Of a stretch of 64,000 nt of DNA, positions 1-64,000 are shown piece after piece; position 1 is the stretch's first letter, and each line of letters starts with the position of its first letter. Both the position numbers and the translations under genes were made by a program. The notes below the pieces were generated by a model. The model was not told the DNA's origin and searched no databases. It was given only the letters and a program-made list of their open reading frames with translations. The stretch lies in IMG/VR virus record IMGVR_UViG_2541047759_000001, one strand, 5' to 3'. The stretch comes from a virus. Taxonomy: Duplodnaviria > Heunggongvirae > Uroviricota > Caudoviricetes.

Positions 1-1119
1 TCAAATAACCAACTTAACCCATTCCTGACCTCGAGTATCGTTATAGCGATCGGTGGTTGCCTGGACTTTATGTCCTAGTAATGTTTTTGTATCGATACCC
101 TGTGCACGGTACAGCCGTTCTGATAGAGAGCGTTGTTCATGAAATGTTGGCGAAGTTTTTCCTGCTGGTGGAATTATCCCAGCCAGATCCCGTGCTTTGG
201 CAAAGTAGTCGCTCAGGTTGTCTTTACTCATCGGCTTCGGTTGTTTCTGGTGCCGACTATGGATTAGATATGGACTTAATATTCTGTCTCGGCACCCATC
301 AATAACTTCTTTTAACGTTATCCCAATGGCATCACAGCGTAGTGTAAGCGGTAACGCCAGACGCATTCCGGTTTTTCCCTGGGTGATATGCAAGTGTTCG
401 TTCCACACATCTGAAAAACGCATGTGGCAAATGTCATCACGGCGCTGACCAGTAACAATCGCAAGAAGCATTGCGTTACGGATAAAGTGTTTTTCAGGCG
501 TTGCATTGTAAATTTTTTGCCAGTCTTCCATGGTGAGCCTGGCTCTGGTTACTTTAGGGATCGGTTTACGGGTAGCCTCCGGAGGATTCCATCCAGGAGG
601 AACTTCCCCTGCATGCTGTGCTTCTTTATAAATATCAACCCATAATCCACGATTTACTCTCGCTGTGCTGACCATGTCTTTATCCAGCCACTCATCCAGT
701 ATTAATGCAAAGTCTCTTACTTCCAGTTCTTTCAATGGGTGGTTTCCCAGACGGGAAACCAGGTATGCAGCCATTCGAGTTTTTTCTTTGTGAGTTGTAG
801 CTGCAATATCTCCATTTTTCAGTCGCGTGTCCTGTATTTTCAGATATCGATCAACCCATGCCTTTAATCTGATACCCCGACGTTTTGTTGCTGACGGACT
901 TTCATCAATTTTGCGCATGAAATATTCAGCTTCTGCTGCAGCTATTCGCTGATTGGCTGTGGAAGCGATTTTTTCTGCCTTACCTTTGTCTGTTCCGAGT
1001 CCGTGAAATTTTCCAGTCACAGGATTTTTATACTGGTAGTAAACTCTGCCAGTTCTGCGATCAAACTTTTCGTAAAGACCGGCTACGTCAGTGCTGTTTT
1101 TTCGTGGCCTCGGTGACAT
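1..1119 (-). CDS. int: Tyrosine recombinase, phage integrase
   Basis: 372-aa ORF, stop at window bases 1-3; GGAG RBS 10 nt upstream of ATG at 1119; first gene at prophage edge. Confidence 0.88.
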   Translation of the reverse strand: MSPRPRKNSTDVAGLYEKFDRRTGRVYYQYKNPVTGKFHGLGTDKGKAEKIASTANQRIAAAEAEYFMRKIDESPSATKRRGIRLKAWVDRYLKIQDTRLKNGDIAATTHKEKTRMAAYLVSRLGNHPLKELEVRDFALILDEWLDKDMVSTARVNRGLWVDIYKEAQHAGEVPPGWNPPEATRKPIPKVTRARLTMEDWQKIYNATPEKHFIRNAMLLAIVTGQRRDDICHMRFSDVWNEHLHITQGKTGMRLALPLTLRCDAIGITLKEVIDGCRDRILSPYLIHSRHQKQPKPMSKDNLSDYFAKARDLAGIIPPAGKTSPTFHEQRSLSERLYRAQGIDTKTLLGHKVQATTDRYNDTRGQEWVKLVI

Positions 1120-1357
1120 GAGTTAAAATCTCCTTCAGTGCATCATCATCGCCAGTATGAATTTCCGGCGCAATTCCCGTTTCACCAGGCCCAACAAATA
1201 CTGCTCGGCGATCTATCAGCCAACGCCCACGAATTTTTTGTGGCCTTGGAACGATGTATCCTAGTTTTCCGTATTTCACCAGGGTAGTGTTTGTTATTGG
1301 GAGACTGAACCGTTTTGGTTTCCACTCGTCGAGCGTTATCAGGTACTGTTCGCTCAT
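1088..1357 (-). CDS. xis: Excisionase-like small DNA-binding protein
   Basis: Small ORF immediately upstream of and overlapping int; GGAG 8 nt before ATG at 1357; 'YLITLDEW' resembles the lambda Xis N-terminus. Confidence 0.65.
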   Translation of the reverse strand: MSEQYLITLDEWKPKRFSLPITNTTLVKYGKLGYIVPRPQKIRGRWLIDRRAVFVGPGETGIAPEIHTGDDDALKEILTHVTEATKKQH

Positions 1358-1418
1358 GGCTATCACTCCGGAACGCGCCAGTTGCAGAATATCAACGACA
1401 ACTGGCGACGGTTGAACA

Positions 1419-3860
1419 TTAAAAATCAGCCTGACTCGGGATCAGTTTTTGCCAGATAACTGAAACGTATTTTGCCTGGTAACGGGCGTCATCAAGTGCA
1501 TTATGGCGCTCACCTTCGAATGGAATAGCCGTTCTGGCATCGAAGTCTATGGCTTTCCCCAGCTCAACGATTGTGCGTACATCGCGATCGTTGTAGTAAC
1601 GCCACGGGCAGGGGATCCCCTGCCGTTCGTATGAACGGCGCAAAATCGTGTTGTCGAAGTTGGCTCCATTTCCCCAGACCTGAACAAAAAATTCACCGGA
1701 GTTTTCGTCGATAAATTCCCGCAATTGTAACAGTGCATCATCTAACGGGATTTCATCGGTCATAATGGCAGATTGCGCTTCGCGTGATTGCTTAAGCCAC
1801 CATTTAATGGTGTCCCGATCAATGACTCCGCCAGCAGTTTCCAGATCGATAGTCTTACTAAATTCCGGTCCCATATCTCCGGTTTGCGGATCGAAAAATA
1901 TTGCACCTATTGAGATGATCGGGGCATCAGGATTTTTTCCCATGGTTTCAAGGTCGATCATTAGATGGTCACACGTCCTGCTGGTGGATGTGATTTCTTG
2001 ATGACCGTTCACCTTAATTGAGTGATCTGCCGTCTCGCCAGTTTCATTATCGCTATCGTGATGCTGATTGCCGCCAGTGTTCTCCTTGTGTGGATGTTCA
2101 GCGCCTTCCATTTCCTCCGGATCATCTTCCTGAACTTCAACCTGATACTCTTCATCGAATGTTTCCTGGTATGTTGCGTCGCCCATCACCGCGCCACAAT
2201 CAGGGCAGTTGCCGCCGCCGGTCTGACCGCAGGCGGTGCAGACTTTTTCCACTTCCTGTTGCGCCACTGGTTCGGATTGTTTCGTTTCTGGCTCGTTTTG
2301 TAACGCATTTGGGCTGTTTTGTTCCGCTTTTTGGTCGTTCCGTTCCGATTCATGCTGGTTCTGGTTCACAGAATCGCGAGTCTGGATCCCTTTGACCCAT
2401 TTCGGATCATTAGGGTCGCTAATCCCCTCAACAAATTCACCACGCGATACAGCAAGTAACTTATCGGCGTCAGGCTGGCTGATATTGGCTGCCTGCATAA
2501 TTTTGTTTACTTCGTCAGCGGTGACTTTTACTTGGTTAGCGGAACTCACCTGCGACTGAGCATCCAGCGACTGCGCGTTCTGGCCATGTTCAGTTGTATC
2601 CGGTTCCATTGTTTCAGTTGTTGCCTGTTCACCTGCCATTGCGTCAGATGGTTGTGGTTTTTCTTCTTCTGTTTCACGCTCAGTAACCACCTCGCGGTTA
2701 ATTTCTTCCAGGATATCTTTTTCCGGCGTATGCCGGGCAGCTGTGAGAGTTTCCTTGCTGGGGTTCTCGTGATCAGTTTCCGTCAAATAGGCGTTGATAT
2801 ACCCCTGAAGGCGTCCCGGGTAGTGATAAAATTCAGGGTGTGCGCTTCGGATAAGTGCAAAAATAGCGGCGCGGGAATAGTCCAGAATACCCGGGGTTGC
2901 ACGAAGTGCTGCGGACCATTCTTTGAACGGACTTTCTTTGTTCAGGACTACTTCTTTTGCGCGACGATAAACGCTGCCCGGAATTTCATAAATATTAAAA
3001 TCCATCGGAAGTGTGGCTGCTGCAATCTCCACATCCAGTGTGTCGAGGGTGTGTACTAAATTCGGATTGCGATCGGTTTTGTTCCCACCGCCAGCATTAG
3101 CACCGGAAGCCGTGCGGGTGATGCGTGAAACACGATTTCCTTTCATCCACTCTTTTGTCAGCAAACCCCGATCAGTGTAGTCAGCGTCTAGGTATGCTTC
3201 GAAAAAAGCAGTTATTAGTCCCAGGTCTGAATTACCAGGATTAGGGAAAACTTTGTCAGTGTCACGAACCAGTTTGTGGAGGTCGCGAATCTCCAGCGAG
3301 TCGAGCAGACTGGTTTTATGCGAAATAGCCAGGGCAGTAACAGCCGGTAGTTCTTCAGCCCGTGCAATGTGTAATGCCTGGAGTTCGTCGCGTGAAACGT
3401 GCGTTACTGGTTTTTCGCTGCCGTGTTGAGCAAGCCAACGAATGGGCAGTTCCTGACCGGAGACAGGCAGAAGCATGCTCTCCTCAATCTCAGTCATGGC
3501 TTCGCCGTTGATGTTGGTATTGTCAGTGCTGGCTGGTTTGTCCTGAACAGAGGGGGAAGGGCCGATAAATGTCATTGTGATGCCATCTTTCCCGCCTTTT
3601 TCATAGCGATTGCAGAATTCAGTATCAAACACGCCTTCTGGCGGAAGGTCGTCAACAACGGGCAAATTGACGCGGACGGGTTTTTTAAAGTCGTCTTCAT
3701 CATAATCGTTGTCATCCATTGCGGTAATGCAGCGGGAGATTGCAACAGATAATTTTTTTGCTGTAGTCCAGTAAAAACCACCTTTAATTCCTAGGCGTTT
3801 TCTTACTTTGTCATTTTTTGCTTCGCAATATAGTGCAAATTCTTCTTTATCAGTGCTCAT
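1419..3860 (-). CDS. Large exonuclease with C-terminal DnaQ/DEDDh 3'-5' exonuclease domain
   Basis: 813-aa ORF; C-terminal motifs 'MIDLETMG', 'WGNGANFD', 'HNALDDA' fit DEDDh; acidic low-complexity N-terminal region. Confidence 0.8.
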
Positions 3861-3953
3861 TATTGGTAAACCTCATCACAGATTTAAGGGTGAACAAATC
3901 TCTGCCATTGCTGACATATAAGAATGAAACTGGATATTTATTACGGTGCTGTT

Positions 3954-4145
3954 TTAAAATCCTGCCGGGATTTCGTTATTATCCTGGTGAATAACTTTAT
4001 CGACCGGATAACAGTTGCCTGGAATTTTCTGTTCGGTTGCTGCTGCCATACATTCCTGCATTGTTCTGTGAACACTGACTGCAATATCAACTGACTCTCC
4101 GGAAACAAGAAAAACCGTCAGAATAAGTGCAAATACTGGATTCAT
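3954..4145 (-). CDS. Small hypothetical protein with hydrophobic N-terminus (possible signal peptide)
   Basis: ATG at 4145 overlaps upstream stop in an ATGA arrangement; 'MNPVFALILTVFLVSG' hydrophobic start; Cys residues. Confidence 0.45.
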   Translation of the reverse strand: MNPVFALILTVFLVSGESVDIAVSVHRTMQECMAAATEQKIPGNCYPVDKVIHQDNNEIPAGF

Positions 4146-4330
4146 TGTGCACATCCTTTTGGCATCAGACGTAAACGGGCCAGCATTGAAACAATGCATA
4201 CTTTATTTAATAACTCCCGTTCGTGTTTTCTTTTGTTAATGGCATCTTCAGTAAATACAGGATTACTGATAGTGACACCAATTTCAAAACAACCTTCAGA
4301 CGTATTAACGTTTGGTAATAACGTTTTCAT
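4142..4330 (-). CDS. Hypothetical small protein
   Basis: 62-aa ORF with GAGGG RBS upstream of ATG at 4330; translationally coupled to the downstream small gene. Confidence 0.35.
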   Translation of the reverse strand: MKTLLPNVNTSEGCFEIGVTISNPVFTEDAINKRKHERELLNKVCIVSMLARLRLMPKGCAQ

Positions 4331-4898
4331 TATCGCGCCCTCAACAATGAGTTTTGTGATGCGGTGCCTGGTGCCTCCAGGTGACGTTAACCAGTTAACA
4401 ATTAACGCCGGATACAGAGAATCCACCCATAACACTGTTTTTGGTTTTAACTGTTCCGCGTGCGCTTAGCCGCATTCACCGCATCACAAAATTCACTTTA
4501 AAAAGGGCGGCAGAGCAGTCACGGAGTAAAACTGATACCGCCAAACGTCACCAGAAAATTGATAACAGAGGGCGTTGCAGTGGGGTTGTCACTTAAGCGT
4601 ATGGTCAACCTGACAACCCGGTGTCCTCAACGGGGGAAGGAATAACCCCGCCATACTTACCGCCGCGCCATTTCGCGGATTGCCACAACCGGAAGCGCAC
4701 GGTCGACGAAAATTTAACGACAGGCTATCTATGAACCAGCTACCTCGCCGTGCGCTTTCGCGTTATGGTCTGACTTTTCAGGGAAATATCCTTTCAGTAA
4801 ACTGTCAGTGCCGGATGCTCACCCGTGTCCGGCGCACGCACTCCACCTCACCCGTGGAGAACTCCTTAATTACCAACCTTAGCTTCGTTGGTTATCTA

Positions 4899-5117
4899 TT
4901 AACGCGGGTATGTAATCATTCTGGCAATGCTTAATGCCGCTGCTTTTTCCAGCCTGGTGATATCCTGCTCCAGAGCGGACAGATTTTCAGCCTGCTTAGC
5001 TCTGGCTTCATTAGCCCATTTCAGATCCTGCGCTGCATTAATTTTCTGGCGCATCCACTCATAAAGTTCATCATCGGTATAGTCTGGCGCGATGATGACG
5101 GGTTCTCGTTTCTGCAT
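4899..5117 (-). CDS. Hypothetical early-leftward-operon protein
   Basis: 72-aa ORF in leftward operon downstream of the cI-side regulatory region. Confidence 0.5.
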   Translation of the reverse strand: MQKREPVIIAPDYTDDELYEWMRQKINAAQDLKWANEARAKQAENLSALEQDITRLEKAAALSIARMITYPR

Positions 5118-5146
5118 ACTGATTCCTCGCGGTGCTGTTTCGCTTA

Positions 5147-5275
5147 TCAGCCGTTAGATTTTGCCGAACTGGAAAGCGCCTGTTTAAATTCGTTGAAGCT
5201 GTGAGCTTCTTCGCCTTCGGCAAGGCCTTCGAAGTATTCTTCGTAAGCCTTTTCCATGATTGTGTCAAAATCCAT
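5147..5275 (-). CDS. Small acidic hypothetical protein (42 aa)
   Basis: AGGTGAG RBS 5 nt upstream of ATG at 5275, 1 nt after the upstream gene stop; below the 60-aa ORF-track cutoff. Confidence 0.45.
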   Translation of the reverse strand: MDFDTIMEKAYEEYFEGLAEGEEAHSFNEFKQALSSSAKSNG

Positions 5276-5276
5276 A

Positions 5277-5513
5277 TCACTCACCTGAGTTTCTTTCCAG
5301 CCAGCGACGGGCACCATTTTCGGTTTTAAACGTTTTGCTTTTTGTATACGTCATTGCGGTGAAGGTGCCGTCCTGGTTTGGAAACACGCCGTACACCAGA
5401 GATTCGTTGTTGCCAAGATCGATAGTATCCATGCTGACCTCATTTCCCCTTAACGCCGGGGTAGCGGAACAAAAACCTGCTGCATAGTTATTAAAGTTGA
5501 ACCCTGCCGTCAT
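5277..5513 (-). CDS. Hypothetical early-leftward-operon protein
   Basis: 78-aa ORF, first gene of the leftward operon. Confidence 0.5.
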   Translation of the reverse strand: MTAGFNFNNYAAGFCSATPALRGNEVSMDTIDLGNNESLVYGVFPNQDGTFTAMTYTKSKTFKTENGARRWLERNSGE

Positions 5514-5638
5514 GTTCTTACGCCTCGGGCTGGCTACTTAACCCCTGACCACTGCCTGGTAACTCGAAGTATTGCCCTGCATTCTGTAGGATGGGGTGAG
5601 GGAATGAATGAAGTTTAGAAAAACGAACTTTTCAGGTC

Positions 5639-5660
5639 AATGTTTTTTTATCAAAACATT
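5639..5660. promoter_or_regulatory. Putative left operator palindrome AATGTTTT-N6-AAAACATT
   Basis: Perfect 8-bp inverted repeat between the cI 3' end and the leftward operon; same half-site as the palindrome at 6362-6380. Confidence 0.45.
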
Positions 5661-5724
5661 TTAAGCAGGCAGCTGTTAAGCCATCACCACGATGGCATAC
5701 AGTTAATCAAATAGATGAGGTTGG

Positions 5725-6363
5725 TTAAATATCTTGTTGAATTTTAAAGCATACGCCCAATATGCAAGATAGATCATCCAGCATAATTGAAGGGTAGCGA
5801 GGATTCGTGGGGACTAAAAGAATATCCGGCCCTTCTATCTCCAGTTTACGAATGACAGGTGTTGTGGTCCCTTTGGGTAAGGCAAGGACAATATTTCCTG
5901 GTTGTACGGTTCGATCGGGATCAACAAAAACTGTTGAACCATTTGGGATGGAAACTCCCCCACCAGATGTTGACATACTGTCACTCTCTAGAACAACTGC
6001 AAAGGTATTGACCGGGATTTCTCCGACAAGCTGCACACAAGAGGTTATTGAGGAATTTTTCATATAATCACTCCAGCTTGCTGCCTGCTGAAGTGATAGT
6101 AGCGGAACCGTTTTTATCGGCGGTAAAGATAGATCAAGCGAATCACCTGTATTTAACTCTCCTCCATTAAGAAGCCAATTTTCGTTTACTTTCAATATTT
6201 TTGCCAGTGAACTTATGTAACGCGAGGACGGCGCTCCTCCACCGTTCATCCATTGACTTACGGAGCCTTTTGATGCGCCAGTGCCATTGACAAGGTCTTT
6301 GCCTTTCAGGTTTAGCGCATGCATACGTTGGGTTATGCGTTCAGATATAGTTTGCTTGCTCAT
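5725..6363 (-). CDS. cI: CI-like repressor, N-terminal HTH plus C-terminal S24 LexA-like peptidase domain
   Basis: 212 aa; HTH-like 'GASKGSVSQWMNG'; C-terminal region with Ser and Lys consistent with a self-cleaving S24 domain; divergent from cro. Confidence 0.8.
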   Translation of the reverse strand: MSKQTISERITQRMHALNLKGKDLVNGTGASKGSVSQWMNGGGAPSSRYISSLAKILKVNENWLLNGGELNTGDSLDLSLPPIKTVPLLSLQQAASWSDYMKNSSITSCVQLVGEIPVNTFAVVLESDSMSTSGGGVSIPNGSTVFVDPDRTVQPGNIVLALPKGTTTPVIRKLEIEGPDILLVPTNPRYPSIMLDDLSCILGVCFKIQQDI

Positions 6364-6380
6364 GTTTTGATTTTAAAACA
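6362..6380. promoter_or_regulatory. Putative right operator palindrome ATGTTTT-N5-AAAACA overlapping the cI start
   Basis: Inverted repeat sharing half-sites with the 5639-5660 palindrome; lies in the cI-cro divergent intergenic region. Confidence 0.45.
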
Positions 6381-6396
6381 CAGATGGTTTTGTTTC

Positions 6397-6424
6397 TTGA
6401 CTTTCTTTGGTTTTGATTATTAAA
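6397..6424 (+). promoter_or_regulatory. Candidate pR-like promoter for cro
   Basis: TTGACT at 6397-6402 and TATTAA at 6419-6424, 16-bp spacer, about 30 nt upstream of the cro ATG. Confidence 0.35.
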
Positions 6425-6454
6425 CTTTTGACGTTCAGTTTTATGGAGCGACTC

Positions 6455-6697
6455 ATGAAAAAATCAGAAGTATTAGGCTATTTTGGCGGAGTTGTTAAAA
6501 CAGCCGCAGCTCTAGGAACGTCAAAAACCACAGTCAGCATGTGGGGGGAAGAGGTTCCGTGGAAATGGGCGTTGCTAATTCAGGCAGTCACTGCCGGGGC
6601 GCTCAAATATGAGTTACACATACCGACGGTTGTCATTCCCGGTTCTGATCATAATCCGCCTTCTAACCAAGGGGGGATTCATGAAAATCAAGCATGA
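6455..6697 (+). CDS. cro: Cro-like HTH regulator
   Basis: GGAG 6 nt upstream of ATG at 6455; 'GYFGGVVKTAAALGTSKTTVSMW' HTH; divergent from cI. Confidence 0.7.
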   Translation: MKKSEVLGYFGGVVKTAAALGTSKTTVSMWGEEVPWKWALLIQAVTAGALKYELHIPTVVIPGSDHNPPSNQGGIHENQA

Positions 6698-7106
6698 ACA
6701 CATCCGCATGGCGATGAATGCCTGGGCGCATCCGGACGGCGAAAAAGTACCGGCTGCGAAAATTACCAAAGCGTATTTCGAGCTGGGAATGACGTTCCCG
6801 GAACTGTATGACGACAGCCATCCGGAAGCCCTGGCTCGCAATACCCAGAAAATTTTCCGCTGGGTAGAGAAAGACACCCCTGATGCAGTTGAAAAAATTC
6901 AGGCGTTGTTACCAGCGATCGAAAAGGCAATGCCACCTTTGCTGGTGGCCAGAATGCGCAGCCACAGTTCAGCTTATTTTCGGGAGCTGGTGGAGACGCG
7001 GGAGCGACTGGTGAGAGACGCTGATGATTTTGTCGCAGTGGCAATCGCCGGTTTCAATCAGATGAACCGTGGTGGCCCGGCAGGAAATGCTGTGGCAGTA
7101 CATTGA
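6681..7106 (+). CDS. Early regulatory protein, YdaT/CII-position protein
   Basis: 141-aa ORF directly downstream of cro, overlapping its end; function assigned by position only. Confidence 0.5.
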   Translation: MKIKHEHIRMAMNAWAHPDGEKVPAAKITKAYFELGMTFPELYDDSHPEALARNTQKIFRWVEKDTPDAVEKIQALLPAIEKAMPPLLVARMRSHSSAYFRELVETRERLVRDADDFVAVAIAGFNQMNRGGPAGNAVAVH

Positions 7107-7177
7107 CTGACAATAGCCATATCGAATCGCTTCCGGCAACTCGTGAGTAAAAAGATTCGGTATCAGAAGAGGTGAGT

Positions 7178-8248
7178 ATGGCTAACGCCTGGCTCAGATT
7201 ATGGCATGACATGCCAAATGACCCTAAGTGGCGAACAATTGCCAGGGTGTCAGGGCAGCCAATTGCAACAGTGATGGCAGTGTATATCCACCTCCTGGTG
7301 AGCGCGTCACGAAATGTCACGCGAGGTCACATTGATGTCACGACAGAAGATTTGGCAAGTGCGCTCGACGTGACAGAAGAGGTAATTGATTCAATTTTGC
7401 AGACGATGCAGGGGCGGGTACTTGATGGTGATTTAATCACTGGATGGGAAAAACGCCAGGTGCTGAAAGAGGACAACGGCAATATTTCGCAAACCGCAAA
7501 ATCTCCGGCAGAGCGCAAGAGGGCGCAGCGAGAGAGGGAAAGAAAGCGGGAACAAAATGGCGATTGTCACGGCGAGTCACGAAATGTCACGCACATGTCA
7601 CGACGAGTCACGACAGATAAAGATACAGATAAAGATACAGATCAAGAAGATCAAAACACTATGGTCCATGGCGTAAAAAACGCCACGAACCAGGCAGGGG
7701 ATGTTCAGACCGTCACTCCTGGCCAGCCCGCAGGCACGACACCGGAAGCCGATTCAGCGTATGCGCTGAAAGCCGATTCGGGCGCTGTGCAGCAGGTGAT
7801 GACCGCAAGGCAGGAGCAATCACACCAACTTCAGCAGCCTGAAGCCGATTCCGCCATTCAGCGGGAAGCCGATCGGGTAGTCCCGGAAAACACCGGGCAG
7901 CCTGTGGGACGAGTGGATTATCCTGATGTGTTCGAACAGGTCTGGCGGGAATACCCGTTGCGTGCCGGGGCAAACCCGAAGAAATCCGCTTTCAGTGCCT
8001 GGAAAGCCAGATTACGCGAGGGGGTGCCACCAGAGGCCATGCTGGATGGCGTGAGGCGTTACGCAAGATACCTTGCGGCTACCGGGAAAACGGGAACGGA
8101 ATTTGTTCAGCGAGCGACGACGTTTTTTGGACCGGACCGGAATTTTGAAAACCCCTGGCTGCTCCCGGTAAGCGGCACGAACAACCAGCGTTGTGTGAAT
8201 CATATTTCTGAACCGGATAACGAAATTCCGCCGGGCTTCAGGGGGTAA
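7178..8248 (+). CDS. Replication initiator, replisome-organiser type, with internal iterons
   Basis: AGAGGTGAG RBS; N-terminal 'WLRLWHDMPNDPKW' domain; two clusters of GTCACG repeats inside the coding region, as in lambda O. Confidence 0.75.
   Translation: MANAWLRLWHDMPNDPKWRTIARVSGQPIATVMAVYIHLLVSASRNVTRGHIDVTTEDLASALDVTEEVIDSILQTMQGRVLDGDLITGWEKRQVLKEDNGNISQTAKSPAERKRAQRERERKREQNGDCHGESRNVTHMSRRVTTDKDTDKDTDQEDQNTMVHGVKNATNQAGDVQTVTPGQPAGTTPEADSAYALKADSGAVQQVMTARQEQSHQLQQPEADSAIQREADRVVPENTGQPVGRVDYPDVFEQVWREYPLRAGANPKKSAFSAWKARLREGVPPEAMLDGVRRYARYLAATGKTGTEFVQRATTFFGPDRNFENPWLLPVSGTNNQRCVNHISEPDNEIPPGFRG
7306..7650. repeat. Origin-like iteron clusters (GTCACG at about 10-bp spacing) followed by AT-rich GATAAAGATACAG repeats
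   Basis: Cluster 1 at 7306-7345 (4 copies), cluster 2 at 7566-7615 (5 copies), AT-rich repeat at 7616-7650. Confidence 0.65.
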
Positions 8249-8288
8249 GTGTTAATTTCTGGTCATGAGGTAATTTTCAGGAGGGCTT

Positions 8289-8711
8289 GTGGCAAAAGTT
8301 TTTACACAAGAAGAGCGGGAAAAAATTAAAGGACAGGTTCTTGAACTCGTACGCCAGAGTGGGCGCGAGACGTTACGACAACTGGAAGCTAAAACTGGGG
8401 CAACAAGATATCTGATGAGCGTTCTGGCCAGAGAGCTGGTTGCCAGTGGCGATGTATACAATTCTGGCTACGGGTTATTCCCGTCTGAACAGGCTCGTAA
8501 AGACTGGCAAAATGCCCGCAAAAAATTATCGAGGGCAAAGCTGAAGAAACCGGTTGTGGTTGATCCGGACCTTATCTGGTCGTTACCTGACGGAGAAATA
8601 CGTCGCTACGACAGTCGCCTAAACATAATCTGTCGCGAGTGCCGGAAGAGTGAAGCTATGCAGCGTGTACTGGCTTTCTATCAGGGTAATTTTCAGGAGG
8701 CGGTACTGTGA
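8289..8711 (+). CDS. Hypothetical phage protein
   Basis: 140-aa ORF with AGGAGG RBS before a GTG start. Confidence 0.55.
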   Translation: MAKVFTQEEREKIKGQVLELVRQSGRETLRQLEAKTGATRYLMSVLARELVASGDVYNSGYGLFPSEQARKDWQNARKKLSRAKLKKPVVVDPDLIWSLPDGEIRRYDSRLNIICRECRKSEAMQRVLAFYQGNFQEAVL

Positions 8712-8768
8712 GTGAAATTAGCTATCAGGCTTCAATTACCGCTGGCATTCGCATCAAAGGAGAGGAGC

Positions 8769-9125
8769 ATGGAAATAAAACCAGAGGATGAGTTAAGCAA
8801 TATCGTTTTATTTCCGGTAAAAGAGGATGACCCTCGTAATCAGGTTAATTTTCTTTATGAGCCATCGGAAAGACCATATTGTCATCACGCCTCTGTCCGG
8901 GTTGACGAAAAAGAGCGTCAGGTCCGCTGTAAAATCTGCGGTGCAGTTGTGGAGCCATTTGACTGGATGCTCTCTGTGGCGAAAAGAGAAAGCAGACTGG
9001 CAGATGATGTAAGGCTCTTGCGTCAGGAGGAGCGGGAAAGGCGAAAAAATATAGAAAAGCTAATTCAGATTGAGCGTAACGCGAAAGCGCGGATACGCAG
9101 GGCGACAAAATCCAGAACTGAATAA
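8769..9125 (+). CDS. Hypothetical zinc-ribbon protein
   Basis: AGGAGAGGAG RBS before ATG; 'CHH...CKICG' Cys/His cluster. Confidence 0.55.
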   Translation: MEIKPEDELSNIVLFPVKEDDPRNQVNFLYEPSERPYCHHASVRVDEKERQVRCKICGAVVEPFDWMLSVAKRESRLADDVRLLRQEERERRKNIEKLIQIERNAKARIRRATKSRTE

Positions 9126-9218
9126 TTAAATTTAGCTCTGTTAAAAATTTAATCCTTAACCGGAGGGATTTCTGCACCCTCAGAACATCAGGAGGCCGCC
9201 CGAAAGGGCGGTAGTTAA

Positions 9219-9401
9219 ATGCGAAAGTTTAAAATAATTATTGAAACGGGAATAGCCGGTGGAGATTTCGAGGATGAATTCGAAGTGGATGATGATGCGA
9301 CGCCTGATGAAATACATGACGAAGCAAAAGATATTTTCTTTAACTACTGCAATTACTCATATCACGAAATAAAAGACAAAGAGGAAGAACAAAATGGCTG
9401 A
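9219..9401 (+). CDS. Small acidic hypothetical protein
   Basis: 60-aa ORF, strongly acidic. Confidence 0.4.
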   Translation: MRKFKIIIETGIAGGDFEDEFEVDDDATPDEIHDEAKDIFFNYCNYSYHEIKDKEEEQNG

Positions 9402-9570
9402 TTTTGGTTCAACTAAATACAACGTCAGTTTTGAAGAATGGCATGAACTGTTAATGGACTATGCAGAGTTACGTGGTGGCAGTGCTGCTGATGCTGAAGC
9501 ATGGCGTGATGATTATGAAGCAGGAAAAACTCCGGTCGAAGCATATTGTGATGAGTGGGGCGATGAATGA
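9394..9570 (+). CDS. Small acidic hypothetical protein (58 aa)
   Basis: ATG at 9394 overlaps the upstream stop; ORF read directly from sequence, below the track cutoff. Confidence 0.4.
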   Translation: MADFGSTKYNVSFEEWHELLMDYAELRGGSAADAEAWRDDYEAGKTPVEAYCDEWGDE

Positions 9571-10053
9571 GCGAGGTTAATTATCAGGAAGGGCATGAAA
9601 CGGCGGGGCAAGCAAAAACAGTGGCATGGCGATATCGCTACGTGAAAAAAAAGGCGTTACGGACTTTCAGGGGAAGTAGTGGTCTGGTGACTGGAAATAT
9701 GTACCGAAAAAAGAGGATTGTAACGACAGGCCGAACTATGAAATTCAGGCCTTATTCACTGCCTCGCCAGTCCCGGTTACATCAGAAGAACTGGTTAAAG
9801 CTGTGCACTTTTATGAACAACTAAAACGCGAAAATCCACCAGCATCCGGAAACCTGATTACAGATTCCCAGATAAGGCAATGAGCTACCTGGCGCAGAAC
9901 GGGCTGATAAGTATGGGGAATGTTTTACGATGAATATTTAGACTAAAGAGTTTGTAACGCTATGTAAGTGATTTTTTCTGGTTTAGATATTTATATGTCC
10001 GGCCAAACTGAGGTGTGTTTAAATGTAATTGCACATTGATTGTAGGAGGAATA

Positions 10054-10233
10054 ATGAAAAACGCATTGCAGTTTTTGTTTGTTGCGTTCTGGTTGTTCGT
10101 ATCATGTATGCCCATCATCTTCACAGCAAGGTATATGGAAAAAGTTGATGTTTTGATATTAATATTTGGATATATAAATGCCCTTTTTTTAGGGGTGTTC
10201 ATGGCGGTCATGTGCATTGAATACTGGCGGTAA
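10054..10233 (+). CDS. Small hydrophobic membrane protein in AT-rich segment
   Basis: AGGAGG RBS 5 nt upstream of ATG at 10054; two predicted hydrophobic helices; low-GC surroundings. Confidence 0.5.
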   Translation: MKNALQFLFVAFWLFVSCMPIIFTARYMEKVDVLILIFGYINALFLGVFMAVMCIEYWR

Positions 10234-10491
10234 ATACAGCGAACGCCATTGGTTTAGTTGGATATTTACTGTGCCGGACAAAAACGGTTTGCGGGGAAAT
10301 CTTAGTTAAGTAGAATGACTGCGGGTGCTTGAGGCTATCTGTCTCAGGCATGAACACCAAAAGGCAGATAGAGAAAAGCCCCAGTTAACATTACGCGTCC
10401 TGCAAGACGCTTAACATTAATCTGAGGCCATATCTATGCGACACATAGAGATTAGCCTCTTACGGACCGAAAGGTCAAGGAGAAGCAGGCT

Positions 10492-10647
10492 ATGAAGCAG
10501 CAAAAGGCGATGTTAATCGCCCTGATCGTCATCTGTTTAACCGTCATAGTGACGGCACTGGTAACGAGGAAAGACCTCTGCGAGGTACGAATCCGAACCG
10601 GCCAGACGGAGGTCGCTGTCTTCACAGCTTACGAACCTGAGGAGTAA
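10492..10647 (+). CDS. hok: Hok/Gef family type I toxin
   Basis: 51-aa translation MKQQKAMLIALIVICLTVIVTALVTRKDLCEVRIRTGQTEVAVFTAYEPEE matches the Hok/Gef family; structured leader upstream and terminator downstream. Confidence 0.85.
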   Translation: MKQQKAMLIALIVICLTVIVTALVTRKDLCEVRIRTGQTEVAVFTAYEPEE

Positions 10648-10717
10648 GAGACCTGGCGGGGGAGAAATCCCTCGCCACCTCTGATGTGTCAGGCATCCTC
10701 AACGCACCCGCACTTAA

Positions 10718-10742
10718 CCCGCTTCGGCGGGTTTTGTTTTTT
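10718..10742 (+). terminator. Intrinsic terminator after hok
   Basis: CCCGCTTCGGCGGG hairpin followed by TTTTGTTTTTT. Confidence 0.7.
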
Positions 10743-10814
10743 CCTGGCATTCTGGTTTACAATTCGCACGTCAGCCTGAACACCTGACACCTGCTGCGCC
10801 AGCAGAGAAAACAG

Positions 10815-11087
10815 ATGGCGCACAAAACCAAATTTCACAATTCTGATACCGACCTTGCCATCCGGCATGAGCGGCGTTCACACGCATTTAAAACCGACTG
10901 GTACCAACACCCACCATGTACTGAAGAACAGGCCGAATGGCTGATTCATTCTTACCGCAGGCGCGGGTTCGAGGTTAAGAAAGCTCTCAGTCTCGACTAT
11001 CGGCACTGGATAATCTCTGTCAGGCTGCCTTATTCCGAACGCCCACCACGTCCGTCCCGCACTTTCCAGCAACGGATCTGGAGGTAA
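10815..11087 (+). CDS. Hypothetical phage protein
   Basis: 90-aa ORF directly upstream of the DUF968 gene. Confidence 0.55.
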   Translation: MAHKTKFHNSDTDLAIRHERRSHAFKTDWYQHPPCTEEQAEWLIHSYRRRGFEVKKALSLDYRHWIISVRLPYSERPPRPSRTFQQRIWR

Positions 11088-11088
11088 C

Positions 11089-12147
11089 GTGCGGGTATTA
11101 CTTAGACCTGTTCTGGTGCCTGAGCTTGGGCTGGTGGTCCTTAAGCCGGGCCGTGAATCCATACAGATATTTCATAATCCTCGAGTGCTGGTGGAGCCGG
11201 AACCGAAAAGCATGTGCGGCCTGCCATCCGGAGTCGTCCCTGCCGTTCGCCAGCCGCTGGCGGAGGATAAATCATTACTGCCATTTTTCAGCAATGAGCG
11301 TGTGATTCGTGCTGCTGGCGGCGCTGGTGCACTGTCTGACTGGCTGTTGCGCCATATTAAATCCTGCCAGTGGCCACACGGTGATTATCACCACAGTGAA
11401 ACCGTCATTCACCGTTATGGTACCGGCGCAATGGTGTTGTGCTGGCACTGCGACAACCAGTTGTGTGACCAGACCTCAGAATCACTTGAGCAACTTGCTC
11501 ACCAAAACTTGTCAGCATGGATGATTGACGTCATCCGTCACGCAATCAGCGGTACGCAGGAGAGGGAGTTATCGCTGGCCGAATTATCCTGGTGGGCGGT
11601 CTGCAATCAGGTGGCTGATGCGCTTCCGGAGTCTGTATTGTGTCGTTCACTGGGATTACCGGTGGAAAAAATCCGCTCCGTATACCGTGAGAGTGACATC
11701 GTACCGGGAGAACAGACTGCCACCAGCATACTGAAGCAGCGCACAAAAAATATTGCGCTGCCACTTCACGTCCACCAGCAACAGCCCCCACTCCAGGAAA
11801 AGACGTTAGTAAGCATCGCCGTTGATCCGGAGTCTCCGGCTCAGTATCTCCAGCGCCAGAAACCACAACGGGAAGAGATGCCTGTATACACGCGCTGGGT
11901 AAAAACGCAGAAATGCATGACGTGCGGTAATCAGGCAGATGATCCGCATCACATCATTGATCATGGCCTGGGAGGTATGGGAACAAAGGCTGATGATTTG
12001 TTTGTTATTCCGCTGTGCCGTAAATGTCATAACGAACTGCACGCCGGGGTAAAAGATTTTGAAGAAAAACACGGCAGCCAGCTGTTGTTGCTGATTCGTT
12101 TTTTAATGCACGCGAGAAATTCGGGTGTCCTGAAGTGGAAAGCATGA
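11089..12147 (+). CDS. DUF968-type phage protein with C-terminal Cys/His cluster
   Basis: 352 aa; C-terminal 'CMTCGN...HHIIDHG...CRKCHNELH' zinc-binding or HNH-like motif; GGAGG RBS with GTG start. Confidence 0.7.
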   Translation: MRVLLRPVLVPELGLVVLKPGRESIQIFHNPRVLVEPEPKSMCGLPSGVVPAVRQPLAEDKSLLPFFSNERVIRAAGGAGALSDWLLRHIKSCQWPHGDYHHSETVIHRYGTGAMVLCWHCDNQLCDQTSESLEQLAHQNLSAWMIDVIRHAISGTQERELSLAELSWWAVCNQVADALPESVLCRSLGLPVEKIRSVYRESDIVPGEQTATSILKQRTKNIALPLHVHQQQPPLQEKTLVSIAVDPESPAQYLQRQKPQREEMPVYTRWVKTQKCMTCGNQADDPHHIIDHGLGGMGTKADDLFVIPLCRKCHNELHAGVKDFEEKHGSQLLLLIRFLMHARNSGVLKWKA

Positions 12148-12510
12148 ATGACTGAACGCATAGAATTTGTTTTGCCTTACCCGCCGACGGTGAATACCTA
12201 CTGGCGACGTCATGGCAATACGTATTTCATCTCGGAGGCCGGAAAGCGTTATCGCCGTGATGTGGCGCTAATTGTTCGCCAGCAGCGGCTGAAATTAAAC
12301 CTGTCCGGAAGGCTGGCGATAAAGGTGATTGCAGAGCCACCGGATAAGCGTCGTCGCGACCTGGACAATATCCTGAAAGCACCGCTGGATGCGCTGACGC
12401 ATGCGGGAGTGTTAATGGACGATGAGCAGTTTGATGAAATCAATATCGTTCGTGGTCAGCCAGTATCTGGTGGACGTCTGGGGGTGAAGATTTACCCCAT
12501 AATGCATTAA
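12148..12510 (+). CDS. rusA: Holliday junction resolvase RusA
   Basis: 120 aa; 'FVLPYPPTVNTYWR' and 'RRDLDN' motifs characteristic of RusA. Confidence 0.85.
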   Translation: MTERIEFVLPYPPTVNTYWRRHGNTYFISEAGKRYRRDVALIVRQQRLKLNLSGRLAIKVIAEPPDKRRRDLDNILKAPLDALTHAGVLMDDEQFDEINIVRGQPVSGGRLGVKIYPIMH

Positions 12511-12524
12511 GAGCAGGTCAAAAA

Positions 12525-13346
12525 ATGAAACTGGAAGATTTACCGAAATACTACTCCCCAAAATCCCCTGGCCTGACCGATGCATCGGCCTCAACGTCAA
12601 AAGATGCGCTGAGTATCACTGATGTGATGGCCGCGCAGGGCATGACACAGAATCGGGCTGAGATGGGTTTTTCTGCGTTCCTGGGGAAAATGGGCATCAG
12701 TATGAATGACAGGGCGCGGGCAACAGAATTACTGGCAGATTATGCACTCAGTCGGTGCGATCGTGTGGCGGCGTTGAGAAAACTTCCGGCAGAAATAAAA
12801 CCGGTAGTGATGCGCATTATGGCTTCGTACGCTTTTGAGGATTATGCCCGCAGCGCAGCGAGTAAAAAGCAGTGCCCTTGTTGCTATGGGGAAAAATTTA
12901 TTGAAAGCGTAGTTTTTACAAACAAGGTCCAGTATCCGGATGGTAAGCCGCCGGTATGGGCAAAGTGTACGAAAGGTGTGTATTCGTCTTACTGGGAAGA
13001 ATGGAAAAAAGTCAGGGAGGTGGTAAAAGTTGCCTGTCCGGAGTGTGGCGGAAAGGGTGAGGTTTCCACCGCCTGTAAGGATTGCCGTGGGCGTGGTGTC
13101 GCCATTCATCGTGAAGAGTCGGTAAAACGTGGTATGCCTGTTATCAGAGACTGCCAGCGTTGTGGTGGTCGTGGCTATGAAAGACTACCATCAACGGAGG
13201 CATTTAATGCTATATGCGAGGTGACAAACCAGATAACACGCGCGTCATGGGAAAAAACAGTTAAGAAATTCTATGATGCGCTGGTGACCCGGTTTGATAT
13301 TGAAGAAGCATGGGCTGAGCGGCAGTTAAAAAAGGTAACTAGGTAA
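12525..13346 (+). CDS. Late gene antiterminator Q-like protein
   Basis: 273 aa with several CxxC zinc-finger pairs; sits immediately upstream of the pR'/tR' unit and tRNAs. Confidence 0.75.
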   Translation: MKLEDLPKYYSPKSPGLTDASASTSKDALSITDVMAAQGMTQNRAEMGFSAFLGKMGISMNDRARATELLADYALSRCDRVAALRKLPAEIKPVVMRIMASYAFEDYARSAASKKQCPCCYGEKFIESVVFTNKVQYPDGKPPVWAKCTKGVYSSYWEEWKKVREVVKVACPECGGKGEVSTACKDCRGRGVAIHREESVKRGMPVIRDCQRCGGRGYERLPSTEAFNAICEVTNQITRASWEKTVKKFYDALVTRFDIEEAWAERQLKKVTR

Positions 13347-13351
13347 CAAGG

Positions 13352-13379
13352 TTGATTTTTCCGGAATCTGTGGTAAATT
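13352..13379 (+). promoter_or_regulatory. Candidate late promoter pR'
   Basis: TTGATT and TAAATT with 16-bp spacer directly after Q; short transcript to the tR' hairpin. Confidence 0.5.
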
Positions 13380-13427
13380 CGTCATAACAATGGGCTTTTT
13401 ATGCCTGACGTTAGAAGAGTTTCTACA

Positions 13428-13455
13428 ACCCGCCGCCGAGCGGGTTTTTTATTGC
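13428..13455 (+). terminator. tR'-like intrinsic terminator
   Basis: ACCCGCCGCCGAGCGGGT hairpin followed by TTTTTTATT. Confidence 0.7.
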
Positions 13456-13489
13456 GGAATTAATTACGGACCGTTATTATTCTGCTCCC

Positions 13490-13565
13490 GGCCCTTTAGC
13501 TCAGTGGTGAGAGCGAGCGACTCATAATCGCCAGGTCGCTGGTTCAAATCCAGCAAGGGCCACCA
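13490..13565 (+). tRNA. ileZ: tRNA with CAU anticodon, tRNA-Ile2 (lysidine) type
   Basis: 76-nt cloverleaf with GGCCCTT/AAGGGCC acceptor stem, CTCATAA anticodon loop, GGTTCAAATCC T-loop, encoded CCA. Confidence 0.85.
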
Positions 13566-13665
13566 TCACAAACCGCCATTAGCTTATCAGGAAGAGCAGA
13601 CGACACGATAACAGGGTTGTTGGTGCGGGGGCGGGTCCCCGATGGCGGTCCATTATCGGTATTCA

Positions 13666-13739
13666 GCGTTGTTAGCTCAGCCGGACAGAGCAATTGCCTT
13701 CTAAGCAATCGGTCACTGGTTCGAATCCAGTACAGCGCG
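13666..13739 (+). tRNA. tRNA-Arg (UCU anticodon), phage-type
   Basis: Acceptor stem with one G-U pair, CTTCTAA anticodon loop, GGTTCGAATCC T-loop; no encoded CCA. Confidence 0.7.
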
Positions 13740-13852
13740 CTATATTCATTCTTCCAGATTCCTTCCGGCAGAGCCTTATACTGAAATATACCTGGCTCAG
13801 GATATTGTTGAAAATATTTTATGTTTGTCAAAAATAAAAGTTCTGTTAAGTA

Positions 13853-14206
13853 TTGATTGAGTGTTTGTTATACGGTCTAATGGTTTTTTCAGCATTAAAT
13901 ATTTATCATTCATATGGTGTGGGTAGAGTGAATATTGATGAGGCGTCGGGGTGTTTCATCCTTAGGCAGCGTATTGATATAGTCAATGCAGGACGAGCAA
14001 AGGCCTTCAGCCGTTTGACAGTTTTGTTCTGTACTCCTGATCGTCTTTCGGGAAGAGACGTTATTATTCTGAATAGTGATGCTATACAGAGGGTTTGCGA
14101 TGAGTTCATGGTTGCTAATTCAGAATTATTTGCTCTTGTTCAGGAGTACAACAGAATAGCCAGTACCTGTGGTATGGATGAACTTCGGATTACTCATCTG
14201 GGGTAG
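13853..14206 (+). CDS. Hypothetical protein in low-GC cargo region (start uncertain, possibly 13880)
   Basis: 117-aa ORF in AT-rich DNA between the tRNAs and the esterase gene. Confidence 0.35.
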   Translation: MIECLLYGLMVFSALNIYHSYGVGRVNIDEASGCFILRQRIDIVNAGRAKAFSRLTVLFCTPDRLSGRDVIILNSDAIQRVCDEFMVANSELFALVQEYNRIASTCGMDELRITHLG

Positions 14207-14653
14207 ATACATATCTGGATTATCACTTGTTACGGTAAAAAGTGATTGCTTACTGTTTTTGTGAGTGGCATTGCAGCAGCCGGATAATGTCAGTGCTGGC
14301 TGACGGTGTGCTGGTGGCGGGTGTGGTGGTTGTTGCTTTCCCGTTGCTGAAAAAGAAAACGCCAGACTGTTAGCCGGGTATCAGTTAGCGGGAGAAATTT
14401 TTAAATACTTCACAATTCAGGCGGTTGACTGTTGTCTGGTTTGCGGGGAGTTTGTTAAAAGAAACTGGCATGGTGAATCCCCCTGTGCGGAGGGGCAATC
14501 AGCGAGTAGGTATATGGGATAATCGCGGATTCAGGTGCTGGTACTGAATTCACCGGGAGGCACCCGGCACCATGCAATGGCACATAGCGCCACTCTCCAG
14601 CCCCTCTCCGGAGGGGCTGTTTATATTGATTTTGTCAGATGTGAGTAAACTCC

Positions 14654-14989
14654 TTATGGACTTTGTTGTTTTAGTCCATAAGGACATATTTGCAGAGTGC
14701 AACGGTTATTAAAGCATTCATTCAATACGTTATCTGTATTTGTAGGACATTCCTGGCTGTTTTTGATTAAATTCCAGAATGTTTTATTGAATGGTGCTAC
14801 GTTGTAAATGGTTACAGGTAGCACTTTGTTATTGAGCATGATACCTGTGTGAGTCAGTGTAAATATACTTTCAGGAGGTAAGAAAGCATCCGATTGATAC
14901 CAGATTATTAATTTTATTTTACTCCATATGACTGAAAAAGATATTCCGCATGATGGCTGGATAACTGTATCAATCACAATCCACTTCAT
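14654..14989 (-). CDS. Hypothetical protein in low-GC cargo region
   Basis: 111-aa ORF; 3' end runs through a 10-bp inverted repeat at 14652-14683, so gene reality is uncertain. Confidence 0.3.
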
Positions 14990-15249
14990 TTAGTTTCCTT
15001 GTTTATGTCTTGCTGGTGATGTTCTGAAAAGTATAAATGATATTTTTGAATGTAAACCATAGAGCAGAATTATTTTTCTGATGTTGTTTATTGTTTATTT
15101 AAATGCAGGGTGGTTTATATCTCGTCTTGTAGTTTATCCATGCATATCTGCTTGATGATGAGGTTTTTATTTAAGGTATGGTTTTGTGTTTTTTCTGTAT
15201 TACATGTCAGGTATTTTAAAGAATTATTTTTCAGATGGTGGAAAGAACC

Positions 15250-17211
15250 ATGGCATTTAAACACTATGATGTTGTCAGGGCGGCATCGCCGTCAGACCTT
15301 GCGAAACGACTGACACAAAAACTGAAGGAGGGGTGGCAGCCATTTGGCAGTCCGGTGGCCATCACGCCTTATACCCTGATGCAGGCCATTGCGGCGGAAG
15401 GTGATGTCACCACACCTGTGGTGGTGAAGCCGTCGGATGGAGAAGGCGCAGTTATCAGCACCACCAGCAACCCGGAGTATTACTTTGTTGTTGCCCTGGC
15501 CGGGCAGTCAAACGGTATGGCGTATGGTGAAGGGCTTCCGCTGCCGGAGACATATGACCGTCCGGACCCGCGTATTAAACAGCTGGCGCGTCGCAGCACT
15601 GTCACGCCGGGTGGTGCGTTCTGTAACTACAATGACATTATTCCTGCGGACCACTGCCTGCATGATGTTCAGGATTTGAGTAAGTTTTCACACCCGAAAG
15701 CCAGTGCAGCTCAGTATGGATGCGTGGGGCAGGGATTACATATCGCGAAGAAATTGTTGCCGTTTATTCCGGCGAATGCCGGTATTCTTCTGGTTCCGTG
15801 CTGCCGTGGTGGTTCTGCATTTTTGGCGGGCGATGAAGGTACCTTCAGCGAATCCACCGGCGCAAGCGAGACCTCGGCACGCTGGGGTGTAGATAAGCCA
15901 CTGTACAAGGACCTGCTTACCCGTACTCAGGCCGCACTGAAGGCCAACCCTAAAAATATTCTGCTTGCAGTGGTCTGGATGCAGGGCGAGTTTGATTTGA
16001 AACAGGGTGCATACGCCACCCAGCCGGGGCTGTTTGATTCCATGGTGGAAAAATATCGTTCTGACCTGTCGGAATTCGGAGGTCAGTGTCTCGGGGGCTC
16101 TCCGTCATCGGTTCCCTGGATTTGTGGCGACACGACCTACTACTGGAAGCAGACTTATTCTTCGCAATACGATGCGGTGTATGGTGCATACAAGACGAAA
16201 TCCGCAAAAAAAATCTTCTTTGTGCCGTTTATGACGGATGAAAACGGGCGAAATGTGGGTACCAACGAGCCGTCAGAAGATCCGGATGTTGCGGATATTG
16301 GGTATTACGGAGCCGGTGGTCGAACGGACGCCAAAACCTGGACGACGGCTGACCGTAAAACGCATTTTGGATCATGGGCACGTCGTGGGATTATTTCCGA
16401 CCGTCTGGCAACGGCGATTCTTGTGCATGCCGGGAGAAACGCTGAATTCATTACCGGAAAACAGCCTGATACGGTGAAGCCCACCGGACCTTCCGGTGAA
16501 GGTACGGAGAGAGAGCCGGAAGCCCCGGTCAGTAACCGAACCCTGATGAGTCTGCTGGCGTCCGGCGAAGACCTGGCATCACAGGGCTGGCGCTATTATC
16601 ACAAACCGGCGAGCGGAGACAATGTTAACAAAAACATTGCTGAAGCGGTGGTCAGTGATGCGGGGGCTACGGGAGGTAAGGCCCTGCAACTGAATAAACC
16701 GGAAAACCACATCTGGTTTCTGGAGCATGATGCAGCCGGACAGGGAGTGGAGTTACTGAAGAAGGGGGGACGTGTGAGCGTACGGTTTAAGTTGCCGGGT
16801 TCACTGGTGCCGAATCAGTTTGCCCTGGGCATTTACTGGCAGTTGTCGTCCCTGCCGGAGGGAGTGACGCTGGCAGAGGAAGGCAACGACATGCTGATGT
16901 CCTTCTTTCTGCAGACGGATGCGACGAACCTGAACGCGATGCACCACAAGAAGCCGAATGCGAAGCTGGAAACGTTCGGGGTCTTTGATAACGGATGGCA
17001 CACACTGGCTTTTGAGTTTGCCGGAAACAACAGCATTCAGGTGACGCCGGTACTGGATGAGAAACGGGGGACGCCGTTCACACTGGTGAAATCTCCGGCA
17101 TCAGGGGCGGCGGACAAACTGCAACTGACAGGCATATCAAAGGCGGCGACATATACGCTGCTGATTGACAGTGTGAAGGTGGAAGTGAACAACGCGGACA
17201 TCGCGGCATGA
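15250..17211 (+). CDS. Phage NanS-p-like protein: N-terminal DUF1737 plus SGNH-type esterase domain
   Basis: 654 aa; N-terminus 'MAFKHYDVVRAASPSDLAKRL...EGWQPFGSP' as in Stx-phage NanS-p esterases. Confidence 0.75.
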   Translation: MAFKHYDVVRAASPSDLAKRLTQKLKEGWQPFGSPVAITPYTLMQAIAAEGDVTTPVVVKPSDGEGAVISTTSNPEYYFVVALAGQSNGMAYGEGLPLPETYDRPDPRIKQLARRSTVTPGGAFCNYNDIIPADHCLHDVQDLSKFSHPKASAAQYGCVGQGLHIAKKLLPFIPANAGILLVPCCRGGSAFLAGDEGTFSESTGASETSARWGVDKPLYKDLLTRTQAALKANPKNILLAVVWMQGEFDLKQGAYATQPGLFDSMVEKYRSDLSEFGGQCLGGSPSSVPWICGDTTYYWKQTYSSQYDAVYGAYKTKSAKKIFFVPFMTDENGRNVGTNEPSEDPDVADIGYYGAGGRTDAKTWTTADRKTHFGSWARRGIISDRLATAILVHAGRNAEFITGKQPDTVKPTGPSGEGTEREPEAPVSNRTLMSLLASGEDLASQGWRYYHKPASGDNVNKNIAEAVVSDAGATGGKALQLNKPENHIWFLEHDAAGQGVELLKKGGRVSVRFKLPGSLVPNQFALGIYWQLSSLPEGVTLAEEGNDMLMSFFLQTDATNLNAMHHKKPNAKLETFGVFDNGWHTLAFEFAGNNSIQVTPVLDEKRGTPFTLVKSPASGAADKLQLTGISKAATYTLLIDSVKVEVNNADIAA

Positions 17212-17567
17212 TAAAAAAAGCCGCCAGCGGCAGGAATGGAAGCTGGCGGAGGTAATCCCAATGGAGAATGTAAAGAAAAGATGCTTTCGACATCAATCAT
17301 TTCTAAATGAAAACAGTTCTCATTGTCAACCATAACGGTAAGAAATTATGACATTTATTCATCAGGTAATGCTGTACTTCTGTATGGCAGTCTGTGTTAT
17401 GTATCTTCTTTCGGGTGGGTACAGGGCAGTGCGCGATTTCTGGCGCAGGCAGATTGATAAAAGGGCCGCTGAGAGAATCAGCGCCAGTCAGTCAGCCGGA
17501 AGCAAACCCGAAGATCCGCTCATTCCGTAGTCACTTTCTTGACAACACCTTTCAACGAGAAAATCCC

Positions 17568-17813
17568 ATGTCAGAAATCACATCCCTGGTCACTGCTGAG
17601 GCAGTGAAGGAAGTCCTGCGCTCTGAAGAAGTCCTGAGCGCACTGAAACAGAAACTCCGCCAGAACCTTGAGTCGCGTCTTGATGCAGAAGTGGATGCCA
17701 TTCTGGATGAGCTGCTGGGCGTACCAGCGGTTCCGGAGCCGGAAGGTATCGCGGGTGACGGGAGTGCTTCAGATGGCGGTGAACCCACACCTGACAGCGA
17801 CATGATGATGTAA
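17568..17813 (+). CDS. Small acidic hypothetical protein
   Basis: 81-aa ORF between the esterase and holin genes; weak RBS. Confidence 0.4.
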
Positions 17814-17889
17814 GCCTGCGCAAGGGACCATCGGTGTGTGCCGGTGGTCTTTATATTGTTGTGAGCTTCCGGATAACGGGAGACGGGGT

Positions 17890-18105
17890 ATGTACCAGAT
17901 GGAAAAAATCACAACAGGTGTGTCATACACCACGTCAGCGGTGGGAACGGGCTACTGGTTCCTGCAGTTGCTGGACAGGGTTTCCCCGTCTCAGTGGGCG
18001 GCAATAGGCGTGCTGGGGAGTCTGCTGTTTGGGCTGCTGACGTACCTGACTAACCTGTATTTCAAAATCAAAGAGGACCGGCGTAAGGCGGCGCGGGGAG
18101 AGTAA
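17890..18105 (+). CDS. S: Class II holin, S21-type pinholin with dual start
   Basis: Two close Met starts (MYQMEKI); '[51 protein letters not shown]' matches the S21 family. Confidence 0.75.
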
Positions 18106-18109
18106 AGTG

Positions 18110-19000
18110 ATGAATAAAAAATATGAACTGGTTGTTAAGGGGATAAATAATTACGGGGATAAGGTTACTGTTACTGTGAAGTCGGAAGGTGACGGGCAAG
18201 CGTCGCTGTTGTTGCCAGATGTGGCGATTAGTCTTGACCGTACTGAAGGTGCCACGCTGGAGTTTTACGAAGCTGAGGCGAAAAAGCAGGCGAAGCAGTT
18301 TTTCATGGATGTTGCTGCCGGGTTATGTGAATGGAACGAACCGTTGCCGGAAAAGCGCCCCGTAATTTTAGAGGCGCAGGATGTGTTGATAACCTACAAA
18401 GGAAAGCTACCGGGAAGAATTACTTGTTCTCTGAAGATGCCGCCGTCAACACTGCGGTCAGAAAAAGATGATGTTGAATCACGTATTGAAAAACTGGAGA
18501 GCTACGTCGTTGAGCTGAATAAGAAATGGTCGATATTGGTGCCTTCTGGCGATGAAAAGCAGTTTGCTGCGTTTGACGATTATTGTCGGAAAGTGATGAG
18601 CAGAAATCTCGCAGAGTGTTTCAGTATTCATAATGATAATTTCAGTGACCCGGAATGGGAGTGTAACCGGCCATCCTTTGTTGTATCCGGTGATGCTGGG
18701 AAAATAACCATCTCAGAAAATGGGAAAGTAACACCTCCATCGCACCAGCACAGTGAGGAGCTCATTGAATTTGCCATTGATTACCTGAAGAACAATAAAA
18801 AGCAGGGGCTGATGAAGCGCGTTGGCCGTTGCATGGGATATCTTCAGGTAGCCGCTGAGATTGAAGCGCTGGCCAGTGGTGCTGATAAGGATGCAATTGT
18901 GCGGGAGGCTCTTCTTCGTGATTTTAATACTCCACCCTTTAAAAAAGTGCCGGCTTACTGGCTTCATCCGGGGCTGACTTATCTTAAAGTGCGTATTTAG
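18110..19000 (+). CDS. Unrecognised 296-aa soluble protein inserted between holin and endolysin
   Basis: GGGGAGAG RBS, ATG 5 nt after the holin stop; no TM segment or signal peptide; no family recognised. Confidence 0.7.
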   Translation: MNKKYELVVKGINNYGDKVTVTVKSEGDGQASLLLPDVAISLDRTEGATLEFYEAEAKKQAKQFFMDVAAGLCEWNEPLPEKRPVILEAQDVLITYKGKLPGRITCSLKMPPSTLRSEKDDVESRIEKLESYVVELNKKWSILVPSGDEKQFAAFDDYCRKVMSRNLAECFSIHNDNFSDPEWECNRPSFVVSGDAGKITISENGKVTPPSHQHSEELIEFAIDYLKNNKKQGLMKRVGRCMGYLQVAAEIEALASGADKDAIVREALLRDFNTPPFKKVPAYWLHPGLTYLKVRI

Positions 19001-19036
19001 TGGGCCAGGGACAGCGGCTGAATATTTAATATATCC

Positions 19037-19570
19037 ATGAACACCAAAATCAAATACGGCCTGTCGGCTGCCGTTCTGGCGCTGATTGCCGCTGGTGCGC
19101 CTGCGCCTGACATTCTCGACCAGTTTCTGGATGAAAAGGAAGGCAACCACACCACGGCATACCGTGATGGTGCAGGTATCTGGACCATCTGCCGTGGTGC
19201 CATCATGGTGGATGGCAAACCTGTCGTTCCGGGCATGAAGTTGTCGAAGGAAAAATGCGACCAGGTTAACGCCATTGAGCGTGATAAAGCGCTGGCGTGG
19301 GTGGAGAAAAACATCAGAGTGCCGCTGACCGAACCCCAGAAAGCGGGGATCGCGTCATTCTGTCCGTACAACATTGGTCCCGGTAAGTGTTTCCCGTCGA
19401 CGTTTTACAGACGAATTAATGCTGGTGATCGAAAAGGTGCCTGCGAAGCGATTCGCTGGTGGATTAAGGACGGTGGCAGAGACTGCCGTATTCGTTCAAA
19501 CAACTGTTACGGTCAGGTATCCCGTCGTGACCAGGAGAGCGCGCTGGCGTGCTGGGGTATCGACAGATAA
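19037..19570 (+). CDS. R: SAR endolysin (phage lysozyme with N-terminal signal-anchor-release domain)
   Basis: 'GLSAAVLALIAAGAPA' SAR segment then 'DEKEGNHTTAYRDGAGIWTICRG' lysozyme catalytic region. Confidence 0.85.
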   Translation: MNTKIKYGLSAAVLALIAAGAPAPDILDQFLDEKEGNHTTAYRDGAGIWTICRGAIMVDGKPVVPGMKLSKEKCDQVNAIERDKALAWVEKNIRVPLTEPQKAGIASFCPYNIGPGKCFPSTFYRRINAGDRKGACEAIRWWIKDGGRDCRIRSNNCYGQVSRRDQESALACWGIDR

Positions 19571-19726
19571 GCAGAATATTTTGCTGAAAAATGAGGAATG
19601 GCCACGCGGGCGGATAACACGAAATCCTGCGAACTGGCGAAACGTAAGTGAATAAAAGTAAAAACCCCGTTTGTTGGCACCAAGCGAGGTTTTGTGTTTC
19701 TGACCTTGAGTAAGGCAAGGGAGAAC

Positions 19727-19909
19727 ATGGCGAAGTGTAAACGAATTCTGTTGAGGTTGACTATGAAAAATGGCCTTGAACTGAAAGCGCCTGTAACTGA
19801 TGACATCAGCAGAGCACTGGCTTTTGCCATTAAGTGGGTGGCGGTCGGTGTTGCTGTGTCCCCGATGCTGTATGGGCTGGCAAAACTGGTCATTGCGTTG
19901 AAATCGTGA
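19727..19909 (+). CDS. Small protein with C-terminal hydrophobic segment, between endolysin and Rz
   Basis: AAGGGAG RBS before ATG at 19727; C-terminal '[22 protein letters not shown]' hydrophobic stretch. Confidence 0.5.
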
Positions 19910-19923
19910 AGGGAGGATTAAGC

Positions 19924-20055
19924 ATGTCAGACAAACTCATAACGCTGGCGAAGATCCTCTGTGTAATTGTCGGCATTTCATTTTCACTAATGCTGGTTGC
20001 TCTTTTTCTTTCCATGGCCTGGATGATGTTGTCTTCGTCGGGGTTGCTGGGGTGA
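19924..20055 (+). CDS. Small membrane peptide (43 aa), between endolysin and Rz
   Basis: GGGAGG RBS before ATG at 19924; single TM '[26 protein letters not shown]'. Confidence 0.5.
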
Positions 20056-20525
20056 ACATAAACCGAATGCTTTCCGCGTTTATCGTTATTCTGCTGGTGG
20101 CCTGTGGTGCGCTGTGGATGGCAACAGACCATTACCGTGATAACGCGATTACCTACAAAGCGCAGCGCGATAACAAAGCCAGTGAACTGAAGCTGGCGAA
20201 CGCAACCATTACTGATATGCAGGTGCGCCAGCGCGATGTTGCTGCGCTCGATGCAAAATACTCGAGGGAATTAGCCGATGCGAGAGCTGAAAATGAAACT
20301 CTTCGCGCTGACGTTGCCGCTGGTCGTAAGCGCCTGCGGATCAACGCCACCTGTCCAGGCTCCGTGCGTGAAGCCCCCACCACCTCCGGCGTGGATAATG
20401 CAACCGGCCCCCAACTGGCAGACACCGTTACACGGGATTATTTCACCCTCAGAGAGCGGCTGATGACGATGCACAAGCAACTGGAAGGGGCACAGGACTA
20501 TATCCGCACTCAGTGCCTGAAATAA
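20052..20525 (+). CDS. Rz: Rz i-spanin (start may be the ATG at 20067)
   Basis: N-terminal TM then '[14 protein letters not shown]...[25 protein letters not shown]' matching lambda Rz. Confidence 0.85.
20278..20463 (+). CDS. Rz1: Rz1 o-spanin lipoprotein, embedded in Rz in the +1 frame
   Basis: Lipobox 'LVVSAC', proline-rich '[22 protein letters not shown]' as in lambda Rz1. Confidence 0.8.
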
Positions 20526-20835
20526 GTTTTGTTGATGCGCCGTATCGTCGCTATATTCCCTCATTAACAGAGACCGCAGCCCGACAGGGAGACTCCTCTG
20601 CGCGAGTGTGCGGGGATAATTAAAAACGATGCACACCGGGTTTTTACCGCGTTAATGATTCGCGGGTTTATCCCGGTGCGATGGTGGAAGAAACAGGAAG
20701 CTGTATTACAGAAAGTGCTACTACTGTATCCCGATGCGATGTATGTAATGTGAGTCAGATAATGGCACAGGATGTGGTGATGTGGCAGTCTGGAACACAG
20801 GATATATTGTCAGAATAAGACCCGTAGGAATAAAA

Positions 20836-21162
20836 ATGAAAAGACGCCTTTTACTACTTTTTCTGTTATCTGTCCTGGCAGTGGGATGCTCGCAGCAAAA
20901 AGCTGATGAGCCCCGGCAATTAGTGACGGTGTATCCACGATATCCGGAATATGCTGCAGCAAATTATATCAAGGGGCTGGTTGAGGTTAAGTTCGATATT
21001 GGTGCTGATGGGACTGTGACACGGATCGTTTTTCTCCGCTCAGAGCCTCATAATTTGTTTCGTGATGAAGTGGTGAAGGCCATGGCGAAATGGCGATTTG
21101 AAAAGAATCGCCCCTGTCAGGGAGTGAAGAGACAATTTATCTTTACGCCGTCACGTCCTTGA
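20836..21162 (+). CDS. Lipoprotein moron downstream of the lysis cassette
   Basis: Signal peptide with lipobox 'LAVGCSQ'; 108 aa. Confidence 0.6.
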   Translation: MKRRLLLLFLLSVLAVGCSQQKADEPRQLVTVYPRYPEYAAANYIKGLVEVKFDIGADGTVTRIVFLRSEPHNLFRDEVVKAMAKWRFEKNRPCQGVKRQFIFTPSRP

Positions 21163-21284
21163 TGCTTCCAGGTAGAGAGGGGCTGGACGCAGGAGAAAAA
21201 TGAAAGAGCCAGCGGTTATATTTTTGTCATGGCTGACGAGGAATGATGGAAGAAGGCGTTGTATGCCACACAACGCCTCACTGT

Positions 21285-21464
21285 TCATTTCTTCTTTTTC
21301 TCTGGTGGAACCCGATGAATAAGAGTTGCACTGGTTTCCGATGAGATGGCGATATACTCGGGCAAAGTATGCTGGCAGTTTTCCAACTGGTCAAAAATAC
21401 CTGCTCTCGTCTGTTGCAATGCCTGCAGCATGCGGCGGCAATGCGCCTTGCTTTTACTAACCAT
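21285..21464 (-). CDS. Small hypothetical protein
   Basis: GAGGAAGGA RBS directly upstream of ATG at 21464; 59 aa. Confidence 0.4.
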   Translation of the reverse strand: MVSKSKAHCRRMLQALQQTRAGIFDQLENCQHTLPEYIAISSETSATLIHRVPPEKKKK

Positions 21465-21525
21465 CTTTCCTTCCTCTATCAGTCGCTGCGTGAACTCATC
21501 ATGTAATACCAGGTAAATGCGGATG

Positions 21526-21780
21526 TTATCGGTTTTGGCTACGCAGCATAGTACAAAACGGACAGGTGCATCCCGGGACGGGGGAGGCGTCACATGTCCC
21601 TGTGATGGTTGTTCCGGGTAATGCACTGTGTGGGGCATAAAAATGTCCGATAATTTTACTTTCTACCGCAGTTAGTTGATTCGTTGGTCCTGGTAGCACA
21701 TTGGGCGAGGATTTAAATGCCAGGCAACTGAAGGATGATGTTGCAAGGGAGATAGCGAGAATATTTCTGATTTTCATTTG
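21526..21780 (-). CDS. Small secreted hypothetical protein
   Basis: N-terminal signal peptide 'MKIRNILAISLATSSFSCLA'; Cys-rich C-terminus. Confidence 0.4.
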   Translation of the reverse strand, partial: QMKIRNILAISLATSSFSCLAFKSSPNVLPGPTNQLTAVESKIIGHFYAPHSALPGTTITGTCDASPVPGCTCPFCTMLRSQNR

Positions 21781-21925
21781 ATGATGCCTCTGTGTGAAAT
21801 GACGGTAAACGACGCACTTGTGCCGGCACATAATAGCAAGCACCATAATAGATCAGATTCGATTCTTGCTGTAAGTGATAATTATTCTCGTTTTCGGGTC
21901 CTTTCCGTCGATCCAACAGGTTACG

Positions 21926-21937
21926 GGGCGGCGACCT
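21926..21937 (+). other. Lambda-type cosN (GGGCGGCGACCT) with flanking cosQ-like and cosB-like sequence
   Basis: Sequence 'CAGGTTACGGGGCGGCGACCTCGCGGGTTTTCGCTATTTATGAAAATTTTCCGG' matches the lambda cohesive-end region as I recall it; lies upstream of nu1. Confidence 0.85.
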
Positions 21938-22120
21938 CGCGGGTTTTCGCTATTTATGAAAATTTTCCGGGAACCATGTCCGGTTTCTCTTCAAGTTAAC
22001 TATATGAAAAATAAAAAAAGAGGTCTTCTGTGAACCGGGCATGCACAAAAAATAGACATGTAAGCCGGACATGACCGGTTTTGTTGTGATTGTGAAGTGA
22101 GAGTTTTTGCGAGGTGAGGA

Positions 22121-22630
22121 GTGGCTACGCAGACTGAAGTTGCCAGGCATTTAAGTCTGACCGATCGCCAGCTTCGCAGATTGCAGAAATTGCCGGGTGC
22201 CCCGATATCGAATAAGCGAGGGCAACTGGATCTGGATGCCTGGCGCGATTTTTACATATCGTATCTGAGAAGAAGTAAAAACGATGTGCCTGATGGCGAT
22301 AGCGAAGACGACTATGAGGAGAAATTGCTTATTGCCAGATGGGAACTGACAGCAGAACAGGCTGTTACACAGCAGTTAAAAAATGAGGTGTCAAAAGGAA
22401 AACTTATTGATACCGGGTTCTGTATTTTTGCTCTCAGCAAGCTGGCAATGGCGTTATCCAGTACGCTTGATTCCATCCCTTTATCCATGCAGCGACAGTT
22501 TCCTGATTTAACACCGCGCCATCTTGACCATCTGAAAACCCTTATTGCGAAGGGGGCAAATCAGTGTGCGCGGGCGGGGGATAAATTACCGGATTTACTC
22601 GATGAATATATCAGAGCAACAACTGAATAA
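22121..22630 (+). CDS. nu1: Terminase small subunit, Nu1-like
   Basis: N-terminal HTH and 'FCIFALSKLAMALSSTLDSIPLSMQRQFPDL' resemble lambda Nu1; GTG start with GAGGTGAGGA RBS. Confidence 0.8.
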   Translation: MATQTEVARHLSLTDRQLRRLQKLPGAPISNKRGQLDLDAWRDFYISYLRRSKNDVPDGDSEDDYEEKLLIARWELTAEQAVTQQLKNEVSKGKLIDTGFCIFALSKLAMALSSTLDSIPLSMQRQFPDLTPRHLDHLKTLIAKGANQCARAGDKLPDLLDEYIRATTE

Positions 22631-24530
22631 TATGATGAGTGCTGTCACAACAGCATTACAGCCCCTGATAAGGGCATTGCCGGTGACGCCAGTTGAATGG
22701 GCTGATCAAAATTATTATCTGCCTAAAGAATCTTCATATGGTGAGGGAGAATGGAAAACGCTGCCGTTCCAGATCGCCATCATGAACAGCATGGGGAATG
22801 ATCAGATCCGGACTGTTAATCTGATTAAATCTGCCCGTGTTGGCTATACAAAGATGTTGCTGGGGGTGGTCGGGTATTTTATTGAGCATAAATCCCGAAA
22901 CAGTCTGCTTTTTCAGCCCACGGATTCTGCCGCTGAAGATTTTATGAAGTCTCACGTGGAGGCGACGATTCGGGATGTTCCCTGCCTGAAAAAACTTTCT
23001 CCATGGCTGGGGCGTAAACATCGTGACAATACTCTCACGCTGAAACGCTTTTCATCGGGTGTGGGCTTCTGGTGCCTGGGCGGCGCTGCCGCCAAAAACT
23101 ACCGTGAAAAATCCGTGGACGTGGTCTGCTATGACGAACTTTCCTCGTTCGAACCGGATGTCGAAAAAGAGGGTTCGCCAACCCTGCTTGGGGATAAACG
23201 TATTGAGGGCTCTGTATGGCCCAAATCCATTCGCGGCTCGACGCCTAAAATCAAAGGCACCTGCCAGATCGAAAAAGCGGCCAACGAGTCGGCGCATTTC
23301 ATGCGTTTTTATGTGCCCTGCCCACACTGTGGGGAGGAGCAGTATCTGAAATTTGGCGATGAATCCACGCCTTTTGGCCTTAAATGGGAGAAGGACAGCC
23401 CCGAAAGCGTTTTCTACCTCTGTGAACATCATGGCTGCGTGATCCATCAGTCTGAGCTTGACCAGAGCAACGGGCGGTGGATCTGTGAAAACACGGGGAT
23501 GTGGACCCGTGACGGTCTGACGTTTTTCAGCGCCGCGGATAATGAAATTCCGCCGCCGCGCTCCATCACGTTCCATATCTGGACAGCGTACAGTCCATTC
23601 ACCACCTGGGTACAGATAGTCTATGACTGGCTGGATGCACTGAAAGATCCCAACGGCCTGAAAACCTTTGTGAACACCACGCTGGGCGAGACCTGGGAAG
23701 AGGCCGTGGGCGAAAAACTCGATCACCAGGTACTGATGGATAAGGTCGTGCATTACACGGCGGCGGTGCCTGCCCGGGTGGTTTATCTGACGGCGGGCAT
23801 TGACTCGCAGCGAAACCGTTTTGAGATGTATGTCTGGGGATGGGCACCGGGAGAGGAAGCTTTTCTGGTGGATAAAATCATCATTATGGGGCGTCCTGAT
23901 GAGGAAGAGACGCTGTTACGTGTGGATGCGGCGATCAACAAAAAATACCGCCATGCGGATGGCACCGAAATGACCATTTCCCGTGTCTGCTGGGACACCG
24001 GGGGGATCGATGGTGAAATCGTCTACCAGAGGTCAAAAAAACACGGTGTTTTCCGTGTGCTGCCGGTAAAAGGCGCGTCTGTCTATGGCAAGCCGGTGAT
24101 CACCATGCCGAAAACCCGCAATCAGCGGGGCGTTTATCTGTGTGAAGTGGGGACGGACACCGCAAAAGAAATTCTCTATGCCCGTATGAAAGCCGAGCCC
24201 ACGCCTGCGGATGAAGCCACGTCGTATGCCATCCGTTTTCCTGATGATCCGGAGATTTTTTCGCAGACAGAGGCGCAGCAACTGGTCGCGGAAGAGCTTG
24301 TGGAGAAGTGGGAAAAAGGAAAGATGCGTCTGCTGTGGGATAACAAAAAGCGGCGTAACGAAGCGCTGGACTGCCTGGTGTATGCCTACGCGGCATTACG
24401 TGTGTCCGTGCAACGCTGGCAGCTTGATCTGGCTGTACTGGCAAAATCCCGGGAAGAAGAGACGACCCGGCCAACCCTTAAAGAACTGGCAGCGAAGCTG
24501 TCCGGAGGAGTGAATGGTTACAGTCGCTGA
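22602..24530 (+). CDS. A: Terminase large subunit, lambda A-like
   Basis: Extensive similarity to lambda gpA, e.g. 'WADQNYYLPKESSYGEGEWKTLPFQ', 'FMRFYVPCPHCGEEQYLKFGDE'. Confidence 0.9.
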   Translation: MNISEQQLNNMMSAVTTALQPLIRALPVTPVEWADQNYYLPKESSYGEGEWKTLPFQIAIMNSMGNDQIRTVNLIKSARVGYTKMLLGVVGYFIEHKSRNSLLFQPTDSAAEDFMKSHVEATIRDVPCLKKLSPWLGRKHRDNTLTLKRFSSGVGFWCLGGAAAKNYREKSVDVVCYDELSSFEPDVEKEGSPTLLGDKRIEGSVWPKSIRGSTPKIKGTCQIEKAANESAHFMRFYVPCPHCGEEQYLKFGDESTPFGLKWEKDSPESVFYLCEHHGCVIHQSELDQSNGRWICENTGMWTRDGLTFFSAADNEIPPPRSITFHIWTAYSPFTTWVQIVYDWLDALKDPNGLKTFVNTTLGETWEEAVGEKLDHQVLMDKVVHYTAAVPARVVYLTAGIDSQRNRFEMYVWGWAPGEEAFLVDKIIIMGRPDEEETLLRVDAAINKKYRHADGTEMTISRVCWDTGGIDGEIVYQRSKKHGVFRVLPVKGASVYGKPVITMPKTRNQRGVYLCEVGTDTAKEILYARMKAEPTPADEATSYAIRFPDDPEIFSQTEAQQLVAEELVEKWEKGKMRLLWDNKKRRNEALDCLVYAYAALRVSVQRWQLDLAVLAKSREEETTRPTLKELAAKLSGGVNGYSR

Positions 24531-24720
24531 ACTGCAGGCGCTGCGTCAGGCGCGCCTTGATTTATTAACCGGTAAACGGGTGGTGTCTGTCCAGAAAGAT
24601 GGACGAAGAATTGAATATACGGCGGCCTCTCTGGATGAGCTTAACCGGGCGATCAATGATGCGGAGTTGGTACTGGGGACAACCCGCCGTCGCCGTCGTC
24701 CGCTGGGAGTGAGGTTATGA
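24514..24720 (+). CDS. W: Head-tail joining protein W
   Basis: 68 aa; 'LTGKRVVSVQKDGRRIEYTAASL' matches lambda gpW. Confidence 0.8.
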   Translation: MVTVAELQALRQARLDLLTGKRVVSVQKDGRRIEYTAASLDELNRAINDAELVLGTTRRRRRPLGVRL

Positions 24721-26309
24721 AACGAACGCCTGTCCTGATTGATGTGAACGGCGTTCCGCTTCGTGAGAGTCTCAGCTACAACGGGGGCGGCGCAGGATTT
24801 GGCGGGCAAATGGCGGAGTGGTTGCCACCGGCGCAGAGTGCCGATGCAGCCCTGCTGCCTGCGTTGCGTCTGGGGAATGCCCGGGCAGATGATCTGGTGC
24901 GCAATAACGGGATAGCGGCTAATGCGGTGGCCCTGCATAAGGATCATATTGTCGGGCATATGTTTCTGATCAGCTACCGTCCGAACTGGCGCTGGCTGGG
25001 GATGCGGGAGACTGCGGCAAAAAGTTTTGTCGATGAGGTGGAGGCGGCCTGGTCGGAATACGCCGAAGGGATGTTTGGCGAGATCGACGTGGAAGGGAAA
25101 CGCACGTTTACGGAATTTATCCGTGAAGGTGTGGGCGTTCATGCGTTTAACGGCGAAATCTTTGTGCAGCCGGTCTGGGATACGGAAACCACGCAGTTAT
25201 TCCGTACGCGTTTTAAAGCCGTGAGTCCGAAACGGGTGGACACGCCAGGACACGGTATGGGGAACCGTTTTCTGCGGGCCGGTGTGGAGGTCGATCGATA
25301 TGGTCGTGCCGTTGCGTACCATATCTGTGAGGATGATTTTCCGTTCTCTGGTAGTGGACGATGGGAACGGATCCCGCGTGAACTTCCCACCGGGCGTCCG
25401 GCCATGCTGCATATTTTCGAGCCGGTGGAGGACGGGCAGACCCGTGGGGCTAATCAGTTTTACAGCGTCATGGAACGGCTGAAGATGCTCGATTCCCTGC
25501 AGGCAACACAGCTTCAGTCGGCCATAGTGAAGGCGATGTATGCAGCGACGATTGAAAGTGAACTTGATACCGAAAAGGCCTTTGAATATATCGCCGGCGC
25601 GCCACAGGAGCAGAAGGATAATCCGCTTATTAATATTCTGGAGAAGTTCTCCAGCTGGTATGACACGAATAACGTGACACTGGGCGGTGTCAAAATTCCG
25701 CACCTTTTCCCTGGTGATGATCTGAAACTACAGACAGCGCAGGATTCAGACAATGGATTTTCTGCGCTTGAACAGGCGCTGCTGCGGTATATCGCCGCCG
25801 GTCTTGGCGTTTCCTACGAACAGTTGTCCCGTGATTACTCGAAGGTCAGTTACTCAAGTGCCCGCGCCTCCGCCAATGAGTCGTGGCGCTATTTTATGGG
25901 GCGGCGAAAATTTATTGCGTCCCGGCTGGCCACGCAGATGTTTTCCTGCTGGCTGGAAGAGGCACTTCTTCGGGGGATTATTCGTCCGCCACGGGCACGT
26001 TTTGATTTTTATCAGGCGCGATCAGCCTGGTCACGGGCTGAGTGGATTGGAGCCGGAAGAATGGCCATTGACGGGCTCAAGGAGGTTCAGGAATCAGTGA
26101 TGCGCATTGAGGCCGGACTGAGCACGTATGAGAAAGAGCTGGCGCTGATGGGCGAGGATTATCAGGACATTTTCCGCCAGCAGGTCAGGGAATCTGCAGA
26201 GCGGGAAAAAGCCGGACTCTCACGTCCGGTGTGGATAGCGCAGGCGTATCAGCAGCAGATAGCGGAGAGTCGCAGGCCGGAAGAGGAGACAACACCACGT
26301 GAGACGTAA
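24717..26309 (+). CDS. B: Portal protein, lambda B-like
   Basis: 530-aa ORF in the lambda B position between W and C. Confidence 0.85.
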   Translation: MKRTPVLIDVNGVPLRESLSYNGGGAGFGGQMAEWLPPAQSADAALLPALRLGNARADDLVRNNGIAANAVALHKDHIVGHMFLISYRPNWRWLGMRETAAKSFVDEVEAAWSEYAEGMFGEIDVEGKRTFTEFIREGVGVHAFNGEIFVQPVWDTETTQLFRTRFKAVSPKRVDTPGHGMGNRFLRAGVEVDRYGRAVAYHICEDDFPFSGSGRWERIPRELPTGRPAMLHIFEPVEDGQTRGANQFYSVMERLKMLDSLQATQLQSAIVKAMYAATIESELDTEKAFEYIAGAPQEQKDNPLINILEKFSSWYDTNNVTLGGVKIPHLFPGDDLKLQTAQDSDNGFSALEQALLRYIAAGLGVSYEQLSRDYSKVSYSSARASANESWRYFMGRRKFIASRLATQMFSCWLEEALLRGIIRPPRARFDFYQARSAWSRAEWIGAGRMAIDGLKEVQESVMRIEAGLSTYEKELALMGEDYQDIFRQQVRESAEREKAGLSRPVWIAQAYQQQIAESRRPEEETTPRET

Positions 26310-27804
26310 TCTTTCACACATTATTGCAGCAGCATTCAATGAACCGCTGCTTCTGGAGCCCGCCTATGCGCGGGTTTTCTTTTGCGCGCTCGGGCGCGAG
26401 ATGGGGGCAGCAAGTCTTTCGGTACCACAACAGCAGGTACAGCTTGATGCACCCGGAATGCTGGCTGAAACGGACGAGTACATGGCCGGAGGTAAACGAC
26501 CGGCCCGTGTTTACCGGGTGGTGAACGGTATTGCGGTACTGCCGGTGACCGGCACGCTGGTGCACCGGCTGGGGGGGATGCGGCCATTTTCCGGAATGAC
26601 TGGCTATGACGGCATTGTCGCCTGTCTTCAGCAGGCAATGGCAGATAGCCAGGTGCGGGGCATACTGCTGGACATTGACAGTCCGGGCGGGCAGGCCGCC
26701 GGCGCGTTTGACTGCGCTGACATGATTTACCGCCTCCGGCAGCAGAAGCCGGTCTGGGCACTGTGTAATGACACGGCCTGTTCTGCAGCCATGCTGCTGG
26801 CGTCGGCCTGCTCCCGACGGCTGGTTACCCAGACATCCCGTATCGGCTCCATTGGCGTGATGATGAGCCATGTCAGCTATGCCGGTCATCTGGCGCAGGC
26901 CGGTGTGGATATCACGCTGATTTATGCCGGGGCGCACAAGGTGGATGGCAATCAGTTTGAAGCGTTGCCGGCAGAGGTTCGCCAGGACATGCAGCAGCGG
27001 ATTGATGCGGCGCGCCGGATGTTTGCCGAAAAAGTGGCGATGTATACCGGTCTGTCTGTTGATGCCGTCACGGGAACAGAGGCTGCCGTTTTTGAAGGTC
27101 AGTCCGGCATTGAGGCCGGGCTGGCGGATGAATTAATCAATGCGTCGGATGCCATCAGTGTGATGGCCACGGCGCTGAACAGTAATGTCAGAGGAGGCAC
27201 TATGCCGCAATTAACTGCAACGGAAGCCGCCGTGCAGGAGAACCAGCGAGTGATGGGGATCCTGACATGCCAGGAAGCGAAAGGACGTGAACAGCTTGCC
27301 ACGATGCTGGCAGGGCAACAGGGCATGAGCGTTGAACAGGCCCGGGCGATTCTGGCCGCGGCGGCACCGCAGCAGCCGGTGGCATCCGCACAGAGTGAAG
27401 CCGATCGCATTATGGCGTGTGAAGAAGCGAACGGTCGTGAACAACTGGCAGCAACGCTGGCGGCGATGCCGGAGATGACGGTGGAAAAAGCCCGCCCGAT
27501 CCTGGCTGCTTCACCGCAGGCGAATGCCGGGCCCTCACTTCGTGATCAGATCATGGCACTGGATGAGGCAAAAGGGGCTGAGGCGCAGGCTGAACAGCTG
27601 GCTGCCTGCCCGGGAATGACTGTGGAGAGCGCCCGGGCTGTGCTGGCTGCGGGATCAGGTAAGGCAGAACCGGTCTCTGCATCCACAACCGCCCTGTTTG
27701 AACATTTCATGGCGAACCATTCACCGGCTGCGGTCCAGGGGGGCGTGTCACAGGCGTCAGAAGACGGTGATGCGGACGTGAAAATGCTCATGGCCATGCC
27801 ATGA
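26299..27804 (+). CDS. C: Head maturation protease/scaffold, lambda C-like, with three tandem repeats in the C-terminal domain
   Basis: S49-type protease core 'VLPVTGTLVHRLGG...DSPGG'; three roughly 40-aa repeats of 'IMAxxEAKGxEQLAxxLAxxxGMxVEQARAILAA'. Confidence 0.8.
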   Translation: MRRNLSHIIAAAFNEPLLLEPAYARVFFCALGREMGAASLSVPQQQVQLDAPGMLAETDEYMAGGKRPARVYRVVNGIAVLPVTGTLVHRLGGMRPFSGMTGYDGIVACLQQAMADSQVRGILLDIDSPGGQAAGAFDCADMIYRLRQQKPVWALCNDTACSAAMLLASACSRRLVTQTSRIGSIGVMMSHVSYAGHLAQAGVDITLIYAGAHKVDGNQFEALPAEVRQDMQQRIDAARRMFAEKVAMYTGLSVDAVTGTEAAVFEGQSGIEAGLADELINASDAISVMATALNSNVRGGTMPQLTATEAAVQENQRVMGILTCQEAKGREQLATMLAGQQGMSVEQARAILAAAAPQQPVASAQSEADRIMACEEANGREQLAATLAAMPEMTVEKARPILAASPQANAGPSLRDQIMALDEAKGAEAQAEQLAACPGMTVESARAVLAAGSGKAEPVSASTTALFEHFMANHSPAAVQGGVSQASEDGDADVKMLMAMP

Positions 27805-27840
27805 AGTCAGTGCTGAACATCAATACGAGGTTTTAACAAT

Positions 27841-28188
27841 ATGGTGACGAAAACCATCACTGAACAGCGTGCGGAAGTACGTATTTTTGCCGGTAATGAT
27901 CCGGCTCACACCGCCACAGGCAGCAGCGGGATTTCCTCGGCAACACCGGCACTGACACCCCTGATGCTGGATGGGGCCACCGGGAAACTGGTGGTCTGGG
28001 ACGGACAGAAAGCCGGTAGTGCGGTTGGCATACTGGTACTGCCGCTTGAAGGCACAGAGGCGGTGCTGACGTATTACAAGTCGGGGACCTTTGCGACGGA
28101 GGCAATCCGCTGGCCTGAAAGTGTGGATGAACACAAAAAGGCCAACGCCTTTACCGGCAGTGCCCTGAGTCACGCGGCGCTGCCGTAA
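27841..28188 (+). CDS. D: Head decoration protein, lambda D-like
   Basis: 'GNDPAHTATGSSGISSATPALTPLMLD...KLVVWDG' matches lambda gpD. Confidence 0.85.
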   Translation: MVTKTITEQRAEVRIFAGNDPAHTATGSSGISSATPALTPLMLDGATGKLVVWDGQKAGSAVGILVLPLEGTEAVLTYYKSGTFATEAIRWPESVDEHKKANAFTGSALSHAALP

Positions 28189-28245
28189 CACGTTATCAGG
28201 CCACCGCGTTGGCCTGACTGATTTCTTAATGAAAGGAACTGATTT

Positions 28246-29274
28246 ATGGGATTGTTTACGACCCGCCAGTTACTCGGTTATACCGAACAAAAAGTTAAAT
28301 TCCGTGCGCTGTTTCTGGAGCTGTTTTTCCGCCGCACGGTGAATTTCCACACCGAAGAGGTGATGCTGGACAAAATTACCGGAAAAACGCCGGTGGCGGC
28401 CTATGTCTCCCCGATCGTTGAAGGAAAAGTGCTTCGCCATCGCGGTGGTGAAACCCGCGTGTTACGTCCGGGCTACGTCAAGCCCAAACACGAATTTAAT
28501 TACCAGCAGGCGGTTGAGCTCCTTCCTGGTGAAGATCCGGCTCAGCTGAACGACCCGGCCTACCGTCGTCTGCGTATCATTACCGATAACCTCAAACAGG
28601 AAGAGCACGCCATTGTCCAGGTGGAAGAAATGCAGGCGGTGAATGCCGTGCTGTATGGCAAATACACCATGGAAGGGGATCAGTTTGATACTGTCGAGGT
28701 GGATTTCGGGCGCTCTGAAGGAAATAACATTGAGCAGGCTGACGGTAAAAAATGGTCTGAGCAGGACCGTGATACGTTTGATCCGACGCATGATATTGAC
28801 CTCTACTGCGATCAGGCCAGCGGCCTTGTGAATATCGCCATTATGGACGGTACGGTCTGGCGTCTGCTGAATGGCTTTAAGCTGTTCCGCGAAAAACTGG
28901 ATACCCGTCGCGGCTCAAATTCACAACTCGAAACGGCAGTGAAAGACCTGGGGGCGGTGGTGTCCTTCAAGGGGTATTACGGCGATCTGGCCATTGTGGT
29001 GGCGAAAACGTCTTATGTGGCAGAGGACGGTACCGAAAAACGTTATCTGCCGGAGGGCACACTGGTCCTGGGGAATACGGCAGCAGAGGGCATTCGTTGC
29101 TATGGTGCCATTCAGGATGCGCAGGCGTTGTCCGAAGGTGTGGTGGCCTCTTCCCGTTATCCGAAACACTGGCTGACTGTGGGCGATCCGGCCCGTGAAT
29201 TCACCATGACGCAGTCCGCACCGCTGATGGTGCTGCCGGATCCGGATGAGTTTGTGGTGGTACAGGTGAAATAA
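28246..29274 (+). CDS. E: Major capsid protein, lambda E-like
   Basis: Strong similarity to lambda gpE across the length, e.g. 'YVSPIVEGKVLRHRGGETRVLRPGYVKPKHE', 'DPAREFTMTQSAPLMVLPDPDEFV'. Confidence 0.9.
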   Translation: MGLFTTRQLLGYTEQKVKFRALFLELFFRRTVNFHTEEVMLDKITGKTPVAAYVSPIVEGKVLRHRGGETRVLRPGYVKPKHEFNYQQAVELLPGEDPAQLNDPAYRRLRIITDNLKQEEHAIVQVEEMQAVNAVLYGKYTMEGDQFDTVEVDFGRSEGNNIEQADGKKWSEQDRDTFDPTHDIDLYCDQASGLVNIAIMDGTVWRLLNGFKLFREKLDTRRGSNSQLETAVKDLGAVVSFKGYYGDLAIVVAKTSYVAEDGTEKRYLPEGTLVLGNTAAEGIRCYGAIQDAQALSEGVVASSRYPKHWLTVGDPAREFTMTQSAPLMVLPDPDEFVVVQVK

Positions 29275-29325
29275 TCCGTGAGCGGGGGCGAAATGCCCCC
29301 GTGTCTTTTTTCACAGGAGGCTGAG

Positions 29326-29709
29326 ATGGCAACAAAAGAAGAAAATCTGAATCGTCTTCGTCAACTGGCTGGCCTGCTGGGGCGCGAGGCGGATATGTCG
29401 GGGAGTGCTGCGGATATTGCTCAACGTGTGTCTGAGTGGGAAGAGGAGCTTGCTGTTTCCCCGGAGGGCATTATGCACTCTGATGAGAGCGGGGCTGATC
29501 AAAATCACACAGACGATGGTGAGCAGTTGAACAACACGGATGCTCCGGATGATGTTAAAGCCGTCCGGGGACGGAAGTGCCTGCAAGTAATGGGGTATTG
29601 CCCGGAGACAGGTCGTCCCGTTGAGCTGGCGTTACGGGGTATGCGTGTTCTGGTGCCATCATCACTGGCAACGGCCATGATACAGCACGGAACGGCTGAA
29701 TATGCGTGA
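29326..29709 (+). CDS. FI: DNA packaging protein FI-like
   Basis: AGGAGG RBS; position between E and FII; acidic middle region. Confidence 0.65.
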   Translation: MATKEENLNRLRQLAGLLGREADMSGSAADIAQRVSEWEEELAVSPEGIMHSDESGADQNHTDDGEQLNNTDAPDDVKAVRGRKCLQVMGYCPETGRPVELALRGMRVLVPSSLATAMIQHGTAEYA

Positions 29710-30055
29710 TTTTCAGAATGCCTTTGATGCTGCCCTCGCCGGGGTGGACAGTACGATCGTTGAAGTGATGGGGCTCTGTGCGCAGTTCACCTCCGGAGCA
29801 CAACGTGGCGGCGAAGTTCAGGGGGTTTTTGACGATCCGGAGTCGCTGGGTTTTGCCGGTGGCGGGGTCCGTATTGAAGGAAGCAGCCCGTCATTATTTG
29901 TGCGGACGGATACGGTGCGTGCCGTGCGGCGTGGTGACACGCTGACCATTAACGGCGAGATGTTCTGGGTGGATCGTGTTTCTCCGGATGACGGGGGCAG
30001 CTGTTATCTCTGGCTCAACCGTGGTCAACCACCCGCAGTTAACCGGCGACGATAA
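29702..30055 (+). CDS. FII: Head-tail joining protein FII
   Basis: 'GVRIEGSSPSLFVRTD...RRGDTLTI...FWVDRVSPDDGGSCYLWL...PPAVNRRR' matches lambda FII. Confidence 0.85.
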   Translation: MRDFQNAFDAALAGVDSTIVEVMGLCAQFTSGAQRGGEVQGVFDDPESLGFAGGGVRIEGSSPSLFVRTDTVRAVRRGDTLTINGEMFWVDRVSPDDGGSCYLWLNRGQPPAVNRRR

Positions 30056-30070
30056 ACGCAGGGTGAAATT

Positions 30071-30604
30071 ATGGCGATAAAAGGGCTTGATCAGGCGATT
30101 GACAATCTGAGCCGGGTTCGTAAAAACGCCATTCCGGCGGCTTCAGCAATGACGATTAACCGCGTGGCCACAACGGCGATTAATCAGTCTTCATCACAGG
30201 TTGCCCGGGAGACAAAGGTACGCCGGAAACTGGTTAAGGAACGGTCCAGACTGAAACTGGCCACGGTCAGAAATCCGAATGCCAGAATTATCGTTAACCG
30301 CGGTGATCTCCCTGTGATTAAGCTGGGGATCAGGATGCTGGGGCGTCGCCCGAACAGCATACTTAAAGCCGGTCAGCATCGGTATCAGCGGGCATTTATT
30401 CAGCGATTAAAAAATGGTCGCTGGCATGTCATGCAGCGTGTGGCCGGGAAAAACCGTTACCCCATTGATGTGGTGAAAATCCCGATGGCGGCCCCACTGA
30501 AACAGGCATTTGATGAGAATGTTGACCGTATCCGGCGTGAACGCCTGCCTAAAGAACTGGCATCCGCGCTGAAACAACAACTGAGGATTGCAATAAAACG
30601 ATGA
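30071..30604 (+). CDS. Z: Minor tail protein Z
   Basis: 'MAIKGLDQAIDNLSR...QVARETKVRRKLVKER' matches lambda Z. Confidence 0.85.
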   Translation: MAIKGLDQAIDNLSRVRKNAIPAASAMTINRVATTAINQSSSQVARETKVRRKLVKERSRLKLATVRNPNARIIVNRGDLPVIKLGIRMLGRRPNSILKAGQHRYQRAFIQRLKNGRWHVMQRVAGKNRYPIDVVKIPMAAPLKQAFDENVDRIRRERLPKELASALKQQLRIAIKR

Positions 30605-30996
30605 AACACACTGACATTCGTGCCGCAGTGCTGGATGCACTCGAGCAGCATGAACACGGGGCGACGCTGTTTGATGGTCGCCCCGTTGTTTTTGACGAAG
30701 AGGATTTTCCTGCGATCGCGGTTTATCTGACGGATGCAGAGTATACCGGTGAAGAGCTGGATGCAGATACCTGGCGGGCCACGCTGCATATTGAGGTGTT
30801 TTTACCGGCACAGGTACCGGATTCAGAGCTTGATCAGTGGATGGAAAGCCGGATTTACCCGGCGATGACCGCGATCCCGGCACTGGCAGGACTGATTACC
30901 ACGATGGTTACGCAGGGCTATGAGTATCGTCGTGATGACGATATGGCGTTATGGAGTTCTGCAGATCTGACTTATTCCATTACATACGAGATGTGA
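30601..30996 (+). CDS. U: Tail terminator protein U
   Basis: 131-aa ORF in the lambda U position. Confidence 0.8.
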
Positions 30997-31003
30997 GGAC
31001 GAT

Positions 31004-31756
31004 ATGGCAACACCAAATCCCCTTGAGCCGGTAAAAGGTGCCGGTACCACTCTGTGGGTTTACAACGGCAAGGGTGATGCTTATGCAAACCCGTTGTCAG
31101 ACGATGACTGGCAGCGACTGGCTAAGGTGAAGGATCTGACGCCGGGCGAGATGACGGCAGAATCCTACGATGATAACTACCTGGATGATGAAGACGCGGA
31201 CTGGACCGCGACCGGGCAGGGACAGAAATCTGCAGGTGATACCAGTTTTACGCTGGCCTGGAAACCGGGAGAGGAAGGCCAGAAAGGGCTTATAGGCTGG
31301 TTTGAAAGCGGCGATGTCCGGGCCTATAAAATCCGTTTTCCGAATGGCACGGTGGATGTGTTTCGTGGCTGGGTCAGCAGTATCGGTAAGGCCGTGACGG
31401 CGAAAGAAGTGATCACCCGCACGGTGAAAGTCACTAACGTGGGTAAACCTTCTGTAGCGGAAGAACGCAGCAAAATTACGCCGGTCAGTGCGATTAAGGT
31501 GACGCCGACATCCGGTACGGTGGCAAAAGGGAAAACAACCACCCTGACGGTTTCTTTTGAGCCGGAAAGTGCAACCGACAAGACGTTCAGAGCGGTTTCC
31601 GCCGATCCGTCGAAAGCCACCATTAGTGTGAAAGATATGACAATTACGGTAAACGGCGTGGCGACAGGTAAGGTGCAGATCCCTGTGGTGAGCGGAAATG
31701 GTCAGTTCGCCGCAGTGGCTGAAGTCACCGTTACTGAAGCGGGCGCTGCAGGGTAA
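31004..31756 (+). CDS. V: Major tail protein V with C-terminal Ig-like domain
   Basis: 250-aa ORF in the lambda V position; C-terminal '[22 protein letters not shown]' Ig-like repeat. Confidence 0.85.
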
Positions 31757-31769
31757 ACGGAGGTAATAC

Positions 31770-32201
31770 ATGTTTCTGAAAACAGAACAATTTGAATATA
31801 ACGGTGTGTCTGTCACGCTTTCCGAATTGTCTGCGCTGCAGCGTATCGAGCATCTTGCCCTCCTGAAACGGCGTGCAGAACAGGCAGAATCCAGCGGCAA
31901 CCTGCAGGTAAGTGTGGAAGATCTCGTCAGAACCGGCGCGTTTCTGGTGGCGATGTCCCTGTGGCATAACCATCCACAGAAAACGCAGTCACCGTCAATG
32001 AATGAGGCCGTGATGAAGATAGAGCAGGAAGTGCTCACTACCTGGCCTGCCGATGCCATTGCCCGGGCGGAAGACGTGGTGTTGTGCCTGTCCGGGATGA
32101 TCGAAGCTGTTCGTCCGGATACTGATATTACTGAAGTGGCGAAAAATAACACGCTGACTGATGATGATTTTTCTGCGGGAAAGTCTTCGACGGCGAGCTG
32201 A
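31770..32201 (+). CDS. G: Tail assembly chaperone G
   Basis: 143-aa ORF in the lambda G position; ends just after the GGGAAAG slippery site. Confidence 0.8.
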   Translation: MFLKTEQFEYNGVSVTLSELSALQRIEHLALLKRRAEQAESSGNLQVSVEDLVRTGAFLVAMSLWHNHPQKTQSPSMNEAVMKIEQEVLTTWPADAIARAEDVVLCLSGMIEAVRPDTDITEVAKNNTLTDDDFSAGKSSTAS

Positions 32202-32641
32202 ACTTTGCCCTCAGACTGGCGCGTGAGATGGGGAGACCCGACTGGCGCGCCATGCTTGCCGGGATGACATCCACCGAATATGCCGACTGGCACCGTTTTT
32301 ACCGCACGCATTATTTTCAGGATACCCAGCTGGATATGCATTTTTCCGGGCTGACGTACGCTGTACTCAGCCTGTTTTTTTGCGATCCGGATATGCATCC
32401 CTCTGATTTCAGTCTGCTTGTCCCCCGGCATGAGGAAGAGCAGGTGGAGAGGCCGGATGAGGACAAAATGCTGATGCAGAAAGCGGCAGGACTTGCCGGA
32501 GGCGTCCGGTTCGGTGGGGACGGAGGGCGCGATATTTTATCGTCTGCGGATGTGGCGGATGTCATGGTGGATGATGCCGCATTAATGATGGCTTCAGCGG
32601 GGATTCCGGGAGGTGTGAGATATGTCCCAGCCGGTTGGTGA
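31770..32641 (+). CDS. G-T fusion produced by programmed -1 ribosomal frameshift
   Basis: GGGAAAG heptamer near 32175; the -1 frame continues open to 32641 and overlaps the H start. Confidence 0.7.
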
Positions 32642-35201
32642 TCTTGTTATTGACCTTAGTCTGGATGCTGTCCGTTTCGATGAGCAGATGAGCCGGGTAA
32701 GGCGTCATTTTTCAGGTCTGGATACCGACGCCAGAAAAACCGCCAGTGCTGTTGAACAGGGCCTGAGCCGCCAGGCGCTGGCTGCACAAAAAGCCGGGAT
32801 TTCCGTCGGGCAGTATAAAGCGGCCATGCGAACCCTGCCCGCACAGTTTACGGATATCGCCACGCAGCTTGCCGGTGGTCAGAATCCCTGGCTGATCCTG
32901 CTGCAACAGGGCGGTCAGGTGAAGGACTCCTTCGGCGGGATGATCCCCATGTTCAGGGGGCTTGCCGGTGCGATCACCCTGCCGATGGTCGGGGTCACCT
33001 CGCTGGCGGTGGCGACAGGTGCGCTGGTGTACGCCTGGTACCAGGGAGATTCCACGCTTTCAGCGTTTAATAAAACCCTGGTTCTTTCCGGTAATCAGTC
33101 CGGACTGACTGCCGATCGTATGCTGACTCTCTCAAGAGCCGGGCAGGCAGCAGGGCTGACGTTTAACCAGGCGAGAGAGTCACTGGCAGCCCTGGTGAAT
33201 GCCGGTGTGCGTGGTGGTGAACAGTTTGATGCCATCAACCAGAGTGTCGCGCGTTTTGCGTCTGCATCCGGTGTGGAGGTGGATAAAGTCGCTGAAGCCT
33301 TCGGGAAGCTGACCACTGACCCGACGTCGGGACTGATGGCGATGGCGCGCCAGTTTCGTAACGTGACGGCAGAGCAGATTGCGTATGTTGCACAACTGCA
33401 GCGTTCCGGAGACGAGGCCGGAGCCTTACAGGCGGCGAACGATATCGCCACGAAAGGCTTTGATGAGCAGACCCGTCGCCTGAAAGAAAACATGGGAACA
33501 CTGGAGACCTGGGCGGATAAAACAGGGAAGGCATTCAAATCGATGTGGGATGCCATTCTGGATATCGGTCGTCCGGAATCCTCAGCGGATATGCTCGCCA
33601 GTGCGCAGAAGGCATTTGATGAGGCGGATAAAAAATGGCAGTGGTACCAGAGCCGGAGCCAGCGCCGGGGAAAGACCTCCTCTTTTCGTGCGAACCTTCA
33701 GGGGGCATGGGATGACCGGGAAAATGCCCGTCTGGGTCTGGCAGCGGCCACGCTGCAGTCGGATATGGAAAAAGCCGGTGAACTGGCGGCAAGGGACCGG
33801 GCTGAGCGTGAGGCGTCACAGCTGAAGTATACCGGAGAGGCGCAGAAGGCGTATGAGCGTCTGCTGACGCCACTGGAGAAATATACTGACCGGCAGGAAG
33901 AGCTGAATAAGGCCCTGAAAGACGGGAAAATCCTGCAGGCGGATTACAACACGCTGATGGCGGCGGCGAAAAAGGACTATGAAGCGACGCTGAAAAAGCC
34001 GAAACAGTCCGGCGTGAAGGTGTCTGCGGGCGATCGTCAGGAAGACAGTGCTCATGCTGCCCTGCTGACGCTTCAGGCTGAACTCCGGACGCTGGAGAAG
34101 CATGCCGGAGCAAATGAGAAAATCAGCCAGCAGCGCCGGGATTTGTGGAAGGCGGAGAGTCAGTTCGCGGTACTGGAGGAGGCGGCGCAACGTCGCCAGC
34201 TGTCTGCACAGGAGAAATCCCTGCTGGCGCATAAAGATGAGACGCTGGAGTACAAACGCCAGCTGGCTGCACTTGGCGACAAGGTTACGTATCAGGAGCG
34301 CCTGAACGCGCTGGCGCAGCAGGCGGATAAATTCGCACAGCAGCAACGGGCAAAACGGGCCGCCATTGATGCGAAAAGCCGGGGGCTGACTGACCGGCAG
34401 GCAGAACGGGAAGCCACAGAACAGCGCCTGAAGGAACAGTATGGCGATAATCCTCTGGCGCTGAATAACGTCATGTCAGAGCAGAAAAAGACCTGGGCGG
34501 CTGAAGACCTGCTTCGCGGGAACTGGATGGCAGGCCTCAGGTCCGGCTGGAGCGAGTGGAAAGAGAGTGCCACGGACAGTATGTCGCAGGTTAAAAGTGC
34601 TGCCACGCAGACCTTTGATGGTATTGCGCAGAATATGGCGGCGATGCTGACCGGCAGTGAGCAGAACTGGCGCAGCTTCACCCGCTCCGTGCTGTCCATG
34701 ATGACAGAAATTCTGCTTAAGCAGGCAATGGTGGGGATTGTCGGGAGTATCGGCAGCGCCATTGGCGGGGCTACCGGTGGCGGCGCATCAGCGTCAGGCG
34801 GTACAGCCATTCAGGCTGCGGCGGCGAACTTCCATTTCGCGACCGGGGGATTTACGGGAACCGGTGGCAAATATGAGCCAGCGGGGATTGTCCACCGCGG
34901 GGAGTTTGTCTTCACGAAGGAGGCAACCAGCCGGATTGGTGTCGGGAACCTGTACCGCCTGATGCGGGGCTATGCGGAAGGGGGGTATGTGGGTGCTGCC
35001 GGAAGTCCGGCGCAGATGCGGCGGGCCGAAGGCATTAATTTTAATCAGAACAATCACGTGGTGATTCAGAACGACGGTATCAACGGACAGGCGGGGTCGC
35101 AGCTGATGAAGGCGGTGTATGACATGGCCCGCAAGGGGGCACAGGATGAACTCCGGCTGCAGTTGCGTGATGGCGGTCTGTTATCAGGGAGCGGTCGATG
35201 A
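32622..35201 (+). CDS. H: Tail tape measure protein H
   Basis: 859-aa coiled-coil-rich ORF in the lambda H position. Confidence 0.85.
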   Translation: MSQPVGDLVIDLSLDAVRFDEQMSRVRRHFSGLDTDARKTASAVEQGLSRQALAAQKAGISVGQYKAAMRTLPAQFTDIATQLAGGQNPWLILLQQGGQVKDSFGGMIPMFRGLAGAITLPMVGVTSLAVATGALVYAWYQGDSTLSAFNKTLVLSGNQSGLTADRMLTLSRAGQAAGLTFNQARESLAALVNAGVRGGEQFDAINQSVARFASASGVEVDKVAEAFGKLTTDPTSGLMAMARQFRNVTAEQIAYVAQLQRSGDEAGALQAANDIATKGFDEQTRRLKENMGTLETWADKTGKAFKSMWDAILDIGRPESSADMLASAQKAFDEADKKWQWYQSRSQRRGKTSSFRANLQGAWDDRENARLGLAAATLQSDMEKAGELAARDRAEREASQLKYTGEAQKAYERLLTPLEKYTDRQEELNKALKDGKILQADYNTLMAAAKKDYEATLKKPKQSGVKVSAGDRQEDSAHAALLTLQAELRTLEKHAGANEKISQQRRDLWKAESQFAVLEEAAQRRQLSAQEKSLLAHKDETLEYKRQLAALGDKVTYQERLNALAQQADKFAQQQRAKRAAIDAKSRGLTDRQAEREATEQRLKEQYGDNPLALNNVMSEQKKTWAAEDLLRGNWMAGLRSGWSEWKESATDSMSQVKSAATQTFDGIAQNMAAMLTGSEQNWRSFTRSVLSMMTEILLKQAMVGIVGSIGSAIGGATGGGASASGGTAIQAAAANFHFATGGFTGTGGKYEPAGIVHRGEFVFTKEATSRIGVGNLYRLMRGYAEGGYVGAAGSPAQMRRAEGINFNQNNHVVIQNDGINGQAGSQLMKAVYDMARKGAQDELRLQLRDGGLLSGSGR

Positions 35202-35527
35202 AAACCTTTCGCTGGAAAGTGAAGCCGGATATGGAGGTGAACTCGCAGCCATCGGTGCGTGAAGTGCGTTTTGGTGACGGGTACTCACAGCGTATGGCGG
35301 CAGGGCTGAATGCTGACCTGAAAACATACAGGGTGACGCTTTCCGTGACCCGGGAGGAGGCCCGGCATCTGGAAGCGTTCCTGGCAGAGCACGGGGGCTG
35401 GAAGGCATTTTTGTGGAAGCCACCCTATGCATACCGGCAGATAAAGGTGACCTGTGCCGGGTGGTCTGCGCGGGTCGGGATGTTGCGCGTTGAGTTCAGC
35501 GCGGAGTTTAAGCAGGTGGTGAACTGA
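35198..35527 (+). CDS. M: Minor tail protein M
   Basis: 109-aa ORF in the lambda M position. Confidence 0.8.
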   Translation: MKTFRWKVKPDMEVNSQPSVREVRFGDGYSQRMAAGLNADLKTYRVTLSVTREEARHLEAFLAEHGGWKAFLWKPPYAYRQIKVTCAGWSARVGMLRVEFSAEFKQVVN

Positions 35528-36225
35528 TGCAGGATATTCACGAAGAAAGTCTGAACGAGTCGGTTAAATCAGAGCAGTCACCGCGGGTGGTACTCTGGGA
35601 AATCGACCTGACGGTACAGGGCGGTGAGCGGTATTTTTTCTGTAATGAGCTGAATGAAAAAGGGGAGCCGGTCACCTGGCAGGGGCGTAAGTATGAGGCA
35701 TACCCGATTGACGGCAGCGGCTTTGAGATGAACGGCCGGGGCAGCAGTGCCCGCCCGTCGCTGACGGTGTCCAATCTGTTTGGCCTTGTCACCGGGGTGG
35801 CGGAGGACCTGCAGAGTCTGGTGGGGGCCACGGTGGTCCGCCGCCGGGTGTATGCCCGTTTTCTGGATGCGGTGAATTTCGTTGCGGGCAATCCGGCGGC
35901 GGACCCGGAGCAGGAGTTGAGTGACCGCTGGGTGGTGGAGCAGATGTCGCAGCTGACAGCCATGACGGCCTCGTTTGTGCTGGCCACACCGACCGAGACG
36001 GACGGGGCGCTGTTTCCCGGTCGTATCATGCTGGCGAACACCTGTATGTGGACCTACCGCTCTGATGAGTGTGGTTACACGGGCGAGGCTGTGGCGGATG
36101 AGTTCGATAAACCCACCACGGATATCCGTAAGGACAGATGCAGCAAGTGCATGCGCGGGTGTGAACTGCGCAGGAATGTCGGCAATTTTGGCGGTTTCCT
36201 TTCCATTAATAAACTTTCGCAGTAA
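35527..36225 (+). CDS. L: Minor tail protein L
   Basis: 232-aa ORF in the lambda L position; C-terminal Cys cluster. Confidence 0.8.
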   Translation: MQDIHEESLNESVKSEQSPRVVLWEIDLTVQGGERYFFCNELNEKGEPVTWQGRKYEAYPIDGSGFEMNGRGSSARPSLTVSNLFGLVTGVAEDLQSLVGATVVRRRVYARFLDAVNFVAGNPAADPEQELSDRWVVEQMSQLTAMTASFVLATPTETDGALFPGRIMLANTCMWTYRSDECGYTGEAVADEFDKPTTDIRKDRCSKCMRGCELRRNVGNFGGFLSINKLSQ

Positions 36226-36235
36226 ATCCCGGTTT

Positions 36236-36979
36236 ATGACACAGACTGAATCAGCGATTCTGGCGCATGCCCGGCGGTGTGCGCCTGCGGAGGCGTGCGG
36301 CTTCGTGATAAGCACGCCGGAGGGGGAGTGGTATATCCCTTGTGTGAATATTTCTGCAGAGCCGGAGGCGTATTTTCGTATCGCACCGGAAGACTGGCTG
36401 CGGGCAGAGATGCAGGGGGAGATTGTGGCGCTGGTCCACAGTCATCCCGGTGGTCTGCCCTGGCTGAGCGAGGCGGACCGGCGGCTGCAGATAAAGAGCG
36501 CACTGCCCTGGTGGCTGGTCTGCCGGGGGGCGATTCATAAGTTCCGCTGTGTGCCGCATCTCACCGGGCGGCGCTTTGAGCACGGGGTGACGGACTGTTA
36601 CACGCTGTTCCGGGACGCTTACCATCTGGCGGGGACTGAGATGCCGGACTTTCATCGTGAGGATGACTGGTGGCGTAACGGCCAGAATCTCTATCTTGAT
36701 AATCTGGAGGCCACAGGGCTGTATCAGGTGCCGTTGTCAGCGGCGCAGCCGGGCGATGTGCTGCTGTGCTGTTTTGGTTCATCGGTGCCGAACCATGCCG
36801 CCATTTACTGCGGCAACGGTGAGCTGCTTCACCATCTGCCTGAACAACTGAGTAAACGGGAGAGGTATTCCGAAAAATGGCAACGACGAACGCATTCTGT
36901 CTGGCGTCACCGCCACTGGCACGCATCTGCCTTCACGGGGATTTGCAACGATTTGGCCGCCGCCTCAGCCTGTATGTGA
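36236..36979 (+). CDS. K: Tail assembly protein K (JAB/MPN plus NlpC/P60 domains); 3' end overlaps I
   Basis: 'MTQTESAILAHARRCAPAE...HSHPGG' matches the lambda K N-terminus; ATG at 36236. Confidence 0.8.
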   Translation: MTQTESAILAHARRCAPAEACGFVISTPEGEWYIPCVNISAEPEAYFRIAPEDWLRAEMQGEIVALVHSHPGGLPWLSEADRRLQIKSALPWWLVCRGAIHKFRCVPHLTGRRFEHGVTDCYTLFRDAYHLAGTEMPDFHREDDWWRNGQNLYLDNLEATGLYQVPLSAAQPGDVLLCCFGSSVPNHAAIYCGNGELLHHLPEQLSKRERYSEKWQRRTHSVWRHRHWHASAFTGICNDLAAASACM

Positions 36980-37557
36980 ACACGGCAGCGGAAGCCATCC
37001 GTGCCCTGTCGTTACAGGTGCCGGGCTTTCGCCGTCAGATGAACGAAGGCTGGTACCAGATACGTATTGCCGGTGATGACACGGCACCGGAGGCGGTGTA
37101 CGCCCGTCTTCACGAACAGCTGGGTGAGGGAACGGTCATCCACATTGTGCCGCGACTGGCCGGAGCCGGAAAGGGCGGACTGCAGATTGTGCTGGGGGCG
37201 GCAGCCATCGTGGGCTCTTTCTTCACGGCCGGTGCCTCGATGGCGTTATGGGGTTCAGCCCTGGCAGCCGGTGGTTTTTCTGCCACCACGATGCTGTTTT
37301 CACTGGGGGCCAGCATGATACTGGGCGGTGTGGCACAGATGCTGGCCCCGAAGGCAAAAACACCGGATTACCGCGTAACGGATAACGGCAGACAGAACAC
37401 GTACTTTTCCTCGCTGGATAACATGATTGCCCAGGGGAACCCGATGCCGGTGCCTTACGGGGAAATGCTGGTTGGCTCCCGCCGTATATCCCAGGACATC
37501 AGCACCCGTGATGAAGGCGGGGGCGGAAAGGTCGTGGTTATCGGGCGGCAGGGGTAA
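36877..37557 (+). CDS. I: Tail assembly protein I
   Basis: 'ARICLHGDLQRFGRR...IRIAGDD...HIVPRLAGAG' matches lambda I. Confidence 0.85.
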   Translation: MATTNAFCLASPPLARICLHGDLQRFGRRLSLYVNTAAEAIRALSLQVPGFRRQMNEGWYQIRIAGDDTAPEAVYARLHEQLGEGTVIHIVPRLAGAGKGGLQIVLGAAAIVGSFFTAGASMALWGSALAAGGFSATTMLFSLGASMILGGVAQMLAPKAKTPDYRVTDNGRQNTYFSSLDNMIAQGNPMPVPYGEMLVGSRRISQDISTRDEGGGGKVVVIGRQG

Positions 37558-37560
37558 AAA

Positions 37561-37596
37561 GAATAAAAAAATCCCGCAGAGTTGCGGAGCTGCGGG
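37561..37596 (-). terminator. Minus-strand intrinsic terminator in the I-J gap
   Basis: CCCGCAG...CTGCGGG hairpin at 37573-37596 followed on the minus strand by TTTTTTATTC. Confidence 0.6.
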
Positions 37597-37656
37597 AGCG
37601 TTACGAAGATCAACTATAGATAATTATTCTTATGTCACGACAAAAAAAATTAACGC
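37562..37656 (-). ncRNA. Candidate small RNA of about 95 nt, defined by a promoter and terminator
   Basis: Minus-strand TTCACA (plus 37685-37690), 16-bp spacer, TATAAT (plus 37663-37668), then the intrinsic terminator; no start codon in the transcript. Confidence 0.4.
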
Positions 37657-37760
37657 AGAGAAATTATAAGTGCCACAGGGATTTTGTGAAAATGTGAAGA
37701 TATTCAGAATTTTTATGCCATTACCGGTTTTAACCAACAGGATTATCGGTGGGCATGAAA

Positions 37761-37798
37761 GAAAACCCCGGTATCTGCTGATACCGGGGTTTCTCTTT
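37761..37798. terminator. Bidirectional hairpin terminator
   Basis: CCCCGGTATC...GATACCGGGG stem flanked by T-rich runs on both strands. Confidence 0.55.
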
Positions 37799-37895
37799 AG
37801 CATGGCAGAAATGTGTTTCATGCTTTTCGGGCGAAGGATATCCGACTTCTGTACGGAATGGCAAGTGGCGGTTAATTTATTCAGGGGAAGGCTGT

Positions 37896-40800
37896 ATGGG
37901 AAAAGGTGGCGGTAAGGCACACACGCCTCGTGAGGCGAAGGATAATCTCAAATCCACGCAGATGATGAGTGTGATTGATGCGATTGGTGAGGGACCGATA
38001 GAAGGTCCGGTGAAGGGACTGCAGAGTATCCTGGTGAACAAAACCCCGCTGACGGACACGGACGGTAATCCCGTGATACACGGTGTGACCGCGGTCTGGC
38101 GTGCCGGGGAGCAGGAGCAGACACCACCGGAAGGCTTTGAGTCCTCCGGAGCTGAAACCGGACTGGGCGTGGAAGTGACGAAGGCAAAACCGGTGACGCG
38201 CACCATTACGTCCGCGAACATTGACCGCCTGCGGGTTACCTTCGGGGTGCAGTCACTGGTGCAGACCACGTCAAGGGGCGACCGTAATCCTTCCTCTGTC
38301 CGGATTCTGATTCAGTTACAGCGTAATGGCCGCTGGGTGACGGAAAAGGACGTCACCATTAACGGCAAGACCACCTCACAGTTCCTGGCCTCGGTGATTC
38401 TGGATAATCTGCCTCCCCGGCCCTTTAACATCCGGATGGTCAGGGAGACGGCGGACAGCACCACGGACCAGCTGCAGAATAAGACGCTGTGGTCGTCATA
38501 CACCGAAATCATCGATGTGAAACAGTGCTACCCGAACACGGCCATTGTGGGGCTGCAGGTGGATGCGGAGCAGTTCGGCGGCCAGCAGATGACGGTGAAC
38601 TACCATATCCGCGGTCGCATCATCCAGGTGCCGTCAAACTATGACCCGGAAAAACGCACGTACAGTGGTATCTGGGACGGCAGTCTGAAACCGGCATACA
38701 GCAACAACCCGGCCTGGTGCCTGTGGGACATGCTGACTCACCCGCGCTACGGCATGGGAAAACGTCTGGGGGCGGCGGATGTGGACAAGTGGGCGCTGTA
38801 TGCCATCGGGCAGTACTGCGACCAGACGGTCCCGGATGGTTTCGGGGGGACCGAGCCGCGGATGACCTTTAATGCGTACCTGGCACAACAGCGTAAGGCG
38901 TGGGACGTTCTCAGTGATTTCTGCTCTGCGATGCGCTGTATGCCGGTATGGAACGGTCAGACGCTGACGTTCGTTCAGGACCGCCCGTCGGATGTGGTGT
39001 GGCCGTACACCAACAGCGATGTGGTGGTGGATGATAACGGCGTGGGGTTCCGCTACAGCTTCAGTGCCCTGAAGGACCGGCACACGGCGGTGGAGGTGAA
39101 TTACACCGACCCGCAGAACGGCTGGCAGACCTCCACGGAACTGGTGGAAGACCCGGAAGCCATACTGCGCTACGGACGCAACCTGCTGAAGATGGACGCG
39201 TTCGGCTGTACCAGCCGCGGTCAGGCCCACCGTGCCGGGCTGTGGGTGATAAAGACCGAACTGCTGGAAACGCAGACGGTGGATTTCACGCTCGGGTCAC
39301 AGGGGCTGCGTCACACACCCGGTGACATCATTGAAATCTGTGATAACGACTATGCCGGAACCATGACCGGCGGACGTGTCCTGTCCATCGATGCCGCCAG
39401 CCGTACCCTGACGCTGGACCGGGAGGTGACACTGCCGGAGACCGGCACGGCCACTGTTAATCTGATTAACGGCAGCGGTAAGCCGGCGAGCGTGGCCATC
39501 ACCGCACACCCCGCGCCTGACCGGATACAGGTCAGCACCCTGCCGGATGGTGTGGAGACATACGGTGTGTGGGGACTCTCCCTGCCGTCACTGCGCCGTC
39601 GCCTGTTCCGCTGTGTCTCCATCCGGGAAAACACGGACGGCACCTTTGCCATCACGGCGGTGCAGCACGTACCGGAAAAAGAAGCCATCGTGGATAACGG
39701 TGCCCGCTTTGAGCCGCAGTCAGGCTCCCTGAACAGCGTCATCCCACCGGCAGTACAGCACCTGACGGTGGAGGTGAGCGCAGCTGACGGCCAGTATCTG
39801 GCGCAGGCTAAATGGGACACGCCGCGGGTGGTGAAGGGCGTGCGCTTCAGTCTGCGCCTGACCAGTGGTAAGGGAACGGATGCCAGACTGGTGACCACCG
39901 CCATCACCGCAGACACGGAGCACCGTTTCAGTGGCCTGCCACTGGGGGAATACACCCTGACGGTGCGGGCGATAAACAGTTATGGCCAGCAGGGTGAACC
40001 TGCCACCACCACCTTCCGGATTAACGCACCTGCAAAACCCGCCACCATTGAGCTGACGCCGGGGTATTTTCAGATAACGGCGGTCCCGCGTCTTGCGGTG
40101 TATGATCCGACGATACAGTTTGAATTCTGGTTCTCAGAAAAACGCATCACGAACACGGCACAGGTGGAAAAATCTGCCCGTTATCTGGGGTCCGGCAGTC
40201 AGTGGACTGTCCAGGGGAGCCGGATTAAGCCGGGGACGGATTTCTGGTTTTACGTGCGAAGCGTCAACCTGGTGGGAAAATCTGCTTTTGTGGAAGCCAG
40301 CGGGCAGCCCAGCAATGATGGTGAAGGGTATCTGGAAATTTTCCGGGGGCTGATAGATGAGACGCTTCTGGGTCAGGCACTGAAAGAGCGCATTGATGCT
40401 TCAGCGCTGCGTACGGAGGTCACGCAACTGGAAGAAGACATCCGTCAGCGGATGGACACGGATATCGCAGAAGTGACCCGGAAAATCGGGGAGGCGGAAA
40501 ACAGCCTCACGCAGCTGGTTGCGAAAAAGAATGAGGACCAGACACTGGCCATCGCGCAGATGAGCCAGAAAGTGGACCGGGTTAGCAGTGAAATCTCACA
40601 GACTGTCAGCCAGGGGCAGTCAGAAAACGCCCGACAGATAGCACAGGTCCGCCAGTACGTGGATAAAAAAGGGAGTGAAATTACCTCGACCACGGATAAA
40701 AAACTGGGTGACCAGGCCGTGACCATACAGCAAATCCAGCGGGTTCAGTCAGACACGCGCAATGAGCTGAATGCCATGTATATGCTGAAGGTGCAGAAAA

Positions 40801-41588
40801 CAAAAAACGGTATTCCCTATGTGGCCGGGATTGGCGTGGGGATTGAGGATGTTGATGGTCAGACCCTGAGTAACATTCTGCTGCAGGCTGACCGTATCGC
40901 GATGATTACCCCGGAGAATGGCAACACCACGCCGCTGTTTGTGGCGCAGGGGAATCAGCTGTTCATGAACGACGTGTTCCTGAAGCGACTGTTTGCGGTG
41001 AGCATCACGTCATCCGGCAATCCTCCGACGTTTTCCCTGACGCCGGATGGCAGGCTGACAGCCCGCAATGCGGATATCAGTGGAGCCATCACGGCGAATA
41101 CCGGCACGCTCAATAATGTCACCATTAACGAGAACTGTGTCATCAGAGGGAAACTGTCTGCAAACCAGATTGAAGGCGATCTCGTTAAAACAGTGGGTAA
41201 GGCTTTCCCCCGTGACTCCCGTGCACCGAAGCGTTGGCCATCAGGAACCATTACCGTCAGGGTTTATGACGATCAGCCGTTTAACCGGCAGATTGTTATT
41301 CCGGCGGTGGCTTTCAGCGGTGCCAGACATGAGCGGGAGAACAGCGATACTTATTCGTCATGCCGCCTGATAGTGAAGAAAAACGGTGCTGAAATTTATA
41401 ACCGTACCGCGATGGATAATACGCTGGTTTACAGTGGTGTTATTGATATGCCTGCTGGTCGCGGCCACATGACGCTGGAGTTTTCTGTATCAGCATGGTG
41501 GGTAAATGGCTGGTATCCCACAGCAAGTATCAGCGATTTGCTGGTTGTTGTGATGAAGAAAGCCACTGCAGGCATCACGATTAGCTGA
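37896..41588 (+). CDS. J: Central tail fiber / host specificity protein J
   Basis: 1230 aa; N-terminus '[39 protein letters not shown]' matches lambda J. Confidence 0.9.
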
Positions 41589-41655
41589 ATTTTATAACCC
41601 CAATACGGGCGCCAGAAATGGCGCCTTTTTTATTGCAGAAAAGCGAGAGGTAATT

Positions 41656-42255
41656 ATGCGTAAATTATGTGCTGTTATTCTGTCCGCAGTAGTCTGGCTG
41701 GTTGCCGCTGGTACGCCAGCGAGCGCAGCAGAGCATCAGTCCACACTAAGCGCCGGGTATCTTCAGACCCATACTGATATGCCTGGCAGCGATGATCTGA
41801 ACGGGATTAACGTGAAATACCGTTATGAGTTTACGGACACGCTGGGGCTGGTGACGTCATTCAGTTATGCCAATGCCAAAGATGAGCAAAAAACGCATTA
41901 CAGCGATACCCGCTGGCATGAAGATTCCGTGCGTAACCGCTGGTTCAGCGTAATGGCGGGGCCGTCTGTGCGCGTGAATGAATGGTTCAGTGCTTATGCG
42001 ATGGCAGGTGTGGCTTACAGCCGTGTGTCGACTTTCTCCGGGGATTATCTCCGCGTAACTGACAACAAGGGGAAAATGCACGACGTGCTGACCGGAAGTG
42101 ATGACGGTCGCCACAGCAATACCTCTCTGGCGTGGGGAGCTGGCGTGCAGTTTAACCCGACCGAATCCGTGGCCATTGATATTGCTTATGAAGGCTCCGG
42201 CAGTGGCGACTGGCGAACGGATGCATTTATTGTTGGTATCGGATACCGTTTCTGA
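41656..42255 (+). CDS. lom: Lom/Ail family outer membrane beta-barrel protein
   Basis: Signal peptide; alternating beta-strand pattern; C-terminal 'FIVGIGYRF'. Confidence 0.85.
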   Translation: MRKLCAVILSAVVWLVAAGTPASAAEHQSTLSAGYLQTHTDMPGSDDLNGINVKYRYEFTDTLGLVTSFSYANAKDEQKTHYSDTRWHEDSVRNRWFSVMAGPSVRVNEWFSAYAMAGVAYSRVSTFSGDYLRVTDNKGKMHDVLTGSDDGRHSNTSLAWGAGVQFNPTESVAIDIAYEGSGSGDWRTDAFIVGIGYRF

Positions 42256-42406
42256 CAACAGACGCCGATTTATCTTCTGTAAATATTGTTATGATACGCA
42301 GGTTCATCCGCCTTATGGGGTGAACTGCGTTTGAGGAAACGTAAAGTTACACTGTCCTGAAGCCCGTGGCGTCACTGCTGCGGGCTTTTTTTATTGGTGG
42401 AAAAGT

Positions 42407-44470
42407 ATGACAGTAAAAATTTCTGGCGTGCTTAAAGATGGCACAGGAAAACCAGTACAGAACTGCACCATTGTGCTGAAGGCCAGACGGACCAGCAGCA
42501 CGGTGGTGGTGAACACGGTGGCCTCTGAAAATCCGGATGAAGCCGGGCGTTACAGCATGGATGTTGAGTATGGCCAGTACAGCGTCACCCTGCTGGTTGA
42601 AGATTTTCCGCCTTCACATGCCGGGACCATTACCGTCTATGAAGGTTCCAGACCAGGTACGCTGAATGATTTTCTCGGCGCCATGACGGAAGATGATGTC
42701 ATGCCGGAGGCACTGCGCCGTTTTGAGCTGATGGTGAATGAAGTGGCACGTCATGCCGGAGCATCATCACAGAGCGCAGCGGCAGCAAAGAAATCCGAAA
42801 CGGCAGCGGCATCATCGAAGAACGCGGCGAAAACCTCAGAAACGAATGCAGCTAACAGCGCACAGGCGGCAGCGGCCTCGCAGACTGCATCGGCAAACTC
42901 CGCGACAGCAGCCAAAAAATCAGAAACCAGCGCGAAAAATAGCGAGACAGCCACAAAGGCCAGCGAAAAAAACGCAAAATCCAGCCAGACGGCAGCGAAA
43001 ACCAGTGAGACGAATGCCAAAGACAGTGAAGCCAACGCAAAGGTGAGCGAAACAGCGGCGGCGAACTCGGCGAAAGCATCGGCAGCAAGCCAGACGGCAG
43101 CAAAAGCAAGTGAAGATGCTGCCAGAGAATACGCAAACCAGACAGCAGAGCCGTACAGATATGTTTTACAGCCGCTGCCGGATGTGTGGATACCCTTTAA
43201 TGATTCGCTGGATATGATTACGGGCTATTCTCCGGGTTATAAAAAAGTGAAGATTGGTGATAATGTGGTTCAGGTTGCCAGTGATAAACAGGTTAATTTC
43301 AGTCGCGCATCAACGGCAACATATATCAACAAATCTGGCGAACTGAAAACGGCGGAAATTAATGAGCCACGATTTGAGTGTGATGGCCTGCTTATTGAGG
43401 GGCAAAGAACGAACTTCTTCCCGAACAGTACAGACCCTTCGAAGTGGAATAAGTCAACTTCACTGGACGTTACAGAAACAGGCACAGATAGTTTCGGGTT
43501 TAATTATGGCCGGTTTGTCGTACAGGATTCGATTGTTGGTACAAGTAAAGCGCATACCATTATCGGACTGTATTCGAGTACCGGAGGGGTTGATACTTCA
43601 GGGGACGAAAAGCATGTAACTATATCCTGTCGGGTAAAAAGTGAAGTTGATAATATCGCCGTTCGTATTTTATTTGAACATTATGATGGGGAGGTAAGGA
43701 CATCAATAGGAGCAGCAAACCTGAACCTTACCACCCGCATAATTAGCAAGACAGGTCAGACAAGCCGTGTTACAGCAAGGTCTGTTAAGGATGATGCAAC
43801 TGGCTGGATATTTTTTGAGGCTACATTAAAAGCAGATACAACAGAAAATACGGTTGGTGGTTTTGTCCAGTATTCTCCGGATACAGGGCAGATGGTTGCA
43901 TCAGGGGATTATCTCGATGTAACCACTCCACAGATTGAGGCTGGTACAGGCGCATCATCTTTTATTGTTACGGGGACGGCACCGGTAACGCGGGCAAGCG
44001 ATATGGTTACAGTTCCGATTAAGAATAATCTTTATAATCTTCCTTTTACGGTTCTTTGTGAGGTACATAAGAACTGGTATAAAACGCCAAATGCAGCACC
44101 GCGTGTTTTTGACACATACCGGCATCAGGCAGATGCGGGGATCGTAATGGGGTTTGGTTCATCAGGTGGGTACGACGGTTTTCCGTATTGTGATATAGGT
44201 GGTTCAGACCGACGAATAAATGAAAATGCCGGGCTGGAAAAAATGCTTATTGGTATGCGGGTAAAGTCCGAACGGTCCACATGTGTAGTCAGTAACGGTA
44301 AGTTAAGCAGCGAAACTAAAACCAAATGGGAATATATCCGGAGTACAGCAACCATTCGCATTGGTGGACAAACTACAGCAGGATTACGCCATTTATTTGG
44401 GCATGTGAGGAATTTTCGTCTCTGGCATAAAGAGCTAACAGATGCGCAGCTTGGGGAGGTTGTGGAGTGA
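42407..44470 (+). CDS. stf: Side tail fiber protein with Ala/Ser-rich repeat region
   Basis: N-terminus 'MTVKISGVLKDGTGKPVQNCTI' matches lambda Stf; 'AAKTSETNA' repeats at about 42760-43140. Confidence 0.85.
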   Translation: MTVKISGVLKDGTGKPVQNCTIVLKARRTSSTVVVNTVASENPDEAGRYSMDVEYGQYSVTLLVEDFPPSHAGTITVYEGSRPGTLNDFLGAMTEDDVMPEALRRFELMVNEVARHAGASSQSAAAAKKSETAAASSKNAAKTSETNAANSAQAAAASQTASANSATAAKKSETSAKNSETATKASEKNAKSSQTAAKTSETNAKDSEANAKVSETAAANSAKASAASQTAAKASEDAAREYANQTAEPYRYVLQPLPDVWIPFNDSLDMITGYSPGYKKVKIGDNVVQVASDKQVNFSRASTATYINKSGELKTAEINEPRFECDGLLIEGQRTNFFPNSTDPSKWNKSTSLDVTETGTDSFGFNYGRFVVQDSIVGTSKAHTIIGLYSSTGGVDTSGDEKHVTISCRVKSEVDNIAVRILFEHYDGEVRTSIGAANLNLTTRIISKTGQTSRVTARSVKDDATGWIFFEATLKADTTENTVGGFVQYSPDTGQMVASGDYLDVTTPQIEAGTGASSFIVTGTAPVTRASDMVTVPIKNNLYNLPFTVLCEVHKNWYKTPNAAPRVFDTYRHQADAGIVMGFGSSGGYDGFPYCDIGGSDRRINENAGLEKMLIGMRVKSERSTCVVSNGKLSSETKTKWEYIRSTATIRIGGQTTAGLRHLFGHVRNFRLWHKELTDAQLGEVVE

Positions 44471-44745
44471 GAGATTTCACGTTGCGTTTCAGTGATAAAG
44501 CAGATTTCAGGGCATTTCTCAGGAAACTTAACTGGGAAGAGGACGAAGAGCTGCAGAATGCCGTTCTGGTTGATGAGATTGGTTTTACGTTCAGTGAGTC
44601 AGGTGTTTCTGCTGACGGGGAGCCTGAATACACGCGAGACGAAGGGTACTTTGTTAATATTCGTCTTCTTGACGATGGCTTTGATGAATCCGTGTTCCGT
44701 GAGTGGGTGGTTACACCAGAGCGCCCGCTAAGGGAGTGGTTTTAA
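44467..44745 (+). CDS. Hypothetical protein downstream of the tail fiber
   Basis: GGGGAGG RBS, GTG start overlapping the stf stop; 92 aa, acidic. Confidence 0.5.
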   Translation: MRDFTLRFSDKADFRAFLRKLNWEEDEELQNAVLVDEIGFTFSESGVSADGEPEYTRDEGYFVNIRLLDDGFDESVFREWVVTPERPLREWF

Positions 44746-44754
44746 GGGGAGCAG

Positions 44755-45048
44755 ATGGATATCACGTCGATACTTCATGCGCTTTGTGCCGTGGCGGTGC
44801 AGGTACTGGCTGGTCTTTTTACCGGAAACTGGGCTTACGGGGCGATAGCCGGTTGTACGTTCTTCATTGCGCGTGAACACACCCAGGCAGAATATCGCTG
44901 GATTGAAATGTTCGGGCATGGCAAGCGGATTAACATGCCGTGGTGGGGCGGTTTTGATCCACGTGCATGGGATGTGGCAAGCCTGATGGATTTTGCTGTG
45001 CCGGTGGTGGCGTGTCTGCTGGTCTGGCTGTTGGTTAATCGTGGGTGA
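44755..45048 (+). CDS. Small membrane protein
   Basis: GGGGAG RBS; hydrophobic segments at both ends; 97 aa. Confidence 0.5.
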   Translation: MDITSILHALCAVAVQVLAGLFTGNWAYGAIAGCTFFIAREHTQAEYRWIEMFGHGKRINMPWWGGFDPRAWDVASLMDFAVPVVACLLVWLLVNRG

Positions 45049-45059
45049 AAAAGGTGAGC

Positions 45060-45190
45060 AGTATATGCAACGAAGGAGGAAACATCATTGCTGGCGGCAT
45101 GGAAGGCATGCAGGGTGTTGCTGAACCGTGTTGATACATCAACTGCACCTGATATTGAGTGGCCTACGAACCCTGTCAGGGAGTAATCAT
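45060..45190 (+). pseudogene. Remnant of a tail fiber assembly (tfa) gene 3' end
   Basis: Encodes '...[31 protein letters not shown]' with no start codon; near-duplicate of the 45966-46232 C-terminus. Confidence 0.5.
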
Positions 45191-45240
45191 TGGGATTATG
45201 CCGCAGCACGTCTTAAGCAAGAACGTGCTGCGGTTGGATG

Positions 45241-45909
45241 CTATTTTTTCCCTGAAGCGGAAAACATTACTACAGTACCTTGAACCTTGGTTTTAACATT
45301 CTCGAAATGCTCTGAGAGTATATGTGTTAAGCCTTCTTCGGAATCTTTTGTGTTTGAAAAGATGCCTTTCTGATTGTAAATGCGCATCAGTTTTTGACCG
45401 AAGCTATTGTGCACAACTCCATCGCCAAGAATTGTGGCTCCGTATAGAGTTCCATCGTCAGTTAAGGCCTGCGCCGCATTGCGTATTACACAGCTTTTTG
45501 TAGATATATTTCCAGGCAGGCAGTGAAGAAGGTAAAACATGGAAATGGAATCAAATTGACCATGTAACGCCGCGGGATAAGGTTCAAAAACATCATGGCT
45601 AATTTTATGTTTAATTTTTGATTCCCCTGCCCTTGTAGATGCCGCGTTCAGGCTAGCTTCGTTCAAATCCATTAAAGATATCAGACTACTCTCAGGTACG
45701 TGAGTAAGGTAAAACCCAGTTCCAACACCAATATCCAGATGGTTGTTACCTAAATGTTCCAGAAAGTGTGGAAGAAGGTGTTCCTTTGTAGGACATCCCC
45801 ATGCAAGCCGATTTGATACTCCCAAAACCCACCAGTCATAAAGCTTTAGGGTAAGTGGTGTGTAAATTTTAGCCCCATCATCTGTGTTTTTTTTCATTAA
45901 TTTCACCAT
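45241..45909 (-). CDS. Class I SAM-dependent methyltransferase, low-GC cargo
   Basis: 'LDIGVGTG' motif I; low-GC gene between duplicated tfa 3' ends; start may be the ATG at 45897. Confidence 0.7.
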   Translation of the reverse strand: MVKLMKKNTDDGAKIYTPLTLKLYDWWVLGVSNRLAWGCPTKEHLLPHFLEHLGNNHLDIGVGTGFYLTHVPESSLISLMDLNEASLNAASTRAGESKIKHKISHDVFEPYPAALHGQFDSISMFYLLHCLPGNISTKSCVIRNAAQALTDDGTLYGATILGDGVVHNSFGQKLMRIYNQKGIFSNTKDSEEGLTHILSEHFENVKTKVQGTVVMFSASGKK

Positions 45910-45965
45910 GTTATAGTTTTATTTATGAATTAAATCAATTATGGCGATGAATTACAAGGGGTTAA

Positions 45966-46232
45966 ATGCTGCCGCAGCATAGCGATATTGAAATAGCCTG
46001 GTATGCTTCGATACAGCAGGAGCCGAATGGCTGGAAGACCGTCACCACACAGTTCTACATCCAGGAATTCAGTGAGTATATTGCGCCACTGCAGGATGCT
46101 GTAGATCTGGAAATCGCAACGGAGGAAGAAAGATCGTTGCTGGAGGCATGGAATAAATATCGGGTATTGTTGAATCGTGTTGATACATCAACTGCACCTG
46201 ATATTGAGTGGCCGACTTCACCTGCAGAGTAA
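45966..46232 (+). CDS. Tail fiber assembly protein C-terminal fragment
   Basis: 88 aa ending '...[30 protein letters not shown]', a conserved Tfa C-terminal region; N-terminal half absent. Confidence 0.5.
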
Positions 46233-46463
46233 TCAACGGCGCAGGGATGATATTTTGTGCTTGAAGTGCCTCCCCGACCATTCAGATAGTCGGGGAGGGG
46301 TATTGGGATTATACGCAATCAGTTTTAGTTAAAGACCGAAGCTCTCGAAAAATCTTTCTCCAAAACCAGAATGGAATTGATTGATTTTGATAGGATCTAT
46401 AACGTCGTTACCTTAAACGGCAAAACCACTCAAAAACAAACTTAATGCATTGAATATAAAGGA

Positions 46464-47327
46464 TTAATCATCTAATTCGCTCACCTTCTTATTCAGCAGA
46501 CGAGAAGCGCGCCAGTAAACCAGCAACATCAGGCCCATTACGATAGTCAGCGTAATGCTGGTGGCTGCACCAAACGGCCAGTCACGAATATTGAGGAACT
46601 GTACCTTGATGACGTTACCGATCAGCAGGTTTTTCGCACCGCCCATCAGGTCGGACACATAGAACAGGCCCATCGCTGGCAGCATCACCAGCAGACATCC
46701 GGCAATAATTCCCGGCATCGTTAGTGGGATAATGATGCGGATAAAGGTCTGCAACTTGCTGGCACCGAGATCGCGCGCCGCCTCAAGCAACGGCTTATCC
46801 AGTTTTTCGATACTGGAGTACAGCGGCATCACCATAAACGGCAGCAGAATGTAAACCAGACCGATAATCACCGCACTAGGCGTGAACATGATGCGAATTG
46901 GTGTATCGATAACGCCCAGCCAGAGCAAAAACTCGTTGAGATAGCCTTTGGTGCTGAGGAAAATTTTCAGCCCGTAAATACGAATCAATGAGTTGGTCCA
47001 GAACGGAACAATCAGCAGAAACAGCAGCAGCGGACGCACCTTGTGTGGCAGCTTCGCCAGAAACCAGGCAAAAGGATAGCCCAGCACCAGGCTGGCGAGG
47101 GTGGCGATCAGCGCCATATTCAGCGAGTGCAATAGCACTTCAAAATAGAGCGGATCGAGCAGACGCGTGTAGTTATCCAGCGTAAAGACCATTTTGACGA
47201 AACTGGCGTCGTCGCGGGTCAAAAAGCTGGTGCCAATGATCATCAGGTTGGGCAGAAAGACAAACAACACAAGCCAACCGACAATAGTGACAATCACTAC
47301 ATTCTGGAACTTACTTGTGTTCTTCAT
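46464..47327 (-). CDS. potB: Spermidine/putrescine ABC transporter permease PotB
   Basis: Recognised E. coli PotB sequence; followed by potA in operon order. Confidence 0.9.
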
Positions 47328-48447
47328 CAGCCAGTACGACCTCCCAGCTTTCTACCCAATTAATGGCCATTTTTTGGTCGAGAGAGTGGTCAAAGTCAGG
47401 ATCGTCTTCATTGAAGAATTCGCTGACCATCACCATCTTGCCATTTTCCAGCTCAACAACCGACTCCAGCGTCATGCCTTTGTAGTTACGCTCGCGAACG
47501 TAACCAATCAGCCCTTCGGCGTGGTTGTCGTCGTTAATCTCTTCAACACGTAAGTCTTCCGGGCGCAGCAGAACATGCAGTTTTTGCCCCGGTTCAACGG
47601 CGAAGTTAACGTAGATATTACATTCGCGGCCTTCAACGTTGGCGCGTACGCGCTGCTCGTCGAGACGTTCGATGACAGTGGCGTTAAACATATTGATTTC
47701 GCCAATAAACCCGGCAACAAACAGGTTTTTCGGCTCTTCGTAGATTTCACGCGGCGTGCCGTCTTGCTCAATGCGACCATCGCGCATCACCACGATCCTG
47801 TCCGACATAGTAAGTGCTTCTTCCTGGTCGTGAGTTACGAACACGAATGTAATGCCAAGCTTACGCTGTAACGCTTTCAGCTCGTTCTGCATTTGCTTGC
47901 GCAGTTTGTAATCCAGCGCTGAGAGCGACTCATCCAGCAACAACAGACGAGGCTTGTTAACCACCGCGCGGGCAATGGCGACGCGTTGCTGTTGACCACC
48001 AGAGAGCTGATGCGGTTTGCGTTGAGCGAAGGTTTCCAGCTGCACCATCCGCAGGGCTTCCATCACGCGGGGCGTAATTTCAGCAGCGGGGGTTTTTTGC
48101 ATGCGCAACCCAAAGGCCACATTTTCGAACACGGTCATGTGGGGGAAAAGTGCGTAGCTTTGGAAAACAGTGTTCACGTAGCGGTTTTCCGCCGGAACGT
48201 GGGTGATGTCCTCGTTATCCAACATGATGCGTCCGGAATCAACAGTTTCCAGACCTGCAATCAGGCGAAGAACGGTTGTTTTACCGCAGCCAGAAGGGCC
48301 AAGCAGCGTGAGGAACTCGCCATTGTTGATAGTCAGATCCAGCTGGGGAATGACCTCTTTACCATCAAAGCATTTGCGAATTCCCGCCAATTGCACCAGC
48401 GGTGAAAGCGAACTCGGTTGTTTATTCAATTTTTTACTCTGTCCCAT
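47311..48447 (-). CDS. potA: Spermidine/putrescine ABC transporter ATPase PotA
   Basis: Walker A 'GPSGCGKTT', ABC signature 'LSGGQQQR'; recognised E. coli PotA. Confidence 0.92.
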
Positions 48448-48696
48448 GTAAACGCAACGGATGGCTTACCGATGCGGGGTTTGTGGTTAACCACCTTGGT
48501 GACTCTTAATGAGGGCGGTAATTCTACGGCAAACCGCTTGAATCGCCAATCTTTGTTGTGAATTACTGGCTTAGCTTTATATTCATTAAGGTAATGCTGA
48601 TAAATATTCCCGCTTGCAGGGGTAAAAGTGACCTGACGCAATATTTGTCTTTTGTTGCTTCTTAATAATGTTGTCACAAAAAGTGAGGGTGACTAC

Positions 48697-49923
48697 ATGG
48701 ATAAACTACTTGAGCGATTTTTGAACTACGTGTCTCTGGATACCCAATCAAAAGCAGGGGTGAGACAGGTTCCCAGCACGGAAGGCCAATGGAAGTTATT
48801 GCATCTGCTGAAAGAGCAGCTCGAAGAGATGGGGCTTATCAATGTGACCTTAAGTGAGAAGGGAACTTTGATGGCGACGTTACCGGCTAACGTCCCTGGC
48901 GATATCCCGGCGATTGGCTTTATTTCTCATGTGGATACCTCACCGGATTGCAGCGGCAAAAATGTGAATCCGCAAATTGTTGAAAACTATCGCGGTGGCG
49001 ATATTGCGCTGGGTATCGGCGATGAAGTTTTATCACCGGTTATGTTCCCGGTGCTGCATCAGCTACTGGGTCAGACGCTGATTACCACCGATGGTAAAAC
49101 CTTGTTAGGTGCCGATGACAAAGCAGGTATTGCAGAAATCATGACCGCGCTGGCGGTATTGCAACAAAAAAACATTCCGCATGGTGATATTCGCGTCGCC
49201 TTTACCCCGGATGAAGAAGTGGGCAAAGGGGCGAAGCATTTTGATGTTGACGCCTTCGATGCCCGCTGGGCTTACACCGTTGATGGTGGTGGCGTCGGCG
49301 AACTGGAGTTTGAAAACTTCAACGCCGCGTCGGTCAATATCAAAATTGTCGGTAACAATGTTCACCCGGGCACGGCGAAAGGAGTAATGGTAAATGCGCT
49401 GTCGCTGGCGGCACGTATTCATGCGGAAGTTCCGGCGGATGAAAGCCCGGAAATGACAGAAGGCTATGAAGGTTTCTATCACCTGGCGAGCATGAAAGGC
49501 ACTGTTGAACGGGCCGATATGCACTACATCATCCGTGATTTCGACCGTAAACAGTTTGAAGCGCGTAAACGTAAAATGATGGAGATCGCTAAAAAAGTGG
49601 GCAAAGGGTTACATCCTGATTGCTACATTGAACTGGTGATTGAAGACAGTTACTACAATATGCGCGAGAAAGTGGTTGAGCATCCGCATATTCTCGATAT
49701 CGCCCAGCAGGCGATGCGTGACTGCGATATTGAACCGGAACTGAAACCGATCCGCGGCGGTACCGACGGCGCGCAGTTGTCGTTTATGGGATTACCGTGC
49801 CCGAACCTGTTCACTGGCGGTTACAACTATCATGGTAAGCATGAGTTTGTGACTCTGGAAGGTATGGAAAAAGCGGTGCAGGTGATCGTCCGTATTGCCG
49901 AGTTGACGGCGCAACGGAAGTAA
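48697..49923 (+). CDS. pepT: Peptidase T (tripeptidase)
   Basis: '[21 protein letters not shown]' N-terminus; M20-family motifs; recognised E. coli PepT. Confidence 0.9.
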
Positions 49924-49971
49924 GCAAAAAGGGATGCGGCATGTGATGCCGCATCCGGCTTAAATCCAAAC

Positions 49972-51093
49972 TTACCCTTCGAAGAACCAGTATCCGCTAT
50001 TGACCAGCGCCGCGAGCATCGCGAGGAATGACGGATCTTCCAGCGCATCGCCAAAATTCTCCGCGGTCAGCGCAATGTTGCTGGCGAGTGCATCCAGTGC
50101 CGGACGGTGCGGGGAATCGATTTTCTCACCATTGGCATACACGTCGTCGCCAATGCGCAATACGCGCAGACCCCCCAGGCGCACCAGCACATCACCTTGT
50201 TTCAGCGCATCGTAGATTTCATCCGGCTGATAAGGCGGCTCTGGCGGCGCGATATCCAGTTCATGACGTGACTGGGATATAAACTCGCCAAACCATTGCT
50301 TAAAGTGTTCCGGCTGGTTGATCAATTCGAGCATCATCTCACGCAGTTTATCCATCTCTTGCGGCAGAACGTCCGCAGGATGAGCGCGAGGTGGAACATC
50401 AGGATCGCTGTAGTAGTTGCCGCCCAGTTCACGTTGCAGCACATAATCGGCAAATCCGCTAATCAGTTCCCGCGTATTCGGCGCGCGAAAACCCACGGAA
50501 TAGTTCATCGCATTTTCCAGCGCGTAGCCTTCATGCGGGAATCCTGGCGGAATATAAAGAATATCGCCAGGCTCCAGCTCTTCATCGATGATGGCTTCGA
50601 ACGGATCGACCTGTAACAGATCCGGGTGCGGGCAGTGCTGTTTCATTTGCAGCTTTTCACCCACTCGCCAGCGACGACGACCGGTACCCTGAATGATAAA
50701 CACGTCGTACTGATCGAGATGCGGGCCGACGCCGCCGCCCGGTACAGAAAAAGAGATCATCAGATCATCAATACGCCAGTCCGGTAGTTCACGGAACGGT
50801 CGCATTAGCGCAGCGGTCGGCTCATGCCAGTGGTTCACTGCTTGCACTAACAATGACCAGTTAGTTTCTCCGAGATGATCGTAGCTTTCGAATGGACCGT
50901 GGCTGACCTGCCATTTGCCATCCTGATGACTGACCAGTCGACTGTCGACTTCGCTTTCCATCGCCAGACCCGCCAACTCGTCTGGAGAGATTGGGTCAAT
51001 AAAATTATTAAAGCCGCGTTTTAACACCACCGGGCGTTTCTGCCAGTGACGTTCAAGAAAATCGGGCCAGTTAAGAGTGAGTTGGTATTCCAT
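49972..51093 (-). CDS. roxA: Ribosomal protein L16 arginine hydroxylase RoxA (YcfD), JmjC family
   Basis: 'MEYQLTLNWPDFLERHWQKRPVVLKRG' N-terminus; recognised E. coli YcfD. Confidence 0.9.
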   Translation of the reverse strand: MEYQLTLNWPDFLERHWQKRPVVLKRGFNNFIDPISPDELAGLAMESEVDSRLVSHQDGKWQVSHGPFESYDHLGETNWSLLVQAVNHWHEPTAALMRPFRELPDWRIDDLMISFSVPGGGVGPHLDQYDVFIIQGTGRRRWRVGEKLQMKQHCPHPDLLQVDPFEAIIDEELEPGDILYIPPGFPHEGYALENAMNYSVGFRAPNTRELISGFADYVLQRELGGNYYSDPDVPPRAHPADVLPQEMDKLREMMLELINQPEHFKQWFGEFISQSRHELDIAPPEPPYQPDEIYDALKQGDVLVRLGGLRVLRIGDDVYANGEKIDSPHRPALDALASNIALTAENFGDALEDPSFLAMLAALVNSGYWFFEG

Positions 51094-51284
51094 GTTAAGC
51101 ATCCACAGGCTGGTATCTGCAACCGATTATAACGGATGCTTAACGTAATGCGTGAAGTATGGACATATTTTATCAATTAGTGTTTTTTGCCGTTTCATAA
51201 TGTTTCAGGTTGTTCATTATGTTTTTGATTATAAACAGATTTGTGATTTTCCTTGTTCCAGCTTGTTTCACGTTGTAGCCCTTT

Positions 51285-51315
51285 GTGCAACGATCGGTGT
51301 AGTTAATGGTGTAGT
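51285..51315. repeat. attL direct repeat GTGCAACGATCGGTGTAGTTAATGGTGTAGT
   Basis: Identical 31-bp copy at 62437-62467; sits 26 bp upstream of the integrase gene. Confidence 0.8.
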
Positions 51316-51341
51316 TAATTGTGATGACCGGAATCAAAATT

Positions 51342-52571
51342 ATGAGCAGAGCACTTAACAAACTGAGCGATACACAGCTGAGGAAAATCAACGGCACACC
51401 CGCCCAAAAAACAGCCTTTCTTAATGACGGTGGAAACCTGAGCGTCAGGCATTCAACCAGTGGCCTTTTAACCTGGTATTTCACTTACAGGGCCGGAACG
51501 GGAAGGGGGGCACCACCGGAACGCATTAAGCTGGGAAATTATCCTGATCTGAGCCTGAAATCAGCCAGGGAAAAAGCCGCCCAGTGTCGCGCATGGCTGG
51601 CAGAGGGGAAAAATCCACGTCATGAAATGAATTACACCGTACAGGAAGCGTTAAAGCCGGTAACGGTTGGCGATGCGCTCACCTACTGGCTTGAGTCGTA
51701 CGCAAAGGAAAACCGCGTGGATTATGCCGCCCTGAAAAAGCGCCTTAATAATCACGTAATACAGCACATTGGTGCTATGCCGCTGGATAAATGCGAGCTA
51801 CGGCACTGGCTGGCCTGTTTTGACCAGGTGGCAAAGCGAACGCCTGTTACTGCCGGATTCTTGCTACAGACGTGCAAACAGGCGCTTAAGTTCTGCCGGA
51901 GGCGGCGCTATGCAATCAGCAACGTTCTTGATGATATGAGTGTGGCGGACGTTGGGAAAAAACCGGATATAAGCGAGCGCGTCTTAAGCACCAAAGAACT
52001 TGGCGAATTATTGCAGGCACTGGACAAAAAAATATTTTCCCCTTACTACGTCGCACTAATCCGCCTCCTGATTGTTTTCGGATGCCGGACGGTAGAACTG
52101 AGGTTATCGGAGATCAGCGAGTGGGATTTTACCGAAATGCTCTGGACCGTGCCGAAAGAACACAGCAAAACGAAGGTGGCAATATTCCGGCCCATACCGG
52201 AAGCAATACTGCCGTTCGTCACGCAGCTGGTGGAGCAGAACAGGCACACGGGCTTATTGCTGGGGGAAGTGAAACAGGAAACAAGCGTGTCGCAGTACGG
52301 CAGATTAGCGCACAGGAGGCTAAAACACCCTCACTGGTCACTGCATGACATCCGGCGCACCTTTACAACGATGCTGAACGATTTAGGCGTGGATCCTCAC
52401 GTCGTGGAGCAGCTTACAGGTCATCAGATGCCAGGGATGCAACGAGTCTATAACCATTCCCGTTATCTGGATGCGAAACGTGACGCGCTGGATATGTGGA
52501 CGGAGCGGTTAGGGATACTGGCGGGAACACATGAAAACGTAACCACATTGCCAATAGCCAGAGAAATATAA
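51342..52571 (+). CDS. int: Tyrosine integrase, P4-like family
   Basis: 409 aa; C-terminal 'HDIRRTF...GHQ...RVYNHSRY' catalytic region; adjacent to attL. Confidence 0.88.
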   Translation: MSRALNKLSDTQLRKINGTPAQKTAFLNDGGNLSVRHSTSGLLTWYFTYRAGTGRGAPPERIKLGNYPDLSLKSAREKAAQCRAWLAEGKNPRHEMNYTVQEALKPVTVGDALTYWLESYAKENRVDYAALKKRLNNHVIQHIGAMPLDKCELRHWLACFDQVAKRTPVTAGFLLQTCKQALKFCRRRRYAISNVLDDMSVADVGKKPDISERVLSTKELGELLQALDKKIFSPYYVALIRLLIVFGCRTVELRLSEISEWDFTEMLWTVPKEHSKTKVAIFRPIPEAILPFVTQLVEQNRHTGLLLGEVKQETSVSQYGRLAHRRLKHPHWSLHDIRRTFTTMLNDLGVDPHVVEQLTGHQMPGMQRVYNHSRYLDAKRDALDMWTERLGILAGTHENVTTLPIAREI

Positions 52572-52936
52572 TTTTTTTTGCGATTTTTCAGGATGCGGAC
52601 AACGTGAAACAACGAGACACAACGACGAACAACAAGGAACAAAATGGAACAACGGGTTAAAAATCAGCCATCGTAATAACCATTTGATTTTTATAGGTGT
52701 ACTGTTTTTTTATACACTGGCGAATCACTCTTAAAAATATGTAAAAAAGGCGTAAAAGTAAAATTTTATGCCTTTGCATCATAATGAATTAAAAGAGTTT
52801 TTATTCTCATTTCCCCTGCTTCTGTAAAACGACCGCCGCCAGTGTTTGCCATTCCACAAACACCCTGACACAATCCGACACAACCCAACCCAATAATCCA
52901 CCCAATGACTCTTTAAGAAACAACAAAGGGGGAATT

Positions 52937-53125
52937 GTGTTAAGCACAGATCGCTTTATACGTGAAAAAGAATGTCAGCAACTTACAGGCCTGAGCCGCT
53001 CATGTCGGTACCGCCTGGAAAAAGCCGGACAATTCCCATCACGGCGTAAGCTGGGCGGTCGTTTCGTTGGCTGGTCTTTATCCGAAGTTCTGGCATGGAA
53101 GGACAGCTGCGAGGCAGTTCACTAA
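52937..53125 (+). CDS. alpA: AlpA-family transcriptional regulator
   Basis: 62 aa; 'IREKECQQLTGLSRSCRYRLEKAGQFPSRRKLGGR...GWSLSEVLAW' typical of AlpA. Confidence 0.85.
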   Translation: MLSTDRFIREKECQQLTGLSRSCRYRLEKAGQFPSRRKLGGRFVGWSLSEVLAWKDSCEAVH

Positions 53126-53542
53126 TCAGGCTGGCGGCACACAGCCGCCACCCATCCACTAATACAGAGATCTAACCATGAATACTGGATATTCTCCCGA
53201 ACAAGGGCGGGGCTTCGTTCGTCCTGAAAAACAGAATCTGCAAAATTTTGCCGAAATTATTCCGGTTATTTCCGGCCTTACTGGCGGGAGTGAAACCAAT
53301 ATTGTTAACGCCAGAGCGTTGCAGATGTTTGATGATAAAAAGGGAGTAAATTTAACTTACACCCCTGACGGCAATCAGAATATGAGCATTATCTCTGAGT
53401 CAGGTTTCTACAAACTAATAAAAACAAAAAGCGCCCCGTTGCCGGAGCGCCTTTGTGAACAATTAACCTACTGCGCAAAAAATGAATCTGAGCAGTGGGA
53501 TTATATCAACCATGTGGAGAAGCGCCACAATTGCCGAATAAC

Positions 53543-53574
53543 GGGCAAAACAAAGGCCACCCGCTACGGTGGCC
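53543..53574 (-). terminator. Minus-strand intrinsic terminator ending the divergent regulator operon
   Basis: GGCCACC...GGTGGCC hairpin followed on the minus strand by TTTGTTTTGCCC. Confidence 0.6.
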
Positions 53575-53653
53575 CCTCGACACAAGCTACACGTTATCCC
53601 CAACGCATGAGCATTGCCAACAATGCCACATTTGCGGCTGGTGGGCAATGCAA

Positions 53654-53842
53654 TCAGTCAGGTTCAGTTCGTTGCCATACCTGCAATGAGCGCTTTTCCC
53701 TGTACTCTTTAAGGAATTGCTCAAGGGCAAAAGCACATGGCGCGAATCTTTCTGATTCATGCTCTATCTTTCTGCGCCGTCTTTTCCGTGCCGGTGATAA
53801 TGTTTTGGTCAATTCTTTATCGGTCATTGTGTTGTCCTGCAT
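53654..53842 (-). CDS. Small basic hypothetical protein
   Basis: 62-aa ORF downstream of the RHH gene on the minus strand; 'ARKRRRRK' basic patch. Confidence 0.4.
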   Translation of the reverse strand: MQDNTMTDKELTKTLSPARKRRRRKIEHESERFAPCAFALEQFLKEYREKRSLQVWQRTEPD

Positions 53843-53884
53843 AGCAATGCGCCGTAGTTACTCACACCACGGCGCTGGTGATGG

Positions 53885-54064
53885 TTACTCCTGCTCTTTG
53901 GCCTTGCGGCGCTGGCGGCGTTTGATCTCGCCTTGCATTGACGCAATGATGAATTGTGATGTGCTTTCGCCTGATTCTTTCACTGATTCCATGGCGTTTA
54001 CTATTTCGTGTGGTACACGAGCCTTTAGAGCTTGTGATTTTGCGTTTGTTGTACCCGTTGCCAT
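53885..54064 (-). CDS. Ribbon-helix-helix (Arc/CopG-like) DNA-binding protein
   Basis: 59 aa; 'LKARVPHEIVNAMESVKESGESTSQFIIASM' fits the RHH pattern; divergent from the rightward promoter. Confidence 0.6.
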   Translation of the reverse strand: MATGTTNAKSQALKARVPHEIVNAMESVKESGESTSQFIIASMQGEIKRRQRRKAKEQE

Positions 54065-54125
54065 TTCTATTCCTCTGTTGGATTGGTGGGGGACAGTATA
54101 CACAGAAAAAGCACAAATAAAACCC

Positions 54126-54166
54126 TTGACGTGGGCCACACCTAAAGCATATAGTGGGCCACACCT
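54126..54166 (+). promoter_or_regulatory. Rightward promoter with two GTGGGCCACACCT operator-like direct repeats
   Basis: TTGACG at 54126-54131, 18-bp spacer, TATAGT at 54150-54155; 13-bp repeats at 54131-54143 and 54154-54166. Confidence 0.55.
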
Positions 54167-54263
54167 TGAGATTATCAAGGTGCATAAATGCAAAGCCCCG
54201 CAAGTGTCGTTACCACTCGCAGGGCTTCTAACCACCAACGATAGCGAAAGTATCGAGGTAGCT

Positions 54264-54464
54264 ATGTTAAATCATACCACACACCCGCAAGGGCGGGACT
54301 CGCACAACCTGAATAAATACATCTGGCGTTTTATCGCCCTGAGCACGGCACAACCGCGCGTGATTACCATTGAGGCCACCAGCGAACAGGAAGCACGCCA
54401 GCAATCTCCGGCTGGCTGCGTGATGGTATTTGCTGCCCGTATTCGTCAGGGGGTAGGCTTATGA
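54264..54464 (+). CDS. Small hypothetical protein, first gene of the rightward satellite operon
   Basis: GAGGTAG RBS 5 nt upstream of ATG at 54264; 66 aa. Confidence 0.5.
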   Translation: MLNHTTHPQGRDSHNLNKYIWRFIALSTAQPRVITIEATSEQEARQQSPAGCVMVFAARIRQGVGL

Positions 54465-54691
54465 GCCAGGAAATCACACTACAACAGGCAGCAGAACGCG
54501 CCCACCAAATCGAAGTTATTTGCGCACTGGCAGAGGATTACCCTGGCATGATGACCGACAGCGAATCAGGGGCAATCATCGGCTTACTTAAACGCCTTAG
54601 CGGTGAGGTCTGCGTATTCCTGAGCGATGAACAGGAAAGAAGAACGCTTATTTCTAACGAAAAAAAATGCGGAGGGGTACATGTGCAATAA
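54461..54691 (+). CDS. Small hypothetical protein
   Basis: 76-aa ORF, start overlapping the upstream stop. Confidence 0.5.
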   Translation: MSQEITLQQAAERAHQIEVICALAEDYPGMMTDSESGAIIGLLKRLSGEVCVFLSDEQERRTLISNEKKCGGVHVQ

Positions 54692-55115
54692 AACCACACC
54701 GGACGCAGCCGCCGCCGCACTCACTACGCTGATGCACGCGCTTATTGATATTGAATGCACGGCAGAGCTTGCGCAGGGAGAAGAACAGAAAGACCGGACA
54801 CAGTTCGCCCTGGAATGTATCCGATACATCGCAACGCGGTCGCTGAATGACGCTAAAAATATTCTTGTTGCTGATTGTGAAAATGGGGGGGTTATGCGTG
54901 ATGATCGTTTTAATTCCCTGAAACAGGAATTTTCCGGCGTTCCTGATGATGCGGCTGATGCGCTTTCGTCAATGCCAGAGCTTATTAGAGCGGATTTTTT
55001 CTTACTTTCCACGAGAGAATATAAATCAACGGGGCTTGATGTACTGAATATCGCCGCCGATTATGCTGATTTCGTGACAGAGGTTATTTTAAGAAAAACG
55101 ACGGACGGGGATTAA
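54681..55115 (+). CDS. Hypothetical protein
   Basis: GGAGGGG RBS before ATG at 54681; 144 aa. Confidence 0.55.
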   Translation: MCNKTTPDAAAAALTTLMHALIDIECTAELAQGEEQKDRTQFALECIRYIATRSLNDAKNILVADCENGGVMRDDRFNSLKQEFSGVPDDAADALSSMPELIRADFFLLSTREYKSTGLDVLNIAADYADFVTEVILRKTTDGD

Positions 55116-55116
55116 T

Positions 55117-55350
55117 ATGCGTGATATTTACCACGAAACAATAGACCGCGCATTTCTTGCACTTTCTCACAGTGAAAATATGTTGGAAATATTGCGCATA
55201 TGTCTTGAAACGCTTGGAGATAATGAACGTGATAAACAGAAATCAAGGATTGTCACGGCATTAATAACGCTTCTTGAGCCTGTAATAAATGAGTTGCAGG
55301 AAATAGAGACATTACACGACCAGTATAAAGCGCCCCACACCGGAGAATAA
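55117..55350 (+). CDS. Small hypothetical protein
   Basis: 77-aa ORF starting 2 nt after the upstream stop. Confidence 0.5.
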   Translation: MRDIYHETIDRAFLALSHSENMLEILRICLETLGDNERDKQKSRIVTALITLLEPVINELQEIETLHDQYKAPHTGE

Positions 55351-55355
55351 AAATA

Positions 55356-55655
55356 ATGAAACTTAAATATTCTGGCTTAACTGCCAGTGGCAAAACTCGC
55401 ACTAAATTCATGCGCGGTGATATTTACCGCGATAAGTACGGCGGCACGGTAATGATTAAGGGCGTGGAGGAACGGCGCGTAACCTACCGTCGTGAAGGCT
55501 ACGAATATGATTGCGTGATGCCTGTTTATCAGTTCGACCGTGATTTTTCTCTTGTGCAGGCCGTACCGCGTAACGTGCCCACCAGCAGGGAGAAAGCACG
55601 CGCCAATATTCAGAAGATGAAAACCATGATTAAAGGATTCAGGGGTAAAAAATGA
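55356..55655 (+). CDS. Small basic hypothetical protein
   Basis: 99-aa ORF overlapping the primase start. Confidence 0.5.
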   Translation: MKLKYSGLTASGKTRTKFMRGDIYRDKYGGTVMIKGVEERRVTYRREGYEYDCVMPVYQFDRDFSLVQAVPRNVPTSREKARANIQKMKTMIKGFRGKK

Positions 55656-57406
55656 AACTGGCACCGAACGTAAAACAGCAGTCACGCGGCATAAAACACA
55701 AAGGAACAGAAGTCATTATTTTTGCGGGTAGTGATGCCTGGGCACACGCGAAACAATGGCAGGAACATGATGCGCGTATGGCCGGAGATAATGAGCCTCC
55801 TGTGTGGCTTGGGGAGCAGCAGTTATCAGAACTGGATAAGCTGCAAATTGTGCCGGAAGGCAGAAAATCCGTGCGCATATTCAGGGCCGGATATCTTGCG
55901 CCAGTAATGATAAAGGCGATTGGCCAGAAGCTGGCGGCGGCAGGCGTACAGGATGCAAATTTTTACCCTGATGGTATGCACGGTCAGAAGGTGGAGAACT
56001 GGCGCGAATATCTGGCCCGTGAGCGCCAGAATCTTTCTGATGGTCTGGTCATTGAGCTTCCGGTAAAGCAAAAGGCGCAACTTTCGCAGATGGCGGACAG
56101 TGAGCGCGCGCAGCTGCTTGCCGATCGCTTTGATGGCGTTTGCGTACATCCTGAAAGTGAAATCGTTCACGTATGGCGCGGCGGGGTATGGTGTCCGGTC
56201 AGCACAATGGAACTTAGCCGCGAAATGGTGGCGATCTATTCAGAGCACAGGGCCACTTTCAGCAAGCGCGTAATCAATAACGCCGTGGAAGCGTTAAAAG
56301 TTATTGCCGAACCAATGGGCGAGCCGTCCGGCGATTTGCTGCCGTTCGCCAATGGTGCGCTTGACCTGAAAACGGGGGGATTTTCCCCGCACACGCCGGA
56401 GAACTGGATCACCACGCACAACGGCATTGAGTACACGCCACCAGCACCAGGGGAGAACATCCGCGATAACGCGCCAAACTTTCATAAATGGCTTGAGCAC
56501 GCAGCCGGAAAAGACCCGCGCAAGATGATGCGTATATGTGCCGCGCTGTACATGATTATGGCGAACCGGTACGACTGGCAGATGTTTATTGAGGCCACCG
56601 GAGACGGCGGGAGCGGTAAAAGTACATTCACGCACATAGCCAGCCTTCTGGCAGGGAAACAGAACACGGTAAGCGCTGAAATGACATCGCTTGATGATGC
56701 TGGTGGACGTGCGCAGGTTGTCGGGAGTCGTCTTATCGTCCTGGCTGACCAGCCGAAATATACAGGCGAAGGAACGGGCATCAAGAAAATCACGGGCGGT
56801 GACCCCGTGGAAATTAACCCGAAATACGAAAAGCGTTTCACGGCTGTAATCAGGGCGGTGGTGCTGGCGACCAACAATAACCCGATGATATTCACCGAAC
56901 GGGCCGGAGGTGTGGCACGTCGTCGCGTGATTTTCCGTTTCGACAATATCGTCAGTGAGGCCGAAAAAGACAGGGAGCTACCGGAAAAGATCGCGGCTGA
57001 AATCCCTGTCATTATCCGCCGATTGCTGGCGAACTTTACCGACCCTGAGAAGGCACGGGCTTTACTACTGGAACAGCGTGACGGTGATGAAGCACTGGCA
57101 ATAAAGCAACAGACGGATCCGGTTATTGAGTTTTGCCAGTTCCTGAATTTTCTGGAGGAAGCGCGCGGCCTGATGATGGGGGGCGGTGGCGATTCAGTGA
57201 AGTACACGACCAGGAACAGCCTTTACCGCGTCTATCTGGCGTTTATGGCATACGCAGGCAGGAGCAAACCGCTAAACGTAAATGACTTTGGAAAGGCTAT
57301 GAAGCCTGCCGCAAAAGTTTACGGACATGAATATATTACGCGGAAAGTTAAGGGGGTAACGCAGACTAACGCAATAACAACAGACGAGTGCGACGCGTTT
57401 TTATAA
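55652..57406 (+). CDS. Primase-helicase (P4 alpha / D5-type, P-loop NTPase)
   Basis: 584 aa; Walker A 'GDGGSGKST'; N-terminal primase-like region; followed by the iteron origin. Confidence 0.85.
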   Translation: MKLAPNVKQQSRGIKHKGTEVIIFAGSDAWAHAKQWQEHDARMAGDNEPPVWLGEQQLSELDKLQIVPEGRKSVRIFRAGYLAPVMIKAIGQKLAAAGVQDANFYPDGMHGQKVENWREYLARERQNLSDGLVIELPVKQKAQLSQMADSERAQLLADRFDGVCVHPESEIVHVWRGGVWCPVSTMELSREMVAIYSEHRATFSKRVINNAVEALKVIAEPMGEPSGDLLPFANGALDLKTGGFSPHTPENWITTHNGIEYTPPAPGENIRDNAPNFHKWLEHAAGKDPRKMMRICAALYMIMANRYDWQMFIEATGDGGSGKSTFTHIASLLAGKQNTVSAEMTSLDDAGGRAQVVGSRLIVLADQPKYTGEGTGIKKITGGDPVEINPKYEKRFTAVIRAVVLATNNNPMIFTERAGGVARRRVIFRFDNIVSEAEKDRELPEKIAAEIPVIIRRLLANFTDPEKARALLLEQRDGDEALAIKQQTDPVIEFCQFLNFLEEARGLMMGGGGDSVKYTTRNSLYRVYLAFMAYAGRSKPLNVNDFGKAMKPAAKVYGHEYITRKVKGVTQTNAITTDECDAFL

Positions 57407-57419
57407 TTTTTTGTAATTG

Positions 57420-57650
57420 CTGTCTACCCTGTCTACCTGAGTAAAGAAAAATACATTTAATTCAGTGCATTAAGTTAGGTAGATAGCCTTTTTTTACTGT
57501 CTACCCACTATCTACCCTCTCTACCTGATTTTACCTGAATCAGACAGGGAGGTAGACACGGGGTAGATAGTGGATAAAAGCACTCTACCCCGCTGAAAGC
57601 CGCGCCATTACTGGCATGAGGGCCACTAAGGTAGATAAGGTAGACAAGGG
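57420..57650. repeat. Satellite origin of replication: about 11 copies of the GGTAGA(C/T) iteron in both orientations
   Basis: Copies of GTCTACC / GGTAGAC / GGTAGAT immediately downstream of the primase-helicase gene. Confidence 0.75.
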
Positions 57651-57694
57651 GAGGCACAACTCAAAACTTTTTAAACGAGGGGGTAAAAATAAAT

Positions 57695-57973
57695 ATGCAC
57701 ACTTCAGGGAAATTTAATAAATCACTCAAAAAACGCAGAGACAGAACAGAACCGAAATATCGCGCGTTAGACATGACAGAGCACGCTTTAAAGGTGGCAA
57801 TCAGAACGATAGACCGCCACGCGGGGGAAGGATACGCGAAAGCACATCCCGAACTGATAAGCGCATTCATGACCACGACGGCGGCAAATTTTGCCACGCT
57901 GACAGAGCGGGAGATTGCCGAAGCGGAACAGGTAACAACCATCAACGTTAAAACCGGAGAGGTGGAATCATGA
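57695..57973 (+). CDS. Hypothetical protein
   Basis: GAGGGGG RBS upstream; 92 aa. Confidence 0.45.
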   Translation: MHTSGKFNKSLKKRRDRTEPKYRALDMTEHALKVAIRTIDRHAGEGYAKAHPELISAFMTTTAANFATLTEREIAEAEQVTTINVKTGEVES

Positions 57974-58392
57974 CAGCACAGATAGCAGCTTACGGGCGGC
58001 TGGTGGACGACCCGCAGGTAAAACAGACCAGCAAGGGCACACCGATGACGCTGGCGCGTATGGCGGTCCCCCTTCCGTGCAGCCAGGCAGATGACGGAAC
58101 GGCGACGATGTGGTTATCCGTCCTGGCATTTGGCAGACAGGCCGAAGCACTGGAAAGGCACCGCAAGGGTGAACTCCTGAGCGTGGCGGGTAACATGCAG
58201 ATCAGCCAGTGGACTGGGCAGAACGGAGAAACGCGGCAGGGCTGGCAGGTTATCGCAGACAGTGTAATCAGTGCGCGAACGGCGCGACTGGGCGGCAAAA
58301 AAGGTCAACAGGGCCAGGCTACTGACGCGCTGAACAGGGCAAAACAACAGGCGGGGAATGATGATCCGTACGGGGATAACATACCGTTTTAA
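57970..58392 (+). CDS. ssb: Single-stranded DNA-binding protein
   Basis: OB-fold N-terminus, Gly/Gln-rich linker, acidic C-terminal tip 'DDPYGDNIPF'. Confidence 0.85.
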   Translation: MTAQIAAYGRLVDDPQVKQTSKGTPMTLARMAVPLPCSQADDGTATMWLSVLAFGRQAEALERHRKGELLSVAGNMQISQWTGQNGETRQGWQVIADSVISARTARLGGKKGQQGQATDALNRAKQQAGNDDPYGDNIPF

Positions 58393-58408
58393 GCGACGAG
58401 AGACAGAA

Positions 58409-58430
58409 GCCGGAGCAATCCGGCTTTTTT
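58409..58430 (+). terminator. Intrinsic terminator after ssb
   Basis: GCCGGAGCAATCCGGC hairpin followed by TTTTTT. Confidence 0.75.
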
Positions 58431-58807
58431 ACGGGGCCTCCTGGCGGGGTGGGCCTGAACACGGGGCGGGAAGCGCGGAAAAAAGCGCATTTTTGTGATT
58501 TTATCGTCATCATCATCATGAGCGTAATTTATTGTTTTTAATTGTTTTGATGCAAAAAAGATGATGGTTGTGGTTAATTTTTGTTCGACATCTTTGCAGG
58601 CAGATAAAAAAGCCCGATAAGGTCAGAGGTGGCTTATCGGGCTTTTGCATATGAGGCTTTTTGGTGCACTGACACACATGATCGGGATAATCATTTCATA
58701 ATTTGCAACACAACTCAATATCATTGCACAAAATGCAATCCTGATTATAATCAGAGCTGGATGAACATCCAGTTATGATTTTTTAAGTCAAAGAGGAATT
58801 TCTTACT

Positions 58808-59014
58808 ATGGCTGAAGAGAAAAAAGGCGGTATTTCGGTGTACATAAGCCCCGACATCGTGAAGGCGCTCAAGGAACGCCACCAGCAGAACGTAAAAGCA
58901 GGCATTGCGGCAGGACTTGATCCGCTGGCGATGGTTGAGCCGTCAACAGGCTGGCAGGTACGCGCCTATTTACGCGCGGCGCTGGGTATGAATCAGGTTC
59001 ACGGGGGTGAATAA
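58808..59014 (+). CDS. Small hypothetical protein preceding the satellite capsid gene
   Basis: AAGAGGAA RBS; 68 aa; stop overlaps the capsid gene start. Confidence 0.5.
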   Translation: MAEEKKGGISVYISPDIVKALKERHQQNVKAGIAAGLDPLAMVEPSTGWQVRAYLRAALGMNQVHGGE

Positions 59015-60069
59015 TGACAGTAAAAGCAATGGCACTTAACACTAACCAGCTTTTTGCGTACCTGAATCGCGGGGATATTGCGGAATTTAAATTCAGTCCG
59101 CTGTTTACCACGCTGTTTTTCCCGAACGTGGCGACATTCAGCACGCAAAACATCATGCTGGATACCCTGGACATTGAAGAAGTCACCATGTCGGCGTTTT
59201 GTTCGCCTATGGTGGGTAGCCAGGTTCAGCGCGATAAAGGGTACGAAACCAGCACGATTAAACCTGGCTACATGAAGCCAAAGCACGAAATCGATCCAAC
59301 GAAAACCATCATGCGCATGGCTGGAGAAGATCCGGCACAGCTTAACGACCCTACCTATCGCCGTATGCGCCTGATTACTGGCAATATGCGCCGCCAGATA
59401 AACGCCATAAAAGCGCGCGTGGAATGGCTGGCGGTAAATGCGGTAACGACCGGAAAAAACATCATTGAAGGCGAAGGCATAGAGCGCTATGAAATCGACT
59501 GGAAGATACCGGAAAAAAACATCATAGAGCAGGCCGACGGGAAAAAATGGTCAGAGCAGGACAAAGAAACCCACGATCCAATCTATGATATCGAACTATA
59601 CGCCGATCAGGCTGGTTGCCCCGCAAACGTCATGATTATGGGCGCTGAGGTATGGCGAACGTTACGCAGCTTTAAAAAATTCCGTGAGCTGTACGATCTT
59701 TCCCGTGGTTCAGAGTCCGCCGCAGAGCTGGCCTGTAAAAACCTGGGCGAAGTGGTGAGCTTTAAAGGCTATCTGGGCGATATTGCCCTTATCGTCTATT
59801 CCGGCAAATACACTGACAGCGACGGCACAGAAAAATATTTCCTTGAGCCTGATTTGCTTGTCCTGGGCAACACCAACAATAAAGGGCTGGTGGCCTATGG
59901 TGCGATTATGGATCAGGACGCAGTAAGAACGGGCGCAACGCAAAACATGTTTTACCCGAAAAACTGGATTGAGGACGGCGATCCGGCGATTGAGTACGTG
60001 CAGACGCACAGCGCACCGCAGCCGGTTCCGGCAGATATTCGCAAATTTGTTACCGTCAAAATTGGTTAA
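59014..60069 (+). CDS. Major capsid protein, divergent lambda E homologue
   Basis: Shared blocks with the prophage E: 'EDPAQLNDPxYRRxRxIT', 'NIIEQADGKKWSEQD', 'VVSFKGYxGDxAxxV', 'DGTEK...LVLGNT'. Confidence 0.85.
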   Translation: MTVKAMALNTNQLFAYLNRGDIAEFKFSPLFTTLFFPNVATFSTQNIMLDTLDIEEVTMSAFCSPMVGSQVQRDKGYETSTIKPGYMKPKHEIDPTKTIMRMAGEDPAQLNDPTYRRMRLITGNMRRQINAIKARVEWLAVNAVTTGKNIIEGEGIERYEIDWKIPEKNIIEQADGKKWSEQDKETHDPIYDIELYADQAGCPANVMIMGAEVWRTLRSFKKFRELYDLSRGSESAAELACKNLGEVVSFKGYLGDIALIVYSGKYTDSDGTEKYFLEPDLLVLGNTNNKGLVAYGAIMDQDAVRTGATQNMFYPKNWIEDGDPAIEYVQTHSAPQPVPADIRKFVTVKIG

Positions 60070-60080
60070 CGGGGGATTCT

Positions 60081-60416
60081 ATGGACACTCCATACATTGA
60101 GTTATTTGCAGGCAGTCAGCAGGTCGCCACGACGCTGGTACATTTTGCCGCTGATGCTGGCGTTATTCAGGAATTTACCCCGCTGATGCTGGCGGACAAT
60201 GGCGAGTTTAAGCCGTGGGATGGTAAGGAATCTGGCAAGGCTGTTTATCTGACCTCGTACCCTGTGGACACGTCAAAGCAGAAATCAGCACAGTGTTACA
60301 AGACGGGGATATTCAATATTGCCGCCGTTAACTGGCCTGAGAGCGTCGACACCGATGCGAAAAAATGCGCCGCCTTTGCGGGTTCCGGCGTATCCGTTCA
60401 GCCGCTGGCCCGATAA
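60081..60416 (+). CDS. Head decoration protein, divergent lambda D homologue
   Basis: 111 aa immediately after the E-like gene; 'VNWPESVDTDAKKCAAFAGS' resembles the D C-terminus. Confidence 0.7.
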   Translation: MDTPYIELFAGSQQVATTLVHFAADAGVIQEFTPLMLADNGEFKPWDGKESGKAVYLTSYPVDTSKQKSAQCYKTGIFNIAAVNWPESVDTDAKKCAAFAGSGVSVQPLAR

Positions 60417-60428
60417 GCAGGGGGAACG

Positions 60429-60842
60429 ATGGCAACGAATGAAAGCATCATGACGCTACCGCTGGCGAGTAAATTTAAAGCCGAAGCGCGGGCAATGGCT
60501 GACAGAGGTTTATCAACCTATGAGGCCGTATATCAACTAAACAAACTGGAAGAGCAGGACAAGCCGCGCGCTGATGCGATTATGGCGCTTCATGAGCATA
60601 AAGACTATCAGCCGCTGTTACGTGCAATGGCAAACGTGCCATGTATTAGCGTCGATAATGCTCGTGAAATCCTGAACATGACCATAGAGCAGGAGCGCCC
60701 AAAGGTTGCACCAGAGCTTACCGCAGCCTTTGAAAACTTTATGGACATGCACAGCCCGCAAGCCGTATCAGCTGGCATGGCATACGATGGCAGAAACCAG
60801 GGCGATGACGGCGACATCGATCGCATACTGAAAACCATCTGA
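60429..60842 (+). CDS. Scaffold-like protein related to the C-terminal (Nu3-like) domain of the prophage C gene
   Basis: 'ADAIMALHEHKDYQPLLRAMANVPCISVDNAREILNM' and 'FENFMDMHSPQAV' parallel the C-protein repeats and its C-terminus. Confidence 0.6.
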   Translation: MATNESIMTLPLASKFKAEARAMADRGLSTYEAVYQLNKLEEQDKPRADAIMALHEHKDYQPLLRAMANVPCISVDNAREILNMTIEQERPKVAPELTAAFENFMDMHSPQAVSAGMAYDGRNQGDDGDIDRILKTI

Positions 60843-60848
60843 GACAAG

Positions 60849-60870
60849 GCCGGAGAAATCCGGCTTTTTT
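60849..60870 (+). terminator. Intrinsic terminator after the scaffold-like gene
   Basis: GCCGGAGAAATCCGGC hairpin followed by TTTTTT. Confidence 0.75.
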
Positions 60871-60902
60871 ACGGGTCCTTCCTGGAATTATGGCCCGTTA
60901 CG

Positions 60903-60914
60903 GGGCGGCGACCT
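60903..60914 (+). other. Satellite cos copy 1: cosN GGGCGGCGACCT with cosQ-like upstream and partial cosB
   Basis: 'GGGTCCTTCCTGG...GTTACGGGGCGGCGACCTCGCGGGTTTTCGCTATTTATGA' is near-identical to the prophage cos at 21926; no ATGTCCGG repeats downstream. Confidence 0.8.
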
Positions 60915-61003
60915 CGCGGGTTTTCGCTATTTATGACGTTTTTCCGTGAAGGTGACACCACCACCACTTGATTAATATTTAACCATGCAGTTAAGGTAAC
61001 ATT

Positions 61004-61438
61004 ATGATTGATAAAGCTTGTTTTGTAAGTCAGCAGGAAATAGCTGAACATTTCAAGGTTAACAGAACCACTATTCGCGCATGGACCAAACAGGGGATGC
61101 CGTATCTTAATGCGGATCGCGGAAAGTCTGGCGGTTATCACATCGGGCATACATTGCTTTGGTCTTCAGGTAAAAGCCGTCTTGAGGCCATCAGATATCA
61201 CGTAGAAACCAGTGCGCTGGAAAAAATTATGTTTGCCAGGCTGCTTTCATCTGAGCGTGACGAGTACTCCAGTGAAGAAACAGAACATCGATTTGATGAA
61301 GGTTTGCAGATTTACGGCTATTCACCGGAAGATGTGAGCAAGGCACGAAATAAAATGGCTGGCTTTCTGGCTGGGTGGCGTCATGCCGTAAGCGTTCGCC
61401 GTGCCAGCATGGAGCAATCAGCCGATACAGAACAGTAA
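61004..61438 (+). CDS. Nu1-like small terminase or packaging-redirection protein with N-terminal HTH
   Basis: AAGG RBS; 'QQEIAEHFKVNRTTIRAWTKQGMPY' parallels the lambda Nu1 N-terminal HTH; lies between two inverted cos copies. Confidence 0.6.
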   Translation: MIDKACFVSQQEIAEHFKVNRTTIRAWTKQGMPYLNADRGKSGGYHIGHTLLWSSGKSRLEAIRYHVETSALEKIMFARLLSSERDEYSSEETEHRFDEGLQIYGYSPEDVSKARNKMAGFLAGWRHAVSVRRASMEQSADTEQ

Positions 61439-61641
61439 AGCCGATAACTTGTTAATCACTCGCAGCAATGCATGTGATTTGTGCACACTTTCGGTTAACT
61501 GGTTCGATGTCCGGTTTTAGTGTCTGTTTTTTGCGCATGTCCGGTTCATGGAAAGCATGTTTTTATATTTTTCATATGGTTAACTTGCAGAGAAACCGGA
61601 CATGGATCCCGAAAAATTTTCATAAATAGTGAAAACGCGCG

Positions 61642-61653
61642 AGGTCGCCGCCC
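61642..61653 (-). other. Satellite cos copy 2, inverted: cosN plus full cosB-like region with three ATGTCCGG repeats
   Basis: Reverse complement of 61530-61690 matches the prophage cos from cosQ through 'CATGTCCGGTTTCTCT' and beyond. Confidence 0.75.
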
Positions 61654-61717
61654 CGTAACGGGCCATAATTCCAGGAAGGACCCGACGACACCAGACTATC
61701 AGAACGATGGGGGCACA

Positions 61718-61999
61718 ATGACAGAAGCCGAAATACTGCGATTAATCCGCCGCGTTGCCGGAATCAGCCAGCAGGCCGACGAACAGACCACGCAGCCGGA
61801 CAGCGTGACCGCCGAAAATTATGTTCGTGTGGTTGCTGAGGTGATTCGCCGTAATGGTATCCAGCTTAATGATGTGGATATGCGCAACATACGGATCCGC
61901 GTTCTTGAAATGCTGGCCTACAATCGCCGCGTGGCACTGTATCGGGAAACGGAGAAAATTACGTACCACTGGAAGAAGCCGGAGCGGTTGCGGCGGTAA
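61718..61999 (+). CDS. Hypothetical protein
   Basis: 93-aa ORF starting at ATG 61718 just after cos copy 2. Confidence 0.45.
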   Translation: MTEAEILRLIRRVAGISQQADEQTTQPDSVTAENYVRVVAEVIRRNGIQLNDVDMRNIRIRVLEMLAYNRRVALYRETEKITYHWKKPERLRR

Positions 62000-62170
62000 C
62001 TGGTTGATATTTTCGAAATTCGCCAGCGGCGAACATCGGGGAAACCAGCCTAACCCGTTGATATTTTCGGGAACCTCAAATTGAAGAGGTCGGAAACATA
62101 ACCCGTCATATTCTGGATGCTGATAATTACCACGCAGCCCATTAAGGCCTAACCCGTTGATTCTTCCACA
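62000..62170. repeat. Four direct repeats of about 19 bp (TAACCCGTTGATATTTTCG-like) near attR
   Basis: Copies at about 62001, 62050, 62098 and 62149; followed by palindromes at 62174-62227. Confidence 0.6.
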
Positions 62171-62436
62171 ATCCCCCATTGGGGGAGGCTGGGCGGCCTG
62201 CTGTGGGCTTTTCCACCATTGGTGGAAAGGCGCACATCTGGATCATCATTACGGTGATCAAGGGTATGTAAAACCCACCAGCCTGATTGACATTTAACCG
62301 GAAAAAAGCCAGGTAGCCCCGTTATGGGGATCCCCATATCGACATTAACGCCCCTCATGAATTGGCGCGCTTCCCCCTGGAAAGATGACCCGCCTGTATA
62401 TTTCTTGTGTCTATTTGTTCCACGTTGTTTCATACA

Positions 62437-62467
62437 GTGCAACGATCGGTGTAGTTAATGGTGTAGT
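62437..62467. repeat. attR direct repeat GTGCAACGATCGGTGTAGTTAATGGTGTAGT
   Basis: Identical to 51285-51315; weaker similarity extends about 25 bp further upstream. Confidence 0.8.
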
Positions 62468-62553
62468 CAATTTGCGATTTTTAGCACTTTTTGCAGTGCA
62501 AATCATTTAATTAAATCAATGGCTTGCCTTGATGTAGTGATAAAAGGACATAT

Positions 62554-64000
62554 TTATTCATCTTTCGGTGCAGAATGCTGGCGACCAAAAATCACTTCCA
62601 TCCGCGCACCGCCCAGCATGCTCTCTCCGGCGACGATTTTACCCTCATATTGCTCGGTGATTTCGCGGGCTACCGCCAGCCCCACACCTTGCCCAGGGCG
62701 TAAAGTATCAACCCGTTGACCACGGTCGAAAATGACCTCTCGCTTGCTTAATGGAATACCGGGGCCATCATCCTCGACCACAATATAGAGATGCTCGTCG
62801 GTTTGCCTTGCAGAAATTTCGACAAATTCGAGGCAATATTTACAGGCATTATCCAGCACATTACCCATCACCTCGACAAAATCGTTCTGCTCACCAACAA
62901 AGCTGATCTCTGGCGAAATATCGAGAGAGATATTGACCCCTTTGCGTTGATACACTTTGTTCAGCGCCGAGGTGAGATTGTCCAACAGTGGGGCGACCGG
63001 ATGCAGCTCGCGGCTAAGCAATGTCCCGCCGCGCATACTGGCACGATGCAGGTAGTAGCCAATTTGCTGTGAAATGCGGCTGATTTGCTCCAGCATTACC
63101 GGCTCAGCATCACTGACGCTCATCTTCTCACTACGCAGAGAACGCAGCGTACTTTGCAGCACCGCCAGTGGCGTTTTCAGACTATGGGTCAGGTCGGTGA
63201 GCGTCGTACGATATTTGTCGTAACGTTCGCGTTCACTTTTTAACAGTCGGTTCAGGTTTCGTACCAGACTGGTCAGTTCTCGCGTTGTGGCTGGATTGAG
63301 CAATTCACGGTTATGTTCTTCCAGTTCGCGGACTTCTTTTGCCAGGGCTTCGATGGGGCGTAAACTCCACCAGGCGGCGACCCACAGCAGCGGGATCACT
63401 AACAGCAGATTGGCTGAGAGCACATAGATAAACCAGCTCCAGACCATATAGGAACTTTTTAGCTCCACCGGAATGGTATCCACCACCACAATGGTTAACT
63501 TTGGCATCCGCGATGTTGCCGGGTAGACGTTTACCGCCACCGAGTGGGTCATCTCCGCGTCGTCATCATCTTCCCGCACTTCCTGCAACTGTTGCTGTAT
63601 CGAATGATCTCCACTCAGCAAGAGGCTGGTATCGTTAACATCCGCTTCAATTTCATGAAAACCATTCGATTTCAGCCAGTCAGGCTGGATCATCTTCATC
63701 AGCCAGGGCACGTCACGTTGCGCCCATAAAAGCTGCCCGTTCTCATCATAAATTAGTGTCATCGTGGGGCTTTGCTTGTCGATATTTTCGGGTAACTCGA
63801 CATGCAACTTATTGTTTTCCCACTTCGCAAGGGTATAGAACAGATTGCTCTCGCCACGTAACAGCCGAAACGTGGTTTTATCGAAACTGACGCTATAACC
63901 GATCAGCGCAACCATTCCGTAGGCAAGCGAAAGCACCAATACTACTGCTGCCGTTGCTAACAGAAAACGTACCCGCAGCGAGAGCGGGAAAAAAAGATGC
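62554..64000 (-). CDS. phoQ: Sensor histidine kinase PhoQ, 5' end cut by the window edge
   Basis: Recognised E. coli PhoQ; ORF runs to the last base of the window with the start codon just outside. Confidence 0.9.

Follow-up and report, generated by a model that had tools for sequence, protein, structure and literature searches.

Probably coincidental recurrence of a DNEIP-coding word in a lambdoid prophage of E. coli, and the DnaT-type tail that contains one of its copies

Does a short DNA word that encodes DNEIP at three places in a lambdoid prophage represent a common element, and does it mark the junctions between genome modules, as the original prediction had it? The DNA that was analyzed, referred to here as the window, is a 64-kb segment of an E. 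coli chromosome that carries a lambdoid prophage. The CDS of strain EcPF5 are out of register with the window beyond ~31 kb, and the window differs from EcPF5. The three sites and the genes in which they are found are as follows.

3954..4145, minus strand: YdfD-like DUF1482 gene, 63 aa (Pfam PF07358); the longer 81-aa ORF that extends to 4199 is a mechanical ORF
3954..3986, minus strand: site A, the codons for QDNNEIPAGF plus stop, C-terminal tail of the YdfD-like protein, with a 14-mer match at 3966-3979
7178..8248, plus strand: prophage replication initiator/replisome organizer (Rep), 356 aa (PHROG 3729); an alternative GTG start is at 7172
8186..8248, plus strand: segment of 63 nt coding for the DnaT-type tail, 20 residues (QRCVNHISEPDNEIPPGFRG) plus stop, with recurrent mosaic joints on both sides
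8214..8233, plus strand: site B, 20-nt core CGGATAACGAAATTCCGCCG, encoding P-D-N-E-I-P-P at the 3' end of the replication gene
22602..24530, plus strand: large terminase subunit, lambda gpA family (PHROG 15; PGAP annotation)
23536..23555, plus strand: site C, 20-nt core CGGATAATGAAATTCCGCCG, encoding A-D-N-E-I-P-P in a variable loop of the large terminase

All three sequences exist, and sites B and C fit the pattern first described for them. A scan of the window for the exact pattern GATAAYGAAATYCCG found two occurrences only, at 8216-8230 and 23538-23552, both on the plus strand, and the two sites have the common core CGGATAA[C/T]GAAATTCCGCCG, in which 19 of 20 nucleotides are identical (8214-8233 vs. 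23536-23555). Site A does not fit. On the minus strand it reads CAG GAT AAT AAC GAA ATC CCG GCA GGA TTT TAA (QDNNEIPAGF*) and, because of an additional Asn codon, encodes DNNEIP instead of DNEIP. Its match to the other sites is restricted to ATAACGAAATCCCG at 3966-3979, where 13 of 14 nucleotides agree, and from the 20-mer core of sites B and C it differs at more than 4 positions. The first description also placed two of the sites at the C-termini of unrelated proteins, and this was confirmed: the YdfD-like protein ends in NNEIPAGF* and the replication protein in DNEIPPGFRG*, with the third site internal to the terminase.

The recurrence itself was not found to exceed chance, as dinucleotide shuffles, codon shuffles and the 14-mer counts all put it at chance level. 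Under these nulls, all of which are simple ones, 200 dinucleotide shuffles gave a 19/20 pair anywhere in the window in 22.5% of cases (mean 0.255), and 200 shuffles of codons within ORFs gave one in 18.5%; for the latter, the intergenic sequence was masked because real intergenic repeats inflate the null. 14-mers with at least two further copies at no more than one mismatch amounted to ~21 per shuffle, as against 124 in the window itself. For the protein shuffles, greedy ORF calls of the window were used in an ORF set without ydfD; residue shuffling gave 6.9 ± 3.0 hexapeptides common to two proteins, and ~10 non-homologous ones were observed, DNEIPP among them. A scan of viral contigs with a 16-mer yielded 121 occurrences of the motif, which comprised 58 orthologous Rep tails, 32 orthologous terminases, 4 YdfD variants and 27 unrelated contexts; in all of the Rep-tail, terminase and YdfD occurrences, identical flanks reach past the motif.

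We conclude that the DNEIP repeat is very probably a coincidence among three unrelated prophage genes, with no common element or signal. The three sites would then be independent in-frame coding stretches for like short peptides in three unrelated proteins, and their likeness as DNA would come from the same few amino acids being written in common E. coli codons. About one 64-kb window in five would be expected to contain a match of 19/20 quality.

The modular theory of lambdoid phages is said to be that of Susskind and Botstein, and Hendrix and colleagues reportedly described mosaic joints in these phages. As at such mosaic boundaries, homology between the window and its relatives sets in or breaks off sharply at the limits of genes or domains, namely at 3856/3869, 8186, 8246, 8280/8290, 8693-8700 and 22684. 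The DNEIP-coding motif itself is, however, no boundary sequence, and site B alone has a joint no more than 30 nt away. For this site, 60 records spread over the 4119 from E. coli were sampled; 21 of the matches start at 8186, 28 nt upstream of the motif, 7 stop at 8246, 13 nt downstream of it, and a further 7 start at the next gene (8280/8290). No joint was found inside the motif at this site; those at 8186 and 8246 flank it. At site A, the recurrent breakpoints 3856 and 3869, which correspond to the exonuclease start and the intergenic region, are ~100 nt away from the motif. Site C is not at a joint: of 60 genome matches sampled evenly from E. coli, 59 continue across it without a break. Given that the motif occurs at chance frequency and that sites A and C are off the junctions, the proposal that it marks module junctions is refuted by the standard that was set for it at the outset; site B is close to joints, yet it is the tail module that lies between them. 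The conserved 20-codon tail module, and not the DNEIP motif, explains the joints around site B.

The product of the replication gene matches the PHROG 3729 'replication initiation protein' profile over its full length (E 6.9e-257, residues 3-358). Its match to TIGR01714 in the N-terminal region is weak (E 0.015, 15.4 bits vs. a cutoff of 49.8), and its relatives are annotated as DNA replication protein O, Primosomal protein I or phage replisome organizer. The tail peptide of Rep, SEPDNEIPPGFRG, is of the same kind as that of E. coli DnaT (protein i), the host's primosomal replication-restart protein. The last 20 residues of Rep can be aligned to the end of DnaT without a gap, both at the extreme C-terminus, and Rep residues 335-358 match positions 156-179 of the 179 positions in the NCBIfam DnaT model (NF002770). 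BLASTP of Rep against E. coli DnaT aligned the tail alone (15/25, E 1e-7), and the matches of the PDB DnaT chains 6aep, 2ru8 and 9zbt_D to Rep are likewise confined to the tail. In relatives, a DnaC-like gene directly follows the replication gene, as dnaC follows dnaT. The Rep body, however, is not DnaT: as a whole protein Rep scored 19.3 bits against NF002770, below the cutoff of 201, the DnaT N-terminal domain is absent, the fold of the Rep C-terminal domain was not recovered as that of DnaT, and hhalign to DnaT gave a weak match (probability 6%).

In the alignment of DnaT-type tails, S, E, P, D, I, P, P, G, F, R and G are invariant, and the pattern R..N..SEPDxxIPPGFRG at the extreme C-terminus occurs in host DnaT as well as in prophage replication proteins that are unrelated apart from it. 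The same tail is found on the Reps of mEp460 (24% identity) and phiSTEC1589 (48%), as well as on the CH4784 Rep, for which BLASTP found no similarity outside the last 20 aa. Among 150 representative homologues of the C-terminal domain, 17 end in P[DE]xx[IV]PxGF[RK]G and one more ends in IPDGFTGYLP. O-like proteins with a DnaT C-terminal motif have been described, and the lambda-O-like/DnaD-like phage replisome organizers with this motif, such as DopC, are a close known system (Brezellec et al. 2017, PMC5509034). In the AlphaFold model of Rep, the tail has pLDDT of 59-65 and the preceding helical domain >90; the tail closes a low-confidence stretch (pLDDT ~60) that follows this domain. DnaT without residues 154-179 (DnaT84-153 compared with 84-179) has lower ssDNA affinity and cooperativity (PMC4132743), and DnaT is involved in PriA/PriB binding and ssDNA handoff in the preprimosome (PMC13377028). 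As in DnaT, the tail at site B may act as a short protein-interaction or oligomerisation peptide. The C-terminal tip of SSB (acidic, then IPF) offers an analogy, in that it, too, is a short peptide at the C-terminus of a replication protein, first acidic and then hydrophobic, that follows a flexible stretch; its consensus, DDDIPF, differs nevertheless from the IPxGFRG of the Rep/DnaT tail, and no sign of binding to the same pockets was found. It should be noted that a satellite in the window encodes an SSB that ends in DNIPF.

At the DNA level, the amino acids of the tail are fixed and the codons vary among CCG/CCT/CCA, GGC/GGT/GGA, AGG/AGA and GGG/GGA. The motif is not conserved as DNA at its synonymous positions, and the DNEIP word also varies, as relatives mostly have DTEIPP or DSQIPP. 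Since the third codon positions are not conserved, nothing points to selection on the DNA of the 63-nt segment. Selection that keeps the peptide would instead leave 63 nt (8186-8248) as an island of similar DNA with variable modules on either side, at which homology with relatives would start or stop. A possible but clearly less probable explanation, which confines the original prediction to site B, is that the segment is a recombination linker, i.e., a homology patch by which lambdoid prophages exchange the Rep bodies upstream and the gene sets downstream. The positions of the joints, with 21 of 60 matches beginning at 8186 and 7 of 60 ending at 8246, are consistent with such a linker. So are the CH4784 and mEp460 Reps, which have unrelated bodies and yet have in common the tail and the downstream DUF977 gene (~90% nucleotide identity), and the O157 and phiSTEC1589 relatives, which share the C-terminal half of Rep and the tail, though with a DnaC-like gene on the downstream side. 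The same pattern would, however, also arise if illegitimate recombination were followed by selection that kept the tail intact, and both the variable third positions and the variable DNEIP word (DTEIP, DSQIP) speak against a linker, which is moreover silent on sites A and C, neither of which is at a joint.

Like site B, the other two sites were compared with their protein families. The terminase is 66% identical over 99% of its length to N15 gp2 and lambda-type A, and site C is at residue 313 of 642. DNEIPP is not kept in the gpA homologues, which at this position have GEEIEPP (lambda), NAEIDPP (N15), NEPIRTP (LESphi3) and GERIPCP (PhAER-5). The comparison shows site C as a lineage-specific variable loop between two conserved terminase blocks.

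The YdfD-like protein scored 85.8 bits against Pfam PF07358 (DUF1482), for which the cutoff is 25, and an identical sequence is annotated by PGAP as a DUF1482 family protein. As a DUF1482 member, it has ~63 aa, an N-terminal hydrophobic segment and two Cys, C32 and C45, that are invariant in the alignment. It is 87% identical to the K-12-type YdfD (DUF1482) of the Qin prophage, equal in length, and its tail is equal except for N/I and F/L. In contrast to the K-12 protein, that of the window ends in F, and L63 is the residue studied in K-12, in which removal of 1-5 C-terminal residues, or L63A, reportedly abolishes the lethal effect and lysis (PMC8835842). The tails of close YdfD relatives are mostly DNNEIPAGL or DNIEIPAGL. 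Across the whole DUF1482 family the tail DN[NI]EIPAG[LF] is not kept, and the K-12 paralogue YebW ends in ...WRPAQEYGDF. Site A is thus shown by sequence comparison as a subfamily-specific tail of a predicted YdfD-type lysis protein.

The likeness between the tails at sites A and B is harder to set aside than the repeat in the DNA, as 6 of 7 residues (NEIPxGF) are identical within three residues of the C-terminus and a tail pair as good as this was found in only 3.8% of residue-shuffled proteomes, a null that was computed without ydfD and with which the A-B pair was then compared. At the family level the likeness weakens, because the common YdfD tail ends in L, which reduces the identity to 5/7, a level reached by 66% of the shuffles. 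One reading of this likeness is that the YdfD-like tail (..NNEIPAGF) would be a shared short linear motif, a functional mimic of the DnaT/Rep end (..IPxGFRG) that competes with it for a common host partner, which we regard as very improbable. The six C-terminal identities (P ~0.04 under residue shuffling) agree with it, as do the variable middle position of IPxGF, where IPAGFRG occurs among real DnaT-type tails (P0175, P0186), and the reported need of the YdfD C-terminus for function (PMC8835842). Most YdfD members, however, end in L and not in F, none has RG, YebW is without the tail, and the published target of YdfD is IspG (PMC8835842). In addition, the codons after GAA differ at all four comparable positions, so that sites A and B are without sign of shared DNA ancestry. 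It is just as doubtful that IPxGF(RG) would be a portable C-terminal docking motif for one host replication partner that is used by DnaT and unrelated prophage Reps, with YdfD carrying a truncated copy (..EIPAGF) that competes; if true, the docking reading would connect prophage-induced killing with the machinery of replication restart.

Least probable is a functional site at the DNA level, protein-binding or regulatory, in three copies: although the 14-mer in question is expected to have 0.03 matches per window, its own site counted, and 3 were observed, nothing beyond the repeat speaks for such a site, the repeat is at chance level once all possible words are allowed for, every copy is coding DNA that is read in the frame for the same peptide, the copies differ in strand and in gene context, synonymous sites vary in relatives, and lambda and N15 lack the terminase copy.

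Coincidence among three unrelated genes is therefore the reading that we prefer, and the three-site motif as first posed is of no importance, with no new element behind the repeat. What is left is modest and largely known: lambdoid Reps with unrelated bodies carry the 20-residue tail of host DnaT, and the segment that encodes it is a frequent mosaic boundary. We looked in the DnaT literature for a partner of the extreme C-terminus of DnaT and found none stated. The phage Reps are therefore natural domain-swap material for studies of what the DnaT tail does.

The original prediction was that a motif encoding DNEIP recurs at three sites (A to C) and might mark module junctions. The locations hold: site A lies at the end of a small DUF1482/YdfD-like gene, site B at the end of the replication gene, whose product is hereafter called Rep, and site C inside the large terminase (642 aa), at residue 313.

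Genes with the motif at their 3' ends
3954..4145, minus strand, DUF1482/YdfD-like gene (63 aa), contains site A at its end
7178..8248, replication gene, contains site B at its end

The DNA pattern is exact at sites B and C, but not at site A. The sequence GATAAYGAAATYCCG occurs exactly twice in the window (8216-8230 and 23538-23552), and sites B and C are identical at 19 of 20 nt (CGGATAACGAAATTCCGCCG vs. CGGATAATGAAATTCCGCCG). On the minus strand, site A reads CAG GAT AAT AAC GAA ATC CCG GCA GGA TTT TAA (QDNNEIPAGF*); its extra Asn codon places it outside the pattern, and its likeness to sites B and C is limited to ATAACGAAATCCCG (3966-3979, 13/14 nt).

The specific 14-mer has three matches in the window against 0.03 expected, which is surprising for this one word, but the earlier reader was free to notice any word. 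Of 200 dinucleotide-preserving shuffles, 22.5% had a 19/20 pair somewhere in the window (mean 0.255), as did 18.5% of 200 codon permutations within ORFs, with intergenic sequence masked. Besides genuine longer repeats, the real window had three minimal 20-21-nt pairs of this kind and 124 independent 14-mers with ≥2 further copies at ≤1 mismatch, compared to 21 ± 5 in shuffled sequences. Residue-shuffled protein sets gave an expectation of 6.9 ± 3.0 hexapeptides common to different proteins. DNEIPP is one among several such coincidences in the window proteins, and two others, LLPVSG and PNDPKW, are common to the exonuclease and the same replication protein that carries site B. By these measures the DNEIP repeat is not beyond chance, and the recurring motif is not a real feature of this DNA.

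Over its first 25 kb, the window matches the chromosome of E. coli EcPF5, among others, at 100% identity. A lambdoid prophage, integrated between potC and potB, occupies window 1 to ~46.2 kb in the order integrase, exonuclease, ydfD-dicB-ydfCBA, repressor/cro, replication gene, followed by lysis, terminase, head and tail genes; host genes potBA through phoQ lie downstream. The segment between dicB and ydfC (4582-4678) matches the "dicF-like region" of phage P1 and relatives and probably contains the DicF small RNA gene. Compared to EcPF5, the window also has an 11.4-kb insertion between roxA and phoQ (51171-62545), which is bounded by a 37-nt direct repeat (51284-51320/62436-62472) and carries genes for an integrase, a D5-type primase-helicase, an SSB with a DNIPF end, a major capsid protein of the lambda-E type and a decoration protein of the gpD type. 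The insertion contains 42-95-nt copies of 21919-22013, which lies immediately 5' of the prophage small terminase gene, and resembles a phage satellite that encodes a capsid and has cos-like sequence in common with the adjoining prophage.

A scan of viral contigs with GGATAAYGAAATYCCG identified at least 120 stretches. Of the 121 occurrences among the matches listed, 58 were in orthologous Rep tails, 32 in orthologous terminases and 4 in YdfD variants, with the other 27 in unrelated contexts. In the Rep, terminase and YdfD classes of these listed matches, identical flanks reached well past the motif, and BLAST alignments of the listed loci to the window had recurrent ends at 3856, 6676, 8693-8700 and 22684, and not at the motif. 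The least biased view came from sampling the E. coli genome matches at even intervals.

Ends of E. coli genome matches around each site (60 records per site)
Site A, query 3400-4500: most partial matches start at 3856 or 3869 (exonuclease start and intergenic), ~100 nt from the motif
Site B, query 7600-8720: 21 begin at 8186, 7 end at 8246 and 7 begin at 8280/8290
Site C, query 23000-24100: 59 span the full 1.1 kb

As a general statement, the idea that the motif marks module junctions fails, given that site A is ~100 nt from the joints (i.e., the points where homology to relatives starts or stops) and site C is crossed by 59 of 60 matches. At site B, joints do lie nearby (8186 and 8246), but their cause is unrelated to the DNEIP word; the junction idea is accidentally near the truth at this one site. 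Phage-database searches concur, with starts at 8186 (mEp460) and ~8280-8290 and ends near 8685-8694. A DnaC-like ATPase gene follows the tail in place of DUF977 in O157:H7 and phiSTEC1589, and a different protein body precedes it in CH4784 and mEp460. With joints on both sides and variable modules around it, the 63-nt tail-coding segment (8186-8248) thus forms an island of similarity. Homologous exchange inside this island may have produced the joints, or illegitimate joining may have been followed by a filter in which the tail must stay intact; the observed picture is given equally by both.

Downstream of the prophage replication gene come DUF977 and a zinc-ribbon ORF, and a helicase loader is absent from this region (8246-9125). 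In the O157:H7 and phiSTEC1589 relatives, the DnaC-like ATPase begins (MKN..) 7-10 nt past the tail stop codon, and the junction mirrors that of host dnaT-dnaC, both having TAA..ATGAAAAAC. From residue 158 (window ~7650) on, Rep and the O157:H7 replication protein are 90% identical; before it, they are unrelated. The compared junction loci were L125 (2479-3229), L138 (2372-3125) and L002 (2976-2982).

At site C, DNEIPP falls between G.WTRDG and S.TFHIWTAYSPFTTW, which are conserved blocks of gpA-type terminases. The same position is occupied by GEEIEPP in lambda, NAEIDPP in N15, NEPIRTP in LESphi3 and GERIPCP in PhAER-5, and site C is a lineage-specific terminase loop. A recurrent breakpoint of many lambda-like phages, with which phage-database searches concur, lies within the large terminase gene, ~85-95 nt from its start (22684-22698), where Nu1 and the terminase N-terminus swap as one unit.

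The site A gene product is a DUF1482 member with 87% identity to K-12-type YdfD. Most tails of 120 close YdfD family representatives read DNNEIPAGL or DNIEIPAGL; a KTAP extension is present in some, and a terminal F is the minority state. Four viral contigs (L017, L023, L103 and L113) have a one-Asn variant (…HQDNEIPAGF*), a one-codon indel polymorphism in the tail. The K-12 paralogue YebW (41% identity) ends in WRPAQEYGDF, so the YdfD tail is subfamily-specific. The lethal effect of YdfD, whose reported target is IspG, was abolished by loss of 1, 2 or 5 C-terminal residues or by L63A (PMC8835842). The YdfD-like and Rep tails are identical at 6 of 7 positions (NEIPxGF), and a C-terminal pair this good was found anywhere in 3.8% of shuffled proteomes; of the whole finding, only this identity carries some statistical weight. 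The family-consensus YdfD tail matches the Rep tail at 5 of 7 positions, which 66% of shuffled proteomes attained. After GAA, the codons of sites A and B are unlike at all comparable positions (ATC/ATT, GCA/CCG, GGA/GGC and TTT/TTC), and thus nothing points to DNA exchange between them. That the YdfD tail mimics the DnaT-type tail is very improbable, and any novelty is confined to that reading. All three sites belong to components of known kinds, namely a YdfD tail (site A), the DnaT-type tail of a phage replisome organizer (site B) and a terminase loop (site C). Just one further tail pair in the window is of 6/7 quality: a TonB-family prophage ORF (20782-21162) and a small satellite ORF (57661-57942) have FIFTPS in common near their C-termini, which could be chance or a homology remnant.

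The match of Rep to PHROG 3729 ("replication initiation protein") covers its full length, and its relatives carry the annotations protein O, replisome organizer and "Primosomal protein I." The NCBIfam DnaT model is 179 residues long, and its positions 156-179 are matched by the last 24 residues of Rep. When Rep was compared by BLASTP with the translated dnaT product of E. coli K-12, the 15/25 identities lay exclusively at the C-terminal end, and the relevant PDB sequence matches were solely DnaT tails (chains 6aep, 2ru8 and 9zbt_D). A C-terminal R..N..SEPD..IPPGFRG is invariant in an alignment of Rep, mEp460 "Primosomal protein I" (24% identity to Rep), phiSTEC1589 protein O (48%) and DnaT. 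The E. coli CH4784 protein upstream of the same DUF977 gene has no BLASTP similarity to Rep outside its last 20 residues, which are 95% identical to the Rep tail. In the AlphaFold model, four helices with pLDDT above 90 are followed by a tail with pLDDT ~60, and hhalign of the family profile with DnaT was weak (30 columns, probability 6%). It is thus the tail that Rep and DnaT have in common, any shared fold being unproven. O-like proteins with the DnaT C-terminal motif were noted previously (PMC5509034).

In an alignment of dnaT with three replication genes at their 3' ends, the tail amino acids were constant, while third positions varied (CCG/CCT, GAT/GAC, CCG/CCA/CCT, GGC/GGT/GGA, AGG/AGA and GGG/GGA), which argues that selection at site B acts on the tail peptide. 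The "DNE" part is variable, being DTE in mEp460, phiSTEC1589, O157 and CH4784 and DSQ in DnaT, and the match between site B and the terminase hinges on a variable residue.

When the C-terminal 127 aa of Rep served as query in an exhaustive search, 4100 representative relatives of the helical domain were found. Among the best 150 of these, 17 end in P[DE]xx[IV]PxGF[RK]G, with IPAGFRG, IPDGFRG and IPSGFRG among the forms seen; another has the ending IPDGFTGYLP, and many others end in a second recurrent tail, [IL]P[DE]W[AL][KR], without IPxGFRG. The latter tail was found on homologues of window 7865-8245 such as P0176, P0193, P0211, P0247, P0257, P0271 and P0297. Truncation of DnaT residues 154-179 doubled the apparent Kd for dT30 and lowered the Hill coefficient (PMC4132743); recent preprimosome structures treat the DnaT domain and linker, and the extreme tail is not discussed (PMC13377028). 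By analogy, the phage Rep tail may act like that of DnaT, supporting cooperative assembly or docking a host replication partner, and the two recurrent endings suggest that replisome organizers may carry interchangeable, possibly host-specific, docking peptides as tails.

What the first reader, a model, noticed from the sequence alone, without database searches (positions are those of the whole stretch)
7306..7650. Prophage origin iterons embedded in the replication initiator gene
Two clusters of GTCACG repeats at about 10-bp spacing, followed by AT-rich GATAAAGATACAG repeats, lie inside the initiator coding region, as with ori-lambda inside gene O. The repeats themselves encode a repeated 'SRNVT' peptide.
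Basis: partly seen in the sequence, partly recalled or inferred. Interest (0 to 1): 0.4.

Follow-up and report, generated by a model that had tools for sequence, protein, structure and literature searches.

The report
Prophage replication origin inside its initiator gene
The repeats are real and almost certainly form the replication origin of a very common E. coli prophage, written inside the gene for the protein that probably binds them; the layout is a classic one (as in phage lambda), but this particular origin does not appear in the papers I could search.

Summary
GTCAC(G) cores lie at 7306, 7316, 7326 and 7337, with an inverted copy at 7369-7374. Five more lie at 7566-7612. All are spaced 10-11 bp apart. 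They are followed by A-rich GATAMA hexamer repeats (7613-7660) and an inverted repeat (7662-7692). Everything sits inside a 356-aa initiator gene (7178-8248).

There are nine exact GTCACG in 307 nt against 0.15 expected (P about 1e-13).

Comparison of 64 homologous loci supports selection on the DNA itself:
- In 23 loci with locus GC of 34-69%, the motif sits at the same gene positions.
- Synonymous codon positions inside the motif are frozen (codon entropy 0.07 against 0.82 elsewhere, p = 4e-6).
- More distant homologues carry a different phased motif (CGAACGC, GTAACGC, GCAACG) at the same two places.
- The A-rich tract after the second cluster is kept in most loci, often as clean hexamer repeats, even in a 69% GC host.

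The protein has a DnaD-NTD/RepA_N-like winged-helix N-domain, a disordered linker that encodes cluster 2 and the AT-rich tract, and a C-domain ending in a DnaT-like tail.

The protein is not a lambda O homologue. I rate it a new member of a known kind, of moderate interest.

The parts
7178..8248 (+). Replication initiator gene (356 aa). Residues 1-93 form a winged-helix N-domain and 110-127 a basic helix. Residues 130-243 are a disordered linker and 245-333 a helical C-domain. The protein ends in a DnaT-like tail, ...VNHISEPDNEIPPGFRG.
7306..7342 (+). Iteron cluster 1: four direct GTCAC(G/A) cores at 7306, 7316, 7326 and 7337 (10/10/11 bp). They encode residues A43-T55, the end of helix 29-45 and the loop before helix 56-63 of the N-domain.
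   Evidence: Same positions (gene nt 129/139/149/160) in 23 loci. Codons frozen. The loop has lower pLDDT and tolerates 7-codon (two-iteron) insertions, as in L003.
7369..7374 (-). Single inverted iteron core (GTCACG on the minus strand), about 33 bp downstream of cluster 1.
   Evidence: GTGAC is kept at gene nt about 193 in most GTCAC-type loci, even where the encoded residues differ (DVT, DCD, VSD).
7566..7612 (+). Iteron cluster 2: five direct GTCACG cores at 7566, 7576, 7586, 7597 and 7607 (10/10/11/10 bp). It lies in the part of the gene that encodes the disordered linker.
   Evidence: Homologues carry 3-5 copies at the same place. AF2 disorder over residues 130-243.
7613..7660 (.). A-rich tract of hexamer repeats (GATAAAGATACAGATAAAGATACAGATCAAGAAGATCAAAAC), the presumed DNA unwinding element. 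It contains two GATC sites.
   Evidence: D5, D14. GC is 0.30 over the 40 nt after the last iteron. GAT/AAA codons are strongly preferred here against host bias. The strict hexamer pattern occurs in 21 of 59 genes, always just after cluster 2, and 0 times in 299 kb of flanks. It occurs with both iteron types.
7662..7692 (.). Inverted repeat TGGTCCATGGCGT-aaaaa-ACGCCACGAACCA on the far side of the AT-rich tract.
   Evidence: I12; 13-pair stem. An inverted repeat of differing sequence is found at this place in most GTCAC-type loci. The same hairpin accompanies the C-half module in Stx phage 75/02.

Best explanation
Window 7306-7692 is most likely the replication origin of a lambdoid E. coli prophage, embedded in the gene of its own initiator.

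Proposed mechanism, with each step marked:
1. The winged-helix N-terminal part of the initiator, probably helped by the basic helix at residues 107-127, binds the asymmetric GTCACG cores as monomers, head to tail. The 10-11 bp phasing puts the copies on one face of the helix, which would favour a cooperative, bent nucleoprotein array. (Inferred.)
2. The array at cluster 2 destabilises the adjoining A-rich hexamer tract, which acts as the unwinding element. (Inferred from position, composition and conservation.)
3. The C-terminal domain, with its DnaT-like tail, recruits the host DnaB-DnaC helicase system. No P-, DnaC- or DnaB-like gene follows the initiator here. (Inferred.)
4. Cluster 1, 260 bp upstream, and the inverted site are auxiliary sites. 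They may serve looping or handcuffing, or self-repression by blocking transcription of the initiator's own gene. (Speculative.)

What is shown: the repeats exist, they are under DNA-level selection, the layout is conserved across the protein family, and the motif changes together with the protein subtype.
For: - Enrichment: 9 GTCACG in 307 nt against 0.154 expected, P = 1.2e-13.
- The motif is read in three frames at 10/11-nt spacing.
- In 23 homologous loci (Enterobacterales, Pseudomonas, Bordetella, Chromobacterium, Stenotrophomonas and others; locus GC 0.34-0.69) GTCAC sits at the same gene positions.
- Normalised codon entropy is 0.065 at 8 motif codons against 0.824 at 43 other conserved codons (Mann-Whitney p = 4.4e-6, 21 loci).
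- GTGAC at nt about 193 is kept even when the amino acids differ.
- 34 of 59 loci carry the same 5-mer phased at 9-12 nt in both places. Codon-shuffled genes almost never do. Distant homologues use CGAACGC, GTAACGC or GCAACG instead.
- After cluster 2, GAT/AAA outnumber GAC/AAG 143:14, against 370:412 in the rest of the genes (Fisher p = 5e-27). In genes with GC >= 0.57 the counts are 62:7 against 121:224.
- The 40 nt after the last iteron fall below the 5th percentile of GC for the locus in about two-thirds of loci.
- The strict hexamer pattern occurs only at this place.
- An inverted repeat follows in most loci.
- The gene is a phage replication initiator with a DnaD-NTD/RepA_N-like winged helix.
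- Cluster 2, the AT-rich tract and the hairpin map to the disordered linker, as ori-lambda maps to the middle of gene O (PMC7466680).
- The window's other neighbours (YdaT/cII-like, DUF977, Zn-ribbon, cI, cro) are absent from distant loci that keep the iterons.
- Records deposited as phage genomes (Evi, Tritos, vB_EcoS-640R1) carry the module at 98-99.9% identity.
Against: - There is no experimental evidence of binding, unwinding or origin activity, and I found no paper on this sequence.
- The iterons lie in cis within the gene, so their co-variation with the protein subtype is partly automatic.
- The classical recognition helix (residues 67-77) varies within the GTCACG group, so how specificity is read is unclear.
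- The hairpin enrichment is only moderate, and it travels with the C-half module.
- The function of cluster 1 is unknown.
- The loci are phylogenetically related, so the p-values overstate independence.
Confidence: 0.8

Rival explanations
1. The repeats are initiator-binding sites whose main job is control (self-repression, copy-number control or incompatibility, handcuffing), and replication starts elsewhere in the prophage.
For: Cluster 1 and the inverted site have no adjoining AT-rich tract. Sites inside the coding sequence could block the gene's own transcription. Control arrays separate from the origin are known from iteron plasmids (my own knowledge).
Against: Cluster 2 is always followed directly by the conserved A-rich tract, and usually by an inverted repeat. 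That is the standard origin layout. No other repeat array was looked for in the rest of the window, so this rival is not excluded for cluster 1.
Confidence: 0.1
2. The repeats are bound by a different factor, either a neighbouring phage protein (YdaT/cII-like, DUF977/Ren-like, Zn-ribbon) or a host protein.
For: No binding data exist. The recognition helix of the N-domain is variable within the GTCACG group.
Against: The neighbouring genes are absent from the distant loci that keep the same iterons at the same positions. Hosts span beta- and gamma-proteobacteria. The motif type changes with the initiator subtype.
Confidence: 0.05
3. The repeats matter at the protein level only (repeated SRNVT-like peptides), or are a by-product of recombination at a module junction, and have no DNA function.
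For: SRNVT is encoded twice. The N and C halves of the gene recombine independently, with the joint near 7636-7653.
Against: The motif is read in three frames. Synonymous sites within it are invariant while neighbouring codons vary freely. The core is retained where the amino acids differ. Cluster 2 lies in a predicted disordered linker.
Confidence: 0.03

Closest known systems
ori-lambda within gene O of lambdoid and Stx phages
   Same: The origin lies in the middle of the initiator gene. It consists of an array of initiator-binding repeats with an AT-rich tract beside it (PMC7466680). From my memory, a palindrome follows in lambda. The N-half gives specificity, the C-half is exchangeable, and the module joint falls at the origin. 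The genomic context is also lambdoid: cI, cro, a cII-like gene, then the initiator.
   Different: There is no sequence relationship to O: no Pfam match. The iterons are 10-bp units with a 6-7 bp asymmetric core, not roughly 19-bp dyads. There are two clusters 260 bp apart plus an inverted site. No P-like loader gene follows.
SPP1 oriL within gene 38 (replisome organizer G38P)
   Same: The iterons (AB boxes) and the adjacent AT-rich unwinding element are embedded in the organizer's own gene, and the protein binds two separate regions (PMC5737612). The window protein gives weak matches to Phage_rep_org_N / TIGR01714 and to replisome-organizer PHROGs.
   Different: The matches fall below the family cut-offs (15.8 bits against 23.3; 18.4 against 49.8). 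SPP1 encodes its own loader and helicase (G39P, G40P), and this module does not. The second SPP1 site (oriR) is described as a distant region of the genome (title of ref. 23), not 260 bp away in the same gene.
RepA_N plasmid initiators (pSK41, pTZ2162) and DnaD N-terminal domain
   Different: There is no RepA_N Pfam match. RepA_N iterons are mostly semi-palindromic around a poly-A tract, whereas these are short and asymmetric.
Phage P4 ori / crr (from memory, not tested)
   Same: Short octamer-type iterons in two separate clusters, both bound by the initiator.
   Different: The P4 alpha protein is a primase-helicase and is unrelated. The P4 clusters are kilobases apart and do not lie in the initiator's DNA-binding-domain coding region.

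Membership tests
Iteron-type origin embedded in the initiator gene (lambda O / SPP1 G38P type) | Array of three or more repeated short sites inside the initiator ORF | tested here: met
   4 + 1 + 5 GTCAC(G) cores inside ORF 7178-8248, P = 1.2e-13.
Iteron-type origin embedded in the initiator gene (lambda O / SPP1 G38P type) | AT-rich unwinding tract directly beside the repeats | tested here: met
   7613-7660 has GC of about 0.30. It is conserved against codon bias in homologues.
Iteron-type origin embedded in the initiator gene (lambda O / SPP1 G38P type) | Repeats under selection as DNA, co-varying with the initiator subtype | tested here: met
   Codon entropy 0.065 against 0.824. Alternative motifs occupy the same two places in distant homologues.
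Iteron-type origin embedded in the initiator gene (lambda O / SPP1 G38P type) | The initiator binds the repeats and the segment supports replication | not testable with these tools
   Needs EMSA or footprinting and an ori-plasmid or marker-frequency assay.
Lambda O protein family | Sequence homology to the O N-terminal domain | tested here: not met
   No Pfam family matched the full protein at E <= 0.01 and no O-type family matched either half at E <= 10. The 'DNA replication protein O' labels in some phage records are depositor names only.
Phage replisome organizer, N-terminal domain (PF09681 / TIGR01714) | HMM score above the curated cut-off | tested here: inconclusive
   PF09681: 15.8 bits against a cut-off of 23.3 (E = 0.015). 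TIGR01714: 18.4 against 49.8 (E = 0.0019). Both align over nearly the full model length. PHROG replisome-organizer families match at 6.6e-6 and 1e-4. NCBI names the close homologues 'phage replisome organizer'.
DnaD-NTD / RepA_N winged-helix fold | Structural similarity of the N-domain | tested here: met
DnaT (primosomal protein I) | Full-length match to the DnaT equivalog model | tested here: not met
   NF002770 scores 19-20 bits against a cut-off of 201. Only the last 24 residues align (RxVNxxSEPDxxIPPGFRG).

The most novel reading that the evidence does not exclude
The family uses a two-part origin code.

First, a variable iteron (GTCACG, CGAACGC, GTAACGC, GCAACG) would be read by a variable basic helix just after the winged helix. 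Residues 107-127 hold the only columns outside the iteron-encoded residues that separate the two main iteron types.

Second, an invariant (GATAMA)n hexamer tract would be a sequence-specific single-strand loading or unwinding element, comparable to DnaA-trios. It would be read by the invariant part of the protein or by the DnaT-like module.

Cluster 1, written inside the loop of the DNA-binding domain's own coding sequence, would be a second obligatory site that loops to cluster 2.
Probability: 0.2. Interest if true: 0.6.

Novelty: new member of a known kind. Interest (0 to 1): 0.4.

Why it matters
This replication module is present in about 30% of complete E. coli genomes (1647 of 5426 cover at least 80% of the query). 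Relatives occur across Proteobacteria and beyond, yet RefSeq mostly labels the gene 'hypothetical protein'.

Knowing the origin gives three things. It provides a marker for replication-competent prophages. It offers a candidate minimal replicon and a set of natural specificity variants for studying how initiator and iteron co-evolve while sharing the same nucleotides with a coding sequence. It also points to a phage initiator that may recruit the host helicase through a DnaT-like tail instead of a phage-encoded loader.

It does not change the general picture of iteron origins.

Tried and rejected
- **DnaA boxes.** There is no match better than 2 mismatches near the origin (7284-7292 ATATCCACC), and such matches are common throughout the window. 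I dropped this.
- **Promoters and terminators.** The scan of 6300-8800 found no more sites than the shuffles. The only notable site is the 13-pair stem at 7662-7692.
- **Literature.** Searches for iterons with replisome organizer, lambdoid or DnaT, and for the string GTCACG with iteron and phage, found nothing on this origin.
- **Specificity determinants.** The classical recognition helix (residues 67-77) does not separate the iteron types. The basic helix at 107-127 does, but phylogeny confounds this comparison.
- **Hairpin enrichment.** It is real but moderate. In my script the window row itself was mis-scored, because an extra GTCACT at 7712 was counted as part of cluster 2. The near-identical L002 row gives the correct values.
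- **Stx phage 75/02.** It shares only the C-half. Its N-domain is different, it has no phased repeats, and it carries a DnaC-like gene.

Full report
**1. The observation**

The sequence and an exact search show GTCACG on the + strand at 7306, 7316 and 7337, with a GTCACA variant at 7326 (spacing 10/10/11). One inverted copy lies at 7369-7374. Five more direct copies lie at 7566, 7576, 7586, 7597 and 7607 (spacing 10/10/11/10). The repeat finder recovers the same families. It also finds three 12-bp ACAGATAAAGAT-type units at 7613-7648 and an inverted repeat at 7662-7674/7680-7692.

Nine exact GTCACG fall in 307 nt, where the rate in the rest of the window predicts 0.154 (Poisson P = 1.2e-13). 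All of this lies inside ORF 7178-8248 (+).

However, the DNA core is read in all three frames (TCA-CGn, GTC-ACG, TGT/GGT-CAC) because the period is 10-11 nt. The repeat therefore belongs to the DNA and not to the protein.

**2. The gene and its context**

The surrounding genes form a lambdoid early region:
- a cI-like repressor (5725-6363, minus strand; Peptidase_S24 plus HTH)
- a P22-Cro-like gene
- a YdaT/cII-like gene (6681-7106)
- this ORF
- a DUF977/Ren-like gene (8289-8711)
- a zinc-ribbon protein (8712-9125)

The ORF matches phrog_3729 'replication initiation protein' end to end (E = 6.8e-257). It gives no Pfam hit above threshold. Phage_rep_org_N / TIGR01714 match only weakly, although over nearly their full model length.

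An AF2 model built on a 63-sequence alignment shows these parts:
- a confident winged-helix domain (residues 1-93)
- a basic helix (110-127)
- a long disordered stretch (130-243)
- a helical C-domain (245-333)
- a disordered tail

The last 17-24 residues (VNHISEPDNEIPPGFRG) align with the C-terminal tail of DnaT. The rest of DnaT does not match.

No P-, DnaC- or DnaB-like gene follows the initiator here. By contrast, Stx phage 75/02 has the same C-half joined to an unrelated N-half and followed by a DnaC-like gene.

**3. Distribution**

At least 80% of 7100-8300 is found in 1647 of 5426 complete E. coli genomes. The same stretch occurs at 98-99.9% identity in records deposited as phage genomes (Evi, Tritos, vB_EcoS-640R1).

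The two halves of the gene occur separately in other genomes, with the joint near 7636-7653, that is, at the AT-rich tract. The C-domain is also found fused to other DNA-binding N-domains such as HTH_36 and GntR-like domains.

**4. Comparative test of the repeats**

A scan of one genome per species returned 64 loci encoding relatives of the N-domain.

In 23 of them the core GTCAC sits at the same positions in the gene. These loci come from Shigella, E. albertii, Serratia, Rahnella, Superficieibacter, Scandinavium, Pseudomonas, Bordetella, Chromobacterium, Aquitalea, Stenotrophomonas, Acidovorax, Pseudothauera, Castellaniella, Gilvimarinus and Entomomonas, with locus GC from 0.34 to 0.69. The positions are nt 129/139/149/160, an inverted GTGAC at about 193, and 3-5 copies at about nt 370-430.

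Across 21 non-redundant loci, codons whose synonymous position lies inside a core are essentially fixed: GCG, TCA, GTC, ACG, GGT, CAC. Other codons for equally conserved residues vary freely. Mean normalised codon entropy is 0.065 (n = 8) against 0.824 (n = 43), Mann-Whitney p = 4.4e-6.

The inverted core is retained even where the encoded residues differ (DVT, DCD, VSD). Copy number changes by 21 nt, which is two units or seven codons. E. albertii has six copies in cluster 1, and the window has two more copies in cluster 2 than most relatives. These are the marks of selection on the DNA.

**5. Motif switching**

More distant homologues lack GTCAC. At the same two places, with the same 10-nt phasing, they carry another short motif:
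- CGAACGC in L030, L033, L036, L038, L040, L047, L050-L052 and L056
- GTAACGC in L035, L042 and L044
- GCAACG in L055 and L062
- TGTAACGC in L031

L046 and L057 carry phased ACTACG repeats at other positions in the gene and none at the cluster-1 place.

Overall, 34 of 59 loci have the same 5-mer phased in both places and 18 have it in one place. Codon-shuffled genes almost never show this.

The encoded peptide changes accordingly (ASRNVTRGHxDVT against ASNATERGRTQNVC) around an RG pair conserved in nearly all homologues. Both clusters of a gene always use the same motif, as expected if one factor reads both.

The window's other neighbouring genes are not found in the distant GTCACG loci. That leaves the initiator itself as the only protein constantly associated with the repeats.

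Outside the iteron-encoded residues, the columns that separate the GTCACG and AACGC types lie at residues 101-121 (K114, R115, Q117 against A, K, W/Y/F, plus a 9-residue deletion in the AACGC type). They do not lie in the classical recognition helix 67-77, which varies within a type. This suggests a role for the basic helix, but phylogeny confounds the comparison.

**6. The tract after cluster 2**

In the GTCAC group the last iteron is followed directly by an A-rich tract, in many loci as clean GATAAA/GATACA hexamer repeats. GC of the next 40 nt is 0.17-0.38, even in a 69% GC host. Across the whole family this stretch falls below the 5th GC percentile of its own locus in about two-thirds of cases.

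In these 14 codons GAT/AAA outnumber GAC/AAG 143:14, against 370:412 in the rest of the genes (Fisher p = 5e-27). In genes with GC >= 0.57 the counts are 62:7 against 121:224 (p = 7e-18).

A strict pattern, (GATA[ACG]A) twice or more followed by GAT, occurs in 21 of 59 genes. It always lies just after cluster 2 and never occurs in 299 kb of flanking DNA. It is present with both iteron types, so it is independent of iteron specificity.

Beyond it, most GTCAC-type loci have a GC-rich inverted repeat whose sequence differs between loci. In 18 of 23, the best stem is matched by 20% or fewer of control windows. This enrichment is moderate. In E. coli the hairpin travels with the C-half module.

**7. 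Interpretation**

The order is phased initiator-type repeats, then an A-rich tract, then an inverted repeat, all located in the part of the gene that encodes the disordered linker between a DNA-binding N-domain and an exchangeable C-domain. This is the layout described for ori-lambda in the middle of gene O (PMC7466680) and for SPP1 oriL within gene 38 (PMC5737612).

I therefore conclude, with a confidence of about 0.8, that this is the prophage's replication origin and that the repeats are iterons for the gene's own product.

Binding, unwinding at the hexamer tract, helicase recruitment through the C-domain and DnaT-like tail, and any role for cluster 1 (looping, handcuffing or self-repression) are inferences.

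**8. Differences from known systems and novelty**

The protein is not a lambda O homologue, and it matches the replisome-organizer models only below their cut-offs. The iterons are 10-bp units with an asymmetric 6-7 bp core, not roughly 19-bp dyads. There are two clusters 260 bp apart, and the first is written into a loop of the DNA-binding domain's own coding sequence. No phage loader gene follows.

I found no paper describing this origin, although the searchable library excludes much of the older subscription literature. The principle is classical, so I rate it a new member of a known kind with moderate interest (0.4).

The most novel reading still open is a two-part code: variable iterons read by the basic helix, plus an invariant hexamer unwinding element. 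I give that a probability of about 0.2.

Noticed in passing
window 8195-8245 (last 17 residues of the initiator): The C-terminal tail VNHISEPDNEIPPGFRG is nearly identical to the C-terminal tail of host DnaT (…VNTVSEPDSQIPPGFRG in PDB 2ru8; similar in 6aep), although the rest of DnaT does not match. The same tail ends several homologues with otherwise different C-domains (P0038, P0063, P0089). It may be a short mimic peptide that engages the host restart or helicase-loading machinery.
   Followed up: partly
window 3957-4145 (-): A small DUF1482 protein (Pfam E = 9e-25), next to dicB (4145-4330, minus strand), ends in ...HQDNNEIPAGF. This resembles the DnaT-like tail motif (D/N)xEIPxGF of the initiator. 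It may be a second phage protein carrying the same docking peptide.
   Followed up: no
window 7636-7653; E. coli hits H23-H26: The initiator gene is mosaic. Its N-half (to about 7636) and C-half (from about 7653) occur separately in other E. coli genomes, so the recombination joint coincides with the AT-rich hexamer tract of the presumed origin.
   Followed up: partly
L066 (Shigella phage 75/02 Stx) 1894-2982: This protein has the same C-half and the same hairpin (GGTCCATGGCGaaaaaaTCGCCACGGACC), but an unrelated N-domain, a (QE)n linker, no phased repeats in the gene, and a DnaC-like gene immediately downstream. Its origin must be organised differently.
   Followed up: partly
L063 (Lysobacter) gene nt 57-104 and 375-408: Six GTCAC copies spaced 9-10 nt apart lie at a different place, in an insertion between the first two helices that encodes VTSVTSVTNVT. 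A cluster of inverted TGACG lies near nt 375-408. The position and orientation of the arrays can therefore shift within the family.
   Followed up: no
window 7662-7692 (-): On the minus strand, the 13-pair stem followed by TAGTGTTTTG scores as terminator-like. It could end antisense transcription entering the origin. No convincing antisense promoter was seen upstream of it.
   Followed up: no
L008, L013, L014, L017, L026 and others, about 40-60 nt after cluster 2: Many homologues have a C-rich element (CCCCCCTAACCCCCC...GGGGG, encoding PPxPPRG) right after the A-rich tract, at the start of one class of C-domains. It is unclear whether it is a DNA element or a peptide motif.
   Followed up: no

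What the first reader, a model, noticed from the sequence alone, without database searches (positions are those of the whole stretch)
10290..10745. hok/sok-type type I toxin-antitoxin locus inside the prophage
A 51-codon ORF encodes a Hok/Gef toxin, preceded by a structured leader with a long inverted repeat (about 10327-10375) and followed by an intrinsic terminator. It was missed by the 60-aa ORF track. Such loci stabilise mobile DNA and can contribute to phage exclusion.
Basis: partly seen in the sequence, partly recalled or inferred. Interest (0 to 1): 0.4.

Follow-up and report, generated by a model that had tools for sequence, protein, structure and literature searches.

The report
Intact hok/mok/sok toxin-antitoxin locus in prophage
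This is a complete, well-known type of RNA-controlled "host-killing" toxin-antitoxin cassette (hokD/hokW type) in the early region of a lambda-like prophage, identical to a locus already annotated in many E. coli genomes, so it is real but ordinary.

Summary
Window 10492-10647 (+) encodes a 51-aa Hok/Gef toxin (Pfam PF01848, E 1.2e-23). Its sequence is that of the hokD CDS of K-12 as aligned. The 170 nt upstream match Rfam RF01794 (106.7 bits, cut-off 59). An intrinsic terminator follows at 10716-10742. All parts of the hok/sok regulatory system are present: weak hok promoter, 5'-end tac element pairing with a 3' fbi element (12 bp), ucb/dcb boxes, a mok leader ORF with its own Shine-Dalgarno, and a convergent Sok antisense gene (about 10444 to 10370, minus strand) with promoter hexamers and a terminator-like hairpin. 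The 420-nt mRNA is highly structured (z = -8.4). The 551-nt region is 100% identical in many E. coli chromosomes, where it is annotated hokD. It is 91% identical to the experimentally validated hokW-sokW of phage 933W/Sp5. K-12 hokD is a truncated copy lacking the leader. One local peculiarity: mok here is only 19 codons and its UGA overlaps the hok AUG (AUGA), a minority variant (11 of 80 related phage loci). In passing, the Sok-recognition hairpin is a diversity hotspot among loci with identical toxin. Verdict: already known, low interest.

The parts
10289..10316 (+). Putative hok promoter: -35-like TTGCGG (10289-10294), 16-nt spacer, -10 TAGAAT (10311-10316).
   Evidence: Read directly from the sequence. 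The region from about 10284 to the -10 is conserved in 933W. It scores 8 of 12 hexamer matches, which is below the 9 of 12 threshold of the promoter scan, so the scan did not call it. The assignment is an inference.
10323..10742 (+). Full-length hok mRNA (about 420 nt), 5' end inferred at G10323.
   Evidence: The Rfam RF01794 model starts at 10323. The terminator ends at 10742. MFE is -175.1 kcal/mol with z = -8.36. The 5' end is inferred from homology and the -10 spacing, not mapped.
10323..10334 (+). tac (translational activator) element at the mRNA 5' end.
   Evidence: It pairs with 10697-10709 in the full-length MFE structure. It pairs with 10375-10381 when the leader is folded alone and in the Rfam consensus structure. 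All 12 positions are invariant in the 62 related mRNAs.
10324..10382 (+). 5' leader inverted repeat and hairpin (arms 10324-10344 and 10362-10382), including ucb (anti-mok-SD box, about 10375-10382).
   Evidence: the repeat finder pair I1. In the full-length fold, 10378-10384 pair with 10422-10428, which covers the mok SD. In the leader-alone fold, 10375-10381 pair with tac.
10370..10444 (-). Sok antisense RNA gene (about 70-75 nt), ends inferred.
   Evidence: Homology to the annotated sokW of 933W, L001 1594-1664 (-). The candidate RNA folds into a 5' tail or small hairpin plus a long hairpin followed by GGGGCUUUU, at -31.7 kcal/mol. It is complementary to the mok SD and start codon. Expression was not tested.
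10449..10478 (-). Putative Sok promoter: -35 TTGACC (10478 to 10473), 18-nt spacer, -10 TAATCT (10454 to 10449).
   Evidence: Read from the reverse complement. The -10 is at the position of sokW TAACCT, which Takada et al. mutated to abolish sokW expression (primers YO-421 and YO-422). It scores 8 of 12, so the promoter scan did not call it.
10424..10459 (+). Sok-target hairpin: mok SD GAGGC (10424-10428) pairs with dcb GCCUC (10455-10459). The inner stem 10430-10438 / 10444-10452 holds the mok AUG.
   Evidence: Rfam consensus structure, the repeat finder pair I6, and a fold of -12.9 kcal/mol. All 18 sequence variants of this hairpin in relatives fold similarly, at -8.4 to -14.3 kcal/mol.
10436..10495 (+). 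mok-like leader ORF: 19 codons (MRHIEISLLRTERSRRSRL), with UGA at 10493-10495 overlapping the hok AUG (AUGA).
   Evidence: Translation. The SD GAGG lies 8 nt upstream. The ATG is at the same position as annotated mokW in 933W. The same variant occurs in 11 of 80 IMG/VR loci.
10477..10482 (+). hok Shine-Dalgarno (AAGGAG), 9 nt upstream of the AUG.
   Evidence: Read from the sequence. It is conserved in all aligned relatives, including K-12 hokD and R1.
10492..10647 (+). hok toxin gene, 51 aa, same sequence as the K-12 hokD CDS as aligned.
   Evidence: ORF listing, Pfam PF01848 at 1.2e-23, PHROG 251. RefSeq names it hokD, WP_000813254.1. The CDS aligns with K-12 hokD without any difference.
10697..10709 (+). 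fbi (fold-back inhibitory) element.
   Evidence: 12 bp with 10323-10334 in the MFE structure. A 9-nt perfect complement links 10320-10328 and 10704-10712. The pairs are 100% maintained in the 62 relatives. R1 has GGCGCUU/AAGCGCC at the homologous sites where this locus has GGGUGCUU.../...GCACCC.
10716..10742 (+). Intrinsic terminator of the hok mRNA.
   Evidence: Terminator scan: AACCCGCTTCGGCGGGTT followed by TTGTTTTTT.

Best explanation
The locus is an intact hok/mok/sok type I toxin-antitoxin cassette of the hokD/hokW lineage. It sits between the replication genes and the Q antiterminator of a lambdoid prophage.

**Likely mechanism, by homology with R1 hok/sok and Sp5 hokW-sokW**

1. A weak promoter makes a stable 420-nt hok mRNA.
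2. In that mRNA the 5' end (tac) pairs with the 3' fbi element, and the ucb box sequesters the mok Shine-Dalgarno. The full-length RNA is therefore neither translated nor bound by Sok.
3. Slow 3' trimming removes fbi. tac then pairs with ucb, and the mok SD moves into the target hairpin.
4. If Sok RNA is present, it pairs with this region, blocks mok translation and triggers decay of the duplex. Sok is short-lived and is made from the convergent promoter at 10478-10449.
5. If Sok is absent, ribosomes translate the 19-codon mok. They terminate on the UGA that overlaps the hok AUG, and so open or re-initiate at hok.
6. Hok then inserts into the inner membrane and kills or lyses the cell.

Sok would run out when transcription of the locus stops or is disturbed. 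Prophage induction, prophage loss, or host shut-off by an infecting phage could each do this.

**Shown here:** every sequence and structure element, and identity to annotated loci.

**Inferred:** transcript ends, expression, coupling through the 19-codon mok, and the biological role.
For: - **Toxin:** Pfam HOK_GEF at 1.2e-23 and PHROG 251 at 2.8e-33.
- **Leader:** Rfam RF01794 at 106.7 bits, ending exactly on the hok AUG.
- **tac/fbi:** 12 bp in the MFE structure, and the mRNA has z = -8.36. The tac/fbi conformation is 21.7 kcal/mol more stable than one with tac/ucb enforced in the full-length RNA. The leader folded alone forms tac/ucb.
- **mok SD:** paired to ucb in the full-length fold and to dcb in the Rfam structure.
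- **Sok:** promoter hexamers and a terminator-like hairpin lie at the positions of annotated sokW. The -10 matches the hexamer mutated by Takada et al..
- **Identity to known loci:** 100% identity to DNA annotated hokD in many E. coli chromosomes, and 375 records at 99% or more. 91.4% identity to hokW/mokW/sokW, which was shown to be a functional type I TA (PMC8621323).
- **mok length:** in R1, mok needs to be translated only as far as the hok initiation region, and stops after the hok start have no effect (PMC9841398). A 19-codon mok ending at the hok AUG fits this.
- **Toxicity:** HokD is listed among the toxic homologues used as controls (bioRxiv 10.1101/2025.08.07.668861).
Against: - Neither promoter reaches the 9 of 12 threshold of the consensus scan.
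- The unconstrained MFE of the 3'-trimmed RNA pairs tac with 10341-10358 rather than with ucb. The published active fold is 8 kcal/mol above that MFE.
- The close relatives are too similar (96% mean identity) to give much covariation: 5 pairs with double changes, and tac/fbi never vary.
- The 19-codon mok is a minority variant with a 2-nt deletion in the target loop. Coupling through it is untested.
- I see no YUNR motif in the predicted 5-nt loop CGACA. YUNR is the loop motif that, as I recall it, aids Sok recognition.
- Chromosomal hok loci tested earlier did not mediate post-segregational killing (cited).
Confidence: 0.88

Rival explanations
1. The locus is a silent or decaying copy. All motifs are recognisable, but the 1-nt net frame change that truncates mok to 19 codons, the shortened target loop and the weak promoters leave it non-functional. 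It would then resemble the K-12 chromosomal hok loci, which are regarded as inactivated.
For: - mok is 19 codons here, against 70 aa in frame with hok in 66 of 80 related loci.
- Both promoters fall below the scan threshold.
- K-12 hokA, C, D and E are reported as inactivated, and chromosomal loci did not give post-segregational killing.
Against: - No element is disrupted. The hok ORF, both Shine-Dalgarno sequences, tac, fbi, ucb, dcb and the terminator are all intact.
- The exact 551-nt sequence is kept in many unrelated E. coli lineages, including ST131, ETEC H10407 and O114:H49.
- The R1 data say that translating mok only as far as the hok start is sufficient.
- An AUGA stop/start overlap is a classical coupling arrangement (general knowledge).
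- The K-12 hokD decay is of a different kind: its whole leader is replaced by relE.
Confidence: 0.1
2. The Rfam 'sok' hit marks an independent plus-strand small RNA rather than the hok leader, and the 51-aa ORF is a separately expressed small membrane protein without antisense control.
For: Rfam names the family 'sok antitoxin', and the hit is on the plus strand.
Against: - The model's last three positions are the hok AUG, and the hit is contiguous with the ORF.
- The 5' end of the hit pairs with a site downstream of the ORF stop, which only makes sense for a single 420-nt transcript.
- 933W annotates the antisense RNA on the opposite strand.
- No terminator lies between the leader and hok.
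Confidence: 0.02

Closest known systems
hokD as annotated by RefSeq/PGAP in E. coli prophages (e.g. EC958 EC958_RS11290, WP_000813254.1; also JJ1886, ETEC H10407)
   Same: The 551 nt at 10250-10800 are 100% identical. The neighbourhood in the EC958 record is the same, running DUF977 ... hokD, DUF968, RusA, antiterminator, tRNA-Ile, tRNA-Arg. The window is 98.9% identical to EC958 over 8186-15407.
   Different: Nothing differs in the locus itself. RefSeq annotates only the hok CDS, not mok, Sok or the RNA elements. The rest of the prophage is mosaic relative to EC958.
hokW-mokW-sokW of Stx2 phage 933W / Sakai prophage Sp5
   Same: 91.4% nucleotide identity over 440 nt. The tac, ucb, Sok body, dcb, hok SD and fbi elements match. 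Hok is identical except for 4 C-terminal residues. The Sp5 locus is an experimentally shown type I TA: HokW is toxic, sokW counteracts it, and Sok disappears on mitomycin C treatment (PMC8621323).
   Different: mokW is in frame with hokW, giving a 70-aa N-terminally extended Hok, whereas mok here has 19 codons ending on the hok AUG. The target-hairpin sequence differs. 933W has no matching terminator hairpin after fbi in the aligned stretch. In 933W the locus lies near the right end of the genome, whereas here it is between the replication genes and Q.
hok/sok (parB) of plasmid R1
   Same: The architecture and order of elements match: 5' tac, hairpin, ucb, Sok region, mok SD and AUG in the target hairpin, 19 mok codons before the hok AUG, hok, fbi, terminator. 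tac/fbi complementarity is kept through different sequences at the homologous sites.
   Different: Hok is only about 44% identical (value given for HokW against R1 Hok). R1 mok continues for 70 codons in a different frame. R1 is plasmid-borne, with post-segregational killing and T4 exclusion reported for it.
hokD (relF) of E. coli K-12, Qin cryptic prophage
   Same: The hok CDS aligns without any difference, and the 3' UTR, fbi and terminator are near-identical.
   Different: The K-12 copy shares sequence only from the hok SD onwards. Its upstream region is relE, so tac, ucb, mok and sok are all missing. The window holds the complete form of the locus.

Membership tests
[quoted passage not shown] | Small (about 50 aa) Hok/Gef membrane toxin (Pfam PF01848). 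| tested here: met
   E 1.2e-23, 82.9 bits against a cut-off of 22, covering the whole 42-position profile. NCBIfam Hok subfamily at 48.5 bits, which is below its strict cut-off of 73. PHROG 251 at 2.8e-33.
[quoted passage not shown] | Conserved structured hok mRNA leader (Rfam RF01794). | tested here: met
   106.7 bits against a gathering score of 59, full model 1-157, ending on the hok AUG.
[quoted passage not shown] | Long-range 5'-3' pairing (tac/fbi) that locks the full-length mRNA. | tested here: met
   12 bp, 10323-10334 with 10697-10709, in both the MFE and the centroid structure. The pairs are 100% kept in the 62 relatives, but they do not vary there. Sequences differ yet stay complementary in R1.
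[quoted passage not shown] | Switch boxes: ucb can pair with either tac or the mok SD, and dcb can pair with the mok SD. | tested here: met
   ucb/mok-SD pairing appears in the full-length fold. tac/ucb pairing appears in the leader-alone MFE and in the Rfam structure. GAGGC/GCCUC form 5 perfect pairs. Caveat: the MFE of the 3'-trimmed RNA chose another tac partner.
[quoted passage not shown] | mok leader ORF with its own SD, translated at least up to the hok initiation region. | tested here: met
   GAGG, then 8 nt, then ATG at 10436. The ORF has 19 codons, and its UGA at 10493-10495 overlaps the hok AUG. R1 also has 19 mok codons before hok, and only those are needed. Actual coupling was not testable.
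[quoted passage not shown] | Cis-encoded antisense Sok gene with promoter and terminator, overlapping the mok initiation region. | tested here: inconclusive
   Hexamers TTGACC, 18 nt, TAATCT, and a hairpin followed by a U-rich tail, are present at the sokW-homologous positions. The promoter is below the scan threshold, and expression cannot be tested here.
[quoted passage not shown] | YUNR (U-turn) motif in the target loop that speeds Sok recognition. This feature is recalled from Franch et al. 1999 and was not re-read here. | tested here: inconclusive
   By my reading, the predicted loop CGACA (10439-10443) holds no YUNR, while the 933W loop CUGAACA and the L006-type loop CUAGACA do. Loop boundaries are predictions.
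[quoted passage not shown] | Hok toxicity and neutralisation by Sok. | not testable with these tools
   HokD is listed among the toxic control homologues. HokW/sokW were shown functional. Nothing has been done on this exact locus.
Lambdoid prophage accessory (moron-like) gene | Located inside a prophage, between phage core genes. | tested here: met
   The integrase, exonuclease VIII, S24 repressor and DUF977 genes lie upstream. DUF968, RusA, Q, tRNAs and the lysozyme gene lie downstream. 576 or more related loci occur in IMG/VR viral contigs.

The most novel reading that the evidence does not exclude
Among prophage hokD/hokW loci that encode the very same toxin, the roughly 26-nt inner part of the Sok-target hairpin behaves as a hypervariable specificity cassette. 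This stretch holds the mok start region, the complement of the Sok 5' recognition end and part of the Sok -10. It has 18 variants, nucleotide diversity 0.26 against 0.015 at hok third codon positions, and the hairpin fold is always kept. Its indels freely change the mok frame: in frame with hok, overlapping out of frame, or, as here, 19 codons ending on the hok AUG. This could reflect diversifying selection that makes the Sok antitoxins of co-resident prophages orthogonal. Each prophage would then keep its own private kill switch.
Probability: 0.3. Interest if true: 0.4.

Novelty: already known. Interest (0 to 1): 0.15.

Why it matters
It matters little as a discovery. The same DNA is already annotated as hokD in many E. 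coli genomes, and the family mechanism is a textbook case.

It is still useful for annotation. It shows that the 'hokD' of many pathogenic E. coli prophages is the complete hok/mok/sok module, of which K-12 hokD is a truncated remnant. It also shows that standard annotation omits mok, Sok and the RNA switch.

If the locus is functional, it is a candidate contributor to lysis timing on prophage induction, as shown for hokW-sokW. It could also contribute to prophage retention or abortive infection.

The side observation would be a modest but testable addition to type I TA biology. It concerns the variable Sok-recognition cassette and the free choice of mok frame.

Tried and rejected
- **Promoter scan.** The sigma-70 consensus scan of 10100-10900 found no promoter. 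Both proposed promoters score 8 of 12 and rest on homology.
- **Folding the 3'-trimmed mRNA.** The MFE did not reproduce the published tac/ucb active fold. Enforcing tac/ucb costs about 8 kcal/mol. I do not claim the active fold from thermodynamics.
- **Covariation on 62 close relatives.** The sequences are too similar. tac/fbi are invariant, and only 4-5 pairs show double changes. The MAFFT alignment of the variable hairpin is not structure-aware, so its 'not paired' counts are partly artefacts. I folded the 18 variants individually instead.
- **Test of the orthogonality idea using co-resident copies.** Only three genome pairs were available among the loci fetched. Two pairs differ and one is identical, so the test has no statistical power.
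- **Independent plus-strand sRNA reading of the Rfam hit.** Rejected, because the model ends on the hok AUG and the RNA pairs end to end.
- **Chance ORF.** Rejected on Pfam and PHROG E-values.
- I did not run the protein-database, structure-prediction or metagenome tools, because the identity of the locus was settled by cheaper searches.

Full report
**1. The observation**

The region was read directly. A 51-codon ATG ORF lies at 10492..10647 on the plus strand. It matches:

- Pfam HOK_GEF over the full profile, E 1.2e-23;
- PHROG 251 'MokW-like host killing', 2.8e-33;
- the NCBIfam Hok subfamily, more weakly: 48.5 bits, below its strict cut-off.

The 170 nt upstream match Rfam RF01794 at 106.7 bits, against a gathering score of 59, over the whole model. 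An intrinsic terminator follows: stem 10716-10733, then a T run to 10742. The transcript 10323-10742 folds far better than shuffled controls, -175.1 against -125.4 +/- 6.0 kcal/mol, z = -8.36.

**2. Context**

The locus lies inside a lambdoid prophage.

- Upstream: lambda-type integrase (1-1119, minus), an exonuclease VIII-like gene, DicF RNA, an S24/HTH repressor and DUF977.
- Downstream: a phrog_1212 ORF, DUF968, RusA, antiterminator Q, two tRNAs, STnc100 and a phage lysozyme.

It points the same way as the replication-to-Q genes.

The 551 nt at 10250-10800 are 100% identical in many E. coli chromosomes, including EC958, JJ1886 and ETEC H10407. There the ORF is annotated hokD. 4,956 of 5,426 complete genomes hold a related place, with a median of 2 per genome that has any. 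In EC958 the neighbourhood is the same, although the window is a mosaic relative of that prophage: 98.9% identity over 8186-15407 only.

**3. Anatomy**

I aligned the locus with 933W hokW/mokW/sokW, a Rac-like phage, an R1-type plasmid locus and K-12 hokD. The alignment places every element.

- **hok promoter.** A -10 TAGAAT (10311-10316) and a weak -35 precede G10323, where the Rfam model starts.
- **tac/fbi.** The 5' 12 nt (tac) pair with 10697-10709 (fbi) in the MFE and centroid structures. A 9-nt perfect complement lies at 10320-10328 / 10704-10712. R1 has different but again complementary sequences at the homologous sites.
- **ucb and the mok SD.** In the full-length fold the mok Shine-Dalgarno (GAGG, 10424-10427) is paired with 10378-10384 (ucb).
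- **tac/ucb.** When the leader is folded alone, tac pairs with 10375-10381, as in the Rfam consensus.
- **dcb.** GAGGC can also pair with GCCUC at 10455-10459 (dcb), forming the Sok-target hairpin that holds the mok AUG.
- **Energetics.** In the full-length RNA the tac/fbi state is 21.7 kcal/mol better than a tac/ucb state.

This set of mutually exclusive pairings is the published hok switch (PMC9841398). One caveat: the unconstrained MFE of a 3'-trimmed RNA chose another partner for tac. The active fold is therefore inferred from homology, not from thermodynamics.

**4. Sok**

On the minus strand there is TTGACC (10478-10473), an 18-nt spacer, and TAATCT (10454-10449). The -10 sits exactly where sokW has TAACCT, the hexamer that Takada et al. 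mutated to silence sokW (primers).

A start near 10442-10444 and an end near 10370 correspond to the annotated sokW and to the R1 Sok ends implied by published primers. The candidate RNA folds into a short 5' region, a long hairpin and a GGGGCUUUU tail, at -31.7 kcal/mol.

Both promoters score 8 of 12 and were not called by the consensus scan. Expression cannot be tested here.

**5. mok**

The ATG at 10436, 8 nt after GAGG, opens a 19-codon ORF. Its UGA (10493-10495) overlaps the hok AUG.

I compared this with 80 IMG/VR loci that encode the identical Hok:

| mok arrangement | Loci |
|---|---|
| mok ATG 57 nt upstream and in frame (70-aa extended Hok, as annotated mokW) | 66 |
| Arrangement of this window | 11 |
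| Leader missing, as in K-12 hokD | 3 |

A Rac-like phage has a third frame, giving a 68-aa mok.

In R1 the first 19 mok codons precede hok, and only translation up to the hok initiation region is needed (PMC9841398). The short mok is therefore compatible with function, probably through termination-reinitiation at AUGA. This is an inference.

**6. What it most likely does**

By homology it works as the R1 and Sp5 systems do. A stable, self-locked toxin mRNA is slowly activated by 3' trimming. It is held in check by an unstable antisense RNA that blocks the leader ORF.

For Sp5 hokW-sokW, mitomycin C made sokW disappear and HokW appeared in a RecA-dependent way. Deletion of the locus halved phage release (PMC8621323). 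R1 hok/sok is reported to exclude T4. Recent surveys find hok enriched in prophages.

I therefore favour a role in which Hok is released when Sok synthesis stops. That could happen on induction, on loss of the element, or on host shut-off. In this prophage the locus lies in the rightward early region, so read-through transcription on induction could also interfere with the convergent Sok promoter. This last point is speculation.

**7. Comparison and novelty**

The locus is the complete form of hokD. K-12 hokD shares sequence only from the hok SD onwards, with relE upstream. It is a close relative of hokW-sokW, at 91.4% identity, and a distant one of R1 hok/sok.

All defining features that can be tested in silico are met. 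Sok expression and toxicity are not testable here. A YUNR loop motif was not seen in the predicted 5-nt loop, which I treat as inconclusive.

Because identical DNA is already annotated and the mechanism is a textbook one, the finding is 'already known'. Interest is 0.15.

**8. Side observation**

In 62 unique related mRNAs (96% mean identity), variation is concentrated in the inner target hairpin.

- Nucleotide diversity is 0.26 there, against 0.015 at hok third codon positions and 0.03-0.09 in the other untranslated parts.
- All 18 variants still fold into a similar hairpin.

This is the region where Sok recognises its target, so the pattern could reflect selection for private antitoxin specificities among co-resident prophages. 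Two cautions apply: the sample was selected for identical Hok, and hok third positions are also constrained by RNA structure. My only direct check was three genome pairs, two of them different and one identical. That check has no power.

Noticed in passing
window 10429-10454 (alignment A1 columns about 107-134): Among 62 unique hokD-type mRNAs encoding the same toxin, the inner Sok-target hairpin is a sharp diversity hotspot. Nucleotide diversity is 0.26 there, against 0.015 at hok third codon positions. There are 18 variants, and all fold to a similar hairpin. The indels in this stretch change the mok reading frame relative to hok.
   Followed up: partly
window 10630-10633: Tyr47 of Hok is encoded by TAC followed by G, a UACG motif as in known TadA A-to-I editing sites. 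The sequence here is identical to K-12 hokD, whose mRNA is reported to be 6% edited, recoding this Tyr to Cys (PMC12214031). Editing at A10631 would give the second conserved Cys.
   Followed up: partly
window 10323-10494: Rfam RF01794 is named 'sok antitoxin', but it matches the hok-sense strand and its last three positions are the hok AUG. It therefore models the hok mRNA leader. The real Sok gene is on the opposite strand.
   Followed up: yes
window 10689-10868 (-): A 59-aa ORF antisense to the hok 3' UTR, terminator and the start of the next gene. RefSeq annotates it as a hypothetical protein (WP_001112736.1 in EC958), and it matches phrog_2947 at 1.3e-44. I could not tell whether it is a real gene or an annotation artefact propagated across genomes.
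   Followed up: no
window 4505-4556 (-), 14439-14628 (+), 13490-13562 and 13666-13739 (+): Other Rfam hits in the prophage: DicF antisense RNA (76.7 bits), sRNA STnc100 downstream of Q (132.4 bits), and two tRNAs. In the EC958 record the two tRNAs downstream of the antiterminator gene are annotated tRNA-Ile and tRNA-Arg.
   Followed up: no
window 10015-10233 (+) and 10815-11087 (+): hok is flanked by two small ORFs of unknown function. One is a 72-aa hydrophobic ORF with no Pfam or PHROG match. The other is a 90-aa ORF matching phrog_1212 (4.4e-36, unknown function).
   Followed up: no
window 1-20000 versus L003 (EC958 prophage): The prophage is mosaic relative to the EC958 prophage that carries the identical hok locus. 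Identity is 98.9% over window 8186-15407, 97-98% in two early-region blocks, about 84-87% in the lysis genes and one further early-region block (6676-7095), and there is no match elsewhere.
   Followed up: partly
L037, L041, L082 (IMG/VR loci): Three of the 80 viral-contig loci with identical Hok lack the tac/mok/sok leader. L037 carries the same upstream sequence as K-12 hokD, so the truncated form is not confined to K-12.
   Followed up: no

Follow-up and report, generated by a model that had tools for sequence, protein, structure and literature searches.

IraL, known from uropathogenic E. coli CFT073 and from Shigella sonnei, is an anti-adaptor of RssB and stabilises RpoS during exponential growth (Hryckowian et al. 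2014, PMC4045071). For the CFT073 allele, binding to RssB and a longer half-life of sigma-S were demonstrated, the transcription start was mapped by 5' RACE, a stretch of 100 nt upstream of the gene was used for complementation, and the IraL-RssB binding was reported to be somewhat unlike that of IraM (PMC4045071). The structure of IraM with RssB and its mechanism have been described separately (PMC10844676). Published data further indicate that iraL mRNA or IraL protein is up in a fur mutant and upon a shift to 37 C.

The second system of relevance is the late region of Stx phages. In Stx2 phages, the small RNA STnc100 comes directly after stx2AB; in phage 933W, 75 nt separate it from stx2B, and AsxR lies beyond it on the minus strand (PMC12370729). 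The genome of EDL933 contains 11 copies of STnc100, several of which are transcribed (PMC5331693), and STnc100 has lately been linked to PasD, a small RNA of EPEC, in a preprint (bioRxiv 10.64898/2026.05.13.724894).

The window analysed here is a 64,000-nt stretch of DNA from a tailed phage. An earlier note on it had pointed to a segment at 13750-15235 (taken here as 13741-15234), which is flanked by phage tRNAs and a NanS-p-like esterase, as low-GC cargo in a layout of the Stx-phage type lacking stx genes. That description holds, and the gene order matches that of 933W. The elements that frame the segment are as follows.

12525-13346, plus strand: Q antiterminator (Pfam PF03589 Antiterm, E 6e-55; "antitermination protein" in a 100%-identical record)
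13352-13379, plus strand: candidate pR', TTGATT-16-TGgTAAATT, read from the sequence by eye
13427-13446 and the T-run that follows, plus strand: hairpin of the intrinsic terminator tR', by terminator prediction; the pR'/tR' region spans 13352-13453
13452-13480, plus strand: homologue of the putative 933W tRNA promoter pT, by similarity to 933W, preceding the tRNAs
13490-13565, plus strand: tRNA-Ile2 (CAT), from ARAGORN (Met/Ile2 by anticodon) and Rfam; tRNA-Ile in identical RefSeq records
13666-13740, plus strand: tRNA-Arg (TCT), from ARAGORN and Rfam
15235/15250-17211, plus strand: NanS-p-like SASA esterase (Pfam DUF1737, SASA and DUF6645; 653/658 aa, depending on the start)

The Q antiterminator is the upstream boundary of the late region and the esterase is the downstream boundary of the cargo slot; genes for DUF1378, DUF826, a class II holin and a lysozyme lie 3' of the esterase. 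The tRNA region, including pT, is 93% identical to the ileZ/argO region of 933W. The stxA and stxB genes that mark an Stx-converting phage between the tRNAs and the esterase are absent, and tblastn of Stx2A and Stx2B against the whole 64-kb window gave zero matches. StxS of Stx phages also raises RpoS. The pR'-tR' transcript was considered as an StxS-like RNA and rejected, because similarity between the pR'-tR' region and the StxS region of 933W is limited to 24 nt of the terminator.

Positions 1-21973 of the window are 99.95% identical to the prophage of MCJCHV-1, and the identity is 97% beyond 21973. The MCJCHV-1 prophage is inserted between potB and potC. The CFT073 prophage has the identical layout, and the 'potB island' of that strain is likewise a lambdoid prophage of this type, extending from int/xis through the tail fibres. 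Identity of 13741-15300 to the CFT073 iraL locus is ~98-99% (mean column identity 99%). Copies of the whole 1494-bp segment with 100% identity are present in many extraintestinal E. coli genomes, and some portion of it was found in 2861 of 5426 complete genomes. RefSeq labels within the segment are 'anti-adapter protein IraM', 'DUF3927 family protein' and one pseudogene fragment. We consider it very probable that the segment is the accessory ('moron') region of a potB/potC lambdoid prophage of the CFT073 'potB island' lineage; the identity, architecture, conservation and assortment of its parts, which are listed below, were observed directly.

13928-14206, plus strand: conserved core of ORF1, 92 aa from a GTG (phrog_2873, E 7e-70)
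14242-14373, plus strand: DUF3927/TciB-like ORF, 43 aa from a GTG (Pfam PF13064, 95.6 bits with a gathering score of 25, E 2e-27; phrog_1470)
14432-14461, plus strand: promoter-like sequence of STnc100, TTGTCT-18-TGtTAAAAG, conserved in a nine-copy alignment
14439-14628, plus strand: Rfam match to the STnc100-family small RNA (RF02076, 132.4 bits with a gathering score of 47); the unit spans 14432-14628
14598-14619 and the T-run that follows, plus strand: intrinsic terminator of STnc100, by terminator prediction
14619-15248, no strand assigned: iraL cassette, delimited by homology breakpoints in blastn against the 'empty' loci L064 and L023
14651-14684, minus strand: perfect 12-bp hairpin over the iraL stop codon, from repeat search and fold
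14654-14989, minus strand: iraL, RssB anti-adaptor of the IraM/IraL family, 111 aa, by homology and family model
15022, minus strand: transcription start of the iraL promoter, with a -10 TATACT at 15030-15035 and a -35-like TTTACA at 15051-15056, from matching the CFT073 5' RACE sequence

The main gene of the segment is 14654-14989. Its product is identical to CFT073 IraL (c1429) in 110 of 111 residues (99%) and shares 63% identity with K-12 IraM. The NCBIfam model for IraM, NF007393, matches it over the full length with 162.4 bits against a cutoff of 121, and PDB 8TWD (IraM) is matched with an E value of 2e-32. On this homology the ORF is IraL, an already-characterised gene at a known locus. 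The only difference from CFT073 is alanine at position 65 in place of valine; K-12 IraM likewise has Ala65. Residue 65 adjoins the IraM strand that contacts RssB (I61-I64). The contacts of IraM beta6 with the RssB linker, I61, Y62, H63 and I64, correspond to I61, Y62, N63 and V64 both here and in CFT073 IraL, so that two of the positions are identical and one is conservative.

The start sequence determined by RACE in CFT073 (PMC4045071) maps to the minus strand of the window at 15022. From -100 to +1, the upstream region differs from that of CFT073 by a single substitution, at position -1, and the -10 element is identical; iraL, judged by this match, retains the mapped sigma-70 promoter of CFT073. 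The gene shows both marks of the IraL subtype, namely a sigma-70 promoter and start site of the iraL type upstream and location in a potB/potC prophage, the latter via the 99.95%-identical record. It also has the features of a moron: its own promoter, a GC content of 34% against 51%, a 3' hairpin, and presence/absence polymorphism with sharp breakpoints. The 12-bp hairpin, which lacks a clear U-tract, could possibly act as a weak terminator or as a stabiliser of the iraL transcript.

The earlier note had given correct coordinates for three ORFs without mentioning the minus-strand orientation of 14654-14989, and had supposed the cargo to be driven by the late promoter. As the gene is antisense to the late operon and possesses its own sigma-70 promoter, iraL is not late-promoter-driven; the candidates for late expression are ORF1 and the DUF3927 remnant, which alone share the orientation of the late transcript. 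The expectation of toxin-related or fitness-related cargo is borne out in its second part, as the main gene is fitness-related, whereas toxin-like content was not found.

In the most probable reading, the accessory region of a potB/potC prophage, the right-hand cassette at 14619-15248 would have iraL read leftward and constitutively from its own sigma-70 promoter. Published work on the 99%-identical allele established the binding to RssB, the stabilisation of RpoS and the transcription start (PMC4045071), and by analogy IraL, like IraM, would bind the adaptor RssB in the lysogen. With RssB held by IraL, it would be unable to deliver sigma-S (RpoS) to ClpXP, and RpoS would be stabilised even in exponential growth, leading to higher general stress resistance. 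The element at 14439-14628 would be a self-contained small-RNA gene with promoter-like elements and a terminator of its own. The left-hand cassette, from 13741 to ~14397, would comprise ORF1 and the rearranged TciB/DUF3927 remnant (TciB'), co-oriented with the late transcript. Expression of iraL in this prophage and translation of ORF1 are presumed, and ORF1 and TciB' could be expressed from transcripts that start at the homologue of the tRNA promoter (13452-13480) and read through, or by Q-modified transcription from pR'. Late transcription would then have to cross the STnc100 terminator and continue antisense through iraL, and lower expression of iraL would be expected in lytic growth.

STnc100 occupies the middle of the segment. 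The Rfam match is full length, covering model positions 1-206, and the predicted fold has an energy of -69.5 kcal/mol. Alignment of nine copies reveals that the invariant 5' block GCATGGTG (14468) pairs with the likewise invariant CACCATGC (14568), while the centre is variable. The conserved upstream sequence is a putative promoter. A pseudo-CDS that PGAP places on the minus strand at 14458-14583 falls inside STnc100 and is regarded as spurious.

Upstream of STnc100 lies the DUF3927 ORF. The earlier note had reported a 28-codon hydrophobic ORF with a Chi octamer at 14287-14373; both are present, but the ORF is the C-terminal part of the 43-aa DUF3927 ORF. Canonical DUF3927/TciB is a 50-aa protein with two hydrophobic segments, encoded 3' of a TerB-like 'tellurite/colicin resistance' gene. 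The copy in the window departs from this architecture: the GTG start and the second hydrophobic segment are kept, whereas out-of-frame sequence produced by indels replaces the first segment, and a TerB-like TciA gene was not found in the window. From its sequence, the rearranged copy may be a remnant. A literature search on TciB/DUF3927 returned only unrelated papers.

The Chi octamer GCTGGTGG at 14310-14317, inside the DUF3927 ORF, is unremarkable, since the window carries 24 of them, about 1 per 2.7 kb. The GC content of 13741-15234 is 39.2% compared with 51.0% for the window, which agrees with the low GC noted earlier, and it is unevenly spread. ORF1 (41%), iraL (34%) and the spacer between iraL and the esterase (29.6%) account for the low values, while the middle of the segment, consisting of DUF3927 (51.5%) and STnc100 (55%), lies at 51-55%. 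The inverted repeats mentioned in the earlier note are real and enriched, and much of this content belongs to STnc100, the strongest non-coding feature of the segment, which had been overlooked. Four perfect inverted repeats whose arms measure 9 nt or more were observed against 0.36 +/- 0.59 in 200 dinucleotide shuffles; they coincide with the STnc100 terminator, with the 12-bp hairpin at the 3' end of iraL, and with hairpins inside ORF1 and beyond it.

ORF1 remains without a family in Pfam or NCBIfam, both of which gave zero matches. Of the two ORFs that had been called unrecognised, it is thus the one to which the description still applies. The mechanical ORF at 13853-14206 starts with TTG at 13853 and encodes 117 aa. 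Homologues of 91-95 aa with 22-63% identity have their start at the position of GTG 13928. An exhaustive profile search recovered 21 relatives, among them proteins of this length with 22-40% identity, which begin at residue 23-26 of the window ORF. In the 63%-identical homologue, AGGAG is located four bases ahead of the GTG equivalent to 13928, while the Shine-Dalgarno sequence is weak here, with GTGGG at the position of AGGAG. Comparison with a 56%-identical homologue gives a dN/dS of 0.35, and substitutions by codon position (35/33/54) favour the third. The AF2 model of the 92-aa core (pLDDT 89) consists of two long antiparallel helices with the conserved loop FCTPDR.SG between them. Profile and structure searches, which the earlier note had proposed for both ORFs, identified IraL in one case and for ORF1 led to phrog_2873, with only generic hairpins among the structures. 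ORF1 was found in 1185 of 5426 complete E. coli genomes. It is not called by the NCBI pipeline, and of 12 records listed from all parts of the ranking, 11 have nothing annotated under the match. ORF1 looks like a real gene, with a helical-hairpin protein as its putative product.

These properties bear on the proposal that the segment holds unrecognised toxin-like cargo, expressed like stxAB from the Q-antiterminated late promoter and released at lysis. The slot is indeed that of stxAB in 933W, both ORF1 and the DUF3927 ORF point in the direction of the late operon, and terminator prediction gave none between the tRNAs and ORF1. For 14654-14989 the proposal is refuted, however, since this ORF is IraL, which is read from the opposite strand and has a promoter of its own. 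The ORF1 core is a predicted 92-aa helical hairpin in which a hydrophobic segment was not seen on inspection, ORF1 matches zero toxin families in Pfam, NCBIfam, PADLOC and PDB, and the window lacks an Stx homologue. We regard toxin cargo as very improbable.

Decay of the segment into non-functional prophage DNA, with ORFs kept by chance, appears equally improbable. In favour of decay, the DUF3927 copy has a scrambled 5' end, the adjoining esterase, intact here, is frameshifted in MCJCHV-1 and truncated in CFT073, and the pseudogene fragment called by PGAP lies within STnc100. Against this, 1446 of 5426 complete genomes carry an intact iraL together with its promoter, at 95-100% identity, and the gene works in both CFT073 and S. 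sonnei. The dN/dS of ORF1 indicates purifying selection, its full-length homologues extend down to 22% identity, and STnc100 copies are transcribed in EHEC.

The arrangement of cargo was compared across viral contigs. At least 120 IMG/VR contigs that share the invariant 5' block of STnc100 were mapped with reference proteins and STnc100 copies, giving 139 mapped copies; the sample is biased to one 18-mer, and the counts below are illustrative. In the contigs listed, the backbone is Q, (methyltransferase), tRNAs, [cargo A], STnc100, [cargo B], esterase, holin and lysozyme. The upstream position, cargo A, is occupied among the contigs listed by ORF1+TciB' at 19 STnc100 copies, TciA+TciB at 19, another STnc100 at 17, an AraC-like regulator at 7 and Stx2AB at 6, and is empty at 24. 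Downstream, in the same contigs, the esterase follows directly at 50 copies, IraL on the minus strand at 29, another STnc100 at 17 and TolA-like genes at 9. Ahead of IraL, the listed contigs carry ORF1+TciB' (12), nothing (5), another STnc100 (3), TciA (2) or stx2AB (1). The IraL-family gene behind stx2AB, in that one listed contig, is a third variant with 73% identity to IraL and 65% to IraM. ORF1+TciB' in turn precedes TolA-like genes in 6 cases among the contigs listed, in addition to the 12 with IraL. The locus comparison with Stx and non-Stx prophages that had been suggested reveals, in the contigs listed, swaps of cargo on both sides of STnc100.

The spacings are fixed: 98 nt separate TciB' from STnc100, 88 nt STnc100 from iraL, and 261 nt iraL from the esterase. 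In loci devoid of iraL, homology ends at the STnc100 terminator (14618) and resumes at the esterase start (15249), with an unrelated spacer of ~232 bp between the two. Matches in the phage database likewise start and stop at the STnc100 blocks. The varied pairings together with these breakpoints indicate that the flagged 1.5 kb consists of two independently assorting cassettes joined at STnc100.

The distribution of ORF1 and TciB' also allows a reading that is compatible with the moron interpretation of iraL. The two could be late accessory genes, remnants of a conserved cluster ORF1-TciA(TerB-like)-TciB that precedes the lysis genes, with a role in lytic growth, for example in the envelope, in lysis-related processes or in exclusion, rather than conversion cargo. 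Distant homologues of ORF1 (39% and 63% identity) are located downstream of Q in the order ORF1, TerB-like gene, DUF3927 and holin, the TciA-TciB-holin arrangement is common in E. coli prophages, and ORF1+TciB' is on the late strand in every contig listed. In this copy, the cluster is nevertheless incomplete, as TciA is missing and TciB is rearranged, and the ribosome-binding site of ORF1 is weak. A lytic role is a substantial possibility that we place somewhat below even. We also note that a distant ORF1 homologue, used as a tblastn query on the phage collection, matched mEp460 only, and that a related-locus search from the close ORF1 alignment returned E. coli only.

A wider, more tentative view, to which we give a little less credence than to a lytic role, sees in STnc100 the constant junction between two slots at which lambdoid late regions exchange cargo, with the raising of RpoS as a recurrent payload and ORF1 as a widespread phage gene, systematically left unannotated, with its own function. 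Homologous recombination in the conserved STnc100 blocks may shuffle upstream and downstream cargo independently. The upstream options may include stx2AB, ORF1+TciB', TciA+TciB and the AraC-like regulator, and the downstream options iraL, the IraM-like variant, TolA-like genes, AsxR or nothing.

IraL, STnc100 and DUF3927 have all been described previously, and the novelty is accordingly low. The iraL part is ordinary, as IraL is a published fitness factor that keeps RpoS high during growth of extraintestinal E. coli. The analysis adds that iraL occupies the stx slot of a lambdoid prophage as a moron, that this slot is in fact two slots flanking the STnc100 small RNA, that an IraM-family gene can accompany stx2 in the same slot (one listed contig), and that RefSeq annotation lacks a conserved 92-aa gene (11/12 listed records) which about one-fifth of complete E. 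coli genomes carry. These points bear on the tuning of the host stress response by prophages and on annotation quality, rather than on a new kind of biology.

The closest known system is the CFT073 iraL locus, which shares with the window the promoter and start-site sequence, the flanking STnc100, DUF3927 and ORF1, and the insertion at potB/potC. It differs by three substitutions in and around the 5' UTR, and the CFT073 prophage carries an IS200 and a third tRNA, both absent here. K-12 IraM (b1160; PDB 8TWD) shares with IraL the family, the PmrD-like fold by homology, and the target RssB. The similarity of iraM to iraL ends at the coding region, and the flanks are dissimilar; PhoP/low-Mg2+ control of iraM is therefore not expected here, in agreement with the differing regulation reported for the two genes. 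K-12 iraM adjoins e14, whereas iraL is located in the late region of a lambdoid prophage and IraL acts in exponential phase. With the STnc100/PasD family, the copy in the window shares the conserved 5' stem-loop, the conserved CACCGGGAGGCACCCGGCACCATGC block, the terminator and the place upstream of a sialate esterase; its central region is peculiar to this variant, with the motif TATGGGATA in common with one EDL933 copy. Phage 933W has the same order, Q, pR', tR', ileZ/argN/argO, stx2AB, SASA esterase and holin, and the backbone common to it, Stx phages and the window is Q, pR'/tR', tRNAs, cargo, STnc100, SASA esterase and holin. Upstream of STnc100, 933W carries stx2AB where ORF1+TciB' is found here, and downstream, on the minus strand, the AsxR small RNA of 933W stands in the place of iraL.

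Conservation and purifying selection suggest that the reading frame ORF1 is a genuine gene of the AT-rich cargo, and a search of 5426 complete E. coli genomes located it in 1185 of them. The features of the window that are considered here are as follows.

10492-10647: gene for a 51-aa type I toxin of the HokD type, early-right region
13566-13665: spacer between both tRNA genes
13853-14206 (core 13928-14206), plus strand: ORF1, family phrog_2873, conserved and under purifying selection
14458-14583, minus strand: “incomplete hypothetical protein” pseudogene of RefSeq records
14651-14684: perfect 12-bp hairpin enclosing the iraL stop codon
15235-17211: NanS-p-like esterase, intact ORF, 653/658 aa

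In 11 of 12 records listed across the ranking, an annotated feature is absent under the ORF1 match; PGAP appears to leave this gene out systematically. The RefSeq pseudogene lies wholly within the small RNA STnc100, on the opposite strand, and this call is probably spurious. The esterase is intact in the window but annotated as frameshifted in MCJCHV-1, whose record is 99.95% identical to the window over 1-21973, which takes in the esterase; in CFT073, only a DUF1737 fragment of the esterase is present.

The hairpin at the 3′ end of iraL codes for QQSP, the four C-terminal residues that IraL possesses in addition to those of IraM, and it may serve as a terminator or a 3′ stabiliser. Both ends of the tRNA spacer align to the ileZ-argN-argO cluster of the Stx2 phage 933W, with the middle of argN missing, and complementary ends are kept (CCGCCAT...ATGGCGG), as in a degenerate third tRNA. 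ARAGORN called no tRNA in this spacer.

Two further loci bear on the STnc100 copies and on the IraM family.

4500-7260, prophage of E. coli STEC1585: four STnc100 copies in a single late region
10884-12745, Stx2-encoding viral contig IMGVR_UViG_2660238135_000004: stx2AB, STnc100 and an IraM-family gene

Two STnc100 copies occur in phage 813R8. Those of STEC1585 set apart a TolA-like gene, an AraC-like regulator together with a homologue of ORF1 that lacks annotation, and the esterase. The variant in the window contains TATGGGATA at 14513-14521, which is given as the Shine-Dalgarno-like motif of STnc100_10, the EDL933 copy with the highest ribosome coverage among STnc100 copies in RIBOseq (PMC5331693). 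On this ground, translation of some STnc100 copies is conceivable.

The HokD-type gene belongs to the same prophage as iraL, and in the related CFT073 prophage a match to the sok antitoxin RNA adjoins the HokD-type gene. In the Stx2-encoding contig, the IraM-family gene (107 aa, minus strand) directly follows stx2AB and STnc100. Its product is 73% identical to IraL as against 65% to K-12 IraM, and thus represents a third, Shiga toxin-linked variant of the IraM family in the same slot.
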